From IMG/VR virus record IMGVR_UViG_3300042923_000318, positions 1-56,134 of that record: DNA of 56,134 bases; one strand, written 5' to 3'. This DNA comes from a virus (Duplodnaviria; Caudoviricetes). The notes under the pieces were generated by a model. That model made no database searches, had not been told where the DNA came from, and saw only the letters and a program-made list of their open reading frames with translations. Positions 1 to 56,134 of the stretch are shown in pieces (positions within the stretch are counted from its first letter, which is position 1; the number at the start of each line of letters is the position of its first letter). The translations under genes were made by a program, and so were the position numbers.

Positions 1-2
1 AA

Positions 3-227
3 GGCGGTGACGTAGCTGATGGTTCAGACATGGCTGATATAGATAGCTTATATTTGCTAGGCAGCAATATTGTACTTGATGATACTGCTGATAAGAAAAA
101 AGCATTTAAGCAAGGTTACATTGGTCAAAAAAGATATGTGAGAGCAGTATTTACAGTAGCAGGAACTGTTAACGCTCCAATGTCTGCTATAATTCAGCTT
201 AAAGCTATCCATATGCCTTCGGTTTAA
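3..227 (+). CDS. Capsid decoration/cement-like protein, 5'-truncated by window edge (paralog of 55507..55890)
   Basis: Frame open from base 3; KQGYIGQKRYVR..TVAGTVNAPMS aligns with KIGYRGVKRYVA..TETGTVSAPVS of 55507..55890. Confidence 0.65.
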   Translation, partial: GGDVADGSDMADIDSLYLLGSNIVLDDTADKKKAFKQGYIGQKRYVRAVFTVAGTVNAPMSAIIQLKAIHMPSV

Positions 228-228
228 A

Positions 229-453
229 ATGAAAGTAGTTGCAATAAAGGATTTTAAGTATTCATATAACGGAACAACTGTTATCGAATACTTAAAAGAT
301 CAAATTATAGAAGTTGACAAAATTCACTATGACAAAATGCTGCAAAGCGGATATGCGGCAGATGAAAAGTTAGAAACAAAAGTTGTTGAAGTAGATGAAG
401 TTAAAACCACTACAAAGGCAAGAGGTTTAAAAAGAAATAGTAAAATTGAATAG
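229..453 (+). CDS. Small head-associated protein (paralog of 55893..56126)
   Basis: Between decoration and adaptor genes; last 30 aa nearly identical to 55893..56126. Confidence 0.7.
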   Translation: MKVVAIKDFKYSYNGTTVIEYLKDQIIEVDKIHYDKMLQSGYAADEKLETKVVEVDEVKTTTKARGLKRNSKIE

Positions 454-461
454 TCTCCTTT
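361..461 (+). repeat. 101-bp direct repeat, copy 1 (copy 2 at 56034..56134)
   Basis: Identical except G385 vs A56058. Confidence 0.95.
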
Positions 462-476
462 TGGGGACTATTTTTT
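451..476 (+). terminator. Intrinsic terminator after head genes
   Basis: TAGTCTCC-TTTT-GGGGACTA hairpin followed by T-run. Confidence 0.75.
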
Positions 477-491
477 ATAGGAGGCGCTTAT

Positions 492-1100
492 ATGCTAAAT
501 GAAAATGCTTTATGCAGCATAAACGAACTAAAAGGCTTTATGAATTTAGATATATTTGATACCAGTAAAGATTGGCTTTACGAAGTTTATATAAATGCTG
601 CAAGTGATGCTATAGAAAAAGAAGTAGGAAGATATATTTTAGCTAAAGACTACATTGAAAAGTACGCAGGAACTAACACAAATGAATTAGTTTTAAAACA
701 ACGTCCAGTAAACTCTGTAGAGGCTATAAGCTTTGTAAATAATGGAGAGGTATATTGTACCCTCGAAGAAAATACGTACACTGTAGAGGCTAAAAGCGGT
801 GTTATATACAATGATAATGGGTGGTTTAAGCAAGGCAGTTCAATTTTAATGAGCAGAAAAATAACTTACCCAACCCAACATATAAAAGTTGAATATAATG
901 CAGGATATGCAGAGGCTCCTGGAGATTTAAAATTGATATGTCTGCAAATATGTTCGGATAGTTATACTTTTGATAACAGCGATGCAGGAAAGTTAAAGGC
1001 ATATTCGATAAGCGACGTAAAAGAGGAGTATAGGGACGATGTAAGGTTTTCAGATATGCAACTAAAGACAATTAAAAAGTATAAAGGTATGAGATTCTAA
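492..1100 (+). CDS. Head-tail connector/adaptor (gp6/gp15-like)
   Basis: LCSINELK..AASDAIE..IKVEYNAGY..PGDLK pattern; synteny. Confidence 0.8.
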   Translation: MLNENALCSINELKGFMNLDIFDTSKDWLYEVYINAASDAIEKEVGRYILAKDYIEKYAGTNTNELVLKQRPVNSVEAISFVNNGEVYCTLEENTYTVEAKSGVIYNDNGWFKQGSSILMSRKITYPTQHIKVEYNAGYAEAPGDLKLICLQICSDSYTFDNSDAGKLKAYSISDVKEEYRDDVRFSDMQLKTIKKYKGMRF

Positions 1101-1618
1101 TGGGGATGACAGTGAAGAAAACTGTACAAACGGATAACCTCAAGAATTTGCAACAGATAATCAGAGAATTAAATAATCGGAAAATTAAAGTTGGTATCTT
1201 TGGGAGCGCAGGAAGTAAAATTTTAATGATAGGAATTGTAAATGAGTTTGGATGCCTGATAACTATTACCCCTAAAATGCGGTGGTGGTTACACTATAAT
1301 GGACTACATGTAAAGAAGACAACAACACAAATTCATATACCAGCTAGAAGCTTTATAAGAGCTACAATTAACGAAAAGCAAGACGAGATTAATTCGTTTG
1401 TAAAAACAAATTTAGATTTATTATTTACTTTTCAAATTACTACAAAACAGTTTTTAGATAAAGTCGGACACTATCTTGTTGGATTAACTCAAGAAACCTT
1501 GACAGACTTAAATAGTCCGAAAAACCATCCTTGGACCGTAAAAAGGAAAAAAGGCAAAGATAATCCCTTAATCAACACTGGTCAATTAAGAGAGAGTATA
1601 GTATTTGAAATTGAATAG
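1100..1618 (+). CDS. Neck/tail-completion protein (HK97 gp10/Mu gpG-like)
   Basis: NEFG, IPARSFIR and PLINTGQLRESI motifs. Confidence 0.75.
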   Translation: MGMTVKKTVQTDNLKNLQQIIRELNNRKIKVGIFGSAGSKILMIGIVNEFGCLITITPKMRWWLHYNGLHVKKTTTQIHIPARSFIRATINEKQDEINSFVKTNLDLLFTFQITTKQFLDKVGHYLVGLTQETLTDLNSPKNHPWTVKRKKGKDNPLINTGQLRESIVFEIE

Positions 1619-1620
1619 AG

Positions 1621-1971
1621 GTGATGTGTTTGGACCGAATACTAGAAAAATATAAAAAAGATTTAATCCTAATTACCAAAGGAACTAAAACCTTCAATCG
1701 CGACAAAGGTATATATGAATACAGTGGTGATATAGAAACAGCTTTTAGAGGTGCCATATTACCTCTTTCAGAAAAGGATCTAAAAGCTATTTCAGAAGGC
1801 GGTTATTCAATAGATGATAGAAAACTATATACAAACATAGATTTAGAAAGCAATTCTAAAATAATGGACGGCGATAAAATTTATTCGGTATATGCTGTGA
1901 GAAATTATGATATAGTAGACCCTAGTTTTGAAAGATATTACATGAAAAGAGTTGATAGCATAGATGGTTAA
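1621..1971 (+). CDS. Putative head-closure protein
   Basis: Size and synteny in neck module. Confidence 0.55.
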   Translation: MMCLDRILEKYKKDLILITKGTKTFNRDKGIYEYSGDIETAFRGAILPLSEKDLKAISEGGYSIDDRKLYTNIDLESNSKIMDGDKIYSVYAVRNYDIVDPSFERYYMKRVDSIDG

Positions 1972-2491
1972 CGTAAATTCGATATGGGAAGAACTTATTA
2001 AACAACTCAACGGAATAAGTAATGCCTACACTTTTATTAAATCCAATATTCTGCATGACATACCGCCTTATCCTTATGTCACTGTAATGCCTTTAACGCC
2101 TTATAGGCGCGACAAAGATATGTTAAGAGGCACAATCACTCATGAGAACGTAACAGACCCTACAAAGGTCAAAATCGTTAAGACGGAGAATCCTAAAATG
2201 ATATTTTCATTTAATTGCTATAGTGATAATCTACCAGAGGTTTTTGATGTTCTGAAAGCCACTACCGAATATTTAACTTTTATCGGACAGCAAGAGCTTA
2301 GCGATAATGGTATAATAGTGTTAGAATGTGAGCAAATAAACGACCGAACAAGCTTTATGGAAGTAGATTACAAATATTGCTGGGGGTTTGATTGCACTAT
2401 TCGGGTAAGCGATATTGTGACAATGAATGTTGACTCGATTGGAAGTATTGAAGCTATCGACCAAACGAGTGGCGAAATAATTGAAATGTAG
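1964..2491 (+). CDS. Putative tail/neck terminator protein
   Basis: Directly upstream of sheath; PPYPYVT motif. Confidence 0.6.
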   Translation: MVNVNSIWEELIKQLNGISNAYTFIKSNILHDIPPYPYVTVMPLTPYRRDKDMLRGTITHENVTDPTKVKIVKTENPKMIFSFNCYSDNLPEVFDVLKATTEYLTFIGQQELSDNGIIVLECEQINDRTSFMEVDYKYCWGFDCTIRVSDIVTMNVDSIGSIEAIDQTSGEIIEM

Positions 2492-2507
2492 AGGGAGGTA
2501 AATAGAA

Positions 2508-3539
2508 ATGACTGATATAAATGTATCTATAACAGATGCAACGCAGCTTGTTAGTGAAGCAGGATTTGGATTGCCGCTAATAGTTGGAACTGCTGCAGCA
2601 CATGCGTATGAGGAGTATGATATTAGCTCTAATTTAACCGCAGTGGTAGCGGATTATGCAGACACTACAGAGGTTTATAAAATTGCTGCTGCGATTGCAG
2701 GGCAAAGTCCAAGACCTCAAAAATTAGCTATATTTGGCTTAGATATTAGCTCAAGCTCAACTAAGCCTGCTGATGTAACCGCGGCATTAAATACTCTTAT
2801 AACAACAAATAACAATTGGTATAGATTATTGCTAGAGGATAAGACGGAGGCAGTTATTGCCGCTGTATCAACATGGGCAGAAAACAATAATAAGATGTTT
2901 TATACAGAGTTTGCAAATACTACTTTTACTACAGATTTTTCATCAAAAAACAGGACTGTGTTAGGTTACAAAGAAAATACAGATAGATTAGATGCTGCAA
3001 TTGTTGGTTATGCATCTAGCAGAATACCAGGAAGCTTTACTTTCAAATTTAAAAATCTTGCAGGAATGACAGCGGATGCAATAACCCCTACAGAGTTAAC
3101 TGCTATTCAAACCAAGAAAATGAATTCTTATTTCAAGAAATTTGAAGTTCAAGGACTTGGGAATGCACAGCTTGACGGTGGTTGGGTTGCAAGCGGTAAA
3201 TTCATAGATCAGATAGAGAGTAGAGATTGGATAAAGTTTAGAATAGAGCAAGAAATAGCAACGCTATTAACCTCTACTGCTAAAATACCTTACACAAACG
3301 CAGGAATACAACAAATAGTTACTGCAATATCAGCAGCTTTAACAGATGCTACTGCAAATGGAATTATAGCCACAAACGATGATGGCAGCGCAGCTTATGT
3401 TGTTGCTTATAAGACAGTAAGCGAAATTCCAACAGCTGATAGAACGGCTAGGAAAGTAACAGGAATAACATTTAGCTATGTTGAAGCAGGAGCAATTCAC
3501 GAAACAACTGTAACTGGCGCAGTTGTATTAAATCTATAA
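2508..3539 (+). CDS. Tail sheath protein (DUF3383-like)
   Basis: GFGLPLI, FKFKNLAG, GKFID, KIPYTNAGI and AGAIH motifs. Confidence 0.85.
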   Translation: MTDINVSITDATQLVSEAGFGLPLIVGTAAAHAYEEYDISSNLTAVVADYADTTEVYKIAAAIAGQSPRPQKLAIFGLDISSSSTKPADVTAALNTLITTNNNWYRLLLEDKTEAVIAAVSTWAENNNKMFYTEFANTTFTTDFSSKNRTVLGYKENTDRLDAAIVGYASSRIPGSFTFKFKNLAGMTADAITPTELTAIQTKKMNSYFKKFEVQGLGNAQLDGGWVASGKFIDQIESRDWIKFRIEQEIATLLTSTAKIPYTNAGIQQIVTAISAALTDATANGIIATNDDGSAAYVVAYKTVSEIPTADRTARKVTGITFSYVEAGAIHETTVTGAVVLNL

Positions 3540-3553
3540 TGGGGGTGTAAAAT

Positions 3554-3964
3554 ATGAATTATTCTTTTCAAGATGTTAACCTTTTAATAAGATCAAGTTT
3601 AGGAAGCCATTTTGTGACAGGCTTTAGCAATGGGAGCACAATTACTGCAGCTAGAAACAGCGACAAATATACACCTCATGTCGGAGCAAAAGGGGATACT
3701 ACATATGCTAAAACTAATGATAACAGTGGAACTATTGTATTTACTTTAAAGCACGATAGCCCTAGCAATAAAATTTTGTACCAACTTGCTGCAAGTGATG
3801 ATTCTTTCTTTGCGCAAATCGTTGATGGTAATGATATATCTAGATCAAAAGCAGGAGGCGGCGAATGCGTAATCATGAAGCCTGCTGATTATGCAAGAGG
3901 CACAGAAATTGCAGAACAGGAATGGACTATTTCAATACCTAATTTAGATATGAAGTACGAATAA
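3554..3964 (+). CDS. Tail tube protein (DUF3277-like)
   Basis: YSFQDV..GAKGD..SGTIVFTL..SPSN..EWTI pattern; follows sheath. Confidence 0.85.
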   Translation: MNYSFQDVNLLIRSSLGSHFVTGFSNGSTITAARNSDKYTPHVGAKGDTTYAKTNDNSGTIVFTLKHDSPSNKILYQLAASDDSFFAQIVDGNDISRSKAGGGECVIMKPADYARGTEIAEQEWTISIPNLDMKYE

Positions 3965-3987
3965 AATAAATTAATCGGAGGGAATTT

Positions 3988-4338
3988 ATGTTAAATACAA
4001 CATTTGATTTATTATTAGAAAAAGATGGAGAAAAGCAAATTGTTAAAGTAACAGTGCAAGAAATTAATCCTTTTCGTTTATCTGATGTGATGACCTCTGC
4101 ATTAAATGTGCAGAATATGCAATATCAAGTAGGAACTTTAGCGGAAAAGTTTATAGAAAACATTGTAATAAGTCCTAAAGATTTAAAGCAAAGGATTGAA
4201 GATGCGGACAATGCGCAGCAAGCTATAACAGATTTTGTTATAGAAGTTAGGTCGTTTTGTGACAACTCAAAAAGATATTGCTTATTACAAACAGAAGGCA
4301 AAAATAAATTTAAGGACTTGGAGCCTAGTAATTCCTAA
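3988..4338 (+). CDS. Tail assembly chaperone
   Basis: Follows tube gene; overlapped by a second ORF in the +1 frame. Confidence 0.65.
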   Translation: MLNTTFDLLLEKDGEKQIVKVTVQEINPFRLSDVMTSALNVQNMQYQVGTLAEKFIENIVISPKDLKQRIEDADNAQQAITDFVIEVRSFCDNSKRYCLLQTEGKNKFKDLEPSNS

Positions 4339-4447
4339 TTTAACATATACAGAAATGCAAACAATGAATACGGAAGAGTATTACACTATGCTTGCTGCAT
4401 CCGAGTTAATTGAGGAAGAAATGGAAAAGCAAAGAAATAAAAAGTAA
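4259..4447 (+). CDS. Tail assembly chaperone extension (probable frameshift product)
   Basis: No clear RBS; overlaps the 3' end of 3988..4338; LTYTEMQTMNTEEY-type tail. Confidence 0.55.
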   Translation: MTTQKDIAYYKQKAKINLRTWSLVIPNLTYTEMQTMNTEEYYTMLAASELIEEEMEKQRNKK

Positions 4448-4475
4448 GAGGGTAAAATTATCCTCTTTTCTTTTA
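4446..4475 (+). terminator. Intrinsic terminator ending the neck/sheath/tube unit
   Basis: AAGAGGGTAA/TTATCCTCTT stem plus T-rich tail. Confidence 0.7.
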
Positions 4476-4522
4476 TTTTGTAAATATGTTATAATGTACT
4501 TATTAATTTTTGGAGGGATTTT

Positions 4523-5230
4523 ATGGATAATAAAATAAGGTTTTATAATAAAGAATGGTTTATGTGGCTTACTCTTGTTTTTATTGCACCTATTGGAATT
4601 TTTCTATTATGGAAAAACGGTAAAGTTAATCCAAAAATAAAGCCTGTTTTGAGCATAGTTTCTATTTGCTTATTTTTATCAGCCTTAACGGCTAATAATA
4701 AAGATACAACAAATGCTGTAACGCCAATAAATAATAGCAGTAAGCAAGTAATAAACGAACCTATTGAAACTAAAAATAATGAACCTAAGTTTGACTTTAC
4801 TAATGCAGATCTAACAAAAGAAAATATACAAAAAGCTGTAGAGCCAGTATTGAAAAAAGGAACACTTGCTAGTGTTGATTACATAATCGAGAAAGAAAAG
4901 AATATTATTGATGTTTTTGTTGATCCAGGAACTACTTGGGATGAAAAATCTTTAGTCAAAAGTAATGCAGTTGATGCTGTAGCAGTTATGGAAATATTAT
5001 TTAAAAATCCTAAAGTTGATAAAGTTTGGTTATGGACAAAAACAGACATGACAGACCCTAAAGGAAATACAACAAAGGAAGATGTTGTAAATGTCTCGCT
5101 AACAAAAGAAAATGCAAAAGACATAAATTGGGCAAAATTTAAAGATATGGTTTACTTGGATTACAATAAATTATATAATATAGCTGATAGTTTCTTTATT
5201 CATCCAGGTATAAAAAAGAATTTAAAATAA
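4523..5230 (+). CDS. Membrane-anchored protein (moron; superinfection-exclusion candidate)
   Basis: Two N-terminal hydrophobic helices (FYNKEWF..PIGIFLLW), low-complexity linker, own TGTTATAAT promoter (4487-4495) and terminator (~5233-5254). Confidence 0.7.
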   Translation: MDNKIRFYNKEWFMWLTLVFIAPIGIFLLWKNGKVNPKIKPVLSIVSICLFLSALTANNKDTTNAVTPINNSSKQVINEPIETKNNEPKFDFTNADLTKENIQKAVEPVLKKGTLASVDYIIEKEKNIIDVFVDPGTTWDEKSLVKSNAVDAVAVMEILFKNPKVDKVWLWTKTDMTDPKGNTTKEDVVNVSLTKENAKDINWAKFKDMVYLDYNKLYNIADSFFIHPGIKKNLK

Positions 5231-5285
5231 TTAAAGAGCGGTCACCCACTCTTTACAAATAAAATTAATGTGTTATAATGTACAT

Positions 5286-5326
5286 AAGTTAGTTTGATGA
5301 CACCTCGCCAAAGGTGTTATTTTTTT
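5286..5326 (+). ncRNA. Candidate ~40-nt OOP-like small RNA convergent with the antirepressor operon
   Basis: TTTACA(5252)-16 bp-TATAAT(5274) with TG extension, then ATGACACCT-CGCCAA-AGGTGTTAT hairpin and T-run; no ORF. Confidence 0.45.
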
Positions 5327-6083
5327 ATACTCCATATTTGATAGCCATTTCTTTGACTATTGTTATATAAATTTCTCTTAAGCGAGGCTCATTTTCTAAA
5401 ACGTCTAATATGTTAATTTTATCAATTTTGTTTTTAGCCATTCCGTTCTTTGCCGCCCTCTCCTTAAGATTTAGTATTAAAACACTTGGGCGGCATTTGC
5501 CACGCTCTTTTAATGCGTTGTAAGCTTCATCTTTTGGCTTTTGGTAATCTTCAAGTTTCATGCCTATTTTGCTCAATATTTTATTAGTCTCTTTTCTCCA
5601 TTCTGCTTGAGGATTTATTAATATAACTTCTCTTATGGTTTGAATTTCTTGCTTAGTTTCTTGAAATATTTCTGTCATTTGTTTATTGTATATTTCCTGT
5701 TCTGCTATAGATTGGCTAAGCTTAAGAATTAATTGCGTTTCTAGACTTAATTTGGTAGTATCAATAGACGACTTTTTAAGTTTTTCTTCACAGTTGATAA
5801 AATAATTTCTATACTCATGTGATTTTTCTGTTCGTGCCATCATAGCTATATGTTTTGCAAATTCTAAAGATATTGCAAAATCCATTGTTTCATTACCTTC
5901 CGCATTGTGCGGAACCCCTATCCAATCAATGTTTTCACTAAAATATTCGTTTTTCTCAACATTAGTTACGTACCACCTGGACCAGTCTGCTTTTCTCAAT
6001 CCTAATCCTAAATATAATTCTTTTGCGCCAACTAATTGTTTACCATCTTTTTCAGTTATCTTTATTAAATCATTCATCTGCAT
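5325..6083 (-). CDS. AntA/AntB-family antirepressor
   Basis: QLVGAKELY..WSRW..DFAISLEFAKHIAMM..YRNYFINCE N-terminal domain. Confidence 0.85.
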   Translation of the reverse strand: MQMNDLIKITEKDGKQLVGAKELYLGLGLRKADWSRWYVTNVEKNEYFSENIDWIGVPHNAEGNETMDFAISLEFAKHIAMMARTEKSHEYRNYFINCEEKLKKSSIDTTKLSLETQLILKLSQSIAEQEIYNKQMTEIFQETKQEIQTIREVILINPQAEWRKETNKILSKIGMKLEDYQKPKDEAYNALKERGKCRPSVLILNLKERAAKNGMAKNKIDKINILDVLENEPRLREIYITIVKEMAIKYGV

Positions 6084-6099
6084 TCCTCCTGTTAAAATA

Positions 6100-6486
6100 T
6101 TAATCTACTAACTTTAGCAAAGCATCAAATAAAGGTTTATGCTCTTGCAAAATCTCGTTTAGCAAAGCTTCATCGTAATGAGCTATATAGTTGTAACTTC
6201 TTTCAAAAGCTATTTGACTATCTTTACCTATTAGAAAATAGTATCCGGCTCTTTTTCTCAATGTTATATCTAAAACAGACTTGCCATACTCAGGTTTATC
6301 TTTATAGTAATAACATTCAACTCTATTCCAACTTGTACAATCTCCATGAGCGCAATAAGTATTTGAATTATCTTTTCTCCTGCCGTCAAACTTTCTTACA
6401 CCAATACTTTCCATGTAGTTTTTAAATATTTCTGCCAATTGCTTAGTTTCGCAAACGTCTAATATTTTAAATAATTTATCTTTCAT
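6100..6486 (-). CDS. Hypothetical protein
   Basis: 128-aa ORF with AGGAG RBS in leftward operon. Confidence 0.65.
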   Translation of the reverse strand: MKDKLFKILDVCETKQLAEIFKNYMESIGVRKFDGRRKDNSNTYCAHGDCTSWNRVECYYYKDKPEYGKSVLDITLRKRAGYYFLIGKDSQIAFERSYNYIAHYDEALLNEILQEHKPLFDALLKLVD

Positions 6487-6499
6487 GATGGCTCCTTTC

Positions 6500-6838
6500 T
6501 TATAATGTTAATCCGGTATTATTTAGCTTTTTTACAAGGTCGTTTAATTTGTCATCTTTCTTTTGCGCCTTAGTTCTATTGTCATGCACCCAATAATCGC
6601 AATTATTAAGCGGCGTTTTGTCCGTAGGTAAGTCTGGAACTTCTTTGCATACAATATATTCTTGTCTCCCAAACCCATAATCATCACTCGTATCGTCAAA
6701 TCCATCAAAGAAAATACAAGTTAAGCAAGTTTTCAATAATGGATTCTTCCAGCAAATATGCTCATGTTTGATACAGTTAACTTCTCTTATATATTCTCTT
6801 TTGCAATGGTCACATTTATATTTAGTTATCTTTTTCAT
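6500..6838 (-). CDS. Cys-rich putative zinc-binding protein
   Basis: CDHC..HE.IC..CLTC; AGGAG RBS. Confidence 0.65.
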   Translation of the reverse strand: MKKITKYKCDHCKREYIREVNCIKHEHICWKNPLLKTCLTCIFFDGFDDTSDDYGFGRQEYIVCKEVPDLPTDKTPLNNCDYWVHDNRTKAQKKDDKLNDLVKKLNNTGLTL

Positions 6839-6850
6839 GGTATCTCCTTT

Positions 6851-7045
6851 CTATTTTGTTTTATAAATTATTAAAGCACCGCTAAATTCTTGAGCACTAT
6901 ATCCATTTGATGATTCTGCTTGAAAAACTCCTACCGAATACTTAATATCAATAATTTCTAACTTACCATCATTTTCTTTTAACCATTTATTGATTTCATA
7001 GTCTTGCCCTTCTTGATAATTTAAAAATTCTTTTACTTGTATCAT
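6851..7045 (-). CDS. Sporulation protein Cse60 (DUF2758)-like small protein
   Basis: MIQVKEF..INKWL..IIDIKYSV..ALIIY pattern. Confidence 0.6.
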   Translation of the reverse strand: MIQVKEFLNYQEGQDYEINKWLKENDGKLEIIDIKYSVGVFQAESSNGYSAQEFSGALIIYKTK

Positions 7046-7056
7046 GATTTCACCTC

Positions 7057-7218
7057 TTATTTTTTATTTTGCTTGTCAATATATTCTTGTAACGCATCCC
7101 TAATATGTTCAGCTTGAGTTTTGCCATCTCTGCCACTCGATTTAGCTCCAACAGTTATGCTATTGTCTATAAGCCAGTCTCTTTGTTCTTTTGTCAGATA
7201 CACTTGAGTTCTTTCCAC
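7057..7218 (-). CDS. Ribbon-helix-helix (CopG-like) regulator, 53 aa (not in ORF track)
   Basis: GTG start after GGGGGTG RBS; MERTQVYLTKEQ..KTQAEHIRDALQEYI. Confidence 0.7.
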   Translation of the reverse strand: MERTQVYLTKEQRDWLIDNSITVGAKSSGRDGKTQAEHIRDALQEYIDKQNKK

Positions 7219-7441
7219 TGTATCACCCCCTTATATACATTATAATTAAACAACATATATTTGTCAATTAATATCGTACATAATAACAAATATCTTACAT
7301 AAAAAATTCGTTGACAGTTTACAAAAATGGTGGTAATATTCAATTGTCCAATGTTGTCTAGAAAAAGCATATAATATGTATTGACAATGGATAAATTTAA
7401 CCCTATAATGGTAAATGTAGGGTGAGCAAGGAGGTTAACCA

Positions 7442-7606
7442 ATGGAATTTAAGACTAAAAAAGAAATTGCAGAAGAATTAAAATGCAGTGAAAAAACTGT
7501 TGACAGGCTAAGAAAGGAGGGACTGCCAAGCTATAATCTAGGCGGAAAATTACTTTTTGAAAAACAAGAAGTTTTTGACTGGATAATAAAAAACAAAAAA
7601 TCATAA
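7442..7606 (+). CDS. Excisionase-like HTH protein, 54 aa (not in ORF track)
   Basis: AAGGAGG RBS; MEFKTKKEIAEELKCSEKTVDRLRKEGLPSYNLGGKLLFEKQEVFDWI. Confidence 0.75.
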   Translation: MEFKTKKEIAEELKCSEKTVDRLRKEGLPSYNLGGKLLFEKQEVFDWIIKNKKS

Positions 7607-7663
7607 TAAAAGCCCCCTCAAGATTACTCTACAAGGGAGCTAGATACTATTAAGTACCCAAAC
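7607..7663 (-). ncRNA. Candidate antisense RNA to the leader of the Bro-N antirepressor unit
   Basis: Minus-strand TTGATT(7698-7693)-17 bp-TACAAT(7675-7670) with TG extension; terminator hairpin 7611-7641 plus U-run. Confidence 0.5.
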
Positions 7664-7712
7664 ATACTTATTGTATCATACTCCTACAAAGAAATCAAAT
7701 TGGAGGCACTTT

Positions 7713-7847
7713 ATGAAAATTAAATTTACCAACCAACAAGCTATGAACAAGAGATTTACCGAAACAATGGCAAAGCTTACCTTAAGGCTCATGGAAGAAA
7801 AATCTTATATTTTATATCCGCTAGAAACAAATAAAAAGAGTGCATAG
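7713..7847 (+). CDS. Small hypothetical protein, 44 aa (MKIKFT.., resembles the post-Cro ORF at 25289)
   Basis: GGAGG RBS; similar start and position after an HTH gene. Confidence 0.5.
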   Translation: MKIKFTNQQAMNKRFTETMAKLTLRLMEEKSYILYPLETNKKSA

Positions 7848-7858
7848 GAGTGTGTATT

Positions 7859-8698
7859 ATGGAAAATAAAATTGAAGTTTACAAAAATGAGGAATTAGGA
7901 CAAATAAAGATTGCTTTTCTTAACAAAGAATTAGTGTTCAATTTATATGATGCAAGCTTTAACTTAGGCTATGTAAAAACTGCAAAGGGAAATTTATATT
8001 TGAGAAAAGATTTAATTGAAACAATATGCTTAAGCCTTGATATAACAGGGTTGTCACTTACTGACAACTTGCAAATACCTATTACTAAAGAATCTGACTT
8101 TGAAAACACATGGATAAACGAGCAATCTTTTTATGATCTATGCTTTGAGAGTAAAGCCAAAAACGCAAGAGCTTTCCGCAGATGGGTAACAGGTGAGGTT
8201 TTACCGTCTATCCGTGCCACTGGCAGTTATATCGCAAATAAAGCCTATACAGAGGCTTGTGCATCTACTACAGTACAAGACATCAAAATAATAGACGTTG
8301 CCCTCTCTACAGTCCTTAAAGTAATGACAGAGGCGCAAATAAATCCAATGAGCAAGTTAATGGCTGTAAAAGAGTTTTATCATAGGATAGGCTTGGAAAT
8401 ACCGACTGGAGCTGATGAAAAAGAAAAGTTTTATGATGTAGCAGAATTAGCACAAATGTGCGGCGTTTATTACAAGAATGGTTATCCTGCAAAAGATGCC
8501 ATTGCATGTGTGCTTAGGAGCCTAGATATTAAGCCGAGCGAGAAATTAGAAAGTCTTGAGAATGGCAAGAAAGTAACTAAATATTCAGAATCAGCAATGA
8601 TTAAAATTGCGGAATGGTTTGTCTACAGAACATTCCCGAAAATAGTTCATGCGACAGGTGTAGATTATGAGGTAATATATAATTCTCCTAAATCATAA
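7859..8698 (+). CDS. Bro-N domain antirepressor-like protein
   Basis: FYDLCFES..ARAFRRWVTGEVLPSIRATGSY Bro-N signature. Confidence 0.85.
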   Translation: MENKIEVYKNEELGQIKIAFLNKELVFNLYDASFNLGYVKTAKGNLYLRKDLIETICLSLDITGLSLTDNLQIPITKESDFENTWINEQSFYDLCFESKAKNARAFRRWVTGEVLPSIRATGSYIANKAYTEACASTTVQDIKIIDVALSTVLKVMTEAQINPMSKLMAVKEFYHRIGLEIPTGADEKEKFYDVAELAQMCGVYYKNGYPAKDAIACVLRSLDIKPSEKLESLENGKKVTKYSESAMIKIAEWFVYRTFPKIVHATGVDYEVIYNSPKS

Positions 8699-8703
8699 AA
8701 AAG

Positions 8704-8723
8704 AGGCGGTTAAAAAACCGCCT
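8704..8723. terminator. Hairpin terminator between convergent genes
   Basis: AGGCGGTT-AAAA-AACCGCCT with A-run on the left. Confidence 0.65.
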
Positions 8724-8743
8724 TATGTAATGCTTGTACTGTT

Positions 8744-9145
8744 TTAAAGATTTTCAGTTATTTCAATTATTGGAGTGTTTAATTCTGTGGTTATAAACTC
8801 TATCAACAAATCAAATATATCTTGTTTCATTTGACCTATTACAATAAAGTCTATATTGCTTTTGTTGAAATAATACAATTGTTCTGTTTTTATATATCCG
8901 TTGATACCATTATCGTTTTTGACAATTGAATCATCATGGGCAATTGGAAAATTACCTGGGTAACTAAGTTTATCTTGCTTTTGTTGCTCATTTTTAAAAG
9001 AAGACATTACATTGCAAACAATATCGTAGTTCATTCCTTTAATTTGCCCTGCATCATCAGAAAGAACTACGAAAGAGTGTTGACTTAAGGTATGCTTACC
9101 ACTTTTGTATTTTTTAATTAATATTATATCTCCTACTTTACACAT
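8744..9145 (-). CDS. PemK/MazF-fold putative toxin (endoribonuclease-like)
   Basis: KVGDIILI..HSFVVLSD..NVMSS..YIKTEQL pattern. Confidence 0.55.
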   Translation of the reverse strand: MCKVGDIILIKKYKSGKHTLSQHSFVVLSDDAGQIKGMNYDIVCNVMSSFKNEQQKQDKLSYPGNFPIAHDDSIVKNDNGINGYIKTEQLYYFNKSNIDFIVIGQMKQDIFDLLIEFITTELNTPIIEITENL

Positions 9146-9154
9146 TGCAAAAAC

Positions 9155-9307
9155 CTACCTCACAGCACCGCAAACAGTTACTTTTTTTTCACCAGACATT
9201 ACTTTTTTACTCCATTCTATTGGCGTAACATCTTTTAAAGCTTCTGCTGTTGACATTGGTATTTTTTTTCTATTGTCAAGTTTGCTTAAATCAAGACCTC
9301 TCCCCAT
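9155..9307 (-). CDS. 50-aa ORF upstream of the PemK-like gene, putative antitoxin (not in ORF track)
   Basis: GGAGG RBS; MGRGLDLSKLDNRKKIPMSTAEALKDVTPIEWSKKVMSGEKKVTVCGAVR. Confidence 0.55.
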   Translation of the reverse strand: MGRGLDLSKLDNRKKIPMSTAEALKDVTPIEWSKKVMSGEKKVTVCGAVR

Positions 9308-9453
9308 AAATATCATCCTCCATACTTTTAATTCTTTTAAAATCTTTTATTTTATATATTATGCGTACTTTTGTAATTATTATACAACTTTTTATTTTGA
9401 TAGTAAATAAATTTTCATAAATATATTAATTGCTGAAAAATTAAAAAATATTT

Positions 9454-9470
9454 TGTACGTTATTACTTTA
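9454..9470 (+). promoter_or_regulatory. Operator-like motif TGTACGTTATTACTT
   Basis: Exact 15-mer also at 20798, 51220 and 38744 (reverse); all in promoter regions. Confidence 0.7.
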
Positions 9471-9534
9471 CAATTAATTCGATATATGTTAATATTAGTT
9501 ATGGACATAGTGAACATGAAAGGAAGTGAATTAA

Positions 9535-9861
9535 GTGTCAAATGTAACATTAAATCTAGACTTATACGAATTTCTAAAAGATAGAGAAACACACGTATGT
9601 GTGTATGAGGGAGAGATTACAGCAACGGTTTTTATATCTTTTTATGACCTAGACGAATTTATAAGAATTGTAGGTGAAAGATATTTTGATGATGACCCTG
9701 TGGAGGTAGTTTTACGCTCTAGACATATTTTTGTTGAATTAAACGGCATATTTGAATATCAAGATAATTCAGTTTTAGACTATAGAAAATGTTTCCCGGA
9801 ATCAGAAATTATTGAATGTTTAGAAGAAGCCGAAGCTTATAAAAAGAATGTAAGGAAGTGA
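9535..9861 (+). CDS. Acidic hypothetical protein
   Basis: 108-aa ORF with RBS, first gene after operator-bearing promoter. Confidence 0.65.
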   Translation: MSNVTLNLDLYEFLKDRETHVCVYEGEITATVFISFYDLDEFIRIVGERYFDDDPVEVVLRSRHIFVELNGIFEYQDNSVLDYRKCFPESEIIECLEEAEAYKKNVRK

Positions 9862-9867
9862 GTTTAA

Positions 9868-10059
9868 ATGGTAGGCACAATTATAGATTATTCAAGCATT
9901 AAGGATTCAATGCACTTTGTTAAAATCGCAAGCGGTGAAAAGATAGTAACTTTGCATGTTGATAAGTTCCCAGACGTAAGACTTGGGGAACAGGTGGAGT
10001 TTGATGGTGAAAACTATTCTTTGTTAAGTAAAGGAGATAATCATGGAAATAGGATATGA
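9868..10059 (+). CDS. Hypothetical protein
   Basis: ORF in operon with RBS. Confidence 0.5.
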   Translation: MVGTIIDYSSIKDSMHFVKIASGEKIVTLHVDKFPDVRLGEQVEFDGENYSLLSKGDNHGNRI

Positions 10060-10222
10060 AAAAGGAGAAAAATGCAATAGAAGTGATTGCGACGGGATAC
10101 TAGAGGAATATGATACAGACACAAGCTGTAGCTGTCATATAAGTCCTCCCTGTTCACATTGCGTTAATAGTAGGGCTTATTGTCCTAAATGTGGTTGGGA
10201 TGCAAGAGAAGAAGAAACATAG
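10043..10222 (+). CDS. Cys-rich 59-aa protein (not in ORF track)
   Basis: AAGGAG RBS; KCNRSDC..CSCHISPPCSHC..YCPKCGW. Confidence 0.6.
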   Translation: MEIGYEKGEKCNRSDCDGILEEYDTDTSCSCHISPPCSHCVNSRAYCPKCGWDAREEET

Positions 10223-10288
10223 GAAAGGAATAAAACAAATCATAATAAGCAAAATTTCATTGAGAGGGGTTTGAGGCGCTTAAAGGGT

Positions 10289-10316
10289 AGTACAGAATTT
10301 GAAAATATTCCGTCAT
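10289..10316 (+). repeat. 28-bp cassette-boundary site (AGTACAGAATT TGAAAA TATTCCGTCAT)
   Basis: Matches the 11-6-11 site family; just upstream of the RBS of 10335..10595. Confidence 0.55.
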
Positions 10317-10334
10317 TAATGGGGGTTAAAGAAA

Positions 10335-10595
10335 TTGAAAGGCGTATGGCAATTACCTGTTTTAGAAAGAAGAACGATAAACGAACAATATATTAAGCAT
10401 AATGCTAAATATCATTATTATGAATATGAAGAACCAAGGGATATAAGTATATCTCCACTTGGCAAAAGTCTTTGCAATAAGCATGTTCAGCAAGTTGAGG
10501 ATTTTGAAAGTATAAAAGGTGGCGAAATATTAAGTAATCCACATATTGCTTGCAAAAGGTGTAGAGATAAATGGAGAAAGTTATTTAATCTTTAA
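10335..10595 (+). CDS. Hypothetical protein (cassette between two 28-bp sites)
   Basis: 86 aa, SLC..CKRC; flanked by sites at 10289 and 10594. Confidence 0.65.
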   Translation: MKGVWQLPVLERRTINEQYIKHNAKYHYYEYEEPRDISISPLGKSLCNKHVQQVEDFESIKGGEILSNPHIACKRCRDKWRKLFNL

Positions 10596-10621
10596 GGCGT
10601 AATACAAGAATATTTTAAATC
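10594..10621 (+). repeat. 28-bp cassette-boundary site (AAGGCGTAATA CAAGAA TATTTTAAATC)
   Basis: Begins at the 2nd base of the TAA stop of 10335..10595. Confidence 0.55.
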
Positions 10622-10635
10622 AAGGAGGCGCAATA

Positions 10636-10998
10636 TTGGCAAAGAATTATGAAGAAATAACAAGAAAGTTAGTTGCTGAATATTTGAAAGAAAAGACAAC
10701 AATTCATTCTGTTGCAAGAATGTTTAAGCTTACTTATCAGACAGCTAGAAGTGGAATTTTAAGAATAGAGCGATATGATAAAGAGCTTTATGAAAAAGTA
10801 ATTTTAAAGCTCAAGGCAAATAAAAGTAGTAGAGTAAGAGGCAAGTACAAAGAGACAATTTGGGACGAGTTTAAAGGTACTACACTTAAAAGAAATGATG
10901 TTATAGACATATATCTTATAAATGGCGGCACAGATACTTTGCAAGTAAGTGAATTGCTGCAACAGGTGAGAAGCCATGGAGTTCAAATATTAGGATAG
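10636..10998 (+). CDS. Diverged SpoIIID-like HTH protein
   Basis: EYLKEKTTIHSVARMFKL..RIERYDKELYEKV..LKANKSSRVRG parallels SpoIIID and 28124..28372. Confidence 0.5.
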   Translation: MAKNYEEITRKLVAEYLKEKTTIHSVARMFKLTYQTARSGILRIERYDKELYEKVILKLKANKSSRVRGKYKETIWDEFKGTTLKRNDVIDIYLINGGTDTLQVSELLQQVRSHGVQILG

Positions 10999-11008
10999 AG
11001 GTGTAATA

Positions 11009-11419
11009 ATGAATAAAGTTGTATTAATCGGAAGGTTAACAAAAGATCCAGAGTTGAAATTTACCCCAGGAAGTGGAACGGCTGTGGCAAGTTTCACAAT
11101 AGCAGTAGACAAGCGAGTAAAAAACGATACTGGGGAAAAGCAAGCTGATTTTATTTCTATAGTTGTTTGGGGCAAGACCGCTGAATATGTGGCTAATTAT
11201 TCTGCAAAAGGCAAATTGATAGGTATAAGCGGCAGAATACAAACACGTTCCTATGATGCTAAAGACGGCACAAAGCGTTATGTTACGGAAGTTGTAGCGG
11301 AGGAAGTACAAATATTAGAGTTTGCTAGAAGTTCAAATAGCGGTAGTGGTAATAGTAATTCTAATGGTTTTAACATGGATGGCATGACAGAAATAGACGA
11401 CGGAATTGTACCTTTTTAA
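11009..11419 (+). CDS. ssb: Single-stranded DNA-binding protein
   Basis: MNKVVLIGRLTKDPEL..GRIQTRSY..DDGIVPF. Confidence 0.95.
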   Translation: MNKVVLIGRLTKDPELKFTPGSGTAVASFTIAVDKRVKNDTGEKQADFISIVVWGKTAEYVANYSAKGKLIGISGRIQTRSYDAKDGTKRYVTEVVAEEVQILEFARSSNSGSGNSNSNGFNMDGMTEIDDGIVPF

Positions 11420-11562
11420 AGGAGTAAAGTTATGAGCAATAAATTAGCATTTCTAATAACTATAACGGCTCTAGGGAGCTTCATATTATCAAGCATACAT
11501 TTAGTAGCTTGGATAAGCGGAAAAGCTCACAGTGGCAAAATATTGAAGAAAAGAGGGATTTA

Positions 11563-11757
11563 ATGAAGATAGAGAGAGAAAGTTATCACACAACCTTTGA
11601 TAAGGAACTAAGAAAAGAGGTTAGTAAAACCGCAATTGATTTAGGTATAGAAGCAAATCAAGTCCTAGAGATTGCTTATGTGTATTTTAAAACTAATTGC
11701 AATATAGAAGAAGCCAGAAGAATATTAAAAGAAAGGAATGTTATAAATGACCAATGA
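11563..11757 (+). CDS. Ribbon-helix-helix-like protein
   Basis: RESYHTTFDKELRKEV..AIDLGIEANQVLE; ATG after GAGGG. Confidence 0.55.
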   Translation: MKIERESYHTTFDKELRKEVSKTAIDLGIEANQVLEIAYVYFKTNCNIEEARRILKERNVINDQ

Positions 11758-12304
11758 AGAACTATTTGCAAAAGGAGATATTGAAGCATTATATAATAAT
11801 AACTTAAAATATATGTTTAGCTTAAGATACAAATTTAAAGGCATGGACTGGGAAGAATTACAATCTTTATGCAATTTAGGATTTTCAAAAGCAGTCAAGA
11901 AGTATTCTCCAGATAAAAATGTTAAATTTATAACTTATCTTGCAATGTGCCTGCAAAATGAAGTATTTAAATATTTTAAAGATAGTAAGAAACACGCCAA
12001 CTTAGTATATTTAAGCGACTCCGTAGTATCTTATAAAAATGGACAATCGCAGACACTTGAAGACACCCTAAGCATAGAGATTGATTTTTTAGAAAATTTT
12101 ATTTGCAAAGAAGAAAACGAAGAATTAAAGAGCGCGTTGAACTGCTTAAGCAATAGAGAAAAAGCCGTAATGGATTTAGTATTAAGCAATAAAACTCAAG
12201 TTCAAATCAGTAAATTAATAGGAGTCCAGCAAGCAAGTATAAGCAGGATTCAAAAGAGATCAATAAACAAGATTAGAAGATTTTTAAATGGCTACAAAAA
12301 TTAA
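11747..12304 (+). CDS. Sigma-70 family (sporulation SigF/G-like) sigma factor
   Basis: GFSKAVKKYSPDKNVKFITYL..NEV region 2; TQVQISKLIGVQQASISRIQKR region 4. Confidence 0.85.
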   Translation: MTNEELFAKGDIEALYNNNLKYMFSLRYKFKGMDWEELQSLCNLGFSKAVKKYSPDKNVKFITYLAMCLQNEVFKYFKDSKKHANLVYLSDSVVSYKNGQSQTLEDTLSIEIDFLENFICKEENEELKSALNCLSNREKAVMDLVLSNKTQVQISKLIGVQQASISRIQKRSINKIRRFLNGYKN

Positions 12305-12336
12305 ATATGCCCGCATGTTCGATATGCACTAATAAT

Positions 12337-12376
12337 AAGCTAGTTACGTACTAGCTTTTCTTTTTTCTGCTAAAAT
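12337..12376 (+). promoter_or_regulatory. Terminator plus extended -10 restarting the tail genes
   Basis: AAGCTAGT/ACTAGCTT hairpin, T-run, TGCTAAAAT at 12368; near-identical arrangement at 14317-14355. Confidence 0.55.
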
Positions 12377-12398
12377 AAAGTAGAGGAGGTGTATACAA

Positions 12399-14318
12399 TT
12401 GGCTGATATTAAAAGTTTAAATTATGCGATTGATTTTAATATAAATGATAAAGGGTTAAAAGAAGCGGCAAAAGCTGAAAAGCAAATTGATGATAATTTA
12501 AAAAAAGCTGCAGCTAGTTCTTCTACTCTTACAAGTTCTATAAATAATACTGCTACAAGCGCAAAAGGAGCGGCTTCGCAGACAAGCAAAATTGATAACA
12601 ATTTAAAAAATGCTGCAAATTCTGGAAAAGACTTAAATAAAAGATTGGACGATTCTTTCAAGAAAGCAAGTTCGATCGGTAAAGGGTTAACACTCGGTGT
12701 TACTGTTCCTTTGCTTGGAGCGGCTGCAGCTAGTTTTAAATTTGCAAGCGACTTTAATGAAAGTTTAAATAAAGTAGAAGTGTCGTTCGGGAACAATGCA
12801 GATTCTATAAAAGAATGGTCAAAAACAACTTTAAATACTTTTGGACTTGCTCAAGGAACTTCATTAGATATGGCGGCTTTTTTTGGAGACATGGGAACTT
12901 CCATGGGCATAAATACAAAAGAGGCATCTACAATGAGCCGAAAACTTGTTGGATTAGCAGCGGATTTATCTTCATTTAAAAATATAGGAATAGATCAAGC
13001 CACAACTGCTTTGAGTGGAATATTCACAGGAGAAACAGAAAGCATAAAACAACTTGGATATGTAATGACACAAACGAATTTAGAAGAATATGCAAGAAGT
13101 AAAGGCATAAAGAAAAGCATGAAAGATATGACACAACAAGAACAAGTTTTGTTAAGGTATAGTTACATTTTGGATAGGTCACGAAATGCTCAAGGAGACT
13201 TTGCAAGAACTAGCGATAACGCAGCTAATCAAATGAGAATATTTAAAGAAAGCACTAAAGAATTGGCGGCGACAATGGGTCAAAATTTATTGCCTATTAT
13301 TACGCCTGTTATAAAAGATTTAAATTCAATGCTAAAAAAGTTTGGAAATTTAAGTCCAACAATACAAAAAAACATACTTATAATTGGCGGCATAGTTGCA
13401 GCAATTGGACCACTTATTTTTATTGTTAGTAAAGTCGTTTTGGCATTTATGGCAGTATCTAAAGCAGTCGCAGCAGCAGGAGGTATTATGGCTATACTTA
13501 CAAATCCGGTTTTCTTGGTAATTGCAGCAATAGCGGCACTTATAGGAATTATGATTTATGCGTACAAAACTAATGACGAGTTTAGAAATGCAATGAATAA
13601 TTTATTTAAAGCTATGCAAGACTTTGGGAAATTTTTTATGGAATATTTATGGCCGTCTATAAAATCAATTCTACTCGGCTTATGGGCAATGGTTAAAGAT
13701 ATTTTTAATGACATAATTTTAATAATCCAAGGAGTAATAGAAGTTTTTTCCGGGTTAATAACATTTCTTGTCGGCGTGTTTACCGGCGATTGGGAAAAGG
13801 CATGGTTAGGGGTTAAACAAATATTTAAAGGCATTGTTGATGCCATAAAAGGTATGCTTTTGGGCGTAATAGACTTAGGTAGAGGCGTTGTGAATACAGC
13901 TATAGGATGGGCAAACAACATACCTGGAGTTGAGATACCACTTATAGGTAAATTAGATATGTCAGCGGCAAATGCTGCAAGCTCTGCAATAGATTTAAAT
14001 AATATACCTGCTTATGCAAGTGGCACAATGAGTGCAGCAGGGGGGGTATCTCTAGTAGGTGAAAGAGGACCCGAATTAGTTAATTTAAATAGAGGTTCGC
14101 AAGTATTTAACGCGGATGAAACACAAAGTATGTTTTCTAGACCTTTTAGCGGAAATAAAACTATTAATTTAAAAATAGATTCCCCTATAAGCATTTCTCT
14201 AAACGGTGGCGGTGACACTACCTCTACAGCATCGGAGCTAGAAAGAACTTTAGAACAAAAAGTAAAAAATATATTTCAAAAACAATTTGAAATTTTATCA
14301 GCACAATTAGGGTATTAA
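12399..14318 (+). CDS. Tape measure protein
   Basis: Ala/Lys-rich helical protein, GLTLGVTVPL, hydrophobic segment, YASGT..VGERGPEL C-terminus. Confidence 0.9.
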   Translation: MADIKSLNYAIDFNINDKGLKEAAKAEKQIDDNLKKAAASSSTLTSSINNTATSAKGAASQTSKIDNNLKNAANSGKDLNKRLDDSFKKASSIGKGLTLGVTVPLLGAAAASFKFASDFNESLNKVEVSFGNNADSIKEWSKTTLNTFGLAQGTSLDMAAFFGDMGTSMGINTKEASTMSRKLVGLAADLSSFKNIGIDQATTALSGIFTGETESIKQLGYVMTQTNLEEYARSKGIKKSMKDMTQQEQVLLRYSYILDRSRNAQGDFARTSDNAANQMRIFKESTKELAATMGQNLLPIITPVIKDLNSMLKKFGNLSPTIQKNILIIGGIVAAIGPLIFIVSKVVLAFMAVSKAVAAAGGIMAILTNPVFLVIAAIAALIGIMIYAYKTNDEFRNAMNNLFKAMQDFGKFFMEYLWPSIKSILLGLWAMVKDIFNDIILIIQGVIEVFSGLITFLVGVFTGDWEKAWLGVKQIFKGIVDAIKGMLLGVIDLGRGVVNTAIGWANNIPGVEIPLIGKLDMSAANAASSAIDLNNIPAYASGTMSAAGGVSLVGERGPELVNLNRGSQVFNADETQSMFSRPFSGNKTINLKIDSPISISLNGGGDTTSTASELERTLEQKVKNIFQKQFEILSAQLGY

Positions 14319-14376
14319 GCTAGTTTTTACTAGCTTTTTTCATATATGTTAAAATTAACTTGAGGGGGTGTGAGCG

Positions 14377-14946
14377 TTGGGAAATCTATATAAACTAGGT
14401 GATATTTATTTTACTTCTGTAGCTGATGAAAGTTATGATTATAGTAATTCTATAACGGAAAATTCTGTTGAAGATGGCTCTATCGTATCGGATCATATTA
14501 AAAACAATCTAACAAAATTAAGTATAAATGGAGTATTAAGAGGAATAACCGCATTTCCTCAAGAAGAGTACAATACACTTTTAAACTATCTTAAGAATGG
14601 TGAAATTTTAAATTATGTGGGAGTACAATCTTTTAGTCAGTGTGCAATAGAAAGTTTATCTCCAAGTTTTACAAAAGATATTGCAAATGGCTTTGCGTTT
14701 TCTATGAGCTTAAAAGAAATTAGAGTTGCAAATAAAGTAATAGTTAATATAAATACAGATGTACTTAATATTCCAAACATAGAGCAATTAAAAACAGAAT
14801 TAGAGGCACAGAGAAGCATAGATAAGAACGCAATAACTGCAAGAGTAAAAGAAGTAAACGGAGTAGGCAGACAAGGGAAAACTGTTAAAAATACAGAAAG
14901 CGTTTTAGATGCTATAAAGGCAACAATTGCACCAGGAGGTATATAG
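14377..14946 (+). CDS. Baseplate/tail-tube initiator (Dit-like) protein
   Basis: ITENSVEDGSIVSDHI motif; follows tape measure. Confidence 0.7.
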   Translation: MGNLYKLGDIYFTSVADESYDYSNSITENSVEDGSIVSDHIKNNLTKLSINGVLRGITAFPQEEYNTLLNYLKNGEILNYVGVQSFSQCAIESLSPSFTKDIANGFAFSMSLKEIRVANKVIVNINTDVLNIPNIEQLKTELEAQRSIDKNAITARVKEVNGVGRQGKTVKNTESVLDAIKATIAPGGI

Positions 14947-14948
14947 AT

Positions 14949-15290
14949 ATGGGAATAATTCCACTTGACAAAACATTAGCTCCTTATAAATTTGAAATAT
15001 ATCTAAGCAATAAAATTTATACTTTGCAAATTGATTATAATGTAACTTTTGATTTTTACACTATAGATTTGAACTATAATGACGAGCTTTTAGTTAAAGG
15101 CGAAAAGTTAGTATTGAATCAACCGCTATTTTTAGAAGCATGTCAAGATGCGGACTTAAATTTAAATCCTAATTTTCCGGCAGAAGTTTTATTTATGGGA
15201 ACTCAAGACAGCTCTATAAAAAGAATCAGCTATGATAATTTAGGGACTACAGTTCAATTGTATTATGTTGAAAGAAGTGAATTGCAATGA
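14949..15290 (+). CDS. Baseplate plug-like protein
   Basis: PYKFEI..YN..DFYTIDL..GEKLV..LGTTVQLYY; synteny. Confidence 0.6.
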   Translation: MGIIPLDKTLAPYKFEIYLSNKIYTLQIDYNVTFDFYTIDLNYNDELLVKGEKLVLNQPLFLEACQDADLNLNPNFPAEVLFMGTQDSSIKRISYDNLGTTVQLYYVERSELQ

Positions 15291-16075
15291 GTTTATTTAA
15301 AAGAAAAATTCAAGTCATAATCAATGATAAAATGTGGACTTTTCCCGAACTTGAAATAGGATTTAACGTAAAATTTGGCTCTGACGGAATACCAGCAGAG
15401 GCTAGTTGTGAAATTATGAATCTTAACGATGATTCAATTTCAAATATTAAAGCAGGACAAAAAATAATAATTAATGCAGGATATGAGAATGATTTAGGGA
15501 CAATTCTTGACGGTGTGGTTGTTAATAGCTCATTAACAGGCGAAAGAACTGATAGAAAGCTCAAAATAAATGCCTTAAATGTTACAGACCAGTATCTAAA
15601 TATTCCTATCAATGCTACTTTTTCTGGTCCAGCAACTAGCGAATATTTAATAAAATCTGTTTTGAGTTTAGTCGGAATAGTTCCTAACGTTTTGAGCTTG
15701 GGAAGAAATTTAAGTTATCAATTTGGATTTAATGCTAATGGCAAGATGCTTAATGTATTAAGAAGATTAACTGATGAAGCTTGGAGTAAATTAGTAATAA
15801 GGAATTCTTCTATTATTATAATGCCAGACATGAAAGGAACTGAAACAGGGTTTTTATCTAATGCCTCTACCGGGTTAATTACAATAGACCCAATTGAAAA
15901 TGATAATACACCAGCTAAATATAAAGTGAAAATGCTTTTAAATCATGCTATCACAGCTTATTCAATATTAGAAATACAAAGTAAAACATTTAACGGCTTG
16001 GCTTTAGTAATAGAAGGTAATCACTATGGAGGCTCTGGAGATTTTACAACTGAATGCGATATTATGCCACTTTAG
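15287..16075 (+). CDS. Baseplate hub protein
   Basis: IMNL..INAGY..GTILDG; synteny. Confidence 0.7.
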   Translation: MSLFKRKIQVIINDKMWTFPELEIGFNVKFGSDGIPAEASCEIMNLNDDSISNIKAGQKIIINAGYENDLGTILDGVVVNSSLTGERTDRKLKINALNVTDQYLNIPINATFSGPATSEYLIKSVLSLVGIVPNVLSLGRNLSYQFGFNANGKMLNVLRRLTDEAWSKLVIRNSSIIIMPDMKGTETGFLSNASTGLITIDPIENDNTPAKYKVKMLLNHAITAYSILEIQSKTFNGLALVIEGNHYGGSGDFTTECDIMPL

Positions 16076-16085
16076 GAGGTGCAAA

Positions 16086-16643
16086 ATGAATAATAGCGCA
16101 GCAATGTTTTTTAATTCAATGGTTAATTCTTTAGGCAATCAGTTTAACAATATGATGGTGGGCAAAATTGAAAGCTACAATGATACAACTAATTTAGCAA
16201 AGATTGTACCTCTCCACACTATTCCCAATGAAAATGAAGAATATTCTCCACTTATAAATGTGCCTATTGGTTTTTTTAATTTAGGAGGCTTTACAATAAA
16301 AGTAAGCCCGAAAGTTGGAGATATAGTTTTATTACTTTATTGCGACTACGACATAGAAAATCTCAAGATAAATGGAACTAAGCAACAGAAAACAAATAGA
16401 ACTCATTCACTAGATGATGCAATAGCCTTACCTTTATCAATAAATTTTTTAAATACTTCTTTTAGTAATAATCAAGACTTAACAATTAGCAAGAATGGAA
16501 CTACATCATATATAAAAATTAAAGAAGATGGAACAATAGTTTTAAATGCGCCTAGTATCAAGTTAGGCGAGTCTGCAACGCAAAAGGTATTAATACAAGG
16601 GGGAACGTACGGAACGCCCTCTAGCAAGGTATATGCTGAATAG
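16086..16643 (+). CDS. Baseplate spike (Gp138/gp5 OB-fold-like)
   Basis: PLINVPI..PKVGDIVLLLYCD..RTHSLDDAIA; ATG after AGGAGG. Confidence 0.75.
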   Translation: MNNSAAMFFNSMVNSLGNQFNNMMVGKIESYNDTTNLAKIVPLHTIPNENEEYSPLINVPIGFFNLGGFTIKVSPKVGDIVLLLYCDYDIENLKINGTKQQKTNRTHSLDDAIALPLSINFLNTSFSNNQDLTISKNGTTSYIKIKEDGTIVLNAPSIKLGESATQKVLIQGGTYGTPSSKVYAE

Positions 16644-16648
16644 GAGGT

Positions 16649-17023
16649 ATGGAAATGAGAAGTATTATGTTTAGCGGTGGCGATATAGTTATAAATTCAA
16701 AAAGGCTACAAATGGTAGAAGGCTTAAGTCAAAAGATGCAAAGAACTAGGACGGCTTTATTAACAGTCTTAGGAGAGCTTTTTTACAATGCTGATGCAGG
16801 ATTAAACTATTCAGAGATATTAGATGTTACAGAAAAAAATATATCAAACGAGCGTAAAAAAATAGCAATTGTTGAAGCGATGATGAAAGATAGTAATGTT
16901 GAAAAAGTAGGAGAGATAAGCATTACAACTAATAGATTAAGCAGAAAAACTGAAATAAGTTTAAAATTAAAATATAAAGATGAAAATACAATAACTGCGA
17001 TTGGAGGTGTAACAGTTGGCTGA
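16649..17023 (+). CDS. Baseplate wedge/sheath initiator (gp25/DUF2634-like)
   Basis: LGELFYNADAGLNY motif; precedes baseplate J. Confidence 0.65.
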   Translation: MEMRSIMFSGGDIVINSKRLQMVEGLSQKMQRTRTALLTVLGELFYNADAGLNYSEILDVTEKNISNERKKIAIVEAMMKDSNVEKVGEISITTNRLSRKTEISLKLKYKDENTITAIGGVTVG

Positions 17024-18176
17024 TTACGGAATAACAGCAAAAGGATTTAATAAAAAACCTTTTACGGTTTTGCTAAGCGAATTTGAAGCAGATTTAAAAA
17101 GTGCTGAACTGTTTGGCGAGAATATAGATTTTTCAGACCAAGATCCATTAAAACAATTTTCAGTACCTATTATAGAGCGATTTGCAGTTTTATGGGAACT
17201 AGCAGAACAAGTTTTTTACAGTGGTTCCCCTAAATACGCAGAAGGTGTACCGCTATCATATGCTGGTAAAAACATAGGAATAAGCAGAAAACAGGCAACT
17301 AAAAGCAAAGGAATTGTCAGATTTACTGGTAGTCCTGGAACTAATATTCCTATAAATTATCAAGTCGCTACAGATACAAATATTTACTATGCAACTACGG
17401 AAACAAAAGTTATTCCTACTGGTGGTTATATAGATGTTAATGTAGAGGCTATATTAGCCGGAGAAAATGGAGATACCGCAACAAATACTATAACCAAAAT
17501 AGTAAATCCGATTATTGGTTTATCTTCTATAACAAATCAAGCAGCTACAGCTGGAGGACAAGACGAGGAAAGTGATGTTTTGTTTAGAAATAGATATCAA
17601 GATTCTACAGCAAGCGGCGCAGGTTCTACGGTAGATGCTATAAGAGCTAATGTGTTAAAAGTTACAGATGTGCAGGATGCTATTGTAACCGAAAATGATA
17701 CAGAATCTACAGTTAACAGTATTCCTGCAAAATCTTTTTTAACACTTGTAAAAGGTGGAGACAATACAGCAGTTGCAATGGCTATATTTCAAAAGAAACC
17801 AGCAGGAATAAAGAGCTACGGAACCACTACGACTAATATTACAGATACCCAAGGAATTAGTCATGCTATTAGCTTTTCGCGTCCTACAAATGTAAATGTA
17901 TGGATAGAGGTTAATACAACAGTAGATTCAAACTATCCAGTGGATGGCAACGACTTAATTAAAGCTGCAATATTAAATTATATAAATAGTATAAAACTTG
18001 GCGAAGATGTTTTAATATACAAGCTAATAACTTTAATATCTAACCTTGGATTAAATGGAATATTAGATTTAGCAATAGAGTTAAGCACAGATGGCTCAAG
18101 TTATTCAGCAAGTAACGTGACGATAGATAGTGACGAAGTAGCAGTAACAGAATTAGCAAAAATAACAATAGTTTAG
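17016..18176 (+). CDS. Baseplate J/gp47-family wedge protein
   Basis: YGITAKGF..GGQDEESD..FRNR..SFSRPT. Confidence 0.9.
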   Translation: MADYGITAKGFNKKPFTVLLSEFEADLKSAELFGENIDFSDQDPLKQFSVPIIERFAVLWELAEQVFYSGSPKYAEGVPLSYAGKNIGISRKQATKSKGIVRFTGSPGTNIPINYQVATDTNIYYATTETKVIPTGGYIDVNVEAILAGENGDTATNTITKIVNPIIGLSSITNQAATAGGQDEESDVLFRNRYQDSTASGAGSTVDAIRANVLKVTDVQDAIVTENDTESTVNSIPAKSFLTLVKGGDNTAVAMAIFQKKPAGIKSYGTTTTNITDTQGISHAISFSRPTNVNVWIEVNTTVDSNYPVDGNDLIKAAILNYINSIKLGEDVLIYKLITLISNLGLNGILDLAIELSTDGSSYSASNVTIDSDEVAVTELAKITIV

Positions 18177-18186
18177 AGGTGATATT

Positions 18187-18708
18187 GTGGCTACTTTAGA
18201 TGAAATGATAGAACTATTACCTTATCACTTAAGAGAAGGAGAAAATATAAAAAAATATTATACTGCTATTGCTAATAAATTTGAGGAATTGATTGCGGTT
18301 TTTGCAGATATAAGAGATTGTATGGATTTAGATAAAGCTCATGATTTTGGTCTAGATATTATAGGCGATAAAGTCGGAGAGGTTCGGAACGGGTTAACCG
18401 ACAATGAATTTAGAGAAGTTTTAAGAACTAAAATTATAAGCAATAGAAGTGACGGAAGTATAGAAACTCTAAATGATTTTGGAAGATTAATCTTGAAAGA
18501 ATATTTTACAGGAATAATTGAATCCGATAATCCAGCAGAGATAATTTTAAGATATACATATCCTTTAATAAATAATCCAGAACAAATTTTTAAAAAAGTT
18601 GTTTCGGTAGGAGTAAAAATAAGTACAGAATTAGAAACTTATGTCCCAGTTGCAGGAGCTTATAAACTTGGGCAGATACCATTTACAAAAGTATCATCAA
18701 CTATTTAG
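18187..18708 (+). CDS. Baseplate wedge protein (DUF2612-like)
   Basis: DLDKA..GLDIIGDKVG..R..LTDNEFR..KI. Confidence 0.75.
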   Translation: MATLDEMIELLPYHLREGENIKKYYTAIANKFEELIAVFADIRDCMDLDKAHDFGLDIIGDKVGEVRNGLTDNEFREVLRTKIISNRSDGSIETLNDFGRLILKEYFTGIIESDNPAEIILRYTYPLINNPEQIFKKVVSVGVKISTELETYVPVAGAYKLGQIPFTKVSSTI

Positions 18709-18711
18709 GAG

Positions 18712-19020
18712 GTGCAAAGTTTGAAAAAACTTGTTTTTAGAGGAAAAGAATTTGAAGCTTATAAAATAACCAAAAATGATAAATCTATCATTTTCTATGA
18801 TGAAAAAAATGTTGAAATTTACAGATTGCAGCCTTTATCACAGGATTTAACAGAATATGTTGTTTATGATGAAAATGAAAATGTTTGTTCATTTGATTGC
18901 AATGATTTTAATACTAATATAATAACTACCGGAACTGATGTAATGCGTTTAATATACGCAATAATGAAAGAAAATACAGAACTTAAAGAAAGAATTGAAA
19001 CTCTTGAAGGTGGTGTATAG
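18712..19020 (+). CDS. Putative tail fibre assembly protein
   Basis: Position; C-terminal coiled coil LKERIETLEG. Confidence 0.45.
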   Translation: MQSLKKLVFRGKEFEAYKITKNDKSIIFYDEKNVEIYRLQPLSQDLTEYVVYDENENVCSFDCNDFNTNIITTGTDVMRLIYAIMKENTELKERIETLEGGV

Positions 19021-19022
19021 TA

Positions 19023-19190
19023 ATGAGTTTAAAAGATTTATTTGACGAACTTATAGAAGAAGCCAAGAGCGACAAAGAAACTTTATTAGATATGCTTGAG
19101 GAGATAAAAAAAAGAAACGAGATAACCCCAGTGATTACTGATGAAGAATACAATAATATTAAAAGTAGAATTGAACAATTGCCAGAATAA
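19023..19190 (+). CDS. Small XkdX-like protein, 55 aa (not in ORF track)
   Basis: ITDEEYNNI motif; coupled between tail genes. Confidence 0.5.
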   Translation: MSLKDLFDELIEEAKSDKETLLDMLEEIKKRNEITPVITDEEYNNIKSRIEQLPE

Positions 19191-19204
19191 AGTGAGGTGA
19201 TAAT

Positions 19205-20278
19205 GTGGCAAAACGAGTAATTTTTACTGATAGAATAGTCCAATATCCAGAACGATACGGATTAACTGATTTGGGTGGTGGAACTTATGAAATTATAGAA
19301 GCTCCAGGAACAGTAACAAGCGACGGAACTGCATTTACGGCATCTGTTTTTAACGCTTTATCTGATGAAATAATATTTAAACTTAATGATACAAGCACAT
19401 CAACAACAGCTTATACATGTTCTATAGATAACTTTAGTGCATACTACGAGACTTTAACAATACTATTTAAACCAGCTAATACCAACACAGGAGCCTCTAC
19501 ACTTAATGTTAGTGGAGTAGGAGCAATTGCAATTAAAAAAGTAAATAACAGCGGTAATATTGTTGATATAGTAGCAAATGACTTAATCAAAAACAAATAT
19601 TCAACCATGACATACAACGGGACATATTTTATAATGAATAATCCTAGCGCAGATTTAGCGCAGTTAATAACAGATATGGACAGTTTAGAAACTAGACTAG
19701 ACACCGACGAAACCGTATTAAATGCCATCAAAAATGAAACTATTAAGTTTGCAGTATCGACAGGAACGGCAAATAATTATGCCGCAAATATAAGCAGTGT
19801 GGCTTCTTTATACGCAGGGTTAAGTATAAATCTAGTTATTAACGTCGCTAATACTGGCACATCTACATTAACCGTAAATTCTTTAGCCTCAAAAACTATA
19901 AAATTTAATGGTGTTAATGTTACCGCAGGAATGTTACCGCTAAATAAATTGTGTCATGTGATTTATAACGGTGTAGATTTTGAATTACAACCTACAGCAA
20001 ATCAATTAAGCGATTTACAAGCGGCTTTAAACATTCACAAAACATCATCCGATCATGACGGCAGATATTACACAGAAACCGAATTAGGAGCAACAACCAG
20101 CGGAAGTAGTGGCGCAACCAAAATCGGAGTAACAACAATATCCGGATTAACCGGCAATAATGTTCAAACATGTTTGCAAAATTTAAATGCAAACAAAAAT
20201 AACATTGTTGATGACACAACAGGCATTGAGTATAAGCTAGGAATAAATAACGGATTATTATATATAAAGGCGGTGTAA
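19205..20278 (+). CDS. Tail fibre protein with two tandem repeated domains
   Basis: Duplicated Y....I......Y..L.I.....ANT(N)TG.STL.V..YNG..F unit; HDGRYYTETE motif. Confidence 0.75.
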   Translation: MAKRVIFTDRIVQYPERYGLTDLGGGTYEIIEAPGTVTSDGTAFTASVFNALSDEIIFKLNDTSTSTTAYTCSIDNFSAYYETLTILFKPANTNTGASTLNVSGVGAIAIKKVNNSGNIVDIVANDLIKNKYSTMTYNGTYFIMNNPSADLAQLITDMDSLETRLDTDETVLNAIKNETIKFAVSTGTANNYAANISSVASLYAGLSINLVINVANTGTSTLTVNSLASKTIKFNGVNVTAGMLPLNKLCHVIYNGVDFELQPTANQLSDLQAALNIHKTSSDHDGRYYTETELGATTSGSSGATKIGVTTISGLTGNNVQTCLQNLNANKNNIVDDTTGIEYKLGINNGLLYIKAV

Positions 20279-20280
20279 AT

Positions 20281-20631
20281 ATGGCAGGAGAAATTTATAT
20301 TGCAGATAAAGCAACGCTAGATAAAGTCGGTAAAGCTGTTGCAATTGATGCTACATATGCAAATAATTTAGATACGACTACATCTGATGCTGCTACATTG
20401 ATAATAAATATAACAGGTAAATGTCAATTACTTGGTGCATATAATACAGATGGATCAGCGGAAAGAACTTTAAGTATTAGAATAGATGGAGCTACAAATA
20501 GAATCGGAGTTATGGTACCTACGCGAGGTTTTGTAAATTTAGCTGATTTTAATATTGTTGCAAACACATCGATGTATTTAAGCACCAATAGTAATACGGA
20601 TGTAAAAGTATTTTACAGATTATTACCATAA
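20281..20631 (+). CDS. Putative distal tail fibre/receptor-binding subunit
   Basis: IADKATLDKV N-terminus; follows fibre gene. Confidence 0.5.
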   Translation: MAGEIYIADKATLDKVGKAVAIDATYANNLDTTTSDAATLIINITGKCQLLGAYNTDGSAERTLSIRIDGATNRIGVMVPTRGFVNLADFNIVANTSMYLSTNSNTDVKVFYRLLP

Positions 20632-20642
20632 GAGGTGAAAAA

Positions 20643-20771
20643 ATGATATTAATGAAAGAATATATAAAAGATAATATGCTAATTAAAGAATATACCAAAG
20701 ATGGAATTAGCATAAGCCACATTGTAGAAATGCCATTAAATAAAGAAATTGAAGAAGAAAAAGAAGAATGA
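20643..20771 (+). CDS. Small protein, 42 aa (not in ORF track)
   Basis: AGAGGTG RBS; IKEYTKDG.SISHIV. Confidence 0.45.
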   Translation: MILMKEYIKDNMLIKEYTKDGISISHIVEMPLNKEIEEEKEE

Positions 20772-20797
20772 TTTAAAGGGCGGTTAATCCGCTCTTT

Positions 20798-20827
20798 TGT
20801 ACGTTATTACTTAAAAAATGTTATAAT
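20798..20827 (+). promoter_or_regulatory. Operator TGTACGTTATTACTT plus extended -10 promoter of the ComEA-like/lysis unit
   Basis: Exact 15-mer at 20798; TGTTATAAT at 20819. Confidence 0.65.
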
Positions 20828-20869
20828 AATTATATACATTAAAGCTATATCTTATCGGAGGGAGGTGGC

Positions 20870-21202
20870 TTGGTGTGGAATAAAATTGAAAGAAATAAAA
20901 GTTCTACATTTGTATTGTTAATAGCTTTAATAGCTTTATCGGCAGGCTTTTTTATGGGTTCAACATTTGGTAATTATGTAAAAGTTGAGCAAAATGTAAA
21001 TGTAAATACGGACAGAGAAAAAACTAAGATAAATCTAAATGATGCCACTGAAAAAGAATTAATGACACTGCCAGGAATTGGAGAGGTTAAAGCCAAAAAT
21101 ATTATAGATAGTAGACCTTTTAAAAGCACCACACAATTAAAAAATATCGTCGGAGATAAAATATATAATTCCATTCTAGATATGGTGGAGGTGAGTTATT
21201 GA
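20870..21202 (+). CDS. ComEA-like membrane-anchored helix-hairpin-helix DNA-binding protein
   Basis: N-terminal TM helix; KINLNDATEKELMTLPGIGEVKAKNII..RPFKS..L..VGDK. Confidence 0.85.
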   Translation: MVWNKIERNKSSTFVLLIALIALSAGFFMGSTFGNYVKVEQNVNVNTDREKTKINLNDATEKELMTLPGIGEVKAKNIIDSRPFKSTTQLKNIVGDKIYNSILDMVEVSY

Positions 21203-21203
21203 A

Positions 21204-21482
21204 ATGCCTTACGAATTACTAACAAATGTTTCTGCTGCCGTTGCAATGATGATATTATTAGGGTTTTTGATGAAAAATTATGTAGATAGCAGGAACAAGG
21301 AACAGGAAAATTTTCAAAAATTAGTTACAGAGGTTAGAACAGAAAGCAAAGAAAGAGAAGATAAATTAATAAACCAACTGGATAAATATAATACAAGCTT
21401 GCAAGAAATATCTCAAAACATGAAAGTTATTCCAGAAATGAAAAAAGATATAGAATTTTTAAAAGAAAAGGTTATAAAATAA
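21204..21482 (+). CDS. Holin (BhlA/UviB-like)
   Basis: Single N-terminal TM, ESKEREDKL coiled coil, directly before endolysin. Confidence 0.7.
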   Translation: MPYELLTNVSAAVAMMILLGFLMKNYVDSRNKEQENFQKLVTEVRTESKEREDKLINQLDKYNTSLQEISQNMKVIPEMKKDIEFLKEKVIK

Positions 21483-21504
21483 TTTTAAAATCGGAGGTAG
21501 CTTA

Positions 21505-22161
21505 ATGAAAATAGCGGTTGATATAGGGCATAACTGTCCGTACGATGGCGGAGCAGTTGGAATAGGAAATGAAAATGATTTGAATAAAGCTGTAGGAGAT
21601 AATTTTATAAAGTATTTAAAGCAACTAGGGCACGCTGTAACTGATTGCCTACCGTATGGTGTTACAAGTTTGCAAGACAGTCTCTACAAGCGCATAACTG
21701 TTGCTAATAGGGATAATGTAGATTTATATGTTTCTATTCACTTTAACGCTGGCGGAGGTAGAGGAACGGAAGTTTTTGCAATATCTCAAACAGGTAAAAA
21801 CTATGCTCAAAAAGTTGTTAACGAGATAGCATCGCTTGGCTTTACTAACAGAGGCGTAAAAGACGGTTCAAGTCTTTATGTTCTAAAAAATACAAATGCG
21901 CCAGCTATATTAGTCGAATGTGCTTTTGTAGATTCTGCGGAAGATATGCAAAAGGTAAAAGATATTGGACCAGATGCAATTGCAAGAGCAATCGTAAAAG
22001 GAATAACGGGGCAAGAAATAAAGTCAGATGAATATCACGGTTTAATGTATAGAGTTCATGTACAAAATATCGGTTGGCAAGAATGGAAAAAGCTTGGCGA
22101 AACTGCCGGAACAATTGGAGAAAGCTTGAGAATTGAAGCATTAGAGATTAAGGAGGTATAG
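21505..22161 (+). CDS. Endolysin: N-acetylmuramoyl-L-alanine amidase (Amidase_3) with one ChW repeat
   Basis: DIGH..E..SIHFNA..PAILVECAFVD; C-terminal YRVHVQNIGWQEW..AGT.G..LRIEALEI. Confidence 0.92.
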   Translation: MKIAVDIGHNCPYDGGAVGIGNENDLNKAVGDNFIKYLKQLGHAVTDCLPYGVTSLQDSLYKRITVANRDNVDLYVSIHFNAGGGRGTEVFAISQTGKNYAQKVVNEIASLGFTNRGVKDGSSLYVLKNTNAPAILVECAFVDSAEDMQKVKDIGPDAIARAIVKGITGQEIKSDEYHGLMYRVHVQNIGWQEWKKLGETAGTIGESLRIEALEIKEV

Positions 22162-22162
22162 A

Positions 22163-22480
22163 ATGTTAAATTTCTTATGGGAGTATAGATTTGTAATAAT
22201 AATTATAGTTGCAGTAATTCTATATGCTATATTTAGTTGGCAAAACTTTAAGACTAAAGCTTATGCGTTAATGCTACAGGCTAAAAGCTTGGCTAAGGAT
22301 GCAATATTAAAAAGCGGAGATCAACAAGCAGAGTGGGTTGTAAAAAAAGCTTACAATATGCTGCCTATAGGTTGGCAATTGTTTATTACAGAGGACAGAT
22401 TAAGAAAAATAATTTATTATCTATATCATAAGGCAAAAGACTATTTAGACGACGGCAAAATAAATAATAGTATAAAATAA
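22163..22480 (+). CDS. Second holin-like membrane protein
   Basis: N-terminal TM; ends DYLDDGKINNS; follows endolysin. Confidence 0.6.
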   Translation: MLNFLWEYRFVIIIIVAVILYAIFSWQNFKTKAYALMLQAKSLAKDAILKSGDQQAEWVVKKAYNMLPIGWQLFITEDRLRKIIYYLYHKAKDYLDDGKINNSIK

Positions 22481-22485
22481 TAATA

Positions 22486-22520
22486 AACAAGCTATGCATA
22501 TTTTTTATGTATAGCTTGTT
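22486..22520. terminator. Bidirectional terminator between lysis and integrase genes
   Basis: 15-bp stem AACAAGCTATGCATA/TATGTATAGCTTGTT. Confidence 0.75.
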
Positions 22521-22583
22521 GTTTTATATATGTCGGTTGTCCTACGTAGTTTAAAGAGCAAAAATAAAAAGGGTTAAACCCCT

Positions 22584-24188
22584 TTATAATCTTGGATGCA
22601 CATCTAATGTTTCACCGTCCCAATATATCACTTCGACTAATTCATTTACAATTCTTTTCTTTTCAGTCATAGTCAAAGATTGAAAGTTATTAATTAAATA
22701 TTTAGTGGTATTATTAAATATTTCAAAGTTCATAGTTTTAATTACAGTATCATTTTTATCACTTTTTAAAAGTGTTATCTTTTTATTTAGCTCTTTTATT
22801 TCTTCATCTAACTTTTCTATTTTCTGGACTATATATTTACTAGCTGTAGAATTTTCAGCATCAATAAGTTTTTCGGTTAATTTCCCGATATCCTTAGATA
22901 ATTTTTCTATTTGAGATTGAAAGTTTTTTATATCTTTCTCTATATTATCGCTATCAAGCAATTGTTTATTCTGCTGAAATAATTCTCTTGCCCCTTCTTG
23001 ATCATAATAAGTTCTTTTAAATTGCTCTATAAACAATTTATCTGCTTGAGTCCCTGCTATATTTTTAATGTTGCAGCCTTTGCCTTTTGTTAATATTTTG
23101 TTAGAACATCTATAATAATGATTTTTTCTTACACCGCCGTTATAATCAGCGGTAACAGAAAAAAATCCACCACAATTGCTACATCTTATAAGTCCGCTTA
23201 GCAATGCATCCATAGCCTGCCCTTGTCTTGGAAACTTGTCTGCATTTCTTAAAAATCGTTCTTGTACATCAATCCACTTTTCAGATTCTACGCAATATGG
23301 GTGCCTGCCTATTGCAACAATCCATTCGCTAGTATCTTTAGCAACATATTTCTTTTTAGATTGATCCTGCTTGTTATAACACATAACACCATACTCGCTA
23401 TTATCTCTAAATTCTTCAACAGAGTTACAAATTTGCATATTATTTTTCTTTGCATAATTATAAAAATTTATGTCAGCTTTACAATAAAAAGGATTTGCAA
23501 GCATTCTCCTTATAGAGTTTATATGAAAATATTTATTATCTTCATTTTTTATATTATTATCAACAAGGTATTTTGTAACTGCATTTAAACTATTGAAAGT
23601 TATATATTTATCAAACATAATTTTTAATTTATCTATTTGTGCATTGTCTATATCTAAATAGCAATCTTTCCCTATACCTATTTTTTTATATCCAAAAGGA
23701 GTATTTCCACCTAACCATTTTCCGCTTTTAGAAAGTTCAAGCATGTTATCTCTAACTCTTTCCGCTATAGTTTCTCTTTCTAATTGTGCAAATACACCAG
23801 CAATATACAACATAGCTCTACCCATTGGTGAAGTGGTGTCAAATTGCTCTCTTATAGATATAAATTCTATATTATAATCTTGTAAATCTTCAATTATTTT
23901 AGCAAAGTCGCCTATATTTCTGCTTATTCTATCTAATCTATAGCAGAGAATTATATTAAACATTTTATTTTTTGCATCCTTCATCATTTTAGAAAAGTTA
24001 GGGCGGTCAATATTGCCGCCGCTAAATCCTTCATCCTCATAAACAAAGATATCGTTTACTTTTTTATAGTTTTTATGTATGTATTCTTTACACATTTGAA
24101 CTTGGTTTTCTACGCTATCTGAATTCTCTATGTATCTGCTTTTGCGACTATATATCGCTATGTTTAAATTATCCATAATTTTCACCAT
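22584..24188 (-). CDS. Large serine recombinase (integrase)
   Basis: IAIYSRKS, DEGFSG..RP, YRLDRISR, FAQLERETIAER, zinc ribbon C..C..YYRC..C, coiled coil. Confidence 0.95.
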   Translation of the reverse strand: MVKIMDNLNIAIYSRKSRYIENSDSVENQVQMCKEYIHKNYKKVNDIFVYEDEGFSGGNIDRPNFSKMMKDAKNKMFNIILCYRLDRISRNIGDFAKIIEDLQDYNIEFISIREQFDTTSPMGRAMLYIAGVFAQLERETIAERVRDNMLELSKSGKWLGGNTPFGYKKIGIGKDCYLDIDNAQIDKLKIMFDKYITFNSLNAVTKYLVDNNIKNEDNKYFHINSIRRMLANPFYCKADINFYNYAKKNNMQICNSVEEFRDNSEYGVMCYNKQDQSKKKYVAKDTSEWIVAIGRHPYCVESEKWIDVQERFLRNADKFPRQGQAMDALLSGLIRCSNCGGFFSVTADYNGGVRKNHYYRCSNKILTKGKGCNIKNIAGTQADKLFIEQFKRTYYDQEGARELFQQNKQLLDSDNIEKDIKNFQSQIEKLSKDIGKLTEKLIDAENSTASKYIVQKIEKLDEEIKELNKKITLLKSDKNDTVIKTMNFEIFNNTTKYLINNFQSLTMTEKKRIVNELVEVIYWDGETLDVHPRL

Positions 24189-24335
24189 TTTCTGAACAGA
24201 CTTTGATTAACTTTTCAATTTCTTTCTCATTAAGATAGACAAATTCCCCATTGACTCTGATTGCTAGAACCCCTTTCATTTTGTCGTTTTCTTTGCTGCT
24301 TGTACCTTTTTGTACGGACATAAAAACACCCCCGC

Positions 24336-24785
24336 TTATTTGTCTTTGTCATTCTTTTTATCCTCTTGTGCATTTGGTAAAAATTTAGATGTTAGTATTT
24401 TTTTAAGCTCTTCATGTTCTTTTATAATAGCGTACATTTGTTCGTATGTCAATCCATTTGGAAAGACATGTTTCGATAGAAAAATATCATAAATGATTCC
24501 ATTTTTCTCTATATTATTCATTAAAACGTCGTCAGAATCTTGCAATTCGGTTTCTCCAAATAACCACGATATAGGCACATTTAAAGCTGCTGCTATTTCG
24601 GCTGATTTCTCCATGCTTGGGAACGCTTTCCCAGTCTCTATATCGGATAAAAATGAAGCACTTACTCCGCTTTGATCTCCAAGTTGTCTTAAGCTCAATT
24701 TTAACTCTTTCCTTCTGCTTTTAATTCTTTCTCCAATTTCTTTAAACATATCTTTTACTCCCTTATTATTATAATTTTTGTTCAT
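24336..24785 (-). CDS. CI-like Xre HTH repressor
   Basis: IGERIKSRRKELKLSLRQLG..SASFLSDIETGK..IAAALNV..WLFG; divergent from cro. Confidence 0.85.
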   Translation of the reverse strand: MNKNYNNKGVKDMFKEIGERIKSRRKELKLSLRQLGDQSGVSASFLSDIETGKAFPSMEKSAEIAAALNVPISWLFGETELQDSDDVLMNNIEKNGIIYDIFLSKHVFPNGLTYEQMYAIIKEHEELKKILTSKFLPNAQEDKKNDKDK

Positions 24786-24994
24786 ATATATTTTCTCAAT
24801 ATATTTATTATGTCAGTTTCTGCAAAATTTATTCAGTTGTAACTTACATTTTTTATTATACACATAACAAATGTAATGTACAAGCGTAACTTTGTGCAAA
24901 ATTGATTGACATAGAGCATTAGAGGAATAGTTCTCTCTCATGCTCTCTCATGCTCCTATTTGCTATTATTTACTAAAATATAAGAGTTGTAAAT

Positions 24995-25006
24995 TGTACG
25001 CTATAG
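24995..25006 (+). promoter_or_regulatory. Operator variant TGTACGCTATAG in the cI/cro switch
   Basis: Same 12-mer at 28431; related at 37919. Confidence 0.6.
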
Positions 25007-25071
25007 GTTTACAATTAAAACATGTTAAACATTAAATGTAAATCAACAGCAAACAAAAAGGAGGTATAAAA

Positions 25072-25305
25072 ATGAGCTTTGGCTTAGTGTTAAAACTAGC
25101 AAGAACTAAAGAAAAAATGTCTCAAGGTAAAGCTGCAGAAAAGTTAGGAATAACTAGATCATACTTGAGCAGTGTAGAAGCAGACAGGGGAACACCTTCA
25201 TTTGAGACGGTTGTAAAGATGGATAAATTATTTCCTCGTAACAATCTAATCGAAGAATACACAAAATTAATTAGAGAGAAGGGAGAAAATGAAAGTAAAA
25301 TTTAG
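25072..25305 (+). CDS. Cro-like HTH protein
   Basis: MSQGKAAEKLGITRSYLSSVEADRGTPSFET. Confidence 0.85.
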   Translation: MSFGLVLKLARTKEKMSQGKAAEKLGITRSYLSSVEADRGTPSFETVVKMDKLFPRNNLIEEYTKLIREKGENESKI

Positions 25306-25600
25306 TGGCAACTGGGGCAAAAATAGTAATGTAAGCAAATCTTTTACTGCTCTTATGTTCGATATTACATTACAAAATGTACTAAAAGCGGACAATCAGA
25401 AAAATAAGAAAGTTAATTAAGGGAGGCTTAAAGTGGCAAATTTAAAAGAAATTTTGCAAGACTTAAACTCTAAAATTAAACAATTAAACATTATAGGATA
25501 TAACATATTTGACGAACAGCAACAAAAATATTTCATTAACACTATAAGATATGATAGCGATTCAGATAAATTATTATGCGTATTTAAGGAGGATAAATAA

Positions 25601-26464
25601 ATGAGCGATTTAGTAAAAGCAAATAGCCAAAATAATGTTAAAAGCTTACTAGCAAATGTAGGTTACAAGAAAAGATTTGAAGAAATACTTGGCAAGAAAG
25701 CTGCAGGTTTTATGAGTTCTTTGATTAATCTTACAAACTCTGACGTTAACCTTTCAAAAGCTGATGCAAACAGCGTAATAGCATCCGCAGTAGTTGCAGC
25801 AACATTGGATTTACCTGTTGACAAAAATCTCGGATTCGCGTGGATATTGCCTTATGGTACTAGAGCACAGTTCCAATTAGGCTATAAAGGCTATATACAG
25901 TTAGCTTTAAGAACAGGTCAATATAAAAATATCAACGTAATTGAGATTTACAAAGGTCAATTAATAGACTTTAATCCACTTACAGAAGAATTAAAACTTG
26001 ATTTTTCTAAGAAGGAAAGTAACGAAGTAATAGGGTATGCAGCTTACATTAAACTTGTTAATGGATTTGAGAAAACTGCATATAAGCCTAAAGAAGATGT
26101 AACAGCTCATGCTAAAAGATTTTCTAAAACTTTTAACAATGGTCCATGGAAAACTGATTTTGACGCAATGGCTAAAAAAACAGTGTTAAAAAATACTTTA
26201 AGTAAGTGGGGAATACTTAGTATAGAAATGCAAACAGCAATTCAAGCGGATCAAGCAGTTATTAAAAACGAGGTTGCAGAGGGCGCAGAAGTAAGCGCAG
26301 AAACCATTGAATACGCTGACGGAATTAAAGATGCTGATTACACTCCAGTTACCACTGAACCAGTAAAAACCAAACTAGATGATAAGTTTAAAAAAGCAGA
26401 GGAATCAGAAAAGCAAAGCGAAAATATCTACGAAGGGACACCTTTTGACGAGGGGGAAAATTAA
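25601..26464 (+). CDS. recT: RecT-family single-strand annealing recombinase
   Basis: AATLDLP..LGFAWILPY..AQFQLGYKGYIQLALRTGQY..DFDAMAKKTV. Confidence 0.92.
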   Translation: MSDLVKANSQNNVKSLLANVGYKKRFEEILGKKAAGFMSSLINLTNSDVNLSKADANSVIASAVVAATLDLPVDKNLGFAWILPYGTRAQFQLGYKGYIQLALRTGQYKNINVIEIYKGQLIDFNPLTEELKLDFSKKESNEVIGYAAYIKLVNGFEKTAYKPKEDVTAHAKRFSKTFNNGPWKTDFDAMAKKTVLKNTLSKWGILSIEMQTAIQADQAVIKNEVAEGAEVSAETIEYADGIKDADYTPVTTEPVKTKLDDKFKKAEESEKQSENIYEGTPFDEGEN

Positions 26465-27255
26465 TGAGTGAACTTTTAAAACTCACGGATGATAATTACT
26501 TTAGTCTTGAAATGGAAAATGAATATATGGGCGTTTCTCAATTTAAAGCTTTTAGAGAATGTGAAGCTAAGAAAATGGCAGAACTTAAAGGATTGTGGAA
26601 GGATAAAGAAAGTACCGCATTATTAGTCGGTTCATATGTTCACTCACACTTTGAAGGTGCTATTGATAAATTTAAGCAAGAAAACCCTGCGATATTTACA
26701 AATAAAGGTGAACTTAGAGCAGATTACAAAGAAGCGAATGAAATGATTAACTGCTTAGAAAGTGACGAATCATTCCAACAAATTTACACTGGAGAAGTAG
26801 AGCAAATATTTACTGCTGAATTATTTGGCGCAAAGTGGAAAATAAAAGTAGATTGCTTAAACCTTGCAGAAAGTTATTTTGTAGATTTAAAGACCACTAG
26901 AGGTTTTGAAAGACAATGGGCAGAGATAGACGGTAAAAATGTAAAAGTAACATTTGTTGAGGCTTGGGGTTATTTAATCCAGGTAGGCGTATATAAAAAA
27001 ATATTAGAACTTGCAACGGGAAATAAAGATTTAGAAGCTTTCATAATAGCAGTAACCAAGCAATCCCCACCCGACAAGATGGTGCTGCGATTTAATCCAG
27101 AAGACTACGAAATTGGCTTAAAGGTTGCAGAGGACAATATTGCACACATTCTAGATGTTAAAAGTGGTAAGGTGACGCCAGTCCGATGTGAGAAATGCGA
27201 CTATTGCAGAGCTACTAAGAAGCTGGATAGAGCTTATCACTATTCAGAATTATAA
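26464..27255 (+). CDS. PD-(D/E)XK exonuclease (RecE/DUF3799-like)
   Basis: YMGVSQFK..ALLVGSYVH..KIKVD..VDLKT..Y.IQ..Y..CEKCDYC. Confidence 0.85.
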   Translation: MSELLKLTDDNYFSLEMENEYMGVSQFKAFRECEAKKMAELKGLWKDKESTALLVGSYVHSHFEGAIDKFKQENPAIFTNKGELRADYKEANEMINCLESDESFQQIYTGEVEQIFTAELFGAKWKIKVDCLNLAESYFVDLKTTRGFERQWAEIDGKNVKVTFVEAWGYLIQVGVYKKILELATGNKDLEAFIIAVTKQSPPDKMVLRFNPEDYEIGLKVAEDNIAHILDVKSGKVTPVRCEKCDYCRATKKLDRAYHYSEL

Positions 27256-27296
27256 AAAATGTGAAATAATTTTGAATTAATTAAGGAGGTTTTTGA

Positions 27297-27479
27297 ATGC
27301 AAAAATTATATTGTTTTGCAATAGAAGAAATAAAAGAATTAAAAAGTCTAATAGGAATTGCCAACCATGACAGTTCAGTTATTGAGCAAAATATCAATAA
27401 CCCTAAATGCATAGAAAAATGCACAGAAAATATCAGCACAGCCGCAATCAAAGCATTAGAACTTTTAGAAGGTAAATAA
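27297..27479 (+). CDS. Hypothetical protein
   Basis: AAGGAGG RBS. Confidence 0.55.
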   Translation: MQKLYCFAIEEIKELKSLIGIANHDSSVIEQNINNPKCIEKCTENISTAAIKALELLEGK

Positions 27480-27591
27480 GATGACAGGAGAAAGATTATG
27501 AGATTAGTTTGCGTAGGTAAAATCACAAAGGGCGTTAAAGAAATTTCTTACGCCCCTATGTTCGGAATATCTGAACAAAACAAAAAGGAAG

Positions 27592-27906
27592 GTGAGAAGT
27601 TTGTTAATAAAAAGCTTACAAGGTAAGTTATTCAAGGTAGATCATGCAGAGCTTTACATTAAGCCGTTTTTTAAAGATCGAATTGCAAATGAATATTCTA
27701 TATGCAGCAATGAGGGAAATGTTGAGATTATAATTGTAACTTACTCCGACAAAGAAATAGCTAAACACATGCTTAAGCTGCTTGATTTATACAAAAAGCA
27801 TCCTTGTGAAGTTAATGTTTTGTCGGAAACTACAATCGCACGTGATTTATGGTTAATTGCTTGTAGTAGATATAAAACCGCATGTGAAAAGAAGGGGATA
27901 AAGTAA
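27592..27906 (+). CDS. Hypothetical protein
   Basis: ORF in early operon. Confidence 0.5.
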   Translation: MRSLLIKSLQGKLFKVDHAELYIKPFFKDRIANEYSICSNEGNVEIIIVTYSDKEIAKHMLKLLDLYKKHPCEVNVLSETTIARDLWLIACSRYKTACEKKGIK

Positions 27907-28127
27907 TGGTTGGGAATAGAATACCCTTTAACGATGTTTTAAATCTCCAGGACGACACTTTAGTATACTTGCTAGGGGATACGTCCCCTTTAAGATATAT
28001 CGAGCATGTAGAGGGCAAAATAACGCTTCATAGGCTTTGCAGTGATGACAGAATATTTTTTAATAAAACTACAGAAAAATTATTAAATCTAAAAATATAT
28101 GAGTGGAAAGTGGAGGGATTAAATTGA
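27906..28127 (+). CDS. Hypothetical protein
   Basis: Translationally coupled ORF. Confidence 0.55.
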   Translation: MVGNRIPFNDVLNLQDDTLVYLLGDTSPLRYIEHVEGKITLHRLCSDDRIFFNKTTEKLLNLKIYEWKVEGLN

Positions 28128-28372
28128 AAAATGAAATGGTTCAGGAAAGAGTTATAGAGGTTGCTAAATTTACAGTACTAACTAACAGCACCATAAGAGC
28201 TACTGCAAAAATGTTCGGGGTTAGTAAGAGCACCATAGGTATGGATTTAAGCAAGAGAATAAATATCTTGAATCCAAAGCTTGCAGAGGAAGTTAAAAAA
28301 GTTTTAGATAATAACTTTAGTGAGAAGCATGTTAGAGGCGGCAATGCCACAAGGTTAAAATACAAAAGTTAG
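28124..28372 (+). CDS. spoIIID: SpoIIID homologue (sporulation transcription regulator)
   Basis: ERVIEVA..STIRATAKMFGVSKSTI..DL..R...NPKLAEEVKKVLD.N..EKHVRGGNATRLKY. Confidence 0.9.
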   Translation: MKNEMVQERVIEVAKFTVLTNSTIRATAKMFGVSKSTIGMDLSKRINILNPKLAEEVKKVLDNNFSEKHVRGGNATRLKYKS

Positions 28373-28540
28373 GAAGTGAAAATTGGAGCGTAAAAGTAAA
28401 ATCTCAAAAGGCAATTTTTTTTACCCATGTTGTACGCTATAGCTTAAATATTTAATAAAAAGTGTAGCAAAATGTTAAGTTATAGCGTATAATAAAAGTA
28501 TAACTAAGTAAGTAATTTAATTAATAAGTGAGGTGATAAA

Positions 28541-28681
28541 GTGAAAACTTTCCCTTTGTACTTTGAAGATAAAGAACATGAAGAAATAAAGAAAGCAGCT
28601 GAAAAGGCTGATAAAACTATAAAAGATTTTATATTCGAAGCAATAAAAGAAAAAATCGCAAATGAAAGAAAGGCGGTGTAA
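28541..28681 (+). CDS. Ribbon-helix-helix regulator, 46 aa (not in ORF track)
   Basis: GAGGTG RBS; MKTFPLYFEDKEHEEIKKAAEKADKTIKDFIFEAIKEKI. Confidence 0.7.
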   Translation: MKTFPLYFEDKEHEEIKKAAEKADKTIKDFIFEAIKEKIANERKAV

Positions 28682-28698
28682 TTTAGGGAGGAAGGCAG

Positions 28699-29514
28699 TT
28701 GAGATATATGATTGCACCTTTAGAATTAAATATAGAGGAACTGGAAATATACAGACTTTTATATTTAAAAATGGATTTTGATACCTTTGAAGTAAAATAC
28801 ACTATGGACCAGCTTTCCTCGGATAGTGATTTAAGGTTAAAAATGACTAAAAAGAAAGTTAGTCTGATTATAAAAAAATTTATTGATTCTGGAATGATTT
28901 TAATAATAAAGCCAGGGAGTAAAGGAAATCCAACGGTTTATCAATTAAATAAACTTGAAGAAATTGAGAAACACAAAAGTAACTTAAAAGAAACACAAAA
29001 GGAACGCAAAGGAAACACAAACGAAACGAATAAATCAAGTCAAATCAATGTGTTTGAGGATTTTGAGAAACACAACAGAAACACAACAGAAACACAAAAG
29101 GAACGCAAAGGAAACACAAAAGTTACTCCTATCAATGATAAAGATAAAGAAAATGATAAAGAAAATAAATATATATCTGAACAACAAATATTTGATATGT
29201 GGAATAATTTAAAAGCTGGTATAAATCATAAAGAGATAAAACCTCTTATAGATACAATAAGTAAGTCTATAAAAAAATATAAAACTGAAAATATACTTAC
29301 TGCTATTAAAAGACTATCAATAGCTTATAACGATAAGAGTTTTTATTATGAATACAAATGGAATCTAGGTAATTTTCTAACTCAAAAAAACGGAATAGTT
29401 AATTGGTTAGATGAGGGGCAATACTGGAACTCTTATTTAGATAAAAATCAAGCTAAAGATAAAATTAATGAGCAAGCGGAAGTTAATCCGTGGGGCAATC
29501 TAAAAAAATTCTAA
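28699..29514 (+). CDS. Replication initiator (lambda O-like) with internal iterons
   Basis: N-terminal wHTH-like region, repetitive middle, directly upstream of DnaB. Confidence 0.8.
   Translation: MRYMIAPLELNIEELEIYRLLYLKMDFDTFEVKYTMDQLSSDSDLRLKMTKKKVSLIIKKFIDSGMILIIKPGSKGNPTVYQLNKLEEIEKHKSNLKETQKERKGNTNETNKSSQINVFEDFEKHNRNTTETQKERKGNTKVTPINDKDKENDKENKYISEQQIFDMWNNLKAGINHKEIKPLIDTISKSIKKYKTENILTAIKRLSIAYNDKSFYYEYKWNLGNFLTQKNGIVNWLDEGQYWNSYLDKNQAKDKINEQAEVNPWGNLKKF
28966..29122 (+). repeat. Iteron array / probable lytic origin
   Basis: ~11-bp GAAACACAA units; 33-bp direct repeat at 28989-29021 and 29088-29120. Confidence 0.8.
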
Positions 29515-29538
29515 TTCTAACATCTAGGGGGTGGGTGA

Positions 29539-30861
29539 ATGGAACAGGCAATGCCGTGCGATGTAAATGTCGAAGCAGCTTTATTATCTAACATATTTAT
29601 GAAAAACGATATTATAGCTGATGCAATAAGCGTATTACGGCCAATAGATTTTTACTATAAACCGCATGAAATAATTTATACATATCTTGTAAAGTTGTAT
29701 GCAAAGAATGTGCCACTTGAAATATCAACTTTTGCGAATAGCGTAGGCAAAGATATACTGGGCAGCATAGGAGGAGTGACGTATCTATCAAAGATAATAG
29801 GATCTGAAGCAACGACAGCTAATTATAAAAGCTATATTCAAATGATTAAAACATTTAGTGACAAAAGAGTAATAATAAAGAATTGCAGTGAAGCAATAAG
29901 GCTTGCATATGAAAAAGAAATACCGCCAAAGGAAATTATAGACAAGGTGGAAAATTCTTTTATGAGTTTAAATGAACTCCAGGAAGAAAAGACAGTAAAT
30001 GCGTTTGAACTCATGGAAAGCACTATTAATTTAATTGATGAAAGAATTAAGAAAGGTGGAGCACTTCCGGGAATACCAACTGGGTATAAAAGTTTAGATA
30101 ATGCGACTGGAGGATTTGCAAAACAAGACCTATATATTTTAGCTGCAAGACCCTCAATGGGAAAGACTGCTTTTGTTGTAAATATTTTGAATAATATACC
30201 CAAGCAATATAAATCCATGCTGTGTGAACTAGAAATGAGCAAAGAAAAGCTTGGCGTTAGGTTATTAGCTCCTAAAATGTTTAAAAGTTCACAAGCTTTG
30301 GCAAGAGGGCAATTAAACGACAAAGAATTAACTTTAATGCTAACTAAATCAAGCGAAATTTCTAACAAAAACAATATATTTATTAACTGTAAAAGCGGCT
30401 TAAGCCTTTCTGAAATAAGAGCAGAGGCTAAGAAAATAAAAATAAAATTTGGATTAGATGTATTGTTTGTGGACCATATCGGCTTAATAAGACCCGAAAA
30501 CTTAAAAGCAACCAGAAATGACCAAATAGGTCAAATAAGTGCAGGACTTAAGAAAATGGCTAAAGATTTGGATATAGCAGTTGTAGCGTTAAGTCAATTA
30601 AGTAGAGCATGTGAAGCTAGGGCAAATAAAAGACCGCAATTAAGTGATTTAAGAGAGAGTGGAAATATAGAGCAGGATGCAGATACGGTTTTATTTCTAT
30701 ATCGTGACGATTATTACGCAGAGAGAGAATGTAGGGATAGTGAAAAGGCTGGAATACTTGAGGTAATGGCTGCAAAGAATCGTGATGGAGATATAGGAAT
30801 AATGGAATTAAGTTATAACACTGAATATCAAATTATAACTGAAAAGCCTATGGGAGGTTGA
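29539..30861 (+). CDS. dnaB: Replicative DNA helicase
   Basis: LAARPSMGKT Walker A, VDHI, SQLSR, DLRESGNIEQDAD, KNRDG. Confidence 0.95.
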   Translation: MEQAMPCDVNVEAALLSNIFMKNDIIADAISVLRPIDFYYKPHEIIYTYLVKLYAKNVPLEISTFANSVGKDILGSIGGVTYLSKIIGSEATTANYKSYIQMIKTFSDKRVIIKNCSEAIRLAYEKEIPPKEIIDKVENSFMSLNELQEEKTVNAFELMESTINLIDERIKKGGALPGIPTGYKSLDNATGGFAKQDLYILAARPSMGKTAFVVNILNNIPKQYKSMLCELEMSKEKLGVRLLAPKMFKSSQALARGQLNDKELTLMLTKSSEISNKNNIFINCKSGLSLSEIRAEAKKIKIKFGLDVLFVDHIGLIRPENLKATRNDQIGQISAGLKKMAKDLDIAVVALSQLSRACEARANKRPQLSDLRESGNIEQDADTVLFLYRDDYYAERECRDSEKAGILEVMAAKNRDGDIGIMELSYNTEYQIITEKPMGG

Positions 30862-30998
30862 TTGAATGCATAATAGATGGTCAATTTATGAAATGCTTAA
30901 GGGAAATAAAAGGCTAACAATTACAGAAATAGAAAAAATAAATGCAGAGGAAATAAAGGAGGGCGTTATAGAGTTCATTCTAAGCAAAGAAAAGGAAG

Positions 30999-31250
30999 TT
31001 GAAGCTGATGGAGAATAAAGTTGCTAGGCTGCATCAAGGCAAAAATAAAATAATCATTCTCGAAGGATTTGACTTCATGTGGGATATAAAAAAGATTGAT
31101 GAAGTAATAGAGCTATGGAATAATGGCACACCATTACAAGAAATGGTTTGTAAAGCTAAAAGGAGAGAGGAAGAATTATTCTTGCTACTATTACATCTAT
31201 CTCTGAAAGGAAGGATTAAGAAGAGGGGTAGAGGGATTTGGGGGAATTAA
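30999..31250 (+). CDS. Hypothetical phage protein
   Basis: IILEGFDFMW..ELWNNG..R.EEE..LL pattern common in Firmicute phage replication regions. Confidence 0.6.
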   Translation: MKLMENKVARLHQGKNKIIILEGFDFMWDIKKIDEVIELWNNGTPLQEMVCKAKRREEELFLLLLHLSLKGRIKKRGRGIWGN

Positions 31251-31252
31251 AT

Positions 31253-31280
31253 AAGTCGTAATAGCTAATTATTACGAACT
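31253..31280 (+). repeat. 28-bp cassette-boundary site (AAGTCGTAATA GCTAAT TATTACGAACT), near-perfect dyad
   Basis: TCGTAATA/TATTACGA inverted arms around a 6-bp spacer; immediately upstream of MTase RBS. Confidence 0.7.
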
Positions 31281-31286
31281 AGTGAG

Positions 31287-32195
31287 GTGAAGCCAATGAT
31301 ACAAATATTGGAGTTATTTGGGGGCATAGGAAGTCCACGAAAAGCCTTAATAAACTTAGGAGTACCAGTCAAGGCAATTGACTATGTTGAGATAGATGAA
31401 AAGGCTGTAAGAAGCTATAATGCAATATTTAAAAAGGAACTAGAACATAAAACTCAATCAGTAGTAGGGTGGAATCTTAAGCCGGACATTCTAATTCATG
31501 GCTCGCCTTGTCAAGATTTTAGTATAGCAGGACACCAAAAGGGAGCAGATGAGGGCAGTGAAACTAGGTCAAGCCTTATGTGGGAAACTTTAAATATCAT
31601 TAAACAGATGGGAGTATGGAAACCAAGGATTGTTATATGGGAGAATGTTAAGAATGTTTTATCAAGGCACATGATCCATAACTTTAGTAAGTACCAAGAA
31701 GAAATGCAGAAGATGGGATATACAAGTAATTATGAAGTTCTTAACGCTATGGATTTTGGACTTCCACAAAATAGGGATAGAGTATTTACTATATCATGCT
31801 TAGATGGCTCATTCTTTAACTTTCAGACATTAGAAAAGAAGCCTATGAGAAATATTAGAGAGTTTTTAGAGACTAATGTTTCTGATGAATTTATGGTTAC
31901 GCAGCCAAGCATATTAAGTGTAATAGGCAAAAAAGGAATTAAGCGAGCAACTGTGATTGAAAATTATTGCTATACAATTACAGAAAGGCAAGACAGATGC
32001 CCAGCTCAGGTAATAGACTTAGGTAATGGTAAGTATAGATTTCTGACAGATAAAGAATGTTGGTTGCTACAAGGATATTCAGAAGAAGACTATTATAATG
32101 CTGCAAAAGTCAATACAAGGAGAGCTTTGTATAAACAATCTGGTAACTCAATTCCTGTAACAATTTTTGAAAGTATATTTAAGCAACTGATTTAA
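31287..32195 (+). CDS. DNA (cytosine-5) methyltransferase, orphan
   Basis: LELFGGIG, GSPCQDFS, WENV, PQNRDR and QSGNSI motifs. Confidence 0.95.
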   Translation: MKPMIQILELFGGIGSPRKALINLGVPVKAIDYVEIDEKAVRSYNAIFKKELEHKTQSVVGWNLKPDILIHGSPCQDFSIAGHQKGADEGSETRSSLMWETLNIIKQMGVWKPRIVIWENVKNVLSRHMIHNFSKYQEEMQKMGYTSNYEVLNAMDFGLPQNRDRVFTISCLDGSFFNFQTLEKKPMRNIREFLETNVSDEFMVTQPSILSVIGKKGIKRATVIENYCYTITERQDRCPAQVIDLGNGKYRFLTDKECWLLQGYSEEDYYNAAKVNTRRALYKQSGNSIPVTIFESIFKQLI

Positions 32196-32221
32196 GACAG
32201 AATATGAAATAAATATGAAAT
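32194..32221 (+). repeat. 28-bp cassette-boundary site (AAGACAGAATA TGAAAT AAATATGAAAT)
   Basis: Begins at the 2nd base of the MTase TAA stop. Confidence 0.55.
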
Positions 32222-32237
32222 ATATCGGAGGTGCGAA

Positions 32238-32762
32238 ATGATATTAAAAGAATTATTCAATACTCAAAAGAAGCTGGATGAAACAATAATTAAAAATCAC
32301 AACTTAGAAGGAAAAGACTTATTCAGTAAAAAAATAGTTGCTTTTGTGGTGGAAATGAGCGAGCTTGCAAATGAAATTAGGTTCATGAAATACTGGTCCA
32401 ACAAGGAGAAATCTTCACAGGAGGTTATTCTTGAGGAGTATGTAGATGCTTTCCATTTTCTCTTAAGTATTGGAAATGAAATAAGCTGCATTTACAAGCT
32501 AGATAAAACTATAGAAAACTTTGACTATCAAATGTATTTAAATTACTCGGACTTTACTGACAACTTTATTGAGATTATTAGAGAGATTTGCAAGTTAGAA
32601 TATTACTTGGATTGCAAAATGATGTCACTGCAACTATACATCGAGATTATGAACATGTTCCTCGGCTGGGGCAATAAACTAGGCTTTGGATTTAAAGAAA
32701 TAGAAACAGGATACTACAAGAAAAATGAGATTAATTTTAAAAGACAGGAAAGTAATTATTAA
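32238..32762 (+). CDS. Dimeric all-alpha dUTPase
   Basis: VEMSELANE..KYWS..LEEYVDAFHFLLS..Y.KKNEIN.KRQ. Confidence 0.9.
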   Translation: MILKELFNTQKKLDETIIKNHNLEGKDLFSKKIVAFVVEMSELANEIRFMKYWSNKEKSSQEVILEEYVDAFHFLLSIGNEISCIYKLDKTIENFDYQMYLNYSDFTDNFIEIIREICKLEYYLDCKMMSLQLYIEIMNMFLGWGNKLGFGFKEIETGYYKKNEINFKRQESNY

Positions 32763-32799
32763 TATATCTGTGTTCGATATGACTTAACTAGGAGGGGAA

Positions 32800-33267
32800 A
32801 TGAACGAAGGTAAATTATTTGAAAAAGATTTTATTGACAGCGTGCCAGAACAATATTTTAAATATAGGCTTAGAGATAGCGCAGGGACGTGGCAAGGTGG
32901 AGAAAATACAAGATTTACTCCAAGTAATATATGTGATTTTATAATTTATACTGGCAAATTGTTTTTATTAGAACTAAAAAGCCACAAAGGGAAGTCAATC
33001 CCACTAAGTTGCATAAGAGAAAATCAATTAAATGGGTTACTAGAAGCTTATAAAAAAGGAACGCACGCAGGCTTTATATTTAACTTTAGAGATATTAACG
33101 AAACTTATTACTTGACAGCAAATAGCCTAAACAGTTTTATGGTAACCAATAACAGAAAATCAATACCATTAAGTTATTTAAAAGAATCTGGCACACTTAT
33201 ACCGCAAAAAATGAAAGGAAGGAGTAAAATACATCAAATCTACGATTTGACAGTATTAATTAATTAA
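32800..33267 (+). CDS. recU: RecU-like Holliday junction resolvase
   Basis: GKLFE.DF..CDF..ELKS..I.ENQ. Confidence 0.8.
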   Translation: MNEGKLFEKDFIDSVPEQYFKYRLRDSAGTWQGGENTRFTPSNICDFIIYTGKLFLLELKSHKGKSIPLSCIRENQLNGLLEAYKKGTHAGFIFNFRDINETYYLTANSLNSFMVTNNRKSIPLSYLKESGTLIPQKMKGRSKIHQIYDLTVLIN

Positions 33268-33283
33268 TAAAGAAGGTGAAGAA

Positions 33284-33772
33284 ATGAGCAATATAAACTC
33301 AATTTTAAGCAATTTAAGTTTTACCGACAGAATGATTTTGAATCAATATGTCAAGCAAGAATCTTTTAAAGAAATTACAAAAGCAACAAACTTGTTCCAT
33401 GAAGCGGCGCAAGAAAGAGAGCAAATTATACTGAAACAAAATGAAAAAGTTTGGGAAATCATAGAGGGAAATTTAATGCTTGCAATGAGGGAAAACAAGA
33501 TAAGTGAGGAGAGAATCGATAAGATACTAAAGAGAATGTTGGAGCTCACACGGTTAAATGAAAACACTAAGCTTTCAGCACTTAAAGAACAACCCTCAAG
33601 AGATTTTGAGATACTAAGTAAAGATGAATACAGAGACTTGATTGAGGAACTTCTAGAAGGACACTGCAAAGGGTGCATGAAGCATGATAAACACTGCAAT
33701 GTTTACAAGCTTATGAAAAAACACAGCATCCCAGGCAGTAGTCATAAAAATAAATGTAAATACAGTTATTAA
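33284..33772 (+). CDS. Hypothetical protein with C-terminal Cys cluster (DUF5651-like)
   Basis: HCKGC....HC..C.YSY. Confidence 0.55.
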   Translation: MSNINSILSNLSFTDRMILNQYVKQESFKEITKATNLFHEAAQEREQIILKQNEKVWEIIEGNLMLAMRENKISEERIDKILKRMLELTRLNENTKLSALKEQPSRDFEILSKDEYRDLIEELLEGHCKGCMKHDKHCNVYKLMKKHSIPGSSHKNKCKYSY

Positions 33773-33799
33773 TTATAACAAATAAAAGGAGAGATTGGA

Positions 33800-34042
33800 A
33801 TGATTAAAAATATAAAACCTATAAATAAATTAAATGTTGAGTATGAATCTGGCGCGGAAGTTATTTTTGGAATAGGATCAAAAATTAGAGTTAATTTGAA
33901 TAATGGAGAAATCTTAATAGGAGAACTTTGTTGGACTGACGAAACAGCCTTTTTTATAAAAAGAGGCGAAAGGGAAATCGAAACTGAAATTGACTTTAAA
34001 GATGTTTGCGACATAGATAGTTTGGAAAATTTTTATAGTTAA
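33800..34042 (+). CDS. Hypothetical protein
   Basis: AAGGAG RBS. Confidence 0.55.
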   Translation: MIKNIKPINKLNVEYESGAEVIFGIGSKIRVNLNNGEILIGELCWTDETAFFIKRGEREIETEIDFKDVCDIDSLENFYS

Positions 34043-34070
34043 ATAATTAAATATTGTAAATATAAAGGAG

Positions 34071-34301
34071 TTGAATATTATGTCAAAATTTATGCCAACC
34101 AATTATGAAATGGACGTTACTAACGAATTAGAAGTTATATTTACAAACGAAGAAGAAATAAAAACACCAGAAGAACTTTTGATTGATACTATACAAGCTA
34201 GTTTTAACATGGGTTATGAGCAAGCTAAAGAATACAATAAATACTTGAGAGGTTTGGCTATAGAGGAATTTAATAGGGGTTACGGGAGGCTTGCAAAATG
34301 A
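34071..34301 (+). CDS. Hypothetical protein
   Basis: AAGGAG RBS. Confidence 0.5.
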   Translation: MNIMSKFMPTNYEMDVTNELEVIFTNEEEIKTPEELLIDTIQASFNMGYEQAKEYNKYLRGLAIEEFNRGYGRLAK

Positions 34302-34483
34302 AAGATAAAACAGCTGTAGTAATTGGAATAGTTGGAGTTTGGACAATGGCAGCTATAAGTGGTTTAAGCGGTGCTGTAGCAGTCGCAGGAGTGGCAACAG
34401 TAGTATTGCTATCTAAGAAAAATAAAGCGTACGTAGAGCTTAAGAAAGCTGATAAAGAGGTAACGCTGGGGAAGTTTAAGTAG
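34298..34483 (+). CDS. Small membrane protein
   Basis: Two hydrophobic segments; GGGAGG RBS. Confidence 0.55.
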   Translation: MKDKTAVVIGIVGVWTMAAISGLSGAVAVAGVATVVLLSKKNKAYVELKKADKEVTLGKFK

Positions 34484-34779
34484 GTGATAAAATGAATAAA
34501 TATTATTATGCAGTAACACCACAATACGAAATATTTACTTTTAGCGGTAACTGTGAGGAAGTTATAAAAGGTTATATAGAACACGTAAAAAGTTTTGGTT
34601 GCAGGATAGAAGAAATTAGTAAGTACAAATATAAAAAGATGTTGGAGGAGGGATAAAATTGGAACTTTCTATATCTGAACAAAGAGAAGAAGCAATTAAT
34701 CAGATAGCGGAAGAAAAGAAGATAAAATTAGAACAGGCGGCAGAGATTTTTAAGCAGCAGGAGAGGGAGAAATTTTGGA

Positions 34780-35247
34780 ATGATGAATATGAGAAGGAGT
34801 GGAATTGATGTGGCTATAAACATGATGTGTATGAATAGCAGATGTAAATATTACTGGGAAGATAATTGCACTAGGAATATAAACGAAGAAAGAATTGAAA
34901 TTGATGAAAATGGGAAATGTGAAACTTTTGAGTTAGGAGAAAGCGAGTGGTATATTGATTCTGTTTATGGAGAAATTGATCCGTTTGCAATATATCCATT
35001 TAAACTTTACGGCTCTGTTTTAATTTTAGACAATAAAATACAAGACAGCAAACTTTCAACTGAAAAAGCTGAAAAAATAGAAGATTTTCATACAATATGG
35101 CAAAAAGAAAGAATTCAAGATTATCAAATAGAAAGTTTTGAATTTGAATGCATAAACGAAGATGCTATTCAAAAATTTAAAATTGAATTAGCAAAATGGA
35201 TAAGCAAATGGAAGTACGCAGAAAATTACAGAAGTATGAAAGCATAA
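34780..35247 (+). CDS. Hypothetical protein with N-terminal Cys cluster (likely start GTG ~34809)
   Basis: C...C....C..IEIDENGKC. Confidence 0.55.
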   Translation: MMNMRRSGIDVAINMMCMNSRCKYYWEDNCTRNINEERIEIDENGKCETFELGESEWYIDSVYGEIDPFAIYPFKLYGSVLILDNKIQDSKLSTEKAEKIEDFHTIWQKERIQDYQIESFEFECINEDAIQKFKIELAKWISKWKYAENYRSMKA

Positions 35248-35334
35248 TAAATTATGCTCACCTGTTCGATATAGGTGAGCGTTTTGTGTTATAATTAAGT
35301 ATGTAATATAGTACAAATTTTCGGAGGTGGTATT

Positions 35335-35754
35335 ATGGAAGGTGTTTATATTTCTGCAGAATATAAAGAATTAGCCTTTAAGATAATACAAAGATTTAGC
35401 GAAGAATTAGGGCATATTGAATTAGATAACGTTATTTTTATAGAGGATATTATTAATGCTCCTAAAAATACAGCAGCTAGAACTTATTATTTTGGTTGTC
35501 ATCCTATAGAAGCATTTACCGATGCTAAATACGCAATAGTAATGTATAAAAACAATATAGAATATATGTCAGAGAATCAAATAAAAATTGTGCTTTATCA
35601 TGAGTTATTGCATATACCTTCAAAGGGCGAAAAAGCTACACTTATTCCTCACGACATAATGGATTTTCATAAAGTATTGTCAAAATTTGGAATTGATTGG
35701 AATGACGAAAATAAAAAAGTAATAGATATACTTGGAGGTGAAAACAATGACTGA
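35335..35754 (+). CDS. Putative phage metallopeptidase
   Basis: YHELLHI zincin motif and PHDI.DF; upstream of terminase. Confidence 0.75.
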   Translation: MEGVYISAEYKELAFKIIQRFSEELGHIELDNVIFIEDIINAPKNTAARTYYFGCHPIEAFTDAKYAIVMYKNNIEYMSENQIKIVLYHELLHIPSKGEKATLIPHDIMDFHKVLSKFGIDWNDENKKVIDILGGENND

Positions 35755-36190
35755 AAGCGACGTACAAAAAGTAACGTATGAGCAATATGACAACCTTACA
35801 AACGAAAGAATGAAGCTGCTTGAGGTTATTAGTAATCCAGAACATAGATTTAAAAGCATTACTGACATTTGTAAAATAGCAGGAGTGCAAAGAATAACTT
35901 ATTACAGGGCAATGAAAGACCAGAATTTTGTAACAGCAATAAAAAGAAAGAAAGAGGAACTATTGAACGGAGCTATATTACCAGTAATAAACACATTTAT
36001 TAAAGAGGCTATCAGAGGCAGTTATAAGCATGGAGAGGCATTACTGAAAATGTCTGGTGATTTAATAGAGAAACAAGAAATTAAAGGAGAATTTAAAACA
36101 GAAGTTAATTCTACGATAGACATGAGTAAATTATCAGCGGAGGAGTTGAAACAACTTGAATCCATTGTCGCTAAATCTTCCGAGTCTTAA
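35747..36190 (+). CDS. terS: Terminase small subunit (HTH)
   Basis: SITDICKIAGVQRITYY HTH; DMSKLSAEEL; overlaps TerL start. Confidence 0.75.
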   Translation: MTESDVQKVTYEQYDNLTNERMKLLEVISNPEHRFKSITDICKIAGVQRITYYRAMKDQNFVTAIKRKKEELLNGAILPVINTFIKEAIRGSYKHGEALLKMSGDLIEKQEIKGEFKTEVNSTIDMSKLSAEELKQLESIVAKSSES

Positions 36191-37661
36191 GGAGATAAGA
36201 AAGGAATTAGATACTAGATGCTTAAATGAGTTTTGTAAAGATGCGTGGGGGATTGTGGAGCCTGCCACGCCTTTAGTCTATAATTGGCACATAGATGCGA
36301 TATGCGAATATCTTCAAGCTGTAAAAGAAGGGCAAATCAAAAGGTTATTAATTAATATGCCTCCACGTATGATGAAGTCTATGCTAGTAACTATAATGTA
36401 TCCTACATGGTGTTGGACTACAGCACCACATCTAAAGTTTATAAATCTATCTTATTCAGATACGCTATCTAAAGGGCATAATATGAAGCGTAGAGACATA
36501 ATACAAGACACATGGTATCAAAATAACTGGAAAGATGTATTTCAGCTTAAGGACGATTTAAACACTCAAAGAAAGTTTGAAAATAATCACTATGGTTCAA
36601 TGTTTTCGACTTCTATTGGTGGTACTCTTACTGGTGAAGGTGCCGACGTTATAGTTGTCGATGATCCCCACAACCCAAAGCAAGCTGAATCTGATACCCA
36701 AAGAGAAGATGCTGTAGAGTTTTTTAGGACCACTTTACAAACTCGTTTAAATAATCCCAAAGAGGGTGCAATCATTGTTGTAATGCAAAGACTTCACGAA
36801 ATGGACGTAAGTGGTCATATCCTCCAGTATGAAAGCGGATATGAGCATTTGTGTTTACCTATGGTAGCAGAAGAAAAAATGATTATACAAATGCCTATAA
36901 GCGGTTTGGAACGGATTAGAGAAAAAGGCGATATTCTTCACAAGGAAAGATATGGACAGGACGAAATAGAAAAGCTAAGAAGTTCCATGGGTTCCTATGG
37001 ATTTAGTGGACAAATGCAGCAGAACCCAGTTCCATCCGGCGGTGGAATGTTTAAAAAGTGGTGGTGGAAATACTGGAAACCCAAAGGAATAAACTTGCCT
37101 CCAGTAAGCATTAAAAATCAAATAGGCGAAATAGAATACATTCACGCCGTAGACATTCCCGACAGTTTCGAGGAAGTTGCTCAAAGTTGGGATATGAACT
37201 TTAAAAACAATAAAGATAATGATTATGTTGCTGGAGGCGTTTGGGCAAAGAAAGGAGCTGACAGGTATTTTCTAGATTTGAACATGAAGCAAGCTGAATT
37301 TACAGAAGCTTTAAATATGGTTAGAAAGCTAACCGATGCATACCCAAAAGCAACTAGAAAGCTTGTGGAGGACAAAGCAAATGGTCCGGCAGTAATAAGC
37401 AGCTTGAAACATGAAATAAGCGGATTAATAGAGTATAATCCTGGCAGTGATAGCAAGGAATCTAGAGCTTTTGCGGTTACACCAATGGTAGAATCGGGAA
37501 ATGTTTATATTCCTCACCCTGCATTGTTTACATGGGTGGATAAATTCATAAACAATTGTGCTAAATTTCCAAAGTGCGAGCATGATGATGATATAGATCA
37601 AATGTCTCAAATGCTTAATTATTGGAATGTTAAAAAACAATTCAGAGTAACAAGAGTATAA
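36156..37661 (+). CDS. terL: Terminase large subunit
   Basis: INMPPRMMKS, VVDDPH, MQRLHE.D, SWD, VEDKANG, HDDDID motifs. Confidence 0.95.
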   Translation: MNPLSLNLPSLKEIRKELDTRCLNEFCKDAWGIVEPATPLVYNWHIDAICEYLQAVKEGQIKRLLINMPPRMMKSMLVTIMYPTWCWTTAPHLKFINLSYSDTLSKGHNMKRRDIIQDTWYQNNWKDVFQLKDDLNTQRKFENNHYGSMFSTSIGGTLTGEGADVIVVDDPHNPKQAESDTQREDAVEFFRTTLQTRLNNPKEGAIIVVMQRLHEMDVSGHILQYESGYEHLCLPMVAEEKMIIQMPISGLERIREKGDILHKERYGQDEIEKLRSSMGSYGFSGQMQQNPVPSGGGMFKKWWWKYWKPKGINLPPVSIKNQIGEIEYIHAVDIPDSFEEVAQSWDMNFKNNKDNDYVAGGVWAKKGADRYFLDLNMKQAEFTEALNMVRKLTDAYPKATRKLVEDKANGPAVISSLKHEISGLIEYNPGSDSKESRAFAVTPMVESGNVYIPHPALFTWVDKFINNCAKFPKCEHDDDIDQMSQMLNYWNVKKQFRVTRV

Positions 37662-37779
37662 AAAAGAACCCTTATTGGAGTAAGAGTTCTTTTTCCCTTT
37701 CTGAAAGCACTCGCTATGCTTTTAATGTGCTCGTAACACATCAAGAAAGGATTTGATACTATGATTATGAAACATTAAC
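37661..37779 (-). ncRNA. Candidate three-way-junction sRNA with twin heptaloops
   Basis: Minus-strand TTTACA-17 bp-TATAAT with TG extension (37814-37786); three perfect stems at 37696-37750; bidirectional terminator at 37661-37694. Confidence 0.65.
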
Positions 37780-37947
37780 AACATTATTATAACATAAGGT
37801 GGCTAAAATGTAAATATGTACTTAAAAGTGTCGCAGCTCAAACGAACTGCACTAAATCCATCTTTAACGAAATGTGATTAAGTAAAATCGTACAAAAACA
37901 ATAAATTAATTATTGACAAGTACGCTATAAGATAATATAATTAAATT

Positions 37948-38110
37948 GTAAATCATCATCACCCGAAAAACTGATTATAAAACCGACCTTTATAATCACA
38001 GAGATTTGTGCAGTTGCACTGTGAAAAGTAACTGCATACGACAGGAATCAAAATCTCATATTTCATTCTCCTTTCCTTTCAATACCCTCGGTTAATTCCG
38101 GGGGTTTAAA
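37948..38110 (+). ncRNA. Candidate structured sRNA/leader with CU-rich anti-SD tract
   Basis: Consensus TTGACA(37913)-17 bp-TATAAT(37936); three stems, TTCTCCTTTCCTTTC, terminal GC hairpin. Confidence 0.55.
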
Positions 38111-38143
38111 TATAACCCAAATAATTGGAGGCGATTTTTAAAT

Positions 38144-38485
38144 ATGAAAAAATTATCAGATACCACAATTCAAATACTGCTACATGCTTATGTTAAAAAG
38201 GTTGCTAGAATTAAGGCATTAGAAAGCGAAATTACTAACTTAAGAGAAGCAATTGCTGAAAGTGCAGAAGAGATAGTTAAAATAGATGCAGAAATAGATA
38301 ACTTGAAGAATGATTTTGATATCGACATATTAGAGCTTGCTAAACAAAATAAAGGTAATGAGTTCTTTAAAAGTATTTTAAAGGTGCATAATTTAAAACT
38401 GGAAGATGATTTTAAAATAAAGACAATTGAAGAAGTTTCGTCTGAATTGATTGAGGAAGGTTTTAAGAATTTTAAATGTATGTAA
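38144..38485 (+). CDS. Coiled-coil hypothetical protein
   Basis: GGAGG RBS; heptad pattern. Confidence 0.6.
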   Translation: MKKLSDTTIQILLHAYVKKVARIKALESEITNLREAIAESAEEIVKIDAEIDNLKNDFDIDILELAKQNKGNEFFKSILKVHNLKLEDDFKIKTIEEVSSELIEEGFKNFKCM

Positions 38486-38490
38486 AATTT

Positions 38491-38565
38491 AGAATAGAGG
38501 GCGGAACAGGTAGCCGCCACCCAGTGAAAACTGTAGGAGATGTAGATTACCACCTACCTATTCTA
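38491..38565 (+). ncRNA. tRNA-like (degenerate cloverleaf) element
   Basis: 7-bp AGAATAG/CTATTCT acceptor-like stem, class-II-type D arm GCGGAACAGGTAGCCGC, GTAG..CTAC T-like arm lacking TTCRA. Confidence 0.35.
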
Positions 38566-38673
38566 AAAGCAAATAATATTTGGTGCATATGTGAAGCTAT
38601 GCATTCCGACTTTGCGGACAATAAAATCAAAGATCATACTTGCATATAAGCTTAATATGCCGCTTCAAAATAT

Positions 38674-38698
38674 AGCCTAGAAATAGGCTTTTTATTTT
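38674..38698 (+). terminator. Intrinsic terminator
   Basis: AGCCTA-GAAA-TAGGCT plus T-run. Confidence 0.75.
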
Positions 38699-38774
38699 AC
38701 CATAAACACTTGTAATTATGTACGAATGTAATATAATAGAATTAAGTAATAACGTACAAGGAGAGGATTGAATT

Positions 38775-38966
38775 ATGACATACGGAGAGGTTTACAAATC
38801 ATTTAAGGAGGAAACAGGAATAGATGGAACCCTTATATCTGATTATAGACCATGTTGCAAATTGCATGAAATGCCTAATATTCCAAATGCTATTATTGTT
38901 TGGCTTAAGAGTGGGCATAAAATAGTTTATATCATGAAAAATGAAGTGAATGGAGAGGTAGAATGA
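38775..38966 (+). CDS. Hypothetical protein
   Basis: AAGGAGAGG RBS; operator at 38744-38758 upstream. Confidence 0.6.
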   Translation: MTYGEVYKSFKEETGIDGTLISDYRPCCKLHEMPNIPNAIIVWLKSGHKIVYIMKNEVNGEVE

Positions 38967-39163
38967 ATATACAGGAAGTAGCTAAAGGAATGGAGCAAGG
39001 AAAGTGCTATACATTGCCAGATTGGCAGGGGTTTTATATGTATAACATTCCTGGAGAAAGTGGACTTATTTGCATAAAATCTAAGCATACAGAGGGAATT
39101 GAATATAATTTGCACATAAGTGAATTGTTAACGGAGGAATGGACGGAGGTTGAGGTAAAATGA
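38963..39163 (+). CDS. Hypothetical protein
   Basis: MNIQE..ELLTEEWTEV pattern; coupled ORF. Confidence 0.6.
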   Translation: MNIQEVAKGMEQGKCYTLPDWQGFYMYNIPGESGLICIKSKHTEGIEYNLHISELLTEEWTEVEVK

Positions 39164-39402
39164 GCGATATAGAAAATATTATTTATGCAGTTTTTGATGG
39201 AGAATATGACAATAGAGGCAACGCATTAATCACAACGGATCAAGTCGCAGCTATAAATAAGTTTTTAGAATCTCAAGAAAGTCCTTTTATTGAGGCGTGG
39301 TGCAATAATGAACTCTTAGGGTATTATCCAAATAAATTTACAGACCCTAAAGCTACTTATCAAGATATAGAAAACGGAATAAGAAAAATACTAGAAGGCT
39401 AA
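39160..39402 (+). CDS. Hypothetical protein
   Basis: Coupled ORF followed by terminator. Confidence 0.55.
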   Translation: MSDIENIIYAVFDGEYDNRGNALITTDQVAAINKFLESQESPFIEAWCNNELLGYYPNKFTDPKATYQDIENGIRKILEG

Positions 39403-39415
39403 CCCCTTCTTTTTT

Positions 39416-39533
39416 TATACCCTCATACGCCATTTATAGCCTTACAGTTAAATAAAATAACTTAACAGGCGTATTTACATTCCTTATGTTTAAAATTCAA
39501 CCTAGAGCGTTTAAATGACGTATAGAGGTTATA
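39416..39533. repeat. ~118-bp non-coding element with ~21-bp imperfect terminal inverted repeats
   Basis: TATACCCTCATACGCCATTTA (39416) vs TAAATGACGTATAGAGGTTATA (39512). Confidence 0.5.
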
Positions 39534-39534
39534 G

Positions 39535-39942
39535 CTATTTTTTATCTTTTATTCCTAATGTTTCTTTTAAGGCTAATTGTAAAATAGCAGAAAAATTAAC
39601 TTTTTTCTCAAGCGCGAGATTATCCAACCATCTAGGTATAGTTAAAGTCTTTTTAACTGCTTTATTTAACATTTCATCTCTTACTAATTTCATATAAACT
39701 TCAACAAGCACTGTAAAACAACCTTCATCAAGCTTTAATAACTCTGGAGCAGTTGGGTCGGGAATTTCTTCCCTATCTTCTTCAAAGCAATATAAATGCA
39801 GCTCAAGCGCATCTTTTGCCATTCTTAAAGCCTCTGCAATATCGTCGCCCTCTGTAATGCATCCAGGTAGATCTGGAAAAGTTACAGTATATCCGCCCTC
39901 CTCACAGACTTCAAAAATAGCCGGGAAAATATATCTATCCAT
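39535..39942 (-). CDS. hicB: HicB-family antitoxin, orphan
   Basis: YIFPAIF..YTVTFPDLPGCITEGD..AKDALEL..KKTLTIPRWL..VNFS.ILQ.AL; promoter TTGACA-17-TATAAT at 39993-39965 leaves no room for hicA. Confidence 0.92.
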   Translation of the reverse strand: MDRYIFPAIFEVCEEGGYTVTFPDLPGCITEGDDIAEALRMAKDALELHLYCFEEDREEIPDPTAPELLKLDEGCFTVLVEVYMKLVRDEMLNKAVKKTLTIPRWLDNLALEKKVNFSAILQLALKETLGIKDKK

Positions 39943-40088
39943 TCAAACACTTCCTTTCCATTGTATTATATACGTATAATAAAGGCGTGTCAATGTTTAA
40001 AGGTGTACGTAATAAGTTAATAAATATGTACGATATTGGTTGAATGTTAACAAATATTATGATACAATAATATTACGGAGGTGAACAA

Positions 40089-40238
40089 ATGCTTGTTAAA
40101 ATTATCAGTGTGCAAGAAACTGGGAGGAATACTTTTTTTAATATTCCTAAAGAGGTTAAAGAAGAATTAAACATTAAAAAAGGCGACAAATTACTTGTTA
40201 AACTTGAGGATGGAAGGATTATATTAGAAAAGTGTTAG
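40089..40238 (+). CDS. AbrB/MazE-family DNA-binding protein, 49 aa (not in ORF track)
   Basis: GGAGGTG RBS; NIPKEVKEELNIKKGDKLLVKLEDGRIILEK. Confidence 0.8.
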   Translation: MLVKIISVQETGRNTFFNIPKEVKEELNIKKGDKLLVKLEDGRIILEKC

Positions 40239-40798
40239 GAGGAATGCAGGTGCAATATATAAATATTTTAAATATTATGCAACATTTTGTGTTATTGCCA
40301 GAAACTGAATATATTTATTCTGACGGAATAGCATTAGATAAAGACGAATGCCAAGATTTAATAGAAAAATTAAAAAAACAAATGGAGCTAGACCAAGAAG
40401 AAATAAAAATGCTAAAAAGATACAAATCTATTGAATATAGTTATAGCTCTTTTGTCCACAGATGTGAAAAGCCTAGAGAGGGAGAAGTATACTTTGCAAA
40501 ATTAAAAAATGGTTTGATAAAAATAGGTTGCTCAAAAGACACTTTGAATAGGCTTAAAGCATTAAAAAAAGAATTTGGAGAAATTAAACTGCTAAAATCA
40601 ATAAAGGTTTCTAACATGTATCACTTTGAATCTTTAGTGCACTTTGTGTTTGATAAATATAGAAAAGAGAGAGAATTATTTGATTTATCCTATATAAAAA
40701 ACGAGAAAATTTTAGAGAAATTATATAACATGCTTGAAACTAATGTTGATAAAAAAGATTATTTATTATTTATGATCCAAAACGATTTGGATATTTAG
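40232..40798 (+). CDS. T5orf172/GIY-YIG domain protein
   Basis: GEVYF..IKIGCS..RL..L..E..VH..F..R..RELF. Confidence 0.75.
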   Translation: MLGGMQVQYINILNIMQHFVLLPETEYIYSDGIALDKDECQDLIEKLKKQMELDQEEIKMLKRYKSIEYSYSSFVHRCEKPREGEVYFAKLKNGLIKIGCSKDTLNRLKALKKEFGEIKLLKSIKVSNMYHFESLVHFVFDKYRKERELFDLSYIKNEKILEKLYNMLETNVDKKDYLLFMIQNDLDI

Positions 40799-40808
40799 GT
40801 GAAACGAA

Positions 40809-41504
40809 TTGACCAGAGAGTTTAAAGGCGTATGGATTCCTAAAGAAATTTGGTTAACAAAGAAATTAACCTTGCAAGAAAAAGTGTTTTTAGTTGAAAT
40901 AGATAGTCTAAATAATGAAAATGGTTGCTATGCAAGCAATGATTATTTTTCAGAGTTCTTTGGATTATCTAAGAATAGATGCTCTGAAATAATAAATTCG
41001 TTAGCTGCTAAGCAATTTATAACTATAAGCTATATTTGGGGAGCTAAAAAGAATATTGAAAAAAGAATTTTAAAAATCAAAGAAAAAGAAACTGACCCTA
41101 TTCGGAAAATCGAACAGGGGTATTCGGAAAACCGACTGGGGGTAATCGAAAAGTCGAAGGATAATAATATAATTATAAGTAATACAATTATTAATAATAA
41201 ACACTTACATATTCTTTCAGAATACGTGTTTACGCATGATATAAAATCATATATAACTATATATTTAAAAGTTAGAGCTTACTATAGAAACAAAGAACAT
41301 AAAAAGATAAACAATATAAATATCAGTTATATAGAAAGTGTTATTAATAGCTTAATAGAAAAAGAAATAAGCTTAAAGAAATTCGAAGATGCTGCTTACG
41401 AGTATTTTGAAAAGCTAAAGAAAAGTAATGACGGTGATATAGTTTGTTTCTTAAAAGCTAGCCAAAAAAGATTATTTGATTTGAACTGGGATGAAATAAT
41501 ATAA
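40809..41504 (+). CDS. Second replication-initiator-like wHTH protein with internal 22-bp-period repeats
   Basis: FKGVWIPKEIWL..LTLQEK..EIDSL..CYASNDYF N-terminus; repeats at 41099/41121/41143. Confidence 0.7.
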   Translation: MTREFKGVWIPKEIWLTKKLTLQEKVFLVEIDSLNNENGCYASNDYFSEFFGLSKNRCSEIINSLAAKQFITISYIWGAKKNIEKRILKIKEKETDPIRKIEQGYSENRLGVIEKSKDNNIIISNTIINNKHLHILSEYVFTHDIKSYITIYLKVRAYYRNKEHKKINNINISYIESVINSLIEKEISLKKFEDAAYEYFEKLKKSNDGDIVCFLKASQKRLFDLNWDEII

Positions 41505-41519
41505 AGTAGAGGTGTAAAG

Positions 41520-41762
41520 ATGACTGTAGATATTAAAAGAATGTATGAAGTTAAAACAAAAGAAAAGAAAGTTGTTGTATCAGAAGATGATATATTGAAC
41601 TTTCTTTATACTGACAGAGATATAAAGAGAAGTGTTGTAGGAAGATTACTTGGATATAACGACGGTTATTTTAAATTAGACACAAGTCTAAATTATAGAA
41701 AAAGTGAAGAAAAAATATTTTACTTAAATATTACTGATATCAATATTATTGAAAAGAATTGA
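41520..41762 (+). CDS. Hypothetical protein
   Basis: AGAGGTG RBS. Confidence 0.55.
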   Translation: MTVDIKRMYEVKTKEKKVVVSEDDILNFLYTDRDIKRSVVGRLLGYNDGYFKLDTSLNYRKSEEKIFYLNITDINIIEKN

Positions 41763-41946
41763 GGAGGAATATGCGGAATGGATGATTATAAAATACTATG
41801 TTCTACCAAAAGAACTGAATACTATATATCTAAAAACGGTATGCTTGCAAGAAAAACTAAAAACACATTTAAGGAACTTGGGTATATAGAAGATAATATG
41901 AGCTTATATAAAAAGCTATGCGAATCAATTTAGAGGAGTTGATAAA

Positions 41947-42228
41947 GTGGATGATATAAAAGAACTTCCTAGTAAATACGATTTAAAAGACTTTATACCA
42001 GTAAGATTAAACGAAGCTATTATTGCAAGAGGTTACGCCAGGAACGAAGTAGCAGAGGCGGCAGAGATAACAACAAAGCAGCTATGTGACATTTTGATGC
42101 AGGGCAAAGGTATAACGTTGGCTTTAGTAATAGAGTTTTCAACTATACTTGATTTTCCAGTTAGATATTTCTTTAAACCTTTGCCGCCGCGTTCGATATA
42201 CGTTGATAGCATAACGTTTGATTTATAA
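41947..42228 (+). CDS. Xre-like HTH protein
   Basis: FIPVRL.EA..ARG....VAE..I..ILDFP.RYFFK. Confidence 0.65.
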   Translation: MDDIKELPSKYDLKDFIPVRLNEAIIARGYARNEVAEAAEITTKQLCDILMQGKGITLALVIEFSTILDFPVRYFFKPLPPRSIYVDSITFDL

Positions 42229-42588
42229 AATGGAGGTTAACAGATGAATAAAAAAGATTTCTTTTGTATACTATTAGCGATTGCTATAACGATGATGATA
42301 TTTATTATGAGCAACTTTGGTTTTATCGGTTGGCTTATAATATTATCCTGGGTATTTGGGTTTATTTATATAATTTATGAGCAAAGTTTAGGAGGGGAAG
42401 AATGAATATTTTAGCTATTTTTGTAATCATGCTCTATGCAATGACAGGTGTTTGTATATCAATTAAGCTGTTTAAAAAGCCAATAGGGAAAATCATAATG
42501 TCATTTTACTTTGCTATATTTTGGCTGCCACAAGCATTATCAACATATGTTGTTAGAAAATTAGATTTATAGTGTACTAAACATAAAT

Positions 42589-42616
42589 TTATCGAAATTC
42601 GCTAAGATAGCGACTA
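42589..42616 (+). repeat. 28-bp cassette-boundary site (TTATCGAAATT CGCTAA GATAGCGACTA)
   Basis: Matches the family; directly before RBS of 42630..43181; partner site not evident. Confidence 0.45.
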
Positions 42617-42629
42617 AAGGAGAAGTGTT

Positions 42630-43181
42630 ATGAAAACATTAGCTTATTGCTTTTCGTGCAATTTAGAGCATGATATAACTGAAATTGGAGCAAAACAGAA
42701 AGGAGTTAAATGCGAGTGTGGAGGTTATATTATATCTCCGTCTGGAAAAATAAACATGAAGTTAATTCCAGAGAACAATGAAGATGAAAAACTATTAGGA
42801 TTTACAACACTAGAAGCTAAAAAAGATGAAATTTTCCCTAAAGTGTTTAAAATGGATGATTGTTCATGGGTTTGCGCTATGGACGCAGAAAAAGCCGTTG
42901 ATTGGTACATTGAAACTACTGGATTAGATGAAGACGATTTGCAAGTAAAAGAATGCGATATAGATAAAGATACAATGTATTCAGAAACGACAATTTCTGA
43001 AATAATAGAACAACTTGAAAACATGAGCAATCACGACGAAACAAGTCTTTTAATAACAAGAAGAGGTGGGGAATTATTTGTAAAAGAATCTTTTAGAACA
43101 GTTATTAATTGCATGATTAACAGCTATGGTATTGAGTCAGTTGTAAAAGAGCCTTTTGAAATATGTTCTACTGAATGGTAA
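42630..43181 (+). CDS. Hypothetical protein with N-terminal zinc ribbon
   Basis: CFSC..CECGG; ends ICSTEW. Confidence 0.6.
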   Translation: MKTLAYCFSCNLEHDITEIGAKQKGVKCECGGYIISPSGKINMKLIPENNEDEKLLGFTTLEAKKDEIFPKVFKMDDCSWVCAMDAEKAVDWYIETTGLDEDDLQVKECDIDKDTMYSETTISEIIEQLENMSNHDETSLLITRRGGELFVKESFRTVINCMINSYGIESVVKEPFEICSTEW

Positions 43182-43192
43182 GAGGTGGATTA

Positions 43193-43369
43193 ATGCCGAC
43201 CGAGGATTATAAAGAAGCATCTTACACTATAGAGATAGATTGGAAAGGTGGCACAGTATGGCTTAACAATCATATCTCTAAAGAAAAACTGGTTATTTCA
43301 GAAAGGGATGCAGAATATATAAGCGATTGTTTTAAAAGTATTGAAGCTAAGAAAAATGGTGAATGGTAA
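43193..43369 (+). CDS. Hypothetical protein
   Basis: ATG after AGAGGTG. Confidence 0.5.
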   Translation: MPTEDYKEASYTIEIDWKGGTVWLNNHISKEKLVISERDAEYISDCFKSIEAKKNGEW

Positions 43370-43633
43370 TCATCAACTTGAGAAAAAACTATAAAAGCGC
43401 AAACCCTGCAAACCCTGTATAATTAGCGTATATAGGGTTTTATTCTTTGATAAGGAAGTGGGATTTATGGATTTATTTAAACAAAGAAATGCATTTAAAG
43501 CAACATCATATGATCATAACGCTTCAAATGTTGTAACGTTAAGGAATAGATCAAGTTTATCAAAAATGTTAAATAGATATTCAAGAAGGAAACTGAAACA
43601 AGAACTGAAATTTGAAGTAAAGGAAGTGAGTTA

Positions 43634-44932
43634 ATGAACTTTAAGAATATATTTGAGTTGAAAGCTTTAGAGAAAAAACAAAATGTTATTTTAACCAAAA
43701 TAGTTGAGCTGAACGGTGGTAAGTCGGCACAATATATAAAGTCTAATTATGAATCTATAGCAAAAGAGGGGTATTCGGGTAATTATATAATAGGCAGATG
43801 CATAAATGAAATTGTAAGAGCTGCAGTGCAATTAGATTGGAAAGTCATGAGGTACAATAAAGATAATAAGCCAGAGGAAATTCCAAATCATCCAGCAGTG
43901 CAGATTATGGAGAAACCTAATCCAACAACAACAGAGGCAGAATTAGTAAAAAGAGCAATCATCTATTATTATCTTGCTGGTGATGCTCCTTTTGTAAAAA
44001 TAACAGCAGGAAATAGGGTAAAGGAATTATATGTACATAACCCCAGGAAAATAAGCGTTGAGCTTACTGGGAATGTAGAGGAACCTTATCAAGGCATAAG
44101 ATATAATGGACAGATTCAGAAAGATATAGAATCTAAGAATTTTACATTATGGAAAAACTTTGACCCTTTATGTGCTTTTGATGGATTAGGGAGAGGGATT
44201 TCGCCTTTGGAACCCATATTAAAAAACGGTGATCTTTTGAATTTATATCTTGAGTGGGGTAATTCTTTATTAAACAACGGTGGCAGCTTAAGTGGAATAG
44301 TAGCAATAGAGGAAACATTACAAGACCCCGAATATGAAAGAGCAAAAGCAGAACTTAAAAATGAACATCAAGGAGCTGGAAACGTAGGTAAATTTTTATT
44401 ACTGGAAGGTGGAGCAAAGTATTATTCAACTGGTAGCAATCCACGCGATATGCAGTGGGTGGAGGGTAAAAACAGTACAGCAGTCGACATAATGGTAGGT
44501 ATAGGAGTTGATCCTCTCATACTTGGGTTTAACGAGCATAGCAGCTATAATAATAAAAACGAAGCATATAAAGCGCTGTATACTAATTTAGTTATTCCAC
44601 TAATGAGAAGTTTAGCGGATGAACTTGGACCATTCTTAGGATTATTAGAAAACGAATATCTAGATATAGACTATAGTAAAATACCATGTCTCCAGGAGGA
44701 TATAAAAGAGTTAACCGACAGATTACAGAAAGCAGATGACCTAACCATTAACGAAAAAAGGCAAGCCAGAGGACTGGACCCATTGCCTGGCGGCGACATA
44801 ATCGTAAACAATAACTTTATACTCAAAGACGGCAAATTGTATAAGCCAGTTAGTTTACAAGATATTGACATAGATAGCGAACCCCAGGACGAAAACTTAC
44901 TACAAGATGATGCAAAATCTTTAATATATTGA
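43634..44932 (+). CDS. Portal protein (HK97 family)
   Basis: HP...MEKPNP, GRGISPL, GAGNVGKFLLLEGG, LTINEKR..GLDPLPGGD. Confidence 0.95.
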   Translation: MNFKNIFELKALEKKQNVILTKIVELNGGKSAQYIKSNYESIAKEGYSGNYIIGRCINEIVRAAVQLDWKVMRYNKDNKPEEIPNHPAVQIMEKPNPTTTEAELVKRAIIYYYLAGDAPFVKITAGNRVKELYVHNPRKISVELTGNVEEPYQGIRYNGQIQKDIESKNFTLWKNFDPLCAFDGLGRGISPLEPILKNGDLLNLYLEWGNSLLNNGGSLSGIVAIEETLQDPEYERAKAELKNEHQGAGNVGKFLLLEGGAKYYSTGSNPRDMQWVEGKNSTAVDIMVGIGVDPLILGFNEHSSYNNKNEAYKALYTNLVIPLMRSLADELGPFLGLLENEYLDIDYSKIPCLQEDIKELTDRLQKADDLTINEKRQARGLDPLPGGDIIVNNNFILKDGKLYKPVSLQDIDIDSEPQDENLLQDDAKSLIY

Positions 44933-44936
44933 GTAG

Positions 44937-45752
44937 GTGGTCAAAGTGGCTGCTAAAAAATCAGATAAAGTATTACTGAAAACATATGACAGCATTATAC
45001 GCCCTTTAGAGCGGTTATTTGAGAGGGTAACACTAAAGGTGCTAAGACAGCAAAATAAACGCATGGCGAACGCATTAAGGCGGTTCATGAGCGAGAAAAA
45101 AGAGGATAACAATATAACCGAAGAAGAAGCGGAAAAACAAGCTGAAAAAATAGCAAGTAACTTTTACGACTTTGATAAAGATGTTACAGTTATTTTAAGT
45201 ATATTGATACCAATTTATTTACAAGCTGGAGAACTGGGAAATGTGCAATTTAACACTATACAATTCGGAATACAAGCTACAGCGGATAAAGGTGTATTAT
45301 TTGCAATAATAAGGGACGACTATTTAACTTGGCTCCAAGAATACGGCGGCAATAAGATAGTTCAGATAAATGAAACTACTAAAGAAATTACTAAGCGAAT
45401 AATCAAAGAGGGTTTATTGAATGGTGATGGCGTAGAGGCTATAGCAAAGAATTTAAGCGATAAGATAGAGGAATATTCTTTATTTAGAGCTAGAAGAATT
45501 GCACTTACTGAAATGCACAACAGTTACATGAGAGGTAATTTTATAAGCGCGGAGGCAAGCGGATTTAAATATAAGAAGTGGATAAGTTCGAAAGATAGCC
45601 ATGTACGTTCTTCACATCAACAATTGAACGGGAAAATAGTTAAGATAAATGAGGACTTTAAGCCTAATCTTGGATATCCTGGAGACTCAAGAGGAATTGC
45701 AAAGGAAGTTATAAATTGCAGATGCATTTTAACTTATACAGATAAAAAATAG
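44937..45752 (+). CDS. Head morphogenesis protein (SPP1 gp7/Mu gpF family)
   Basis: RARRIALTE..KKWISSKD.HVR.SH..YPGD..EVINCRC. Confidence 0.9.
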   Translation: MVKVAAKKSDKVLLKTYDSIIRPLERLFERVTLKVLRQQNKRMANALRRFMSEKKEDNNITEEEAEKQAEKIASNFYDFDKDVTVILSILIPIYLQAGELGNVQFNTIQFGIQATADKGVLFAIIRDDYLTWLQEYGGNKIVQINETTKEITKRIIKEGLLNGDGVEAIAKNLSDKIEEYSLFRARRIALTEMHNSYMRGNFISAEASGFKYKKWISSKDSHVRSSHQQLNGKIVKINEDFKPNLGYPGDSRGIAKEVINCRCILTYTDKK

Positions 45753-45833
45753 TAGCAGTATTAATTTACTGCTTTTTTACGCCCTTTTTCTATATGCGGT
45801 ATAATTAAAATATAGCATAAAGGAGTTGATAGA

Positions 45834-48800
45834 ATGGCACAACCATATGAATTTACACTTGATTATAAGATATTCAAAGGTTATCCAGTGATGATATATA
45901 CCAAAGGTGATGCAGAGGCTACACCGATGATCATAACCTTAACCGATAGAAATATAGCAGAAAATTTAACTAATAAATACGTAACGGTAACCATAAAACG
46001 ACCCGACAATCAATCGTTTGTTTATATTGCAAATATTGTAGCTCAAAATAAAATAAGCTTTACGCCTAATCTACAAGCTTTAAATACACAGGGCATAGTC
46101 TTAGCTAACATACAAGTCTATGAGGGCAATATAAGGGTTTCAACGACTAGATTCCAATATCTTGTAGCAGGTGAATTGATAAATGGCGAACTTGTGGAAG
46201 ATGACAGTAATTTTCCAGTGCTGACTAATTTAATTGATGACGTAAATAAGGCTAAAGAGGGCATTGGAGTTATAGGAAGTTTAAGCGAGGATTTAACTGA
46301 AAAGATAGAAGAAGCCGAAACAATTGATGGAACTTTAGCAAGCAGGATTTCAACTGGTAATACTCTTAAAAATAGCTTGGATGCTGACATTGCAACAGGA
46401 AGCACATTGCATACTAATTTAAACGCAGATATAGCTGCAGCTAATACCGCAAAATCTAATCTAGACGGAAGTATTACAACAGCAGGAACAACAAAAAGCG
46501 AGCTTGATGCAAGCAATACAACTGCTAATACTACTAAAACCGCACTGGAAAATACTATAAGTGATGCAGATACAGCAAAAGAAGATTTGCAAATTGTTAT
46601 TGCTACAGCGGATACTACTACTTATGCCACTAAGGGAGAGATAAATGATGTTAATTCGCAATTGGCAGAAAAGGCGAATCAATCTTATACCGACAACCAA
46701 TTAGCATTAAAAAGAGATAAATCTGTACCAATGGAGTTAGAGGATTTCTCTGCCACTGTGTTAGGAGCGATTGATGGAACGGGAGGCCCCTTCAATTTAT
46801 TGTCCATACCTCAAGACAGCTCTGTAACTCCCGAAAAAACCACTTATTTAACAGTTGGGAGAAATAAATTTAATAAGTACAGAATGTTATTAGGTAACTT
46901 GATAAATACAACAGGCGGACTTACTGTTAGTTCTGGTTATGCTACAACACTAGACTATATTCCAGTAAAAGCTGGCGAGGTTTGGACATTTAAACGGGTA
47001 AGATATATTGCCTTTTATGATAGTGATAAAGTTTTTATAAATAGGATAGATAGAGCCGGATCTTCAGCAGAAAACACAGAAACCATTGCAAATGATGGTT
47101 TTGTTAGAATAACAACATACAACGGAACAAGTTCAAATTTTTGGATTGAATTAGCATATATGGCAAAAGAGAATTCTTATTCAGGATATGAATCATATAA
47201 AATGGGTTCCGCAAGTTTAGAAGTTGATAATTCAAATTTAAAAAATTCAAATATAAATGCTGAAAAGTTAGCTGGTGATATACCGGCTGAAAAAGTTTCT
47301 TTCGTGTTAATAGGTATAAATAAAACTAACAAGATAAAGCACTCTTTGGGATACATTGTGTCTGAAACAGATGGAAACATTACAGTCAATGCTTCGTATA
47401 ATACTACGGAATATATTCCGGTAAAAGCAGGAATAACCTATGTGGCTAATTACCCAAGAAAGATTGCTTTATATGACAATAATAAACTTTTTCTTAGTGG
47501 TATAGACGTCCCAATTATAATTGCTACGACATTTACTCCCAGTGTAGACGGATTTGTTCGAATAGCTTACAGTAGTTCAAGAAGTGATTTTCAAATCGAA
47601 ATTGGTTCTACACCAACCAGTTATGTACCATATAGTTATGTAATGGACAATTTAGAATTTAACAACGATCAAAAACAAAAAATTAAAGAATTTATTGCAT
47701 TAAAAATATATAAAGTTGGAAATCTGTATAAAATAAGAAGTGTTTTTGATGATGTTAACGACATGGTTATTGAAGTTTCTTCTAATGGCTCATTAAATGG
47801 TTCGTTTAGATTCGAAAGAAGTTATTTAATCCCCGTAAGTTCAGAAAATTTTAGTAACATAGAAGTCTTTCATCCAAACAGTCAAGATGATATTACACCA
47901 ATTAGAACATTTTATACGGTTGGAGCCAATCACGGATATGCATCACTTCAAATTAATGCTACGGGTTATACCAGTGCGGACTTAGGAAGCACATGGACAG
48001 ACGGATCAACGATATTCACCATGGTAAAAACAACCAGTACTTATGTTCAATTTGTATCAGAATATATCGTTGATGGTAATGGAATAGTTAGCGCAAAATC
48101 AATAGTTCCAATTGCTAATTTAACCCACGTTAGTGGAGCAACAAACACAACAGCTATTCCAATTTCAGGATATACAACACCAAATTTGTTTCCATCAATC
48201 AATAATAAAAGTGTTAAATTTGTGTTGGATGGTAAAGAAATTATAGCAGATGGTACTTATTATGGAATAGACCTGCAAGTACAAGAGTCTTATAACGTTA
48301 TGGACTATAAATCACTTATTGATTATGCACAGTCTCATATTGGAACAAGCTATGAGAACAACAGCGTTGAAGGCGTTGTGAGGCTATCTATTAATTATAA
48401 TTTTAAAGAAAAGGGTTCAGTATTGATTAATCACAATATTAGAATTTTGAAAAAAGTATCAATGGGAGACTGTGGTTTTGTGCAATATTTTCCAATTGGT
48501 CTGAGTGGACATATTTTGACTAGATACTTACCTAACTCATTAACCAATGGTGGATATAATTTTAAAAACATAGTTGATATGACAAGTTATTCGTCAAATT
48601 TAATTTTTACATCGGCTTACTATGAGAACTCAAACATTCCACCTCATAGAAATATAGATTGGGCGGTCAATTCTTCAACATCGGTTAAAAAAGTTGGATT
48701 TGCTTTTGGATATTTGCCTGATAAATCAAGTGGTAAACATGCACAACGATTAATAAATACTCCCAGAGCTTGGGACATGAGGGGTACAAAAAAATCTTAT

Positions 48801-49118
48801 CCTATTGCGTTAACAGGTTTAACTTTAGAACCTGGGCAGTATTTTAACTTTACTGCATACAGAAATTATCTATCGCCTAATTGGAAACCAAATGCTACAG
48901 ATTTCTATATCGTGCAGGACAAGAAAGATGTGTATGTGTTTATTGACTATCATCAAAGTGTATCTTTTGAAAATATAAAATTGGACAATTATATTGGAAA
49001 ATCAATATCTGTAGTAGAAAGCGAAAACTTTACAATTGTGAATGATATTGTGGATGCAGATGGAGTTATTTTCACCATAGCCAATGGATATGGATATGCA
49101 ATTTTGAAGTTAAGTTAA
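45834..49118 (+). CDS. Large BppU-type virion appendage/adhesin (N-terminal anchor, coiled-coil stalk, variable beta-rich C-terminus)
   Basis: N-terminal KRPDN..GIV.ANIQVY..F.Y.V (DUF2479/BppU-like); Ala/Thr heptads; two GxNK.NK..TT.YIPVKAG..YD repeats. Confidence 0.7.
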   Translation: MAQPYEFTLDYKIFKGYPVMIYTKGDAEATPMIITLTDRNIAENLTNKYVTVTIKRPDNQSFVYIANIVAQNKISFTPNLQALNTQGIVLANIQVYEGNIRVSTTRFQYLVAGELINGELVEDDSNFPVLTNLIDDVNKAKEGIGVIGSLSEDLTEKIEEAETIDGTLASRISTGNTLKNSLDADIATGSTLHTNLNADIAAANTAKSNLDGSITTAGTTKSELDASNTTANTTKTALENTISDADTAKEDLQIVIATADTTTYATKGEINDVNSQLAEKANQSYTDNQLALKRDKSVPMELEDFSATVLGAIDGTGGPFNLLSIPQDSSVTPEKTTYLTVGRNKFNKYRMLLGNLINTTGGLTVSSGYATTLDYIPVKAGEVWTFKRVRYIAFYDSDKVFINRIDRAGSSAENTETIANDGFVRITTYNGTSSNFWIELAYMAKENSYSGYESYKMGSASLEVDNSNLKNSNINAEKLAGDIPAEKVSFVLIGINKTNKIKHSLGYIVSETDGNITVNASYNTTEYIPVKAGITYVANYPRKIALYDNNKLFLSGIDVPIIIATTFTPSVDGFVRIAYSSSRSDFQIEIGSTPTSYVPYSYVMDNLEFNNDQKQKIKEFIALKIYKVGNLYKIRSVFDDVNDMVIEVSSNGSLNGSFRFERSYLIPVSSENFSNIEVFHPNSQDDITPIRTFYTVGANHGYASLQINATGYTSADLGSTWTDGSTIFTMVKTTSTYVQFVSEYIVDGNGIVSAKSIVPIANLTHVSGATNTTAIPISGYTTPNLFPSINNKSVKFVLDGKEIIADGTYYGIDLQVQESYNVMDYKSLIDYAQSHIGTSYENNSVEGVVRLSINYNFKEKGSVLINHNIRILKKVSMGDCGFVQYFPIGLSGHILTRYLPNSLTNGGYNFKNIVDMTSYSSNLIFTSAYYENSNIPPHRNIDWAVNSSTSVKKVGFAFGYLPDKSSGKHAQRLINTPRAWDMRGTKKSYPIALTGLTLEPGQYFNFTAYRNYLSPNWKPNATDFYIVQDKKDVYVFIDYHQSVSFENIKLDNYIGKSISVVESENFTIVNDIVDADGVIFTIANGYGYAILKLS
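46653..46680 (+). repeat. 28-bp cassette-boundary site inside coding sequence (AATTCGCAATT GGCAGA AAAGGCGAATC; encodes NSQLAEKAN)
   Basis: Left arm 10/11 identical to the 49809 site; right arm 10/11 identical to the 50723 site. Confidence 0.7.
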
Positions 49119-49255
49119 TTAGTCTTAGGAGGAAAATTATGATACCGTTAAAAAATATATTATCGAAAAATAAAAGTATTAAAATCGATGATTTAATTAA
49201 AGATGAGTACAAAAAACTTTGCTCTGACAATAATCTTAACAAAACAAGAAAGTAA

Positions 49256-49284
49256 GAAGGGTTTTTCTGTGTTTTGACGAATAT
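49256..49284 (+). promoter_or_regulatory. SigH-like promoter
   Basis: GAAGGGTTT-11 bp-GACGAATAT fits RNAGGAWWW-N11/12-RNNGAATWW with one mismatch. Confidence 0.55.
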
Positions 49285-49308
49285 CCCCAATAAGGGGAGT
49301 GATGAAAA

Positions 49309-49803
49309 ATGGCAAGAATTATAGGTTCAATAGATAGCGTAGCACCCAAAGTGCCATCAGAGATTTTAACAAAAATTCAAATGGTGGCTACATATAAGCT
49401 AACCAACAGAGAAGCAACGTTGTTTACGTACGCATTGGAAGCCATAAATAGTCAATTAAAACATGACAATAAATTATATAAAGAATTGAGAAATGTGGTT
49501 ATAATTTTCACTAAAGACGGCTCATATTGCGTTCAAGATGATTACTCGATGGGTAGTCTTGGGACTTACGCTGTATTTAGTATTCAAGCGTGGAGGGATA
49601 AGGAATGGTCTGAACTTAATATTATAACAGTCTTTGTTGAAGAATTATGTCATCATTTTTGGGGTATAAAAGACGAGGAAGAAGTAAAGTATAAAGTTTT
49701 AGAAGTCATCAATAGAATTTTTAAACAAAAATTACAGTTTGAAGATATTTTTCTACCCACATGGAAAGAGGGTTATCCGCATATTTATGGGAATCAAAAA
49801 TAA
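49309..49803 (+). CDS. Moron; zincin-like hypothetical protein
   Basis: EELCHH..DEEEV variant metal-binding motif; own promoter and terminator. Confidence 0.6.
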   Translation: MARIIGSIDSVAPKVPSEILTKIQMVATYKLTNREATLFTYALEAINSQLKHDNKLYKELRNVVIIFTKDGSYCVQDDYSMGSLGTYAVFSIQAWRDKEWSELNIITVFVEELCHHFWGIKDEEEVKYKVLEVINRIFKQKLQFEDIFLPTWKEGYPHIYGNQK

Positions 49804-49808
49804 AAGGT

Positions 49809-49836
49809 AATTCGCAATAGGAAAAAATTACGAACT
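49809..49836 (+). repeat. 28-bp cassette-boundary site (AATTCGCAATA GGAAAA AATTACGAACT)
   Basis: Dyad TTCGCAAT/ATTACGAA; 5 bp after the stop of 49309..49803, before the terminator. Confidence 0.7.
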
Positions 49837-49949
49837 TAAGAGAGCTAACCCCTCTCTTTTTTATTTACAAACATGTCCGATTTAACTTTACAAGTAAACC
49901 TATATAGGATATAATGTAATTAAGTAATAAAGTACAGAGGTGAATTGAT

Positions 49950-50339
49950 ATGAGATTATGGCATGAAGATTTAATTCCTAAATTACCAAGACAACAATTA
50001 TTAGGGCAACATAGAGAGTGTTGTGCGTTGCGCGGTAATGGTTGGAGCAAGAAACACGCTACAGTAAACTATGTATTCAGTCACAAGCTTGAGTTTCTTG
50101 TTGCGTATCACTTGAAAGTTATAGAAGAAATGCAGTTAAGAGGCTATAACGCATCTGCTGAATGGCTTGATTACAATTATCGAGGTAAAGCGTGTGGCAA
50201 GGCAAAATTAGATCTAAGCAGCATTGATAGAATCAAAAACCTTAAACCGATTTATCGAGAACACGACAACAATTATTTGCTTGAATGTATAGAAAATTTA
50301 AAAAGTAAAGGGATAGAATTAGAGGAGGAGAGGAAATGA
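49950..50339 (+). CDS. TIGR02328-family (pyrimidine dimer DNA glycosylase-like) protein
   Basis: MRLWHEDLIPKLPRQQLLGQHRECCALRGNGW.KKHATVNYVF..IY.EH..YL.EC..NL..KGI. Confidence 0.9.
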   Translation: MRLWHEDLIPKLPRQQLLGQHRECCALRGNGWSKKHATVNYVFSHKLEFLVAYHLKVIEEMQLRGYNASAEWLDYNYRGKACGKAKLDLSSIDRIKNLKPIYREHDNNYLLECIENLKSKGIELEEERK

Positions 50340-50719
50340 ATATTAAATTTATAGCTTGGGATATTCAAGATTCAATTATGCTTAAAGGAAGTTCGGTGGT
50401 AATTGGAAGTAATGACGATGCTTATTTTTTAGATGGTGACGGAGAATGGAAAGATTGTGGAGACAGAGTGAAATTAATGCTTTATAGTGGGATAACAGAT
50501 AAAAACAAAGAGGAAATTTACACTGATTTTATAGTTAAACGAACTTCTATGACTCCAGGGGGGATTGATTTTGTTGGCTTGGTTACTTTTGCAGAGGGTA
50601 GATTCTGGATTGATAACGGGCAACAGGCAGTACCGCTATTTAGCGAAGCTGACGAGCTGGATATACTGGGGCATAGGTACGAGGAATCAGAGAAGGTTGA
50701 GAAGTGGCTGGGGTTATAA
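50336..50719 (+). CDS. YopX-family protein
   Basis: IKF.AWD..LM.YSGITDKN..EIY..IV..ILGHRYE. Confidence 0.85.
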   Translation: MNIKFIAWDIQDSIMLKGSSVVIGSNDDAYFLDGDGEWKDCGDRVKLMLYSGITDKNKEEIYTDFIVKRTSMTPGGIDFVGLVTFAEGRFWIDNGQQAVPLFSEADELDILGHRYEESEKVEKWLGL

Positions 50720-50722
50720 TTT

Positions 50723-50750
50723 ATTACTGAATTTGAAATAAAGGCGAATT
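50723..50750 (+). repeat. 28-bp cassette-boundary site (ATTACTGAATT TGAAAT AAAGGCGAATT)
   Basis: Between YopX stop and RBS of 50768..50980. Confidence 0.6.
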
Positions 50751-50767
50751 ATTGAAAGGGTGATTAT

Positions 50768-50980
50768 ATGAATGGTTTAACTCAAATAAAAGATAAAGAT
50801 GGAATTCTATATGATGTTCAATATGATTTAGATTTTGAAAGATTTCTTATATTTGAACATGATAGAGAAAATGTTAAAGGTAATTATTTTACGAGTAAAG
50901 ATATACAAAGGTTCTTAGAAACTAAGCAAATAATAATTGTTAATGATGGCGACAAAGTGTTTGAAAAGTATTTGAATTAG
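50768..50980 (+). CDS. Hypothetical protein (cassette between two 28-bp sites)
   Basis: 70 aa; flanked by sites at 50723 and 50979. Confidence 0.65.
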   Translation: MNGLTQIKDKDGILYDVQYDLDFERFLIFEHDRENVKGNYFTSKDIQRFLETKQIIIVNDGDKVFEKYLN

Positions 50981-51006
50981 TTCGTAATTCAAGAAATTTG
51001 AGAATT
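50979..51006 (+). repeat. 28-bp cassette-boundary site (AGTTCGTAATT CAAGAA ATTTGAGAATT)
   Basis: Begins at the 2nd base of the TAG stop; spacer identical to the 10594 site. Confidence 0.6.
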
Positions 51007-51038
51007 AACAACTTACCAAAATATGTTATAATTACATC

Positions 51039-51158
51039 AAGTGGGAGAAGATATTTGCAACATCTTCATACACCGTGCCTCCGAGCGGTTCCCACTTATA
51101 TAAAAATATCGGAGAAACATTTTTCGGAGGATTACCAATATCGGTAGTCCTTTTATTT
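51039..51158 (+). ncRNA. Candidate C4/CI-like three-way-junction RNA with CCUCCGA loop, two downstream targets and terminator
   Basis: TGTTATAAT at 51024; stems AAGTGGGA/TCCCACTT, GAAGAT/ATCTTC, ACCG/CGGT; TCGGAG at 51109 and TCGGAGG at 51124; terminator 51129-51158. Confidence 0.65.
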
Positions 51159-51186
51159 TAAGACTTTTAAAGAGTCTTTTTTATTT

Positions 51187-51240
51187 TGTACGATATTTAT
51201 TTACTTAACTATTGCATAATGTACGTTATTACTTTATAAT
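51187..51240 (+). promoter_or_regulatory. Promoter with two TGTACG operator copies
   Basis: TGTACGATATT at 51187; TTGCAT-17 bp-TATAAT with TGTACGTTATTACTT in the spacer (51220). Confidence 0.7.
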
Positions 51241-51269
51241 GTAAGTATAAACATTAAAGAGGTGGTAAA

Positions 51270-51422
51270 TTGGCTAACAAAGAGACAAAACCAAGATTTG
51301 TCGCTGATTGCGATTCAGAACTAAAAAAGGAAATAAAAACTTTCTGCGTTAAGAAAGGAATAGATTTAAAAGATTTTGTTATTTCAGCAATACTTGAGAA
51401 ATATGAAAAAGAAAAAGATTAA
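51270..51422 (+). CDS. Ribbon-helix-helix regulator, 50 aa (not in ORF track)
   Basis: AGAGGTGG RBS, TTG start; RFVADCDSELKKEIKTFCVKKGIDLKDFVISAILEK. Confidence 0.7.
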   Translation: MANKETKPRFVADCDSELKKEIKTFCVKKGIDLKDFVISAILEKYEKEKD

Positions 51423-51533
51423 TATATGAGGAGGTGGAAACCATGGTAGGGAAAATAGTGTGCGACGTATTCCCATACCACAGCTTTAGGCAAAAAATAA
51501 GATTAACAAAAGAATTAAAGCATAAGGGCAGAA

Positions 51534-51869
51534 TTGAGGTGTTTAATAATGCCTTTATCCTCTGTTACTATTATACCAAAAATTCCAATAATAAAAATTA
51601 ACGGCATGGTGAAAAAAATTATAGATTATGAAGATTACGAAGATGATGAAATTGAATATTCCCAAGAAGAGGAAAGCCAAGTAATTGGAGAATTGCAAAT
51701 AGGATTAATGCTAAATGAGATTGAAATTTGTACAAGCAAGAAAAAGCTCAAAGCATGGTTTGCTAATATCCAAATGAAAAAGACCAAAAATAATATTGAT
51801 TATTGCCCAAACATTAGCGGTCAAGATTTAATTCAAATAGCGAAGGAGCAGGGGTTTAAAATATTATGA
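51534..51869 (+). CDS. Hypothetical protein (true start probably ~51607-51610)
   Basis: Acidic segment followed by globular C-terminus. Confidence 0.4.
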   Translation: MRCLIMPLSSVTIIPKIPIIKINGMVKKIIDYEDYEDDEIEYSQEEESQVIGELQIGLMLNEIEICTSKKKLKAWFANIQMKKTKNNIDYCPNISGQDLIQIAKEQGFKIL

Positions 51870-52229
51870 TGGATGCAGAGAAAAGAAAAAGAGAAGCTTT
51901 ATTCATGTATAACATGTTAAGAAGAAGAAAAATTAATAAACAAAAGAAAATTGATAGGGATAACATAGGAATTGTTGTGGATTATTTAGAAAAGGGCAGG
52001 AGGAGAGGGCATAATCAAAATAGGATTTATGGAGCTTATTAAGAGTAAGGGGTGATGAAATGAAGATTCTTTATATATTTATAGCAATTCATTTTTTAGC
52101 TGAATTTATAGCAAATATAAGAAAAGACAAAACAATGACGGATATAATTAGTTCTGTAATTTTCTTTCTAGTTGAATGTTGTTTTATGGTAAATATCATT
52201 AATTATATTTTTAAATAAGGAGAAATAAA

Positions 52230-52481
52230 ATGAGAAGATTTTTTGGAATGATGCCTAGCGCAGAAATTGAAATAGAAAAACAATATAAGGATAAAAACGG
52301 ATATAGAATAACAATTCAATCTGGTCAGCATGGTTGGACTGTTATTTACACAGATTCATCAACAGAATATAAAGATATAGATTGCACAACGGATGAAAAC
52401 TTTAAAGCTGCTTATAATTTAGCAACAAGTAGATTAGGGGAACTAACTGAAATACAAGATTTAAGGAGTAATTCTTTATGA
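52230..52481 (+). CDS. Hypothetical phage protein
   Basis: AAGGAG RBS. Confidence 0.6.
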   Translation: MRRFFGMMPSAEIEIEKQYKDKNGYRITIQSGQHGWTVIYTDSSTEYKDIDCTTDENFKAAYNLATSRLGELTEIQDLRSNSL

Positions 52482-52885
52482 ATATACAAGAATTTGCAAA
52501 TAAATTAAACGGTCGAGAGTATGGCTTTGAAATAACAAAAGAGGAAGAAAAAGAAGCAGAATACTTAGGATATGTTGTAGTATTCGGATATTCTGATGAC
52601 AATATTGAGTTTAGAGGAGCTATTAATGACGAGATTGGTTGTTATGGTGCTAAAAGAGTATATTTAGATAAAAACGGAATAATTGAAAAATGCGAATGTC
52701 ATTGTAAATACTGGGGAAAAGCAAAAGAAAATGCTAAAACAATAAAAGCCGTATCAAATGATGATGATTGCTTTGAATTTTATTGGCACTACGAAACAGA
52801 TATTCCTCATGCTACATTTGAAATTTACGAAAATGGAGAGGATTATTGTAAAGGAATAGTTTTTGATATAAAAGAATTAAGTTAA
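52478..52885 (+). CDS. Conserved hypothetical phage protein
   Basis: LNGREY..VVFGYSDD..EFRGAI.DE..TDIPHATFEIYE.GE.YCKGIVF. Confidence 0.7.
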   Translation: MNIQEFANKLNGREYGFEITKEEEKEAEYLGYVVVFGYSDDNIEFRGAINDEIGCYGAKRVYLDKNGIIEKCECHCKYWGKAKENAKTIKAVSNDDDCFEFYWHYETDIPHATFEIYENGEDYCKGIVFDIKELS

Positions 52886-52939
52886 AAGATAAAAATGAAT
52901 TGTTAGAGCTAATAAAGAGAATGTGAAAGAAGGTAAAAA

Positions 52940-53197
52940 ATGAAAGAAAGTATGGCAATATTAGTAACAAATATATATGAAAATATGAATAATATTTTTA
53001 AAGAAGATGACTATATTGAGCCGGCAACAATAAATGCAAACGAAATAGATGAAAACTTTTTTACTGCTGAACTATTAGCATTAAAATTGCAATTTGAACG
53101 TTTAACCCAGCAATCTTTAGATTTAATTGAATTTACACACTTACTAAATAAATTAGCTGTACAATATTTACTAGAGAATAATGCACAATTTGAATAA
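52940..53197 (+). CDS. Hypothetical protein
   Basis: RBS; ends in a partial 28-bp site (53180) encoding NAQFE. Confidence 0.6.
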   Translation: MKESMAILVTNIYENMNNIFKEDDYIEPATINANEIDENFFTAELLALKLQFERLTQQSLDLIEFTHLLNKLAVQYLLENNAQFE

Positions 53198-53334
53198 AAG
53201 TAATATGCAATAAAATAGATATAAAGCATAAACCACGTTTAACTACGTGGTTTTGTTCGTTATAAGCTAATATTTTAAAAGTATGTTATAGTATTATTAG
53301 TTAATCTATATCTTACAAGAAAGGAGGAAACTTC

Positions 53335-54375
53335 TTGAATTTGGAATTTAAAAACTGGCAATTTGAAATAAAAGAAATTAATGAAAAAGGTATTTTTAAA
53401 GGAGTTGCTAGTCCTTACAATAACGTTGATCTTGGCAATGATAGAGTTTTATCAACTATATCCAAAAGGAATAAAAATAAAACCGTTCCTTATCTTTGGT
53501 GCCATGACACAAAAGAGCCTGTTGGAGAGGTTAAATTAATGCCTACTGACAACAGTATGGATTTTGAAGGAAAGCTTTATTTAGATACAAATGAGCAAGG
53601 CGTACTATTAATTCCTAATGCTCATAAAGCTTATGTATTAATGAAAAACGGGCAGGTTAAAAATAGCATTGGATACAAGACTTTAGATTATGAATATGTA
53701 AAAGAAGGCAATAACACTATAAGAAATTTAAAAGATATAGATATTATGGAAGTATCCGCTGTAATATTTCCCATGAATCCTAAAGCGGATATAACTGATG
53801 TAAAACAGGAGGGAGGTAACAAAGTGGAAGTTGAAGAAAAGGCAATGGGTTTTGCGGACTTATTAAAAGTCCAAAATGCAAACGAATTAAGGTGGAAACT
53901 TCAAGATGCTTTAAATGCTAGTTTTCGAGCATTGATGGAAGATGACACAATGACAATAGAACAAAAAATTACTCAACTTGGCGCAAATGTAGACGAGTTT
54001 GCAACAGCTTACAAAGAAAATATGAATTTACTTCTTCAAGCAAGTGCTAAAAACAAAGTAGCTAAAAAAGAGGTATTTGACATAATGGAAAAGAAAGAAG
54101 CTGCGGAACTTGAAACAAAATCAGGAAAAAAGATTAGCAAACTAAGTATGGAAAAAATTAAATCAGCCATCTCTGCTTTATCTGGATTGATTGACAATGT
54201 AGAAATAGAAGAAGAGGACGACAAAGGTTGCAGCACTAAGCCAGGAATGAAAGAAAGTACGGTAGTGGCTGAAACTAAGCAAGAACCGAACGAAAATGAT
54301 ATAATAGAGTTAAAGAGTGAGGAACTCGATGAAATCAGTAAATTATATAAAACAATAAAGGGAGGTAACAAATAG
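53335..54375 (+). CDS. HK97-family prohead protease with C-terminal scaffold-like extension
   Basis: FKGVAS.YNNVDLGND..LWCHD..PVG..SIGY..EVSAV.FPMN. Confidence 0.9.
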   Translation: MNLEFKNWQFEIKEINEKGIFKGVASPYNNVDLGNDRVLSTISKRNKNKTVPYLWCHDTKEPVGEVKLMPTDNSMDFEGKLYLDTNEQGVLLIPNAHKAYVLMKNGQVKNSIGYKTLDYEYVKEGNNTIRNLKDIDIMEVSAVIFPMNPKADITDVKQEGGNKVEVEEKAMGFADLLKVQNANELRWKLQDALNASFRALMEDDTMTIEQKITQLGANVDEFATAYKENMNLLLQASAKNKVAKKEVFDIMEKKEAAELETKSGKKISKLSMEKIKSAISALSGLIDNVEIEEEDDKGCSTKPGMKESTVVAETKQEPNENDIIELKSEELDEISKLYKTIKGGNK

Positions 54376-55488
54376 ATGTCAGATATAAAAGATATGATTT
54401 TTGAAATGAATAATACTTTTAATCACTTAAAAGAGGCAGTTGAAAAGAAGGCAGGAACAGAACAGATAGAAAAGATCCAGGATGCGCTTGACGCAATAGA
54501 AGTTAAGATGCAAAGAGTAAACTTCACTCCTTCCCAAACCGAGGAAAAAGGACTTTCCAAAGAGGAAATAGAGTACAAGTCGGCTTTCAATAGCTATGCT
54601 GTAAGCGGTGCAGTTAATGATCATCTTGAAAAGAAAGCTATGGCAAGTGACAGCAATCCAGATGGTGGGTACATGGTTCCTTTCACTATGGCTAATAACA
54701 TAATTGAAAGAATCAGACAAATGTCTCCTATAAGAGCTATTGCTAATGTAGTTAGCATCACAAATTCAAATGAGTACAGAGTGCCAAGAGAATCAACAGA
54801 TGATTTTGGAGCTGGCTGGGTAGGCGAAAGAGAATCTAGACCAACTACTGATAATGGTAAGTTAGAAATGGTTAAGATCCCACTTAATGAGCAATACGCA
54901 CAACCCGGAATTACTAGAACGCTTTTAACTGATAGCGCTTTCGGTTGGGAAGGCTACATAAATAGAAAGATCGCTAACAAACTCGCTAGAATGGAAGCTA
55001 CGGCTTTTGTTACTGGGGATGGCGTTAATAAGCCAATGGGATTCTTGTACACTCCTACATCACAAGGAATAGAAGTTTTAGAAAAAGCTTTAACTTTTGA
55101 CGGATTGATGGATCTACAAGCTGCATTGTTAGAAGAATATTTACCTAATGCTAGTTGGTTATTAAATAGATTAACCTTAAGAGATATAAGAAAGCTTAAG
55201 GATTCTCAAAATAGATACTTATGGGAGCCTTCAACACAAGTTGATAAACCAAATACTATTTTAGGATTCAATTATAATCTTGCAACCGATATGCCTACGC
55301 CTGGTACTAATGCTTTATCTGTAGCTTTTGCAGATTTCAGACAGGCTTACACAATAGTTGATGGCGCTACAATGTACACTCTAAGAGACGAGTACACTGC
55401 GAAACCAAACATACTCTTTTATACAACTAGAAGAGTGGGCGGCGGCGTAGAAATGCCAGATGCAATTAAAATACTTAAGCAGTCTTAA
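54376..55488 (+). CDS. Major capsid protein (HK97 family)
   Basis: DGGYMVP..SPIR.IA..AGWVGE..GDGVNKP.G..KLKDSQNRYLW..FADF..RVGG. Confidence 0.95.
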   Translation: MSDIKDMIFEMNNTFNHLKEAVEKKAGTEQIEKIQDALDAIEVKMQRVNFTPSQTEEKGLSKEEIEYKSAFNSYAVSGAVNDHLEKKAMASDSNPDGGYMVPFTMANNIIERIRQMSPIRAIANVVSITNSNEYRVPRESTDDFGAGWVGERESRPTTDNGKLEMVKIPLNEQYAQPGITRTLLTDSAFGWEGYINRKIANKLARMEATAFVTGDGVNKPMGFLYTPTSQGIEVLEKALTFDGLMDLQAALLEEYLPNASWLLNRLTLRDIRKLKDSQNRYLWEPSTQVDKPNTILGFNYNLATDMPTPGTNALSVAFADFRQAYTIVDGATMYTLRDEYTAKPNILFYTTRRVGGGVEMPDAIKILKQS

Positions 55489-55506
55489 TGAAGGGGGTAT
55501 GAAGCA

Positions 55507-55890
55507 ATGAGAAAAGATTTAGTACATGATATAAAAGTTGCTCAATGCGTAGTGGCTCAAACTTTAACAGCTACTACAACAGGAACAGCGGTTGATATGT
55601 CTGGATACGAGGCAGCTACATTTATAATCAATGTAGGGACTGGAGTGTCCACAGATAATAAATTAACTGTTAGTTTGGTAGAGGGCGCGGCAAGCGATTC
55701 TTTGACAGACGTTGCAGCAGCAGATCAATTAAATGCTAGTTTTGACATAACAGCAGCAGGAGTTTATAAAATAGGTTACAGAGGGGTAAAACGATACGTA
55801 GCAGTAAAATTAACTGAAACTGGTACCGTATCAGCTCCAGTGAGCGTAACAGGAGTATTATCAAGTGCAAGAGTTGCACCGATAGCATAA
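55507..55890 (+). CDS. Capsid decoration/cement-like protein
   Basis: Follows MCP; beta-rich, GYRG.KRYV motif. Confidence 0.65.
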   Translation: MRKDLVHDIKVAQCVVAQTLTATTTGTAVDMSGYEAATFIINVGTGVSTDNKLTVSLVEGAASDSLTDVAAADQLNASFDITAAGVYKIGYRGVKRYVAVKLTETGTVSAPVSVTGVLSSARVAPIA

Positions 55891-55892
55891 AT

Positions 55893-56126
55893 ATGATTGA
55901 GCTAATAGCAAAAGAATATTTCTACGCTGCTGAAAATGGCATAAATACAAGATTGTATGTAACTGATGAAATTATAAGAACTTACAACAAAGAGTTTGCA
56001 GAGCTTTTAATTAAAAAAGGTCATGCCAAACTTGATGAAAAGTTAGAAACAAAAGTTATTGAAGTAGATGAAGTTAAAACCACTACAAAGGCAAGAGGTT
56101 TAAAAAGAAATAGTAAAATTGAATAG
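55893..56126 (+). CDS. Small head-associated protein (paralog of 229..453)
   Basis: Shared C-terminal DEKLETKV.EVDEVKTTTKARGLKRNSKIE. Confidence 0.7.
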   Translation: MIELIAKEYFYAAENGINTRLYVTDEIIRTYNKEFAELLIKKGHAKLDEKLETKVIEVDEVKTTTKARGLKRNSKIE

Positions 56127-56134
56127 TCTCCTTT
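56034..56134 (+). repeat. 101-bp direct repeat, copy 2
   Basis: Matches 361..461 with one mismatch. Confidence 0.95.

Follow-up and report, generated by a model that had tools for sequence, protein, structure and literature searches.

The window analysed here is the whole 56,134-nt stretch of a Caudoviricetes virus record (IMG/VR IMGVR_UViG_3300042923_000318). It carries a C5 cytosine methyltransferase gene, a BppU-like receptor-binding gene, a serine integrase gene and a RecT/nuclease pair, which are listed in Table 1 together with ten 28-bp sites that a preliminary description had read as one family of 11-6-11 dyads bracketing single accessory genes. Sites are called by their first position, and four of them also A (31253), D (50979), E (46653) and F (49809).

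Table 1. Features of the window discussed in the text
Feature	Position	Strand	Remarks
Proposed pair of sites around ORF 10335-10595	10289..10621	+	no half-site, no fold, best matches elsewhere
Large serine recombinase (integrase)	22584..24188	-	no other site-specific recombinase in the record
RecT-family annealing protein and PD-(D/E)XK nuclease	25601..27255	+	Pfam PF03837, PF12684; the phage's own homologous-recombination pair
Site A, intergenic palindrome (8-bp stem, 6-nt loop)	31253..31280	+	2 nt past the stop of ORF 30999-31250
C5 cytosine methyltransferase unit (RBS, ORF, stop)	31279..32195	+	Pfam PF00145; absent from X2
Proposed site downstream of the methyltransferase	32194..32221	+	no half-site, no fold; kept from position 3 in X2
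Proposed unpaired site	42589..42616	+	leave-one-out score -2.6 bits
BppU-like receptor-binding (fibre-type) protein, 1094 aa	45834..49118	+	PHROG matches on residues 17-275
Site E, coding copy of the junction element	46653..46680	+	inside the fibre-like gene; codes NSQLAEKAN
Cassette delimited by X2: distal fibre part and ORF 49309-49803 (164 aa)	46672..49814	+	
Site F, noncoding copy, direct orientation	49809..49836	+	5 nt past the stop of ORF 49309-49803
Proposed site upstream of ORF50768	50723..50750	+	left breakpoint at site position 15
ORF50768 unit (70-aa ORF and RBS)	50738..50976	+	absent from X2
Site D	50979..51006	+	left half-site TTCGTAAT only; overlaps the ORF50768 stop
Proposed unpaired site	53180..53207	+	4/11 dyad matches; overlaps mostly the end of ORF 52940-53197

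Reading the sequence at all ten places, we found the 28-mers as described, each preceded by T, with C5, AAT at 8-10 and W11 invariant. In three pairs the downstream site does begin at the second base of a stop codon (10594, 32194 and 50979), so that "motif" positions 1-2 are stop-codon letters there. The claimed bracketing of gene edges is wrong for site 46653, which is located wholly within the 1094-aa ORF. The dyad symmetry of the ten sites is weak, with 7, 5, 9, 5, 6, 8, 8, 5, 7 and 4 complementary arm positions out of 11.

Taken together, the ten sites do not rise above chance level as a family. Dyads of the 11-6-11 type are not enriched in the window compared with 100 dinucleotide shuffles: 148 reach at least 8/11 (146.7 +/- 11.2 in the shuffles) and 13 reach at least 9/11 (18.1 in the shuffles). 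The ten-site alignment holds 23.31 bits of information, and gapless ten-site alignments from 18 shuffled windows, obtained with a crude greedy search using 1500 of ~56,000 seeds, held 21.73-24.02 bits (mean 23.03), six of them at least 23.31. The half-site TCGYAATW occurs 8 times for 8.93 expected. A position weight matrix (PWM) built from the ten sites, the check suggested at the outset, fails to generalise: all training sites (lowest score 14.8 bits) lie above the best non-training place (12.8 bits), and six of the seven independent non-training places scoring at least 8 bits are fully coding. For sites 10289 and 10594 the top window-wide matches are unrelated places, and we judged the pair to be chance from these matches and the lack of half-site and fold; ORF10335 has 14 homologues (56-83% identity) on varied contigs, and a search for homologues of its neighbour ORF10636 found none. 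Seven of the sites (10289, 10594, 32194, 42589, 50723, 53180 and probably 50979) would be short AT-rich intergenic spacers, stop-codon letters included, and appear to align only as well as random DNA of equal composition. E, F and A are mutually best or second-best matches among ~112,000 positions searched, with 20/28 identical bases between E and F and 22/28 between F and A.

A relative of this phage was found in X2, an independent soil-metagenome run represented by assembled contigs, with one contig per joint. The units singled out in the preliminary description are real, since X2 lacks the methyltransferase and ORF50768 and has 46671-49815 replaced; the pairs around the methyltransferase and ORF50768 did not stand as recombination sites, these two gaps being off register. 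X2 joins window position 31278 to 32196, so the methyltransferase is absent there, and joins 50737 to 50977; 917 and 239 bases are skipped, whereas deletion from site to site with a crossover in the spacer had been predicted to remove 941 and 256. At the methyltransferase gap the upstream site is retained through position 26 and the downstream site from position 3, both being almost whole on the listed X2 pieces. The single hybrid site expected after deletion is apparently present at neither gap, although the letters between the joined ends are "not known" for two joints. The ORF50768 gap is flanked by 7-nt direct repeats, ATTTGAA (50731-50737 and 50970-50976), and X2 homology resumes 2 nt before site D, whose end overlaps a promoter-like site and whose best window-wide match is an unrelated place. 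Site 32194 matches site A at 18/28 bases, tied with unrelated places, and an X2 contig piece spanning 41778-43460 crosses site 42589, with no joint listed at the site.

These comparisons bear on the view of all ten sites as 11-6-11 targets of a tyrosine recombinase, in the manner of Xer/dif, with flanking pairs excising or inserting single promoterless genes. In favour of this view, units absent or replaced in X2 match three of the four proposed pairs, the ORF50768 gap has its left break (50737) in the proposed spacer 50734-50739, and in one other methyltransferase context, L109, a palindrome with a PWM score of 14.5 stands at the same place. However, the register of the joints contradicts this view, as do the chance-level statistics of the ten sites, the near-whole sites at the methyltransferase gap and the coding nature of site 46653. 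Moreover, in 13 other contexts the methyltransferase shows nucleotide homology only between the RBS and the last codons, with no such site upstream in 12 of the 13 and none downstream in any. In four Clostridiaceae genomes the pattern is no commoner than a backwards control. Neither a tyrosine recombinase nor any Xer-like feature was found in the record, whose sole site-specific recombinase is, as had been noticed, the large serine recombinase. We consider this view extremely improbable. The methyltransferase, ORF50768 and a three-gene unit (38671-39404) look like ordinary accessory-gene indels, whose edges would track gene edges and would not come from recombination between the proposed sites. 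All four half-site loci within the X2-compared stretch (A, E, F and D) coincide with X2 breakpoints, and the half-site itself could matter at more places than we credit.

The proposal that the pair 46653/49809 brackets an exchangeable cassette was borne out, both ends of the X2 replacement falling inside these sites. An X2 contig matches the window from 46034 to 46671 (inside E), continues with 1329 other letters and matches again from 49815 (inside F). F is the best match of E among the ~112,000 window positions; it stands after the second ORF downstream of E, directly followed on its 3' side by a terminator-like hairpin (49838-49858). Similarity alone does not make the case, since the 20/28 identity of E and F is within the range usual for best chance matches (19-21); their position and the relative carry it. 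The 1094-aa protein combines a constant N-terminal part of 279 residues with an exchangeable distal part; PF10651 is found in its homologues, one of which is annotated as a BppU family baseplate upper protein. P0003 (720 aa), encoded on a JGI contig of 52,129 nt, shares 90% identity with the window protein over residues 1-283 and is unrelated from residue 280 on, directly past VNS(Q/E)LAE; as P0003 reads S-E-L-A-E and then unrelated residues, the palindrome is not intact in its lineage. The E codons TCG (Ser) and GCG (Ala) are rare, accounting for 6.0% of Ser and 9.8% of Ala codons in the window ORFs. ORF49309, the second gene of the cassette, matches phrog_33355, a function-unknown family. 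Most likely, E and F genuinely are the two boundary copies of a junction element that is short and palindromic.

The same fibre-tip layout is shared by at least 24 uncultured phage contigs with TTCGCAAT-N8-ATTGCGAA, conserved at synonymous positions. Scanning IMG/VR with this 24-nt pattern gave 100 sites at 99 loci, which come largely from one sample and are mutually related, so that they cannot be counted as independent events. Of the 100 sites, 62 fall in open frames of 120 codons or more, mostly coding (N/D/S)SQ(F/Y/L)KDIA(N/K), and the site-bearing ORFs scanned match tail fibre, tail spike or minor tail PHROGs. At least 21 of the 30 records searched whole hold a second copy in direct orientation at a distance of 1.2-3.3 kb downstream. 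The second copy is noncoding in 25 pairs (24 fetched loci) and, for the 23 pairs with a computed gap, the distance from the preceding stop is at most 13 nt in 13 and at most 55 nt in 20. The mean top-base frequency is 0.94-0.98 within the block versus 0.51-0.60 in the flanks, and the two copies of a pair have 18-23 of 24 bases in common, their flanks 14-41 of 60. When SQFKDIAN was searched for with degenerate codons, 39 of the 40 matches were motif hits; in this motif Ser is TCG in 34/37 and Ala is GCG in 38/39 cases, against backgrounds of 3.9% and 5.9% in the ORFs of those phages. Such retention of rare codons points to constraint at the DNA level. Flanks are shuffled among 98 sites: 10 left-flank types occur with at least two right-flank types and 9 right-flank types with at least two left ones, including one full four-combination square. 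The N-terminus of the window fibre shows no pairwise similarity by BLASTP to that of L127, one PHROG family being the only one common to both.

These data also address a reading without any DNA element, in which E would be no more than a peptide motif conserved where two domains meet, F and A would resemble it by chance, and all differences from X2 would come from ordinary illegitimate recombination screened by selection. The E-F and A-F similarities are not significant alone, since best chance matches of 19-21/28 are usual in the window and 15% of 60 shuffles hold pairs of dyads with at least 19/22 arm identities, and the peptide motif recurs in other BppU-like proteins. However, F is not just any match of E: it is the best of ~112,000, lies 5 nt past the last stop of the cassette and coincides with the right X2 breakpoint. 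Together with the two-copy layout of the 25 pairs found elsewhere and the rare codons kept by the motif, this makes such a reading quite unlikely.

Site A is the best match of site F, and is retained through 31278 in X2, which lacks the methyltransferase. Its RNA fold of -7.7 kcal/mol (8-bp hairpin, z -2.05) is equalled by 8 of 200 shuffles, and it may represent the junction element as a lone copy, or be a hairpin that serves some other purpose. The palindromes could act in RNA or gene regulation, as a transcript-stabilising or transcript-ending hairpin or as an operator, and lie at module edges because transcription units end there. The hairpin of site A, the terminator-like hairpin adjoining F, the promoter-like site adjoining D, and the L109 palindrome, which compared by eye with A shows a compensatory change and a G-T pair, are consistent with such a role. 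However, F, E and D fold no better than shuffles (z -0.38, -1.40 and -1.44), there is a C-A mismatch in the sense strand of F, and regulation leaves unexplained both an identical in-frame copy within a fibre gene and the free assortment of flanks. We hold regulation to be very unlikely as the main explanation.

We favour, with moderate confidence, the interpretation that the ten sites are not one family and that E and F are short homology anchors for the exchange of receptor-binding-tip cassettes. The putative junction element would consist of the arms TTCGYAAT and ATTRCGAA with eight bases between them, its left copy (E) being read in frame at the border of the constant N-terminal and variable distal parts of the BppU-like gene and its right copy (F) lying just past the stop of the last gene of the variable segment. 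Near-identical among phages with a common host pool, the two copies may provide minimal homology anchors, and a double crossover by the phage RecT/nuclease pair or by host recombination would swap the whole receptor-binding tip in frame.

Homology anchors need neither a palindrome nor matching sequences at the two ends, features that a sequence-specific protein would explain better and that count against anchors. The element could instead be the target of a dedicated sequence-specific enzyme, either a recombinase or a nicking or cutting protein, of phage or host origin. It is palindromic, with a spacer of 8 nt between two 8-nt arms, direct copies of one sequence stand on both sides, synonymous sites are kept with conservation falling sharply beyond ~24-28 nt, and the difference between coding and downstream copies is consistent over the 25 pairs. 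As these copies differ in their spacers (TTAAAGAT versus TTAAAAAT), an enzyme would exchange like copies between genomes and would not delete the cassette within one genome. However, no recombinase family is common to all carriers, the window having only its large serine integrase and four other carriers only one tyrosine integrase each; neither circles nor hybrid sites were seen, and an Asp codon accounts for the spacer G of the coding copy. A dedicated enzyme thus seems unlikely to us, and homology anchoring remains our preferred interpretation.

Several known systems resemble parts of this arrangement. In pdif modules and Xer/dif systems, small gene units lie between 28-bp 11-6-11 sites, as in the layout drawn here, but unlike those systems no arms are conserved over the ten sites, no Xer-type enzyme is in the record, breakpoints are off register and no hybrid site was seen. 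Mu Gin, P1 Cin and shufflons invert tail-fibre segments between inverted repeats, with an adjacent invertase and alternative tips in opposite orientation. They share with the window a recombination site inside a fibre gene at the constant/variable border, whereas the repeats here are direct, with no invertase nearby and no opposite-strand tip. Integron gene cassettes and attC sites have been reported in phages too (PMC9892861). Like the cassettes in the part of that work available, the units here are promoterless single genes, the methyltransferase unit being exactly RBS and ORF; unlike them, the window has no integron integrase, no attC-like site closes the unit on its 3' side, and the downstream "site" stays from position 3 when the methyltransferase is absent.

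Conserved "linker" sequences at module borders are an older idea. Relaxed homologous recombination by Red and Rad52-like recombinases has been described as a source of phage mosaicism (PMC2327257, PMC3945230). As far as the available portions of these papers describe it, the likeness lies in short common stretches where modules meet and in an annealing protein encoded by the phage, here RecT, whose role would be analogous; the anchors here differ in being palindromes of unusual shortness, with one sequence at both ends. Receptor-binding proteins are exchanged as modules at a conserved N-terminal anchor in the modularity of tail fibres and tailspikes (PMC10408124, PMC10579305). In the literature searched, including the accessible parts of these two papers, no description was found of two-copy palindromic bracketing of a fibre tip: here two direct 24-28-nt palindromic copies bracket the block, one in frame and one past the stop, and the in-frame copy is conserved at synonymous positions. 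Like the systems in those accessible parts, the present one keeps the N-terminal part constant, swaps the distal part as a block together with a small following gene, and has a module common to unrelated phage types.

The record is classed as linear and 77% complete and has a GC content of about 0.32, and its Pfam annotation shows a contractile-tailed phage of the low-GC Firmicutes type. Three islands of accessory genes (5325-12304, 38000-43600 and 45834-53200) break up the virion gene order; among their products are AntA and Bro antirepressor-like proteins, SSB, a sigma factor, HicB, a T5orf172 protein, a DnaD-like protein, a pyrimidine-dimer glycosylase and YopX. Head genes (MuF, prohead protease) stand on both sides of the BppU-like fibre gene, which is thus outside the baseplate block. 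There are also sporulation-related homologues, namely a SpoIIID-like regulator (28103-28372), a sigma-70-type factor (11747-12304) and a Cse60-like small protein (6851-7045, minus strand). An 83-aa ORF (30999-31250), just 5' of the palindrome at 31253, has a PHROG 'transposase' match (E 5.6e-18) restricted to the N-terminal half of the profile, while Pfam and NCBIfam yielded no match; on these grounds its reading as a transposase, or as part of a hairpin-guided transposon, was dropped.

Features of the window phage, and units compared with X2, an independent relative found in a soil-metagenome run
Feature	Position	Strand	Basis	Remark
Terminase	36156-37661		Pfam	
Portal	43634-44932		Pfam	
Capsid	54376-55488		Pfam	
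Sheath-type and baseplate genes	within 2-20 kb		Pfam	
Amidase with ChW repeat			Pfam	
534-aa serine integrase	22584-24188	minus	Pfam	
RecT and PD-(D/E)XK nuclease	25601-27255		Pfam	
C5 methyltransferase	31287-32195		Pfam	
DnaB; dUTPase			Pfam	both present
Methyltransferase unit	31279-32195			absent from X2
Three-ORF unit	38671-39404			absent from X2; own promoter-like and terminator-like flanks
ORF50768 unit	50738-50976			absent from X2
Site 49809				noncoding; begins 5 nt past the stop of ORF 49309-49803; terminator-like hairpin follows

The preliminary description had proposed that ten 28-bp sites, with 11-bp arms around a 6-bp spacer, form one family of Xer/dif-like recombination sites bracketing accessory genes. 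All ten 28-mers are present exactly as written, each preceded by T, and three downstream sites do start on base 2 of a stop codon, which accounts for their opening letters. Site 46653 is away from any gene edge, wholly within a 1094-aa ORF (45834-49118). The dyad symmetry is modest, with 7, 5, 9, 5, 6, 8, 8, 5, 7 and 4 of 11 arm positions complementary from the first site to the last. Dyads of the 11-6-11 type with at least 8/11 complementary positions number 148 in the window versus 146.7 in shuffled sequence, and those with at least 9/11 number 13 versus 18.1. The ten-site alignment holds 23.31 bits; the best ten-site alignments obtained by a crude search in 18 shuffled windows range from 21.73 to 24.02 bits, and 6 of the 18 attain 23.31. 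The half-site TCGYAATW is not enriched (8 observed, 8.93 expected), and a position weight matrix (PWM) built from the ten sites, the check that had been asked for, revealed nothing new at gene edges and did not generalise. By bits, dyad counts, half-site and PWM, the ten sites taken as one family amount to no more than chance. Near-perfect matches to the 'ideal palindrome' are in excess, but this excess is circular, the three sites that produce it being the ones from which the consensus was drawn up. The sub-motif ACWGAATWTGAAAW, derived post hoc after its copies had been seen, has three perfect copies (at 10292, 32197 and 50726) and 25 matches with up to two mismatches versus 16.7 expected; triples of this kind are, by our own estimate, a chance expectation. 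Sites 10289, 10594, 32194, 42589, 50723 and 53180 show nothing beyond composition, and site 50979 has the left half-site only. Short AT-rich intergenic spacers call for caution: the eye readily finds good alignments among them, and as they occupy the space from one gene to the next, nothing more is needed for them to meet indel edges.

Among GenBank phages, megablast found no match to 42.5 kb of the window, and tblastn found nothing for ORF50768 and only four Bacillus phage records for ORF10335 (31-35% identity). IMG/VR protein scans with DnaB, ORF50768 and P0003, a 720-aa protein of a 52,129-nt JGI contig related to the 1094-aa fibre protein, confirmed no relative; ORF10335 returned a 14-residue match only, and a single locus (57% identity) came from the scan with the pyrimidine-dimer glycosylase. 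In IMG/VR, no further occurrence of the exact 26 nt of site 31253 was found, and a family-wide DNA search with 9500-11450 retrieved host ssb genes only. A scan of JGI metagenomes with the portal protein gave a single match (31% identity), and a scan of GTDB with the terminase a single Clostridium brassicae prophage (65% protein identity for the terminase). This prophage is the nearest genome match; it has the same gene order, with 40-65% protein identity, is too distant for breakpoints, and carries in its DnaB-to-dUTPase slot two unrelated ORFs and no methyltransferase. Finally, parts of the window are present as assembled contigs in three soil-metagenome runs from three studies (X1, X2 and X3), with 37% of sampled words of the window found in X2 and 17% in X3. 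X1, which is probably the source sample, contains a low-depth contig with X2-type letter differences at 31244 and 32235-32366, and both variants may co-occur in this one sample.

Contigs of X2 were placed on 31201-51200, with one contig per joint. Among the joints listed, beyond which there are nineteen others, that from 31278 to 32196 skips 917 bases and lacks the methyltransferase, that from 50737 to 50977 skips 239 bases and lacks ORF50768, that from 38670 to 39405 has 17 other letters in place of the three-ORF unit, and that from 46671 to 49815 carries 1329 other letters, so that the stretch between two of the ten sites is replaced. Since the proposed sites fill short intergenic spacers, any break at a gene edge must touch them, and the register is the informative point; it does not fit. 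A crossover leaving one hybrid site, as had been predicted, would remove 941 and 256 bases from site to site versus the 917 and 239 skipped at these two X2 joints, where extra letters may lie between the joined ends. At the methyltransferase gap, the listed pieces retain positions 1-26 of the upstream site and everything from position 3 of the downstream one. ORF50768 is missing from between two copies of ATTTGAA (50731-50737 and 50970-50976), a signature of slippage or of other short-homology events. The unit at 38671-39404 contains three small ORFs (38775-39402); a terminator-like hairpin and then AT-rich, promoter-like sequence come before it, and a second terminator-like hairpin closes it. 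It is a textbook moron, with none of the ten sites at either edge. All four half-site loci within 31201-51200 coincide with X2 breakpoints; beyond their gene-edge position we cannot fully explain this coincidence, and it is the main reason against dismissing a wider role for them.

The methyltransferase was also found in other contexts, its DNA matching three Clostridium perfringens phages and ten Clostridiaceae genomes with 69-84% protein identity. In the five contexts that were aligned, homology begins at the ribosome-binding site and stops in the last codons. The closest homologue alone has the upstream palindrome at the same place (PWM score 14.5 bits), the other 12 contexts scoring at most 3.6 bits upstream; downstream, none of the 13 contexts reaches 10 bits, and in several the genes on either side are too close for a 28-bp site to fit. 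The gene travels as a ribosome-binding site plus ORF, without flanking sites. At one of these loci (L111), a stretch of about 15 nt at the methyltransferase stop codon recurs about 45 nt 5' of the start, and this repeat may be the remnant of a tandem paralogue.

The pair formed by sites 46653 and 49809 behaves as had been proposed in that it brackets an exchangeable cassette, the ends of the X2 replacement falling in both. Site 46653 lies in the 1094-aa fibre gene, for whose product Pfam gave nothing and no match was found among solved structures; PHROG matches cover its residues 17-275, and its homologues carry PF10651 (BppU_N), one source naming a BppU family baseplate upper protein. The gene product is a receptor-binding protein of the fibre or baseplate type, and its N-terminal anchor is conserved. 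P0003 is 90% identical to it over residues 1-283 and unrelated from residue 280, directly after V-N-S-(Q/E)-L-A-E, in agreement with the X2 joint at 46671. Relatives share the N-terminal part of the fibre and differ wholly past a sharp junction. By arithmetic on the record coordinates, the P0003 stop codon would fall four bases short of the segment whose alignment starts at 49815, and the X2 and P0003 coordinates together place the other end of the replaced block within site 49809. Across the whole window, site 49809 is also the best match of site 46653. Site 31253, a true small hairpin that stays when the methyltransferase is absent from X2, is the best match of 49809, with a similarity that is not significant alone; it may be a solitary copy of the same element or an unrelated hairpin.

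With the core of the 'ideal palindrome' as query, IMG/VR yielded 100 sites in 99 loci. Within long open frames lie 62 of them, most coding (N/D/S)SQ(F/Y/L)KDIA(N/K); the product of site 46653, V-N-S-Q-L-A-E-K-A-N, is a motif of this type. The carrier ORFs that were scanned match tail fibre, tail spike or minor tail families (PHROG). When 30 records with a coding copy were searched at full length, at least 21 had a second, directly oriented copy 1.2-3.3 kb farther along the sense strand. Among 25 pairs taken from 24 loci, this second copy is always noncoding; in the 23 pairs for which the distance from the preceding stop codon could be measured, it is at most 13 nt in 13, at most 55 nt in 20 and more than 150 nt in 3, and in the remaining two the long frame seems, by our own arithmetic, to end inside the copy. 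Conservation is limited to a block of about 24-28 nt. Its spacer differs consistently, being TTAAAGAT in the coding copy and TTAAAAAT in the downstream copy, which often ends in GCGTA, and the flanks of the block assort freely at both copies alike. In a codon-degenerate scan, the motif serine was TCG in 34/37 cases and the alanine GCG in 38/39; these are the rarest codons in the carrier phages, with backgrounds of 3.9% and 5.9%. In the IMG/VR set, the junction is kept at the DNA level and is joined to varied flanks. In the window's own lineage such conservation is only partial: copy 46653 uses the same two rare codons, and the motif is altered in P0003.

Three records of 135-140 kb with terminal repeats (G420, G430 and G436) hold several coding-then-noncoding pairs each, three in G420, three in G430 and at least two in G436, and the examined pairs of the first two are in ORFs of the fibre type. 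As phages of 25-65 kb carry this 24-mer too, the cassettes seem to be common to phages of very different kinds. In one provirus (L131), two noncoding copies of the palindrome (2274-2297 and 2779-2802), 505 bases apart, flank a single 99-aa ORF, and similarity reaches about 25 nt beyond each copy in both directions; of all cases observed, it comes nearest to a single-gene unit between two sites. One Clostridiaceae prophage has a looser version of the two-copy layout. Two carrier loci had no megablast match among GenBank phages, 44 nt spanning the coding copy retrieved weak partial matches only, and literature searches brought up no description of the two-copy fibre layout, which does not prove that there is none.

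A discrete block, conserved at the DNA level and with freely assorting flanks, stands at both ends of an exchangeable receptor-binding tip, and single X2 contigs show a natural swap of the tip in the window's own lineage. The two copies most likely act as minimal homology anchors, at which a double crossover would replace the tip in frame, and the enzymes would be the phage RecT/nuclease pair or host functions. About 25 bases is near the lower limit of homology for such annealing enzymes. Published work on relaxed recombination by phage annealing proteins (PMC2327257, PMC3945230) fits an anchor mechanism. However, homology anchors need neither a palindrome nor the same sequence on both sides, features that would suit a sequence-specific protein acting on the element instead; yet the carriers do not have any one recombinase family in common, and the protein would have to come from the host or belong to some other class. 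In its widest form, which we consider unlikely as a whole, low-GC phages of several unrelated types would share a dedicated cassette-exchange system for receptor-binding tips. An in-frame palindromic site of 24-28 nt at the constant/variable border and a slightly different site just past the cassette stop would both be recognised by a hypothetical sequence-specific protein, like sites exchanging between genomes and unlike sites within one genome not deleting the cassette. Additional places where accessory genes insert would be marked by solitary copies, 31253 being an example.

The clean exchange of host-range modules among phages has long been debated: one view holds that junctions are random and then selected, and another that short conserved border sequences guide the exchange. 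A 24-28-nt block that brackets the tip, is kept at synonymous positions and is joined to freely assorting flanks offers a concrete, testable example of guided exchange. If this is true, the block would help to predict and engineer the host-range cassettes of uncultured low-GC phages, and would be a marker for unannotated receptor-binding genes.

The mosaic units picked out in the preliminary description are genuine, and one of its pairs does mark the boundary of a cassette. Its ten-site family, its Xer/dif analogy and its hybrid-site mechanism are not supported. Xer/dif (pdif-like) sites require 11-bp arms conserved beyond chance around a 6-bp spacer, which the ten window sites lack, and an in-register crossover at the spacer borders leaving one hybrid site, which the X2 joints do not display. 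They also require a tyrosine recombinase, and there is no PF00589 candidate in the window, a record of the phage alone. Such sites would further resemble the dif site of the host chromosome; in four Clostridiaceae genomes, which may not include that host, the site pattern is no commoner than its backwards control, and no dif site was identified. Integrons require an integrase and an attI, whereas the window record has no PF00589 candidate. An attC stands at the 3' end of the cassette and is split on excision; the window's methyltransferase unit carries no site, and the site downstream of it stays from position 3 on in the relative and is missing in 13/13 other contexts. Gin/Cin systems and shufflons use inverted repeats and opposite-strand tips, whereas the copies in the window and in the carriers are direct repeats and the window has no long opposite-strand ORF in 46.1-49.3 kb; Gin/Cin also has an adjacent invertase, while the window's sole serine recombinase is the 534-aa integrase about 22 kb off. 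The accessory-gene indels, or morons, of mosaic phages are self-contained units with edges at gene borders, and all three units absent from X2 qualify as such.

What the first reader, a model, noticed from the sequence alone, without database searches (positions are those of the whole stretch)
46653..49836. The same site lies in frame inside the 1094-aa adhesin (NSQLAEKAN), making its C-terminal ~810 aa plus a moron a swappable cassette
Seen: the site at 46653 encodes residues 274-282, exactly where the BppU-like anchor and coiled-coil stalk end and the beta-rich region begins. Its left arm matches the intergenic site at 49809 (AATTCGCAAT) and its right arm matches the site at 50723 (AAAGGCGAAT). 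The 3.2-kb segment between 46653 and 49809 carries the adhesin C-terminus, a 38-codon ORF and the 164-aa moron, and the terminator lies just outside. A weaker, 1-bp-longer match sits at the adhesin stop (~49117). Inference: the peptide is conserved because the DNA site is conserved, and recombination there would fuse new receptor-binding modules in frame, giving host-range switching without an invertase or DGR. From unverified recollection, (S/T/A)QLA(D/E)-type peptides recur at module junctions in Firmicute phage tail proteins, which would make this widespread.
Basis: partly seen in the sequence, partly recalled or inferred. Interest (0 to 1): 0.8.

Follow-up and report, generated by a model that had tools for sequence, protein, structure and literature searches.

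The report
Repeat-flanked swappable phage fibre cassette
A 27-base sequence at the end of a soil phage's fibre stalk, repeated in decayed form just after the fibre's variable end, marks the seams at which related phages have exchanged their host-binding modules.

Summary
Site A (46653-46679) encodes residues 274-282 of the 1094-aa fibre protein. Sites B (49809, 20/27) and C (50723, 19/27) are the two best matches to A in the window. New evidence places all three at real seams. A 13.7-kb contig from another soil metagenome matches the window up to 46671, carries 1329 other bases in place of 3143, and resumes at 49815. It breaks again at 50737. A 720-aa database protein is 90% identical over residues 1-283 and unrelated afterwards. 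Two unrelated phages (no capsid match) share DNA with this 6.2-kb region only at site A or the block ending there. Each also carries a decayed copy of the motif between its fibre stop codon and a terminator. Rare codons in the motif recur across relatives. Best reading: the variable fibre end, with accessory genes, is bracketed by a coding and a non-coding copy of one short sequence. Homologous recombination there, probably by the phage's RecT/exonuclease pair, swaps cassettes in frame. Not shown: that the peptide is conserved because of the DNA, or that any dedicated recombinase exists. The sample is small (three phages with DNA plus one contig). I rate it a new variant of known recombination-linker and gene-remnant architectures.

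The parts
45776..45805 (+). promoter-like site ahead of the fibre gene, just after the terminator-like hairpin 45754-45773
   Evidence: 10 of 12 consensus positions; a consensus match only
45834..49118 (+). 1094-aa fibre gene (P0001), made of N-terminal anchor, helical stalk and variable C-part
   Evidence: it lies between the portal/MuF genes and the prohead protease/capsid genes
45834..46671 (+). constant part (anchor plus stalk), shared with the X2 contig and with P0002
   Evidence: 254/283 identical; record 10 aligns to 46034-46671
46574..46679 (+). conserved stalk-end block, the only DNA in window 45000-51200 that also occurs in the unrelated phages G403 and G402
   Evidence: G403: window 46574-46678 at 76-77%; G402: window 46650-46681 at 91%; for the protein block
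46653..46679 (+). site A, the coding copy of the motif (residues 274-282)
46672..49814 (+). cassette 1 (fibre C-part, 38-codon ORF, 164-aa ORF), replaced by 1329 other bases in the X2 contig
   Evidence: table 5 (joint 46671 to 49815)
49117..49143 (+). weak motif-like stretch at the fibre stop codon, overlapping the ribosome-binding site of the 38-codon ORF
   Evidence: 18/27 to G403's coding copy; not above background on its own
49139..49255 (+). 38-codon ORF with a strong ribosome-binding site
   Evidence: no family match
49309..49803 (+). 164-aa ORF of unknown function (phrog_33355), part of cassette 1
49809..49835 (+). site B, a non-coding decayed copy of the motif between the last stop codon and the terminator
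   Evidence: the only position in 112,216 with at least 20/27 to A
49838..49858 (+). terminator-like hairpin that closes the fibre transcription unit
49887..49915 (+). promoter-like site that opens the next unit (Pyr_excise 49950-50339, YopX 50336-50719)
50723..50749 (+). site C, a non-coding motif-like copy after the YopX stop codon and the left seam of a second replaced segment
   Evidence: joint 50737 to 50977; best match in the whole window to G403's post-stop copy, 20/27
50738..50976 (+). second replaced segment (70-aa ORF 50768-50980 with its ribosome-binding site); the X2 contig has 216 other bases here
25601..27255 (+). RecT-family annealing protein and PD-(D/E)XK exonuclease, the candidate enzymes for exchange at short homologies
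   Evidence: RecT 1.5e-47; DUF3799/PDDEXK 9.3e-79

Best explanation
The variable end of this fibre locus is a cassette bracketed by two copies of one short sequence. Copy A is coding and forms the last turns of the stalk. Copy B is non-coding and decayed, and sits between the last stop codon of the cassette and the terminator. B is most simply a leftover of the 3' end of a stalk-only form of the gene (motif, stop codon, terminator), into which C-terminal modules were recombined. Two conserved flanks therefore exist: the stalk-end block ending in A, and B plus the terminator. Because phages that are otherwise unrelated share these flanks, homologous recombination at short and imperfect homology exchanges everything between them. 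The phage's own RecT/exonuclease pair is the likely enzyme. The reading frame is preserved because the left crossover lies inside a conserved peptide. Site C marks a further seam of the same kind behind the next gene pair. Shown: the sites, their positions at natural homology breakpoints, and the recurrence of a B-type copy in two unrelated phages. Inferred: that B originated as a gene remnant, which enzymes act, and that recombination between A and B could delete or circularise the cassette.
For: (1) Natural swap. X2 record 10 (13,672 bases, depth 28.4) aligns to window 46034-46671. It then carries 1329 other bases in place of 3143, resumes at 49815-49975 and 50249-50737, and carries 216 other bases in place of 239. 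P0002 is 254/283 identical over residues 1-283 and then unrelated. By my arithmetic, 1329 bases fit the rest of P0002, its stop codon and about 4 more bases. (2) No protein more than 56% identical to the 164-aa ORF was found among 10 relatives, and none lies on a contig of 52,129 bases, the contig size listed for P0002. (3) Unrelated phages. The window's capsid protein has no match in G402 or G403. When window 45000-51200 is searched as DNA against them, it matches only at 46574-46678 (G403) and 46650-46681 (G402, 91% over 32 bases). (4) In G402 the fibre stop codon is overlapped by a copy that is 20/27 identical to that phage's own coding copy. The next best match in the 5.5-kb locus is 16/27, and a terminator follows. 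(5) In G403 the fibre stop is followed at once by a copy and then a terminator. That copy is the only hit in the 35-kb genome to a pattern drawn from window sites A and B. The same pattern hits only A and B in the window, against 0.11 expected, and 0 of 100 shuffles gave 2 or more. The best match to the G403 copy in the whole window is site C (20/27), and site B (18/27) is in the top four. (6) Four different C-terminal parts follow the motif: the window's own, P0002's, a polysaccharide deacetylase domain in G403, and a different one in G402. (7) Codons. The motif uses TCG (5.6% of Ser codons), TTG (13% of Leu), AAG (27% of Lys) and GCG (10% of Ala). TTG is used at the motif's Leu in 5 of 5 sequences that have Leu there, although TTG is only 10-22% of Leu codons in those genes. 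Neighbouring codons do not explain this. G403 shares 5 of 5 codons and G402 shares 7 of 8 at shared residues (hand count). (8) RecT and an exonuclease are encoded at 25601-27255. Passages of PMC3945230 state that Rad52-like recombinases recombine short diverged sequences and give a minimal pairing segment of 23-27 bp for Red-beta.
Against: Only one natural variant contig is available, and its sequence could not be read. Its breakpoints come from an aligner run at 80% likeness. Among 13 X2 breakpoints only 3 carry the site. A test on all breakpoint pairs gives 2 of 76 pairs sharing 10 or more bases, against a null mean of 0.315 and P(2 or more) = 0.04, which is suggestive and not decisive. In G403 the coding and post-stop copies are only 16/27 alike, and 53 other positions in that genome match as well. 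More distant relatives have no copy of their own motif after the stop: Bacillus phage vB_BhaS-171 and a Terribacillus prophage. The right end of the second replaced segment (50977) shows no convincing site. The 7-base half-site is not enriched in the window, with 5 hits against 7.0 expected. Codon agreement is weaker in more distant relatives (L016 2 of 5, L046 3 of 5). The pattern used was written after I had seen the G403 copy, although its letters come from window A and B alone. P0101, the one protein that ends right after the motif, may be a truncated metagenomic prediction.
Confidence: 0.6

Rival explanations
1. Chance plus selection. Mosaic seams arise by illegitimate recombination anywhere, and only those at gene or domain borders survive. 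On this view the likeness of B and C to A is coincidence in A+T-rich DNA.
For: 10.2% of all 27-mers in the window have both end 10-mers recurring. Many chance repeat families of similar quality exist. The breakpoint test gives only P = 0.04. Ten of 13 X2 breakpoints lack the site. B and C lie in short intergenic gaps, where seams are expected anyway.
Against: A-B at 20/27 is unique among 112,216 window positions. The same arrangement recurs right after the fibre stop in G402 (20/27) and in G403 (the only hit in that genome to the pattern drawn from window sites A and B). The G403 copy finds site C as its best match in the window. DNA likeness to two unrelated phages is confined to site A or the block ending at it.
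Confidence: 0.12
2. A dedicated site-specific system. The 27-bp site, with two 7-base half-sites in inverted orientation 13 bases apart, is bound by a recombinase that integrates and excises circular cassettes, as an integron does.
For: A has a 6-base inverted repeat with a 14-base spacer, a pattern found once in the window against 0.02 expected. B keeps the left half-site and C keeps the right one. The breakpoints in A (after base 19 of the site) and in B (before base 7) are compatible with one crossover region at bases 7-19 (my reading). Sites A, the one at 49117, B and C could delimit an array of cassettes.
Against: Pfam scans of 73 ORFs found no recombinase gene in or beside the cassettes. 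The only site-specific recombinase is a large serine integrase at 22584-24188, next to the repressor gene. The B-type copies are decayed and differ between phages, with half-sites not preserved in G402 or G403. The half-site is not enriched. No circle or deletion junction was seen in the contigs, but contigs cannot show rare forms.
Confidence: 0.12
3. The copies are cis-acting elements unrelated to recombination. The rare-codon cluster in A would slow translation at the stalk end to aid folding or trimerisation. B and C would be 3'-UTR or regulator-binding elements ahead of terminators or start sites.
For: Four less-used codons fall within the ten codons from the Val before the motif to its last Asn, at a predicted domain transition, and they recur in relatives. 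B-type copies always lie between a stop codon and a terminator.
Against: This does not explain why a non-coding element should resemble the coding motif of the same phage (20/27 in two phages). It does not explain why DNA homology with three relatives ends exactly there. No promoter-like site was called at A.
Confidence: 0.1

Closest known systems
Conserved-motif recombination in T-even distal tail-fibre and adhesin genes (His boxes in gp37; glycine-rich motifs in gp38)
   Same: Short conserved motifs inside the fibre or adhesin reading frame separate variable segments, and exchange between motifs swaps specificity in frame. I read the abstract of Trojet et al. 2011, PMC3157838. For Tetart et al. 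1998 I saw only the title in that paper's reference list and did not read the paper.
   Different: Here one motif copy is coding and its partner is a decayed non-coding copy after the stop codon. The unit exchanged therefore includes the whole C-part, downstream genes and ends at a terminator. The phages have Firmicute-type (BppU_N) fibres.
PeSL regulatory cassettes of T4-type phages (Arbiol et al. 2010, PMC2839356; abstract read)
   Same: Repeated short elements in hyperplastic regions bound small gene cassettes. Differences between close relatives map to them. Recombination between neighbouring copies can release mini-circles.
   Different: PeSLs are a promoter plus a stem-loop. Here the repeated unit is neither the promoter nor the hairpin, and one copy lies inside a structural gene. 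Mini-circles were not tested here.
Short conserved boundary sequences at module junctions of lambdoid phages, and relaxed homologous recombination by Rad52-like recombinases
   Same: Both propose homologous exchange at short conserved sequences as a source of mosaicism. I read passages in PMC3029335, which cites the original proposals that I did not read, and passages in PMC3945230. This phage encodes RecT and an exonuclease.
   Different: Those boundary sequences are intergenic. [quoted passage not shown] Here the left boundary is a coding peptide motif with conserved synonymous sites.
Gene-remnant scars around prophage cargo, such as tfaD-ybcY-tfaX in E. coli DLP12
   Same: A cassette is bracketed by direct repeats made of the 3' end of a tail-fibre-related gene plus its terminator, read as a scar of recombination within that conserved end. 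This comes from earlier AI notes of this scan, which I did not check.
   Different: Those repeats are 150-215 bp and flank an unrelated cargo gene. Here the repeat is about 27 bp, the first copy is an in-frame domain junction, and what lies between includes the receptor-binding part itself.
Mu G segment with Gin, and related invertible tail-fibre segments
   Same: A recombination site lies at the border between the constant and variable parts of a tail-fibre gene, and the variable part travels with an accessory gene. I read passages in PMC4406740. That the site lies inside the S reading frame is recalled, not read.
   Different: That system has 34-bp inverted repeats and an adjacent invertase gene, and it switches between two resident alternatives. 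Here the repeats are direct, no invertase lies nearby, and exchange is between genomes.

Membership tests
BppU-family phage baseplate upper protein (Pfam PF10651 BppU_N) | N-terminal domain matches BppU_N above the gathering score (23.1 bits) | tested here: inconclusive
   P0001 has no BppU_N hit at E up to 0.1. Its 90%-identical relative P0002 scores 22.9 bits, just below the cut-off. Fibre proteins that share its stalk-end block (G402 29.1 bits, G403 30.6 bits) or its C-part (P0036 77 bits) pass.
BppU-family phage baseplate upper protein (Pfam PF10651 BppU_N) | gene lies in the tail or baseplate module | tested here: not met
   The gene lies between portal/MuF and prohead protease/capsid. 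The baseplate genes (Baseplate_J at 17016-18176 and others) lie about 28 kb away. In G403 the homologous gene does follow tail genes.
Recombination-linker motifs in tail-fibre genes (T-even type) | a conserved in-frame motif separates a constant part from variable parts in many relatives | tested here: met
   Alignments of 29 of 144 relatives to residues 1-300 end at residues 280-289 and are followed by unrelated sequence. See also P0002.
Recombination-linker motifs in tail-fibre genes (T-even type) | natural recombinants have their junction in the motif | tested here: met
   X2 record 10 breaks at 46671, inside site A. DNA likeness to G403 ends at 46678 and to G402 at 46681.
Recombination-linker motifs in tail-fibre genes (T-even type) | exchange at the motif shown experimentally to change host range | not testable with these tools
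   The phage is uncultured and its host is unknown.
PeSL-type regulatory cassettes | the repeated element is itself a promoter plus a terminator stem-loop | tested here: not met
   Sites A, B and C are not among the promoter-like or terminator-like calls. B lies 3 bases before a hairpin, and a promoter-like site follows 29 bases after that hairpin.
Invertible tail-fibre segments and shufflons (Gin, Cin, Rci) | inverted repeats and an adjacent site-specific recombinase gene | tested here: not met
   A, B and C are direct repeats on the + strand. The only site-specific recombinase found in 73 scanned ORFs is a large serine recombinase at 22584-24188, 22 kb away.
Gene-remnant recombination scar | the distal repeat is a recognisable leftover of a gene's 3' end followed by that gene's terminator | tested here: inconclusive
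   Read in the motif's register, B keeps the first three residues of the motif and then meets a stop codon. The G403 copy keeps four of nine motif residues and then meets a stop (my reading). One database protein (P0101, 314 aa) ends one residue after the motif region, but it may be a truncated prediction.

The most novel reading that the evidence does not exclude
Fibre loci of a group of Firmicute-type phages carry an integron-like cassette system. A 27-bp site with dyad symmetry, read in frame as the end of the stalk, would serve as an attachment site. Circular cassettes encoding receptor-binding domains and accessory genes would be inserted and excised there, building arrays (site A, the site at the fibre stop, B, C). 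The agent would be either an unrecognised recombinase or the RecT system acting on a sequence kept conserved for that purpose. Host range would then be reprogrammed by cassette capture, without an invertase or a diversity-generating retroelement.
Probability: 0.12. Interest if true: 0.9.

Novelty: new variant of a known kind. Interest (0 to 1): 0.66.

Why it matters
If the rule holds more widely, a short and recognisable sequence pair would mark the exact natural seams of receptor-binding modules in uncultured phages of Gram-positive hosts. The pair is a stalk-end motif and its decayed copy ahead of the terminator. This would let host-range modules be delimited from sequence alone. It would show which accessory genes travel with them. 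It would give a concrete, testable case for the long-debated idea that phage mosaicism uses short conserved linker sequences and not purely random joining. The conserved rare codons in the coding copy also offer a direct experiment: recoding the motif with synonymous codons would separate constraint on the protein from constraint on the DNA.

Tried and rejected
- Fetching the DNA of the P0002 or X2-type contig failed. The search for related loci in viral contigs and metagenome contigs confirmed no locus. A degenerate YopX pattern in viral contigs found nothing, not even the window itself. Records near the window are left out by the tools, so the seams in the variant could not be read base by base.
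- A degenerate DNA pattern for the exact peptide gave 7 loci in viral contigs. One was relevant (L002, from G402) and 6 were one unrelated protein. In metagenome contigs it gave 20 loci, none relevant.
- Anchor patterns on the block gave 4 loci, of which 2 were relevant and both came from the same G403 contig. Anchor patterns on the downstream linker gave 6 loci, of which L015 and L016 were relevant.
- Genome contigs gave 1 locus, from Terribacillus. Four of 401 genomes of that phylum had a match.
- Searches of the cultured-phage collection gave little. Megablast of 43600-51000 found nothing. Blastn of the site gave only chance-level hits with E of 4. Tblastn of the block found nothing. Blastn of B plus the terminator matched only the terminator part.
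- Staphylococcus phages that share the repeat domains have collagen-like repeats in place of the motif.
- An internal promoter at A is not supported, because no promoter-like site is called there. Codon context does not explain TTG. The half-site is not enriched.
- Run X3 held only short, low-depth fragments identical to the window. Run X1, possibly the source sample, showed no joint between A and B, but contigs cannot show rare forms.
The idea of an array of sites therefore rests on pairwise identities only.
- The search of earlier findings had no notes on this genome and no look-alike stretches.

Full report
**What the window is.** It is an IMG/VR virus record of 56,134 bases with 32% G+C. 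Pfam scans show a temperate myovirus-like phage.
- Tail genes: neck terminator, DUF3383 sheath-type protein, Baseplate_J and a sheath initiator.
- Lysogeny genes: a large serine recombinase (22584-24188, minus strand) next to a CI-type repressor.
- Recombination genes: RecT plus a PD-(D/E)XK exonuclease (25601-27255) and RecU.
- An Amidase_3 plus ChW endolysin, which suggests a clostridial-type host.
- The 1094-aa gene (45834-49118) is not in the tail module. It lies between portal/MuF and the prohead protease/capsid genes, inside its own promoter-like to terminator-like unit, 45776-45805 to 49838-49858.

**The observation.** Site A (46653-46679) encodes residues 274-282.
- Its left 10-mer recurs exactly only at 49809 and its right 10-mer only at 50740.
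- B (20/27) and C (19/27) are the two best ungapped matches to A in the window on either strand.
- In 200 order-2 Markov simulations, two or more hits at 19/27 or better occurred in 4%.
- 10.2% of all 27-mers in the window have both end 10-mers recurring, so the sequence alone is only suggestive.
- An AlphaFold2 model of residues 1-420 (mean pLDDT 60) places the motif in the last turns of a long helix at 153-293. Strands begin near residue 355.

**The motif is a module seam at the protein level.**
- P0002 (720 aa) is 254/283 identical over residues 1-283 and unrelated afterwards.
- A search of 1.84 billion representatives with residues 1-300 gave 346 hits at E up to 0.001, of which the best 150 were listed.
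- Of the 144 hits I re-aligned, 35 reach residue 276 or beyond, and 29 alignments end at residues 280-289.
- Many of these carry the block around ATADTTTYATKGEIN followed by variants of V-N-(S/T/A)-Q-L-(A/E/S)-(D/E), and then quite different C-terminal domains.
- The C-part is itself modular. Best alignments of 66 C-part relatives start at residues 325-343 in 22, at 451-522 in 24, at 586-623 in 5 and at 354-401 in 7. Only 8 run across the motif.

**A natural swap with seams in the predicted sites.** Three soil-metagenome runs hold parts of window 43600-53500. X1 holds 0.99 of the sampled words and may be the source sample.
- In X2, one contig (record 10; 13,672 bases; depth 28.4) aligns to 46034-46671 and then carries 1329 other bases in place of 3143.
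- It aligns again at 49815-49975, carries 282 bases in place of 273, and aligns at 50249-50737.
- It then carries 216 bases in place of 239 and continues from 50977.
- By my arithmetic, 1329 bases fit the remainder of P0002, its stop codon and about 4 more bases. That variant therefore has neither the 38-codon ORF nor the 164-aa ORF.
- Consistent with this, none of the 10 relatives of the 164-aa protein is more than 56% identical or lies on a contig of P0002's size.
- Caveats. This is one contig whose bases I could not see. Ten of the 13 X2 breakpoints lack the site. A test on all breakpoint pairs gives 2 of 76 pairs sharing 10 or more bases, with P(2 or more) = 0.04 against random positions.

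**Independent phages show the same architecture.** G402 (a provirus record of 36,220 bases) and G403 (34,991 bases with terminal repeats) have no match to the window's capsid protein.
- Window 45000-51200, searched as DNA against both whole records, matches only at 46574-46678 (G403, 76-77%) and at 46650-46681 (G402, 91% over 32 bases). The only shared DNA is therefore site A, or the block that ends at it.
- Both fibre proteins pass BppU_N. G403's C-part is a polysaccharide deacetylase domain and G402's is different again.
- In G402 the fibre stop codon is overlapped by a copy that is 20/27 identical to that phage's own coding copy. The next best match in the 5.5-kb locus is 16/27, and a terminator follows.
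- In G403 the stop codon is followed at once by a copy and then by a terminator whose stem begins like the window's.
- The G403 copy is the only hit in that genome to a pattern drawn from window sites A and B. In the window the same pattern hits only A and B, against 0.11 expected.
- The best match to the G403 copy in the whole window is site C (20/27), and B (18/27) is among the top four.
- Against this, G403's own coding and post-stop copies are only 16/27 alike. Two more distant relatives show no such copy.

**Is the DNA constrained, or only the peptide?** Upstream of the motif, the block shared with G403 has 6 of 17 identical codons at identical residues (hand count). That is saturation, so this part of the block is kept by selection on the protein.
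- Within the motif, G403 shares 5 of 5 codons and G402 shares 7 of 8.
- The motif uses TCG, TTG, AAG and GCG, which are 5.6%, 13%, 27% and 10% of their synonymous sets in 31 long ORFs of the window.
- TTG stands at the motif's Leu in 5 of 5 sequences that have Leu there, against 10-22% of Leu codons in those genes. Codon context does not explain this.
- More distant relatives agree less (2 of 5 and 3 of 5).
- The non-coding B-type copies remain 16-20/27 like the coding copies, even though neighbouring synonymous sites are saturated. I infer from this some constraint on them, or repeated exchange.
- This fits a sequence that is reused as a crossover point, but the sample is small.

**Mechanism.** The best-supported reading is a cassette bracketed by a coding copy and a non-coding copy of one short sequence.
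- The non-coding copy looks like a leftover of a stalk-only gene end. Read in the motif's register, B meets a stop codon after three motif residues, and the G403 copy meets one after nine codons. One database protein ends right after the motif, though it may be truncated.
- Exchange would run through homologous recombination in the two flanks.
- The phage's RecT/exonuclease pair is a plausible agent. Passages of PMC3945230 report that such recombinases act on short, diverged homologies and give a minimal pairing segment of 23-27 bp for Red-beta.
- A dedicated site-specific system is not excluded, but no recombinase gene lies nearby.

**Comparison with known systems.** The closest are the following.
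- Recombination at conserved motifs in T-even fibre and adhesin genes (abstract of PMC3157838; the title of Tetart et al. 1998 seen in its reference list).
- PeSL cassettes (abstract of PMC2839356).
- Short boundary sequences (passages of PMC3029335).
- The Mu G segment (passages of PMC4406740).
- Gene-remnant scars of the tfaD-ybcY-tfaX kind (AI notes, which I did not check).

Three full-text searches turned up no description of this arrangement, but none of them named it. One search used tail fiber, conserved motifs, recombination and adhesin specificity. One search used BppU, recombination, receptor binding protein, modular and conserved linker. One search used boundary sequences, lambdoid, mosaic, recombination and modules. 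What appears new is the pairing of an in-frame stalk-end motif with its decayed copy ahead of the terminator, seen in three unrelated phages. I rate it a new variant of a known kind.

Noticed in passing
window 45834-49118 relative to 43634-45752 and 53335-55488: A BppU-type fibre gene with its own promoter-like and terminator-like sites sits inside the head-gene block, between MuF and the prohead protease. A separate tail-fibre region follows the baseplate genes (19205-20631). The fibre could therefore be a head, neck or side fibre and not the primary adhesin.
   Followed up: partly
window 52887-53243: The 85-aa ORF (52940-53197) is absent from the X2 contig, which has 18 other bases there. 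The right seam lies in the loop of the terminator hairpin 53230-53253, so the two phages share only the 3' half of the hairpin. This is an exchange at a terminator, in the PeSL manner.
   Followed up: partly
window 49975-50249: Inside the pyrimidine-dimer glycosylase gene (49950-50339), 273 bases are replaced by 282 other bases in the X2 contig. This is an intragenic mosaic patch without the site.
   Followed up: no
window 37700-43600: A second hyperplastic stretch of small ORFs lies between the terminase (36156-37661) and the portal gene. It holds a HicB-like antitoxin gene on the minus strand, a T5orf172/MUG113 (GIY-YIG-like) domain protein and an HTH_36/DnaD_N protein.
   Followed up: no
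L046 (Bacillus phage vB_BhaS-171, KU160496.1), bases just after the stop of CDS 943-2757: The stop codon of this GDSL-lipase fibre gene and the next 5 bases together repeat the first 8 bases of the 11-base stretch shared by window copies A and B. A short inverted repeat follows. There is no copy of that phage's own motif, so this may be chance.
   Followed up: no
window 46576-46732: In run X1, loose ends at 46576 and 46732 and extra depth in the 46579-46909 bin suggest further contigs in the same sample that share only the stalk-end block. The table was cut, so this could not be confirmed.
   Followed up: no
window 11747-12304 and 28103-28372: The phage encodes a sigma-70-family factor (regions 2 and 4) and a SpoIIID-like regulator. 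This hints at its own late transcription programme and a spore-forming host.
   Followed up: no
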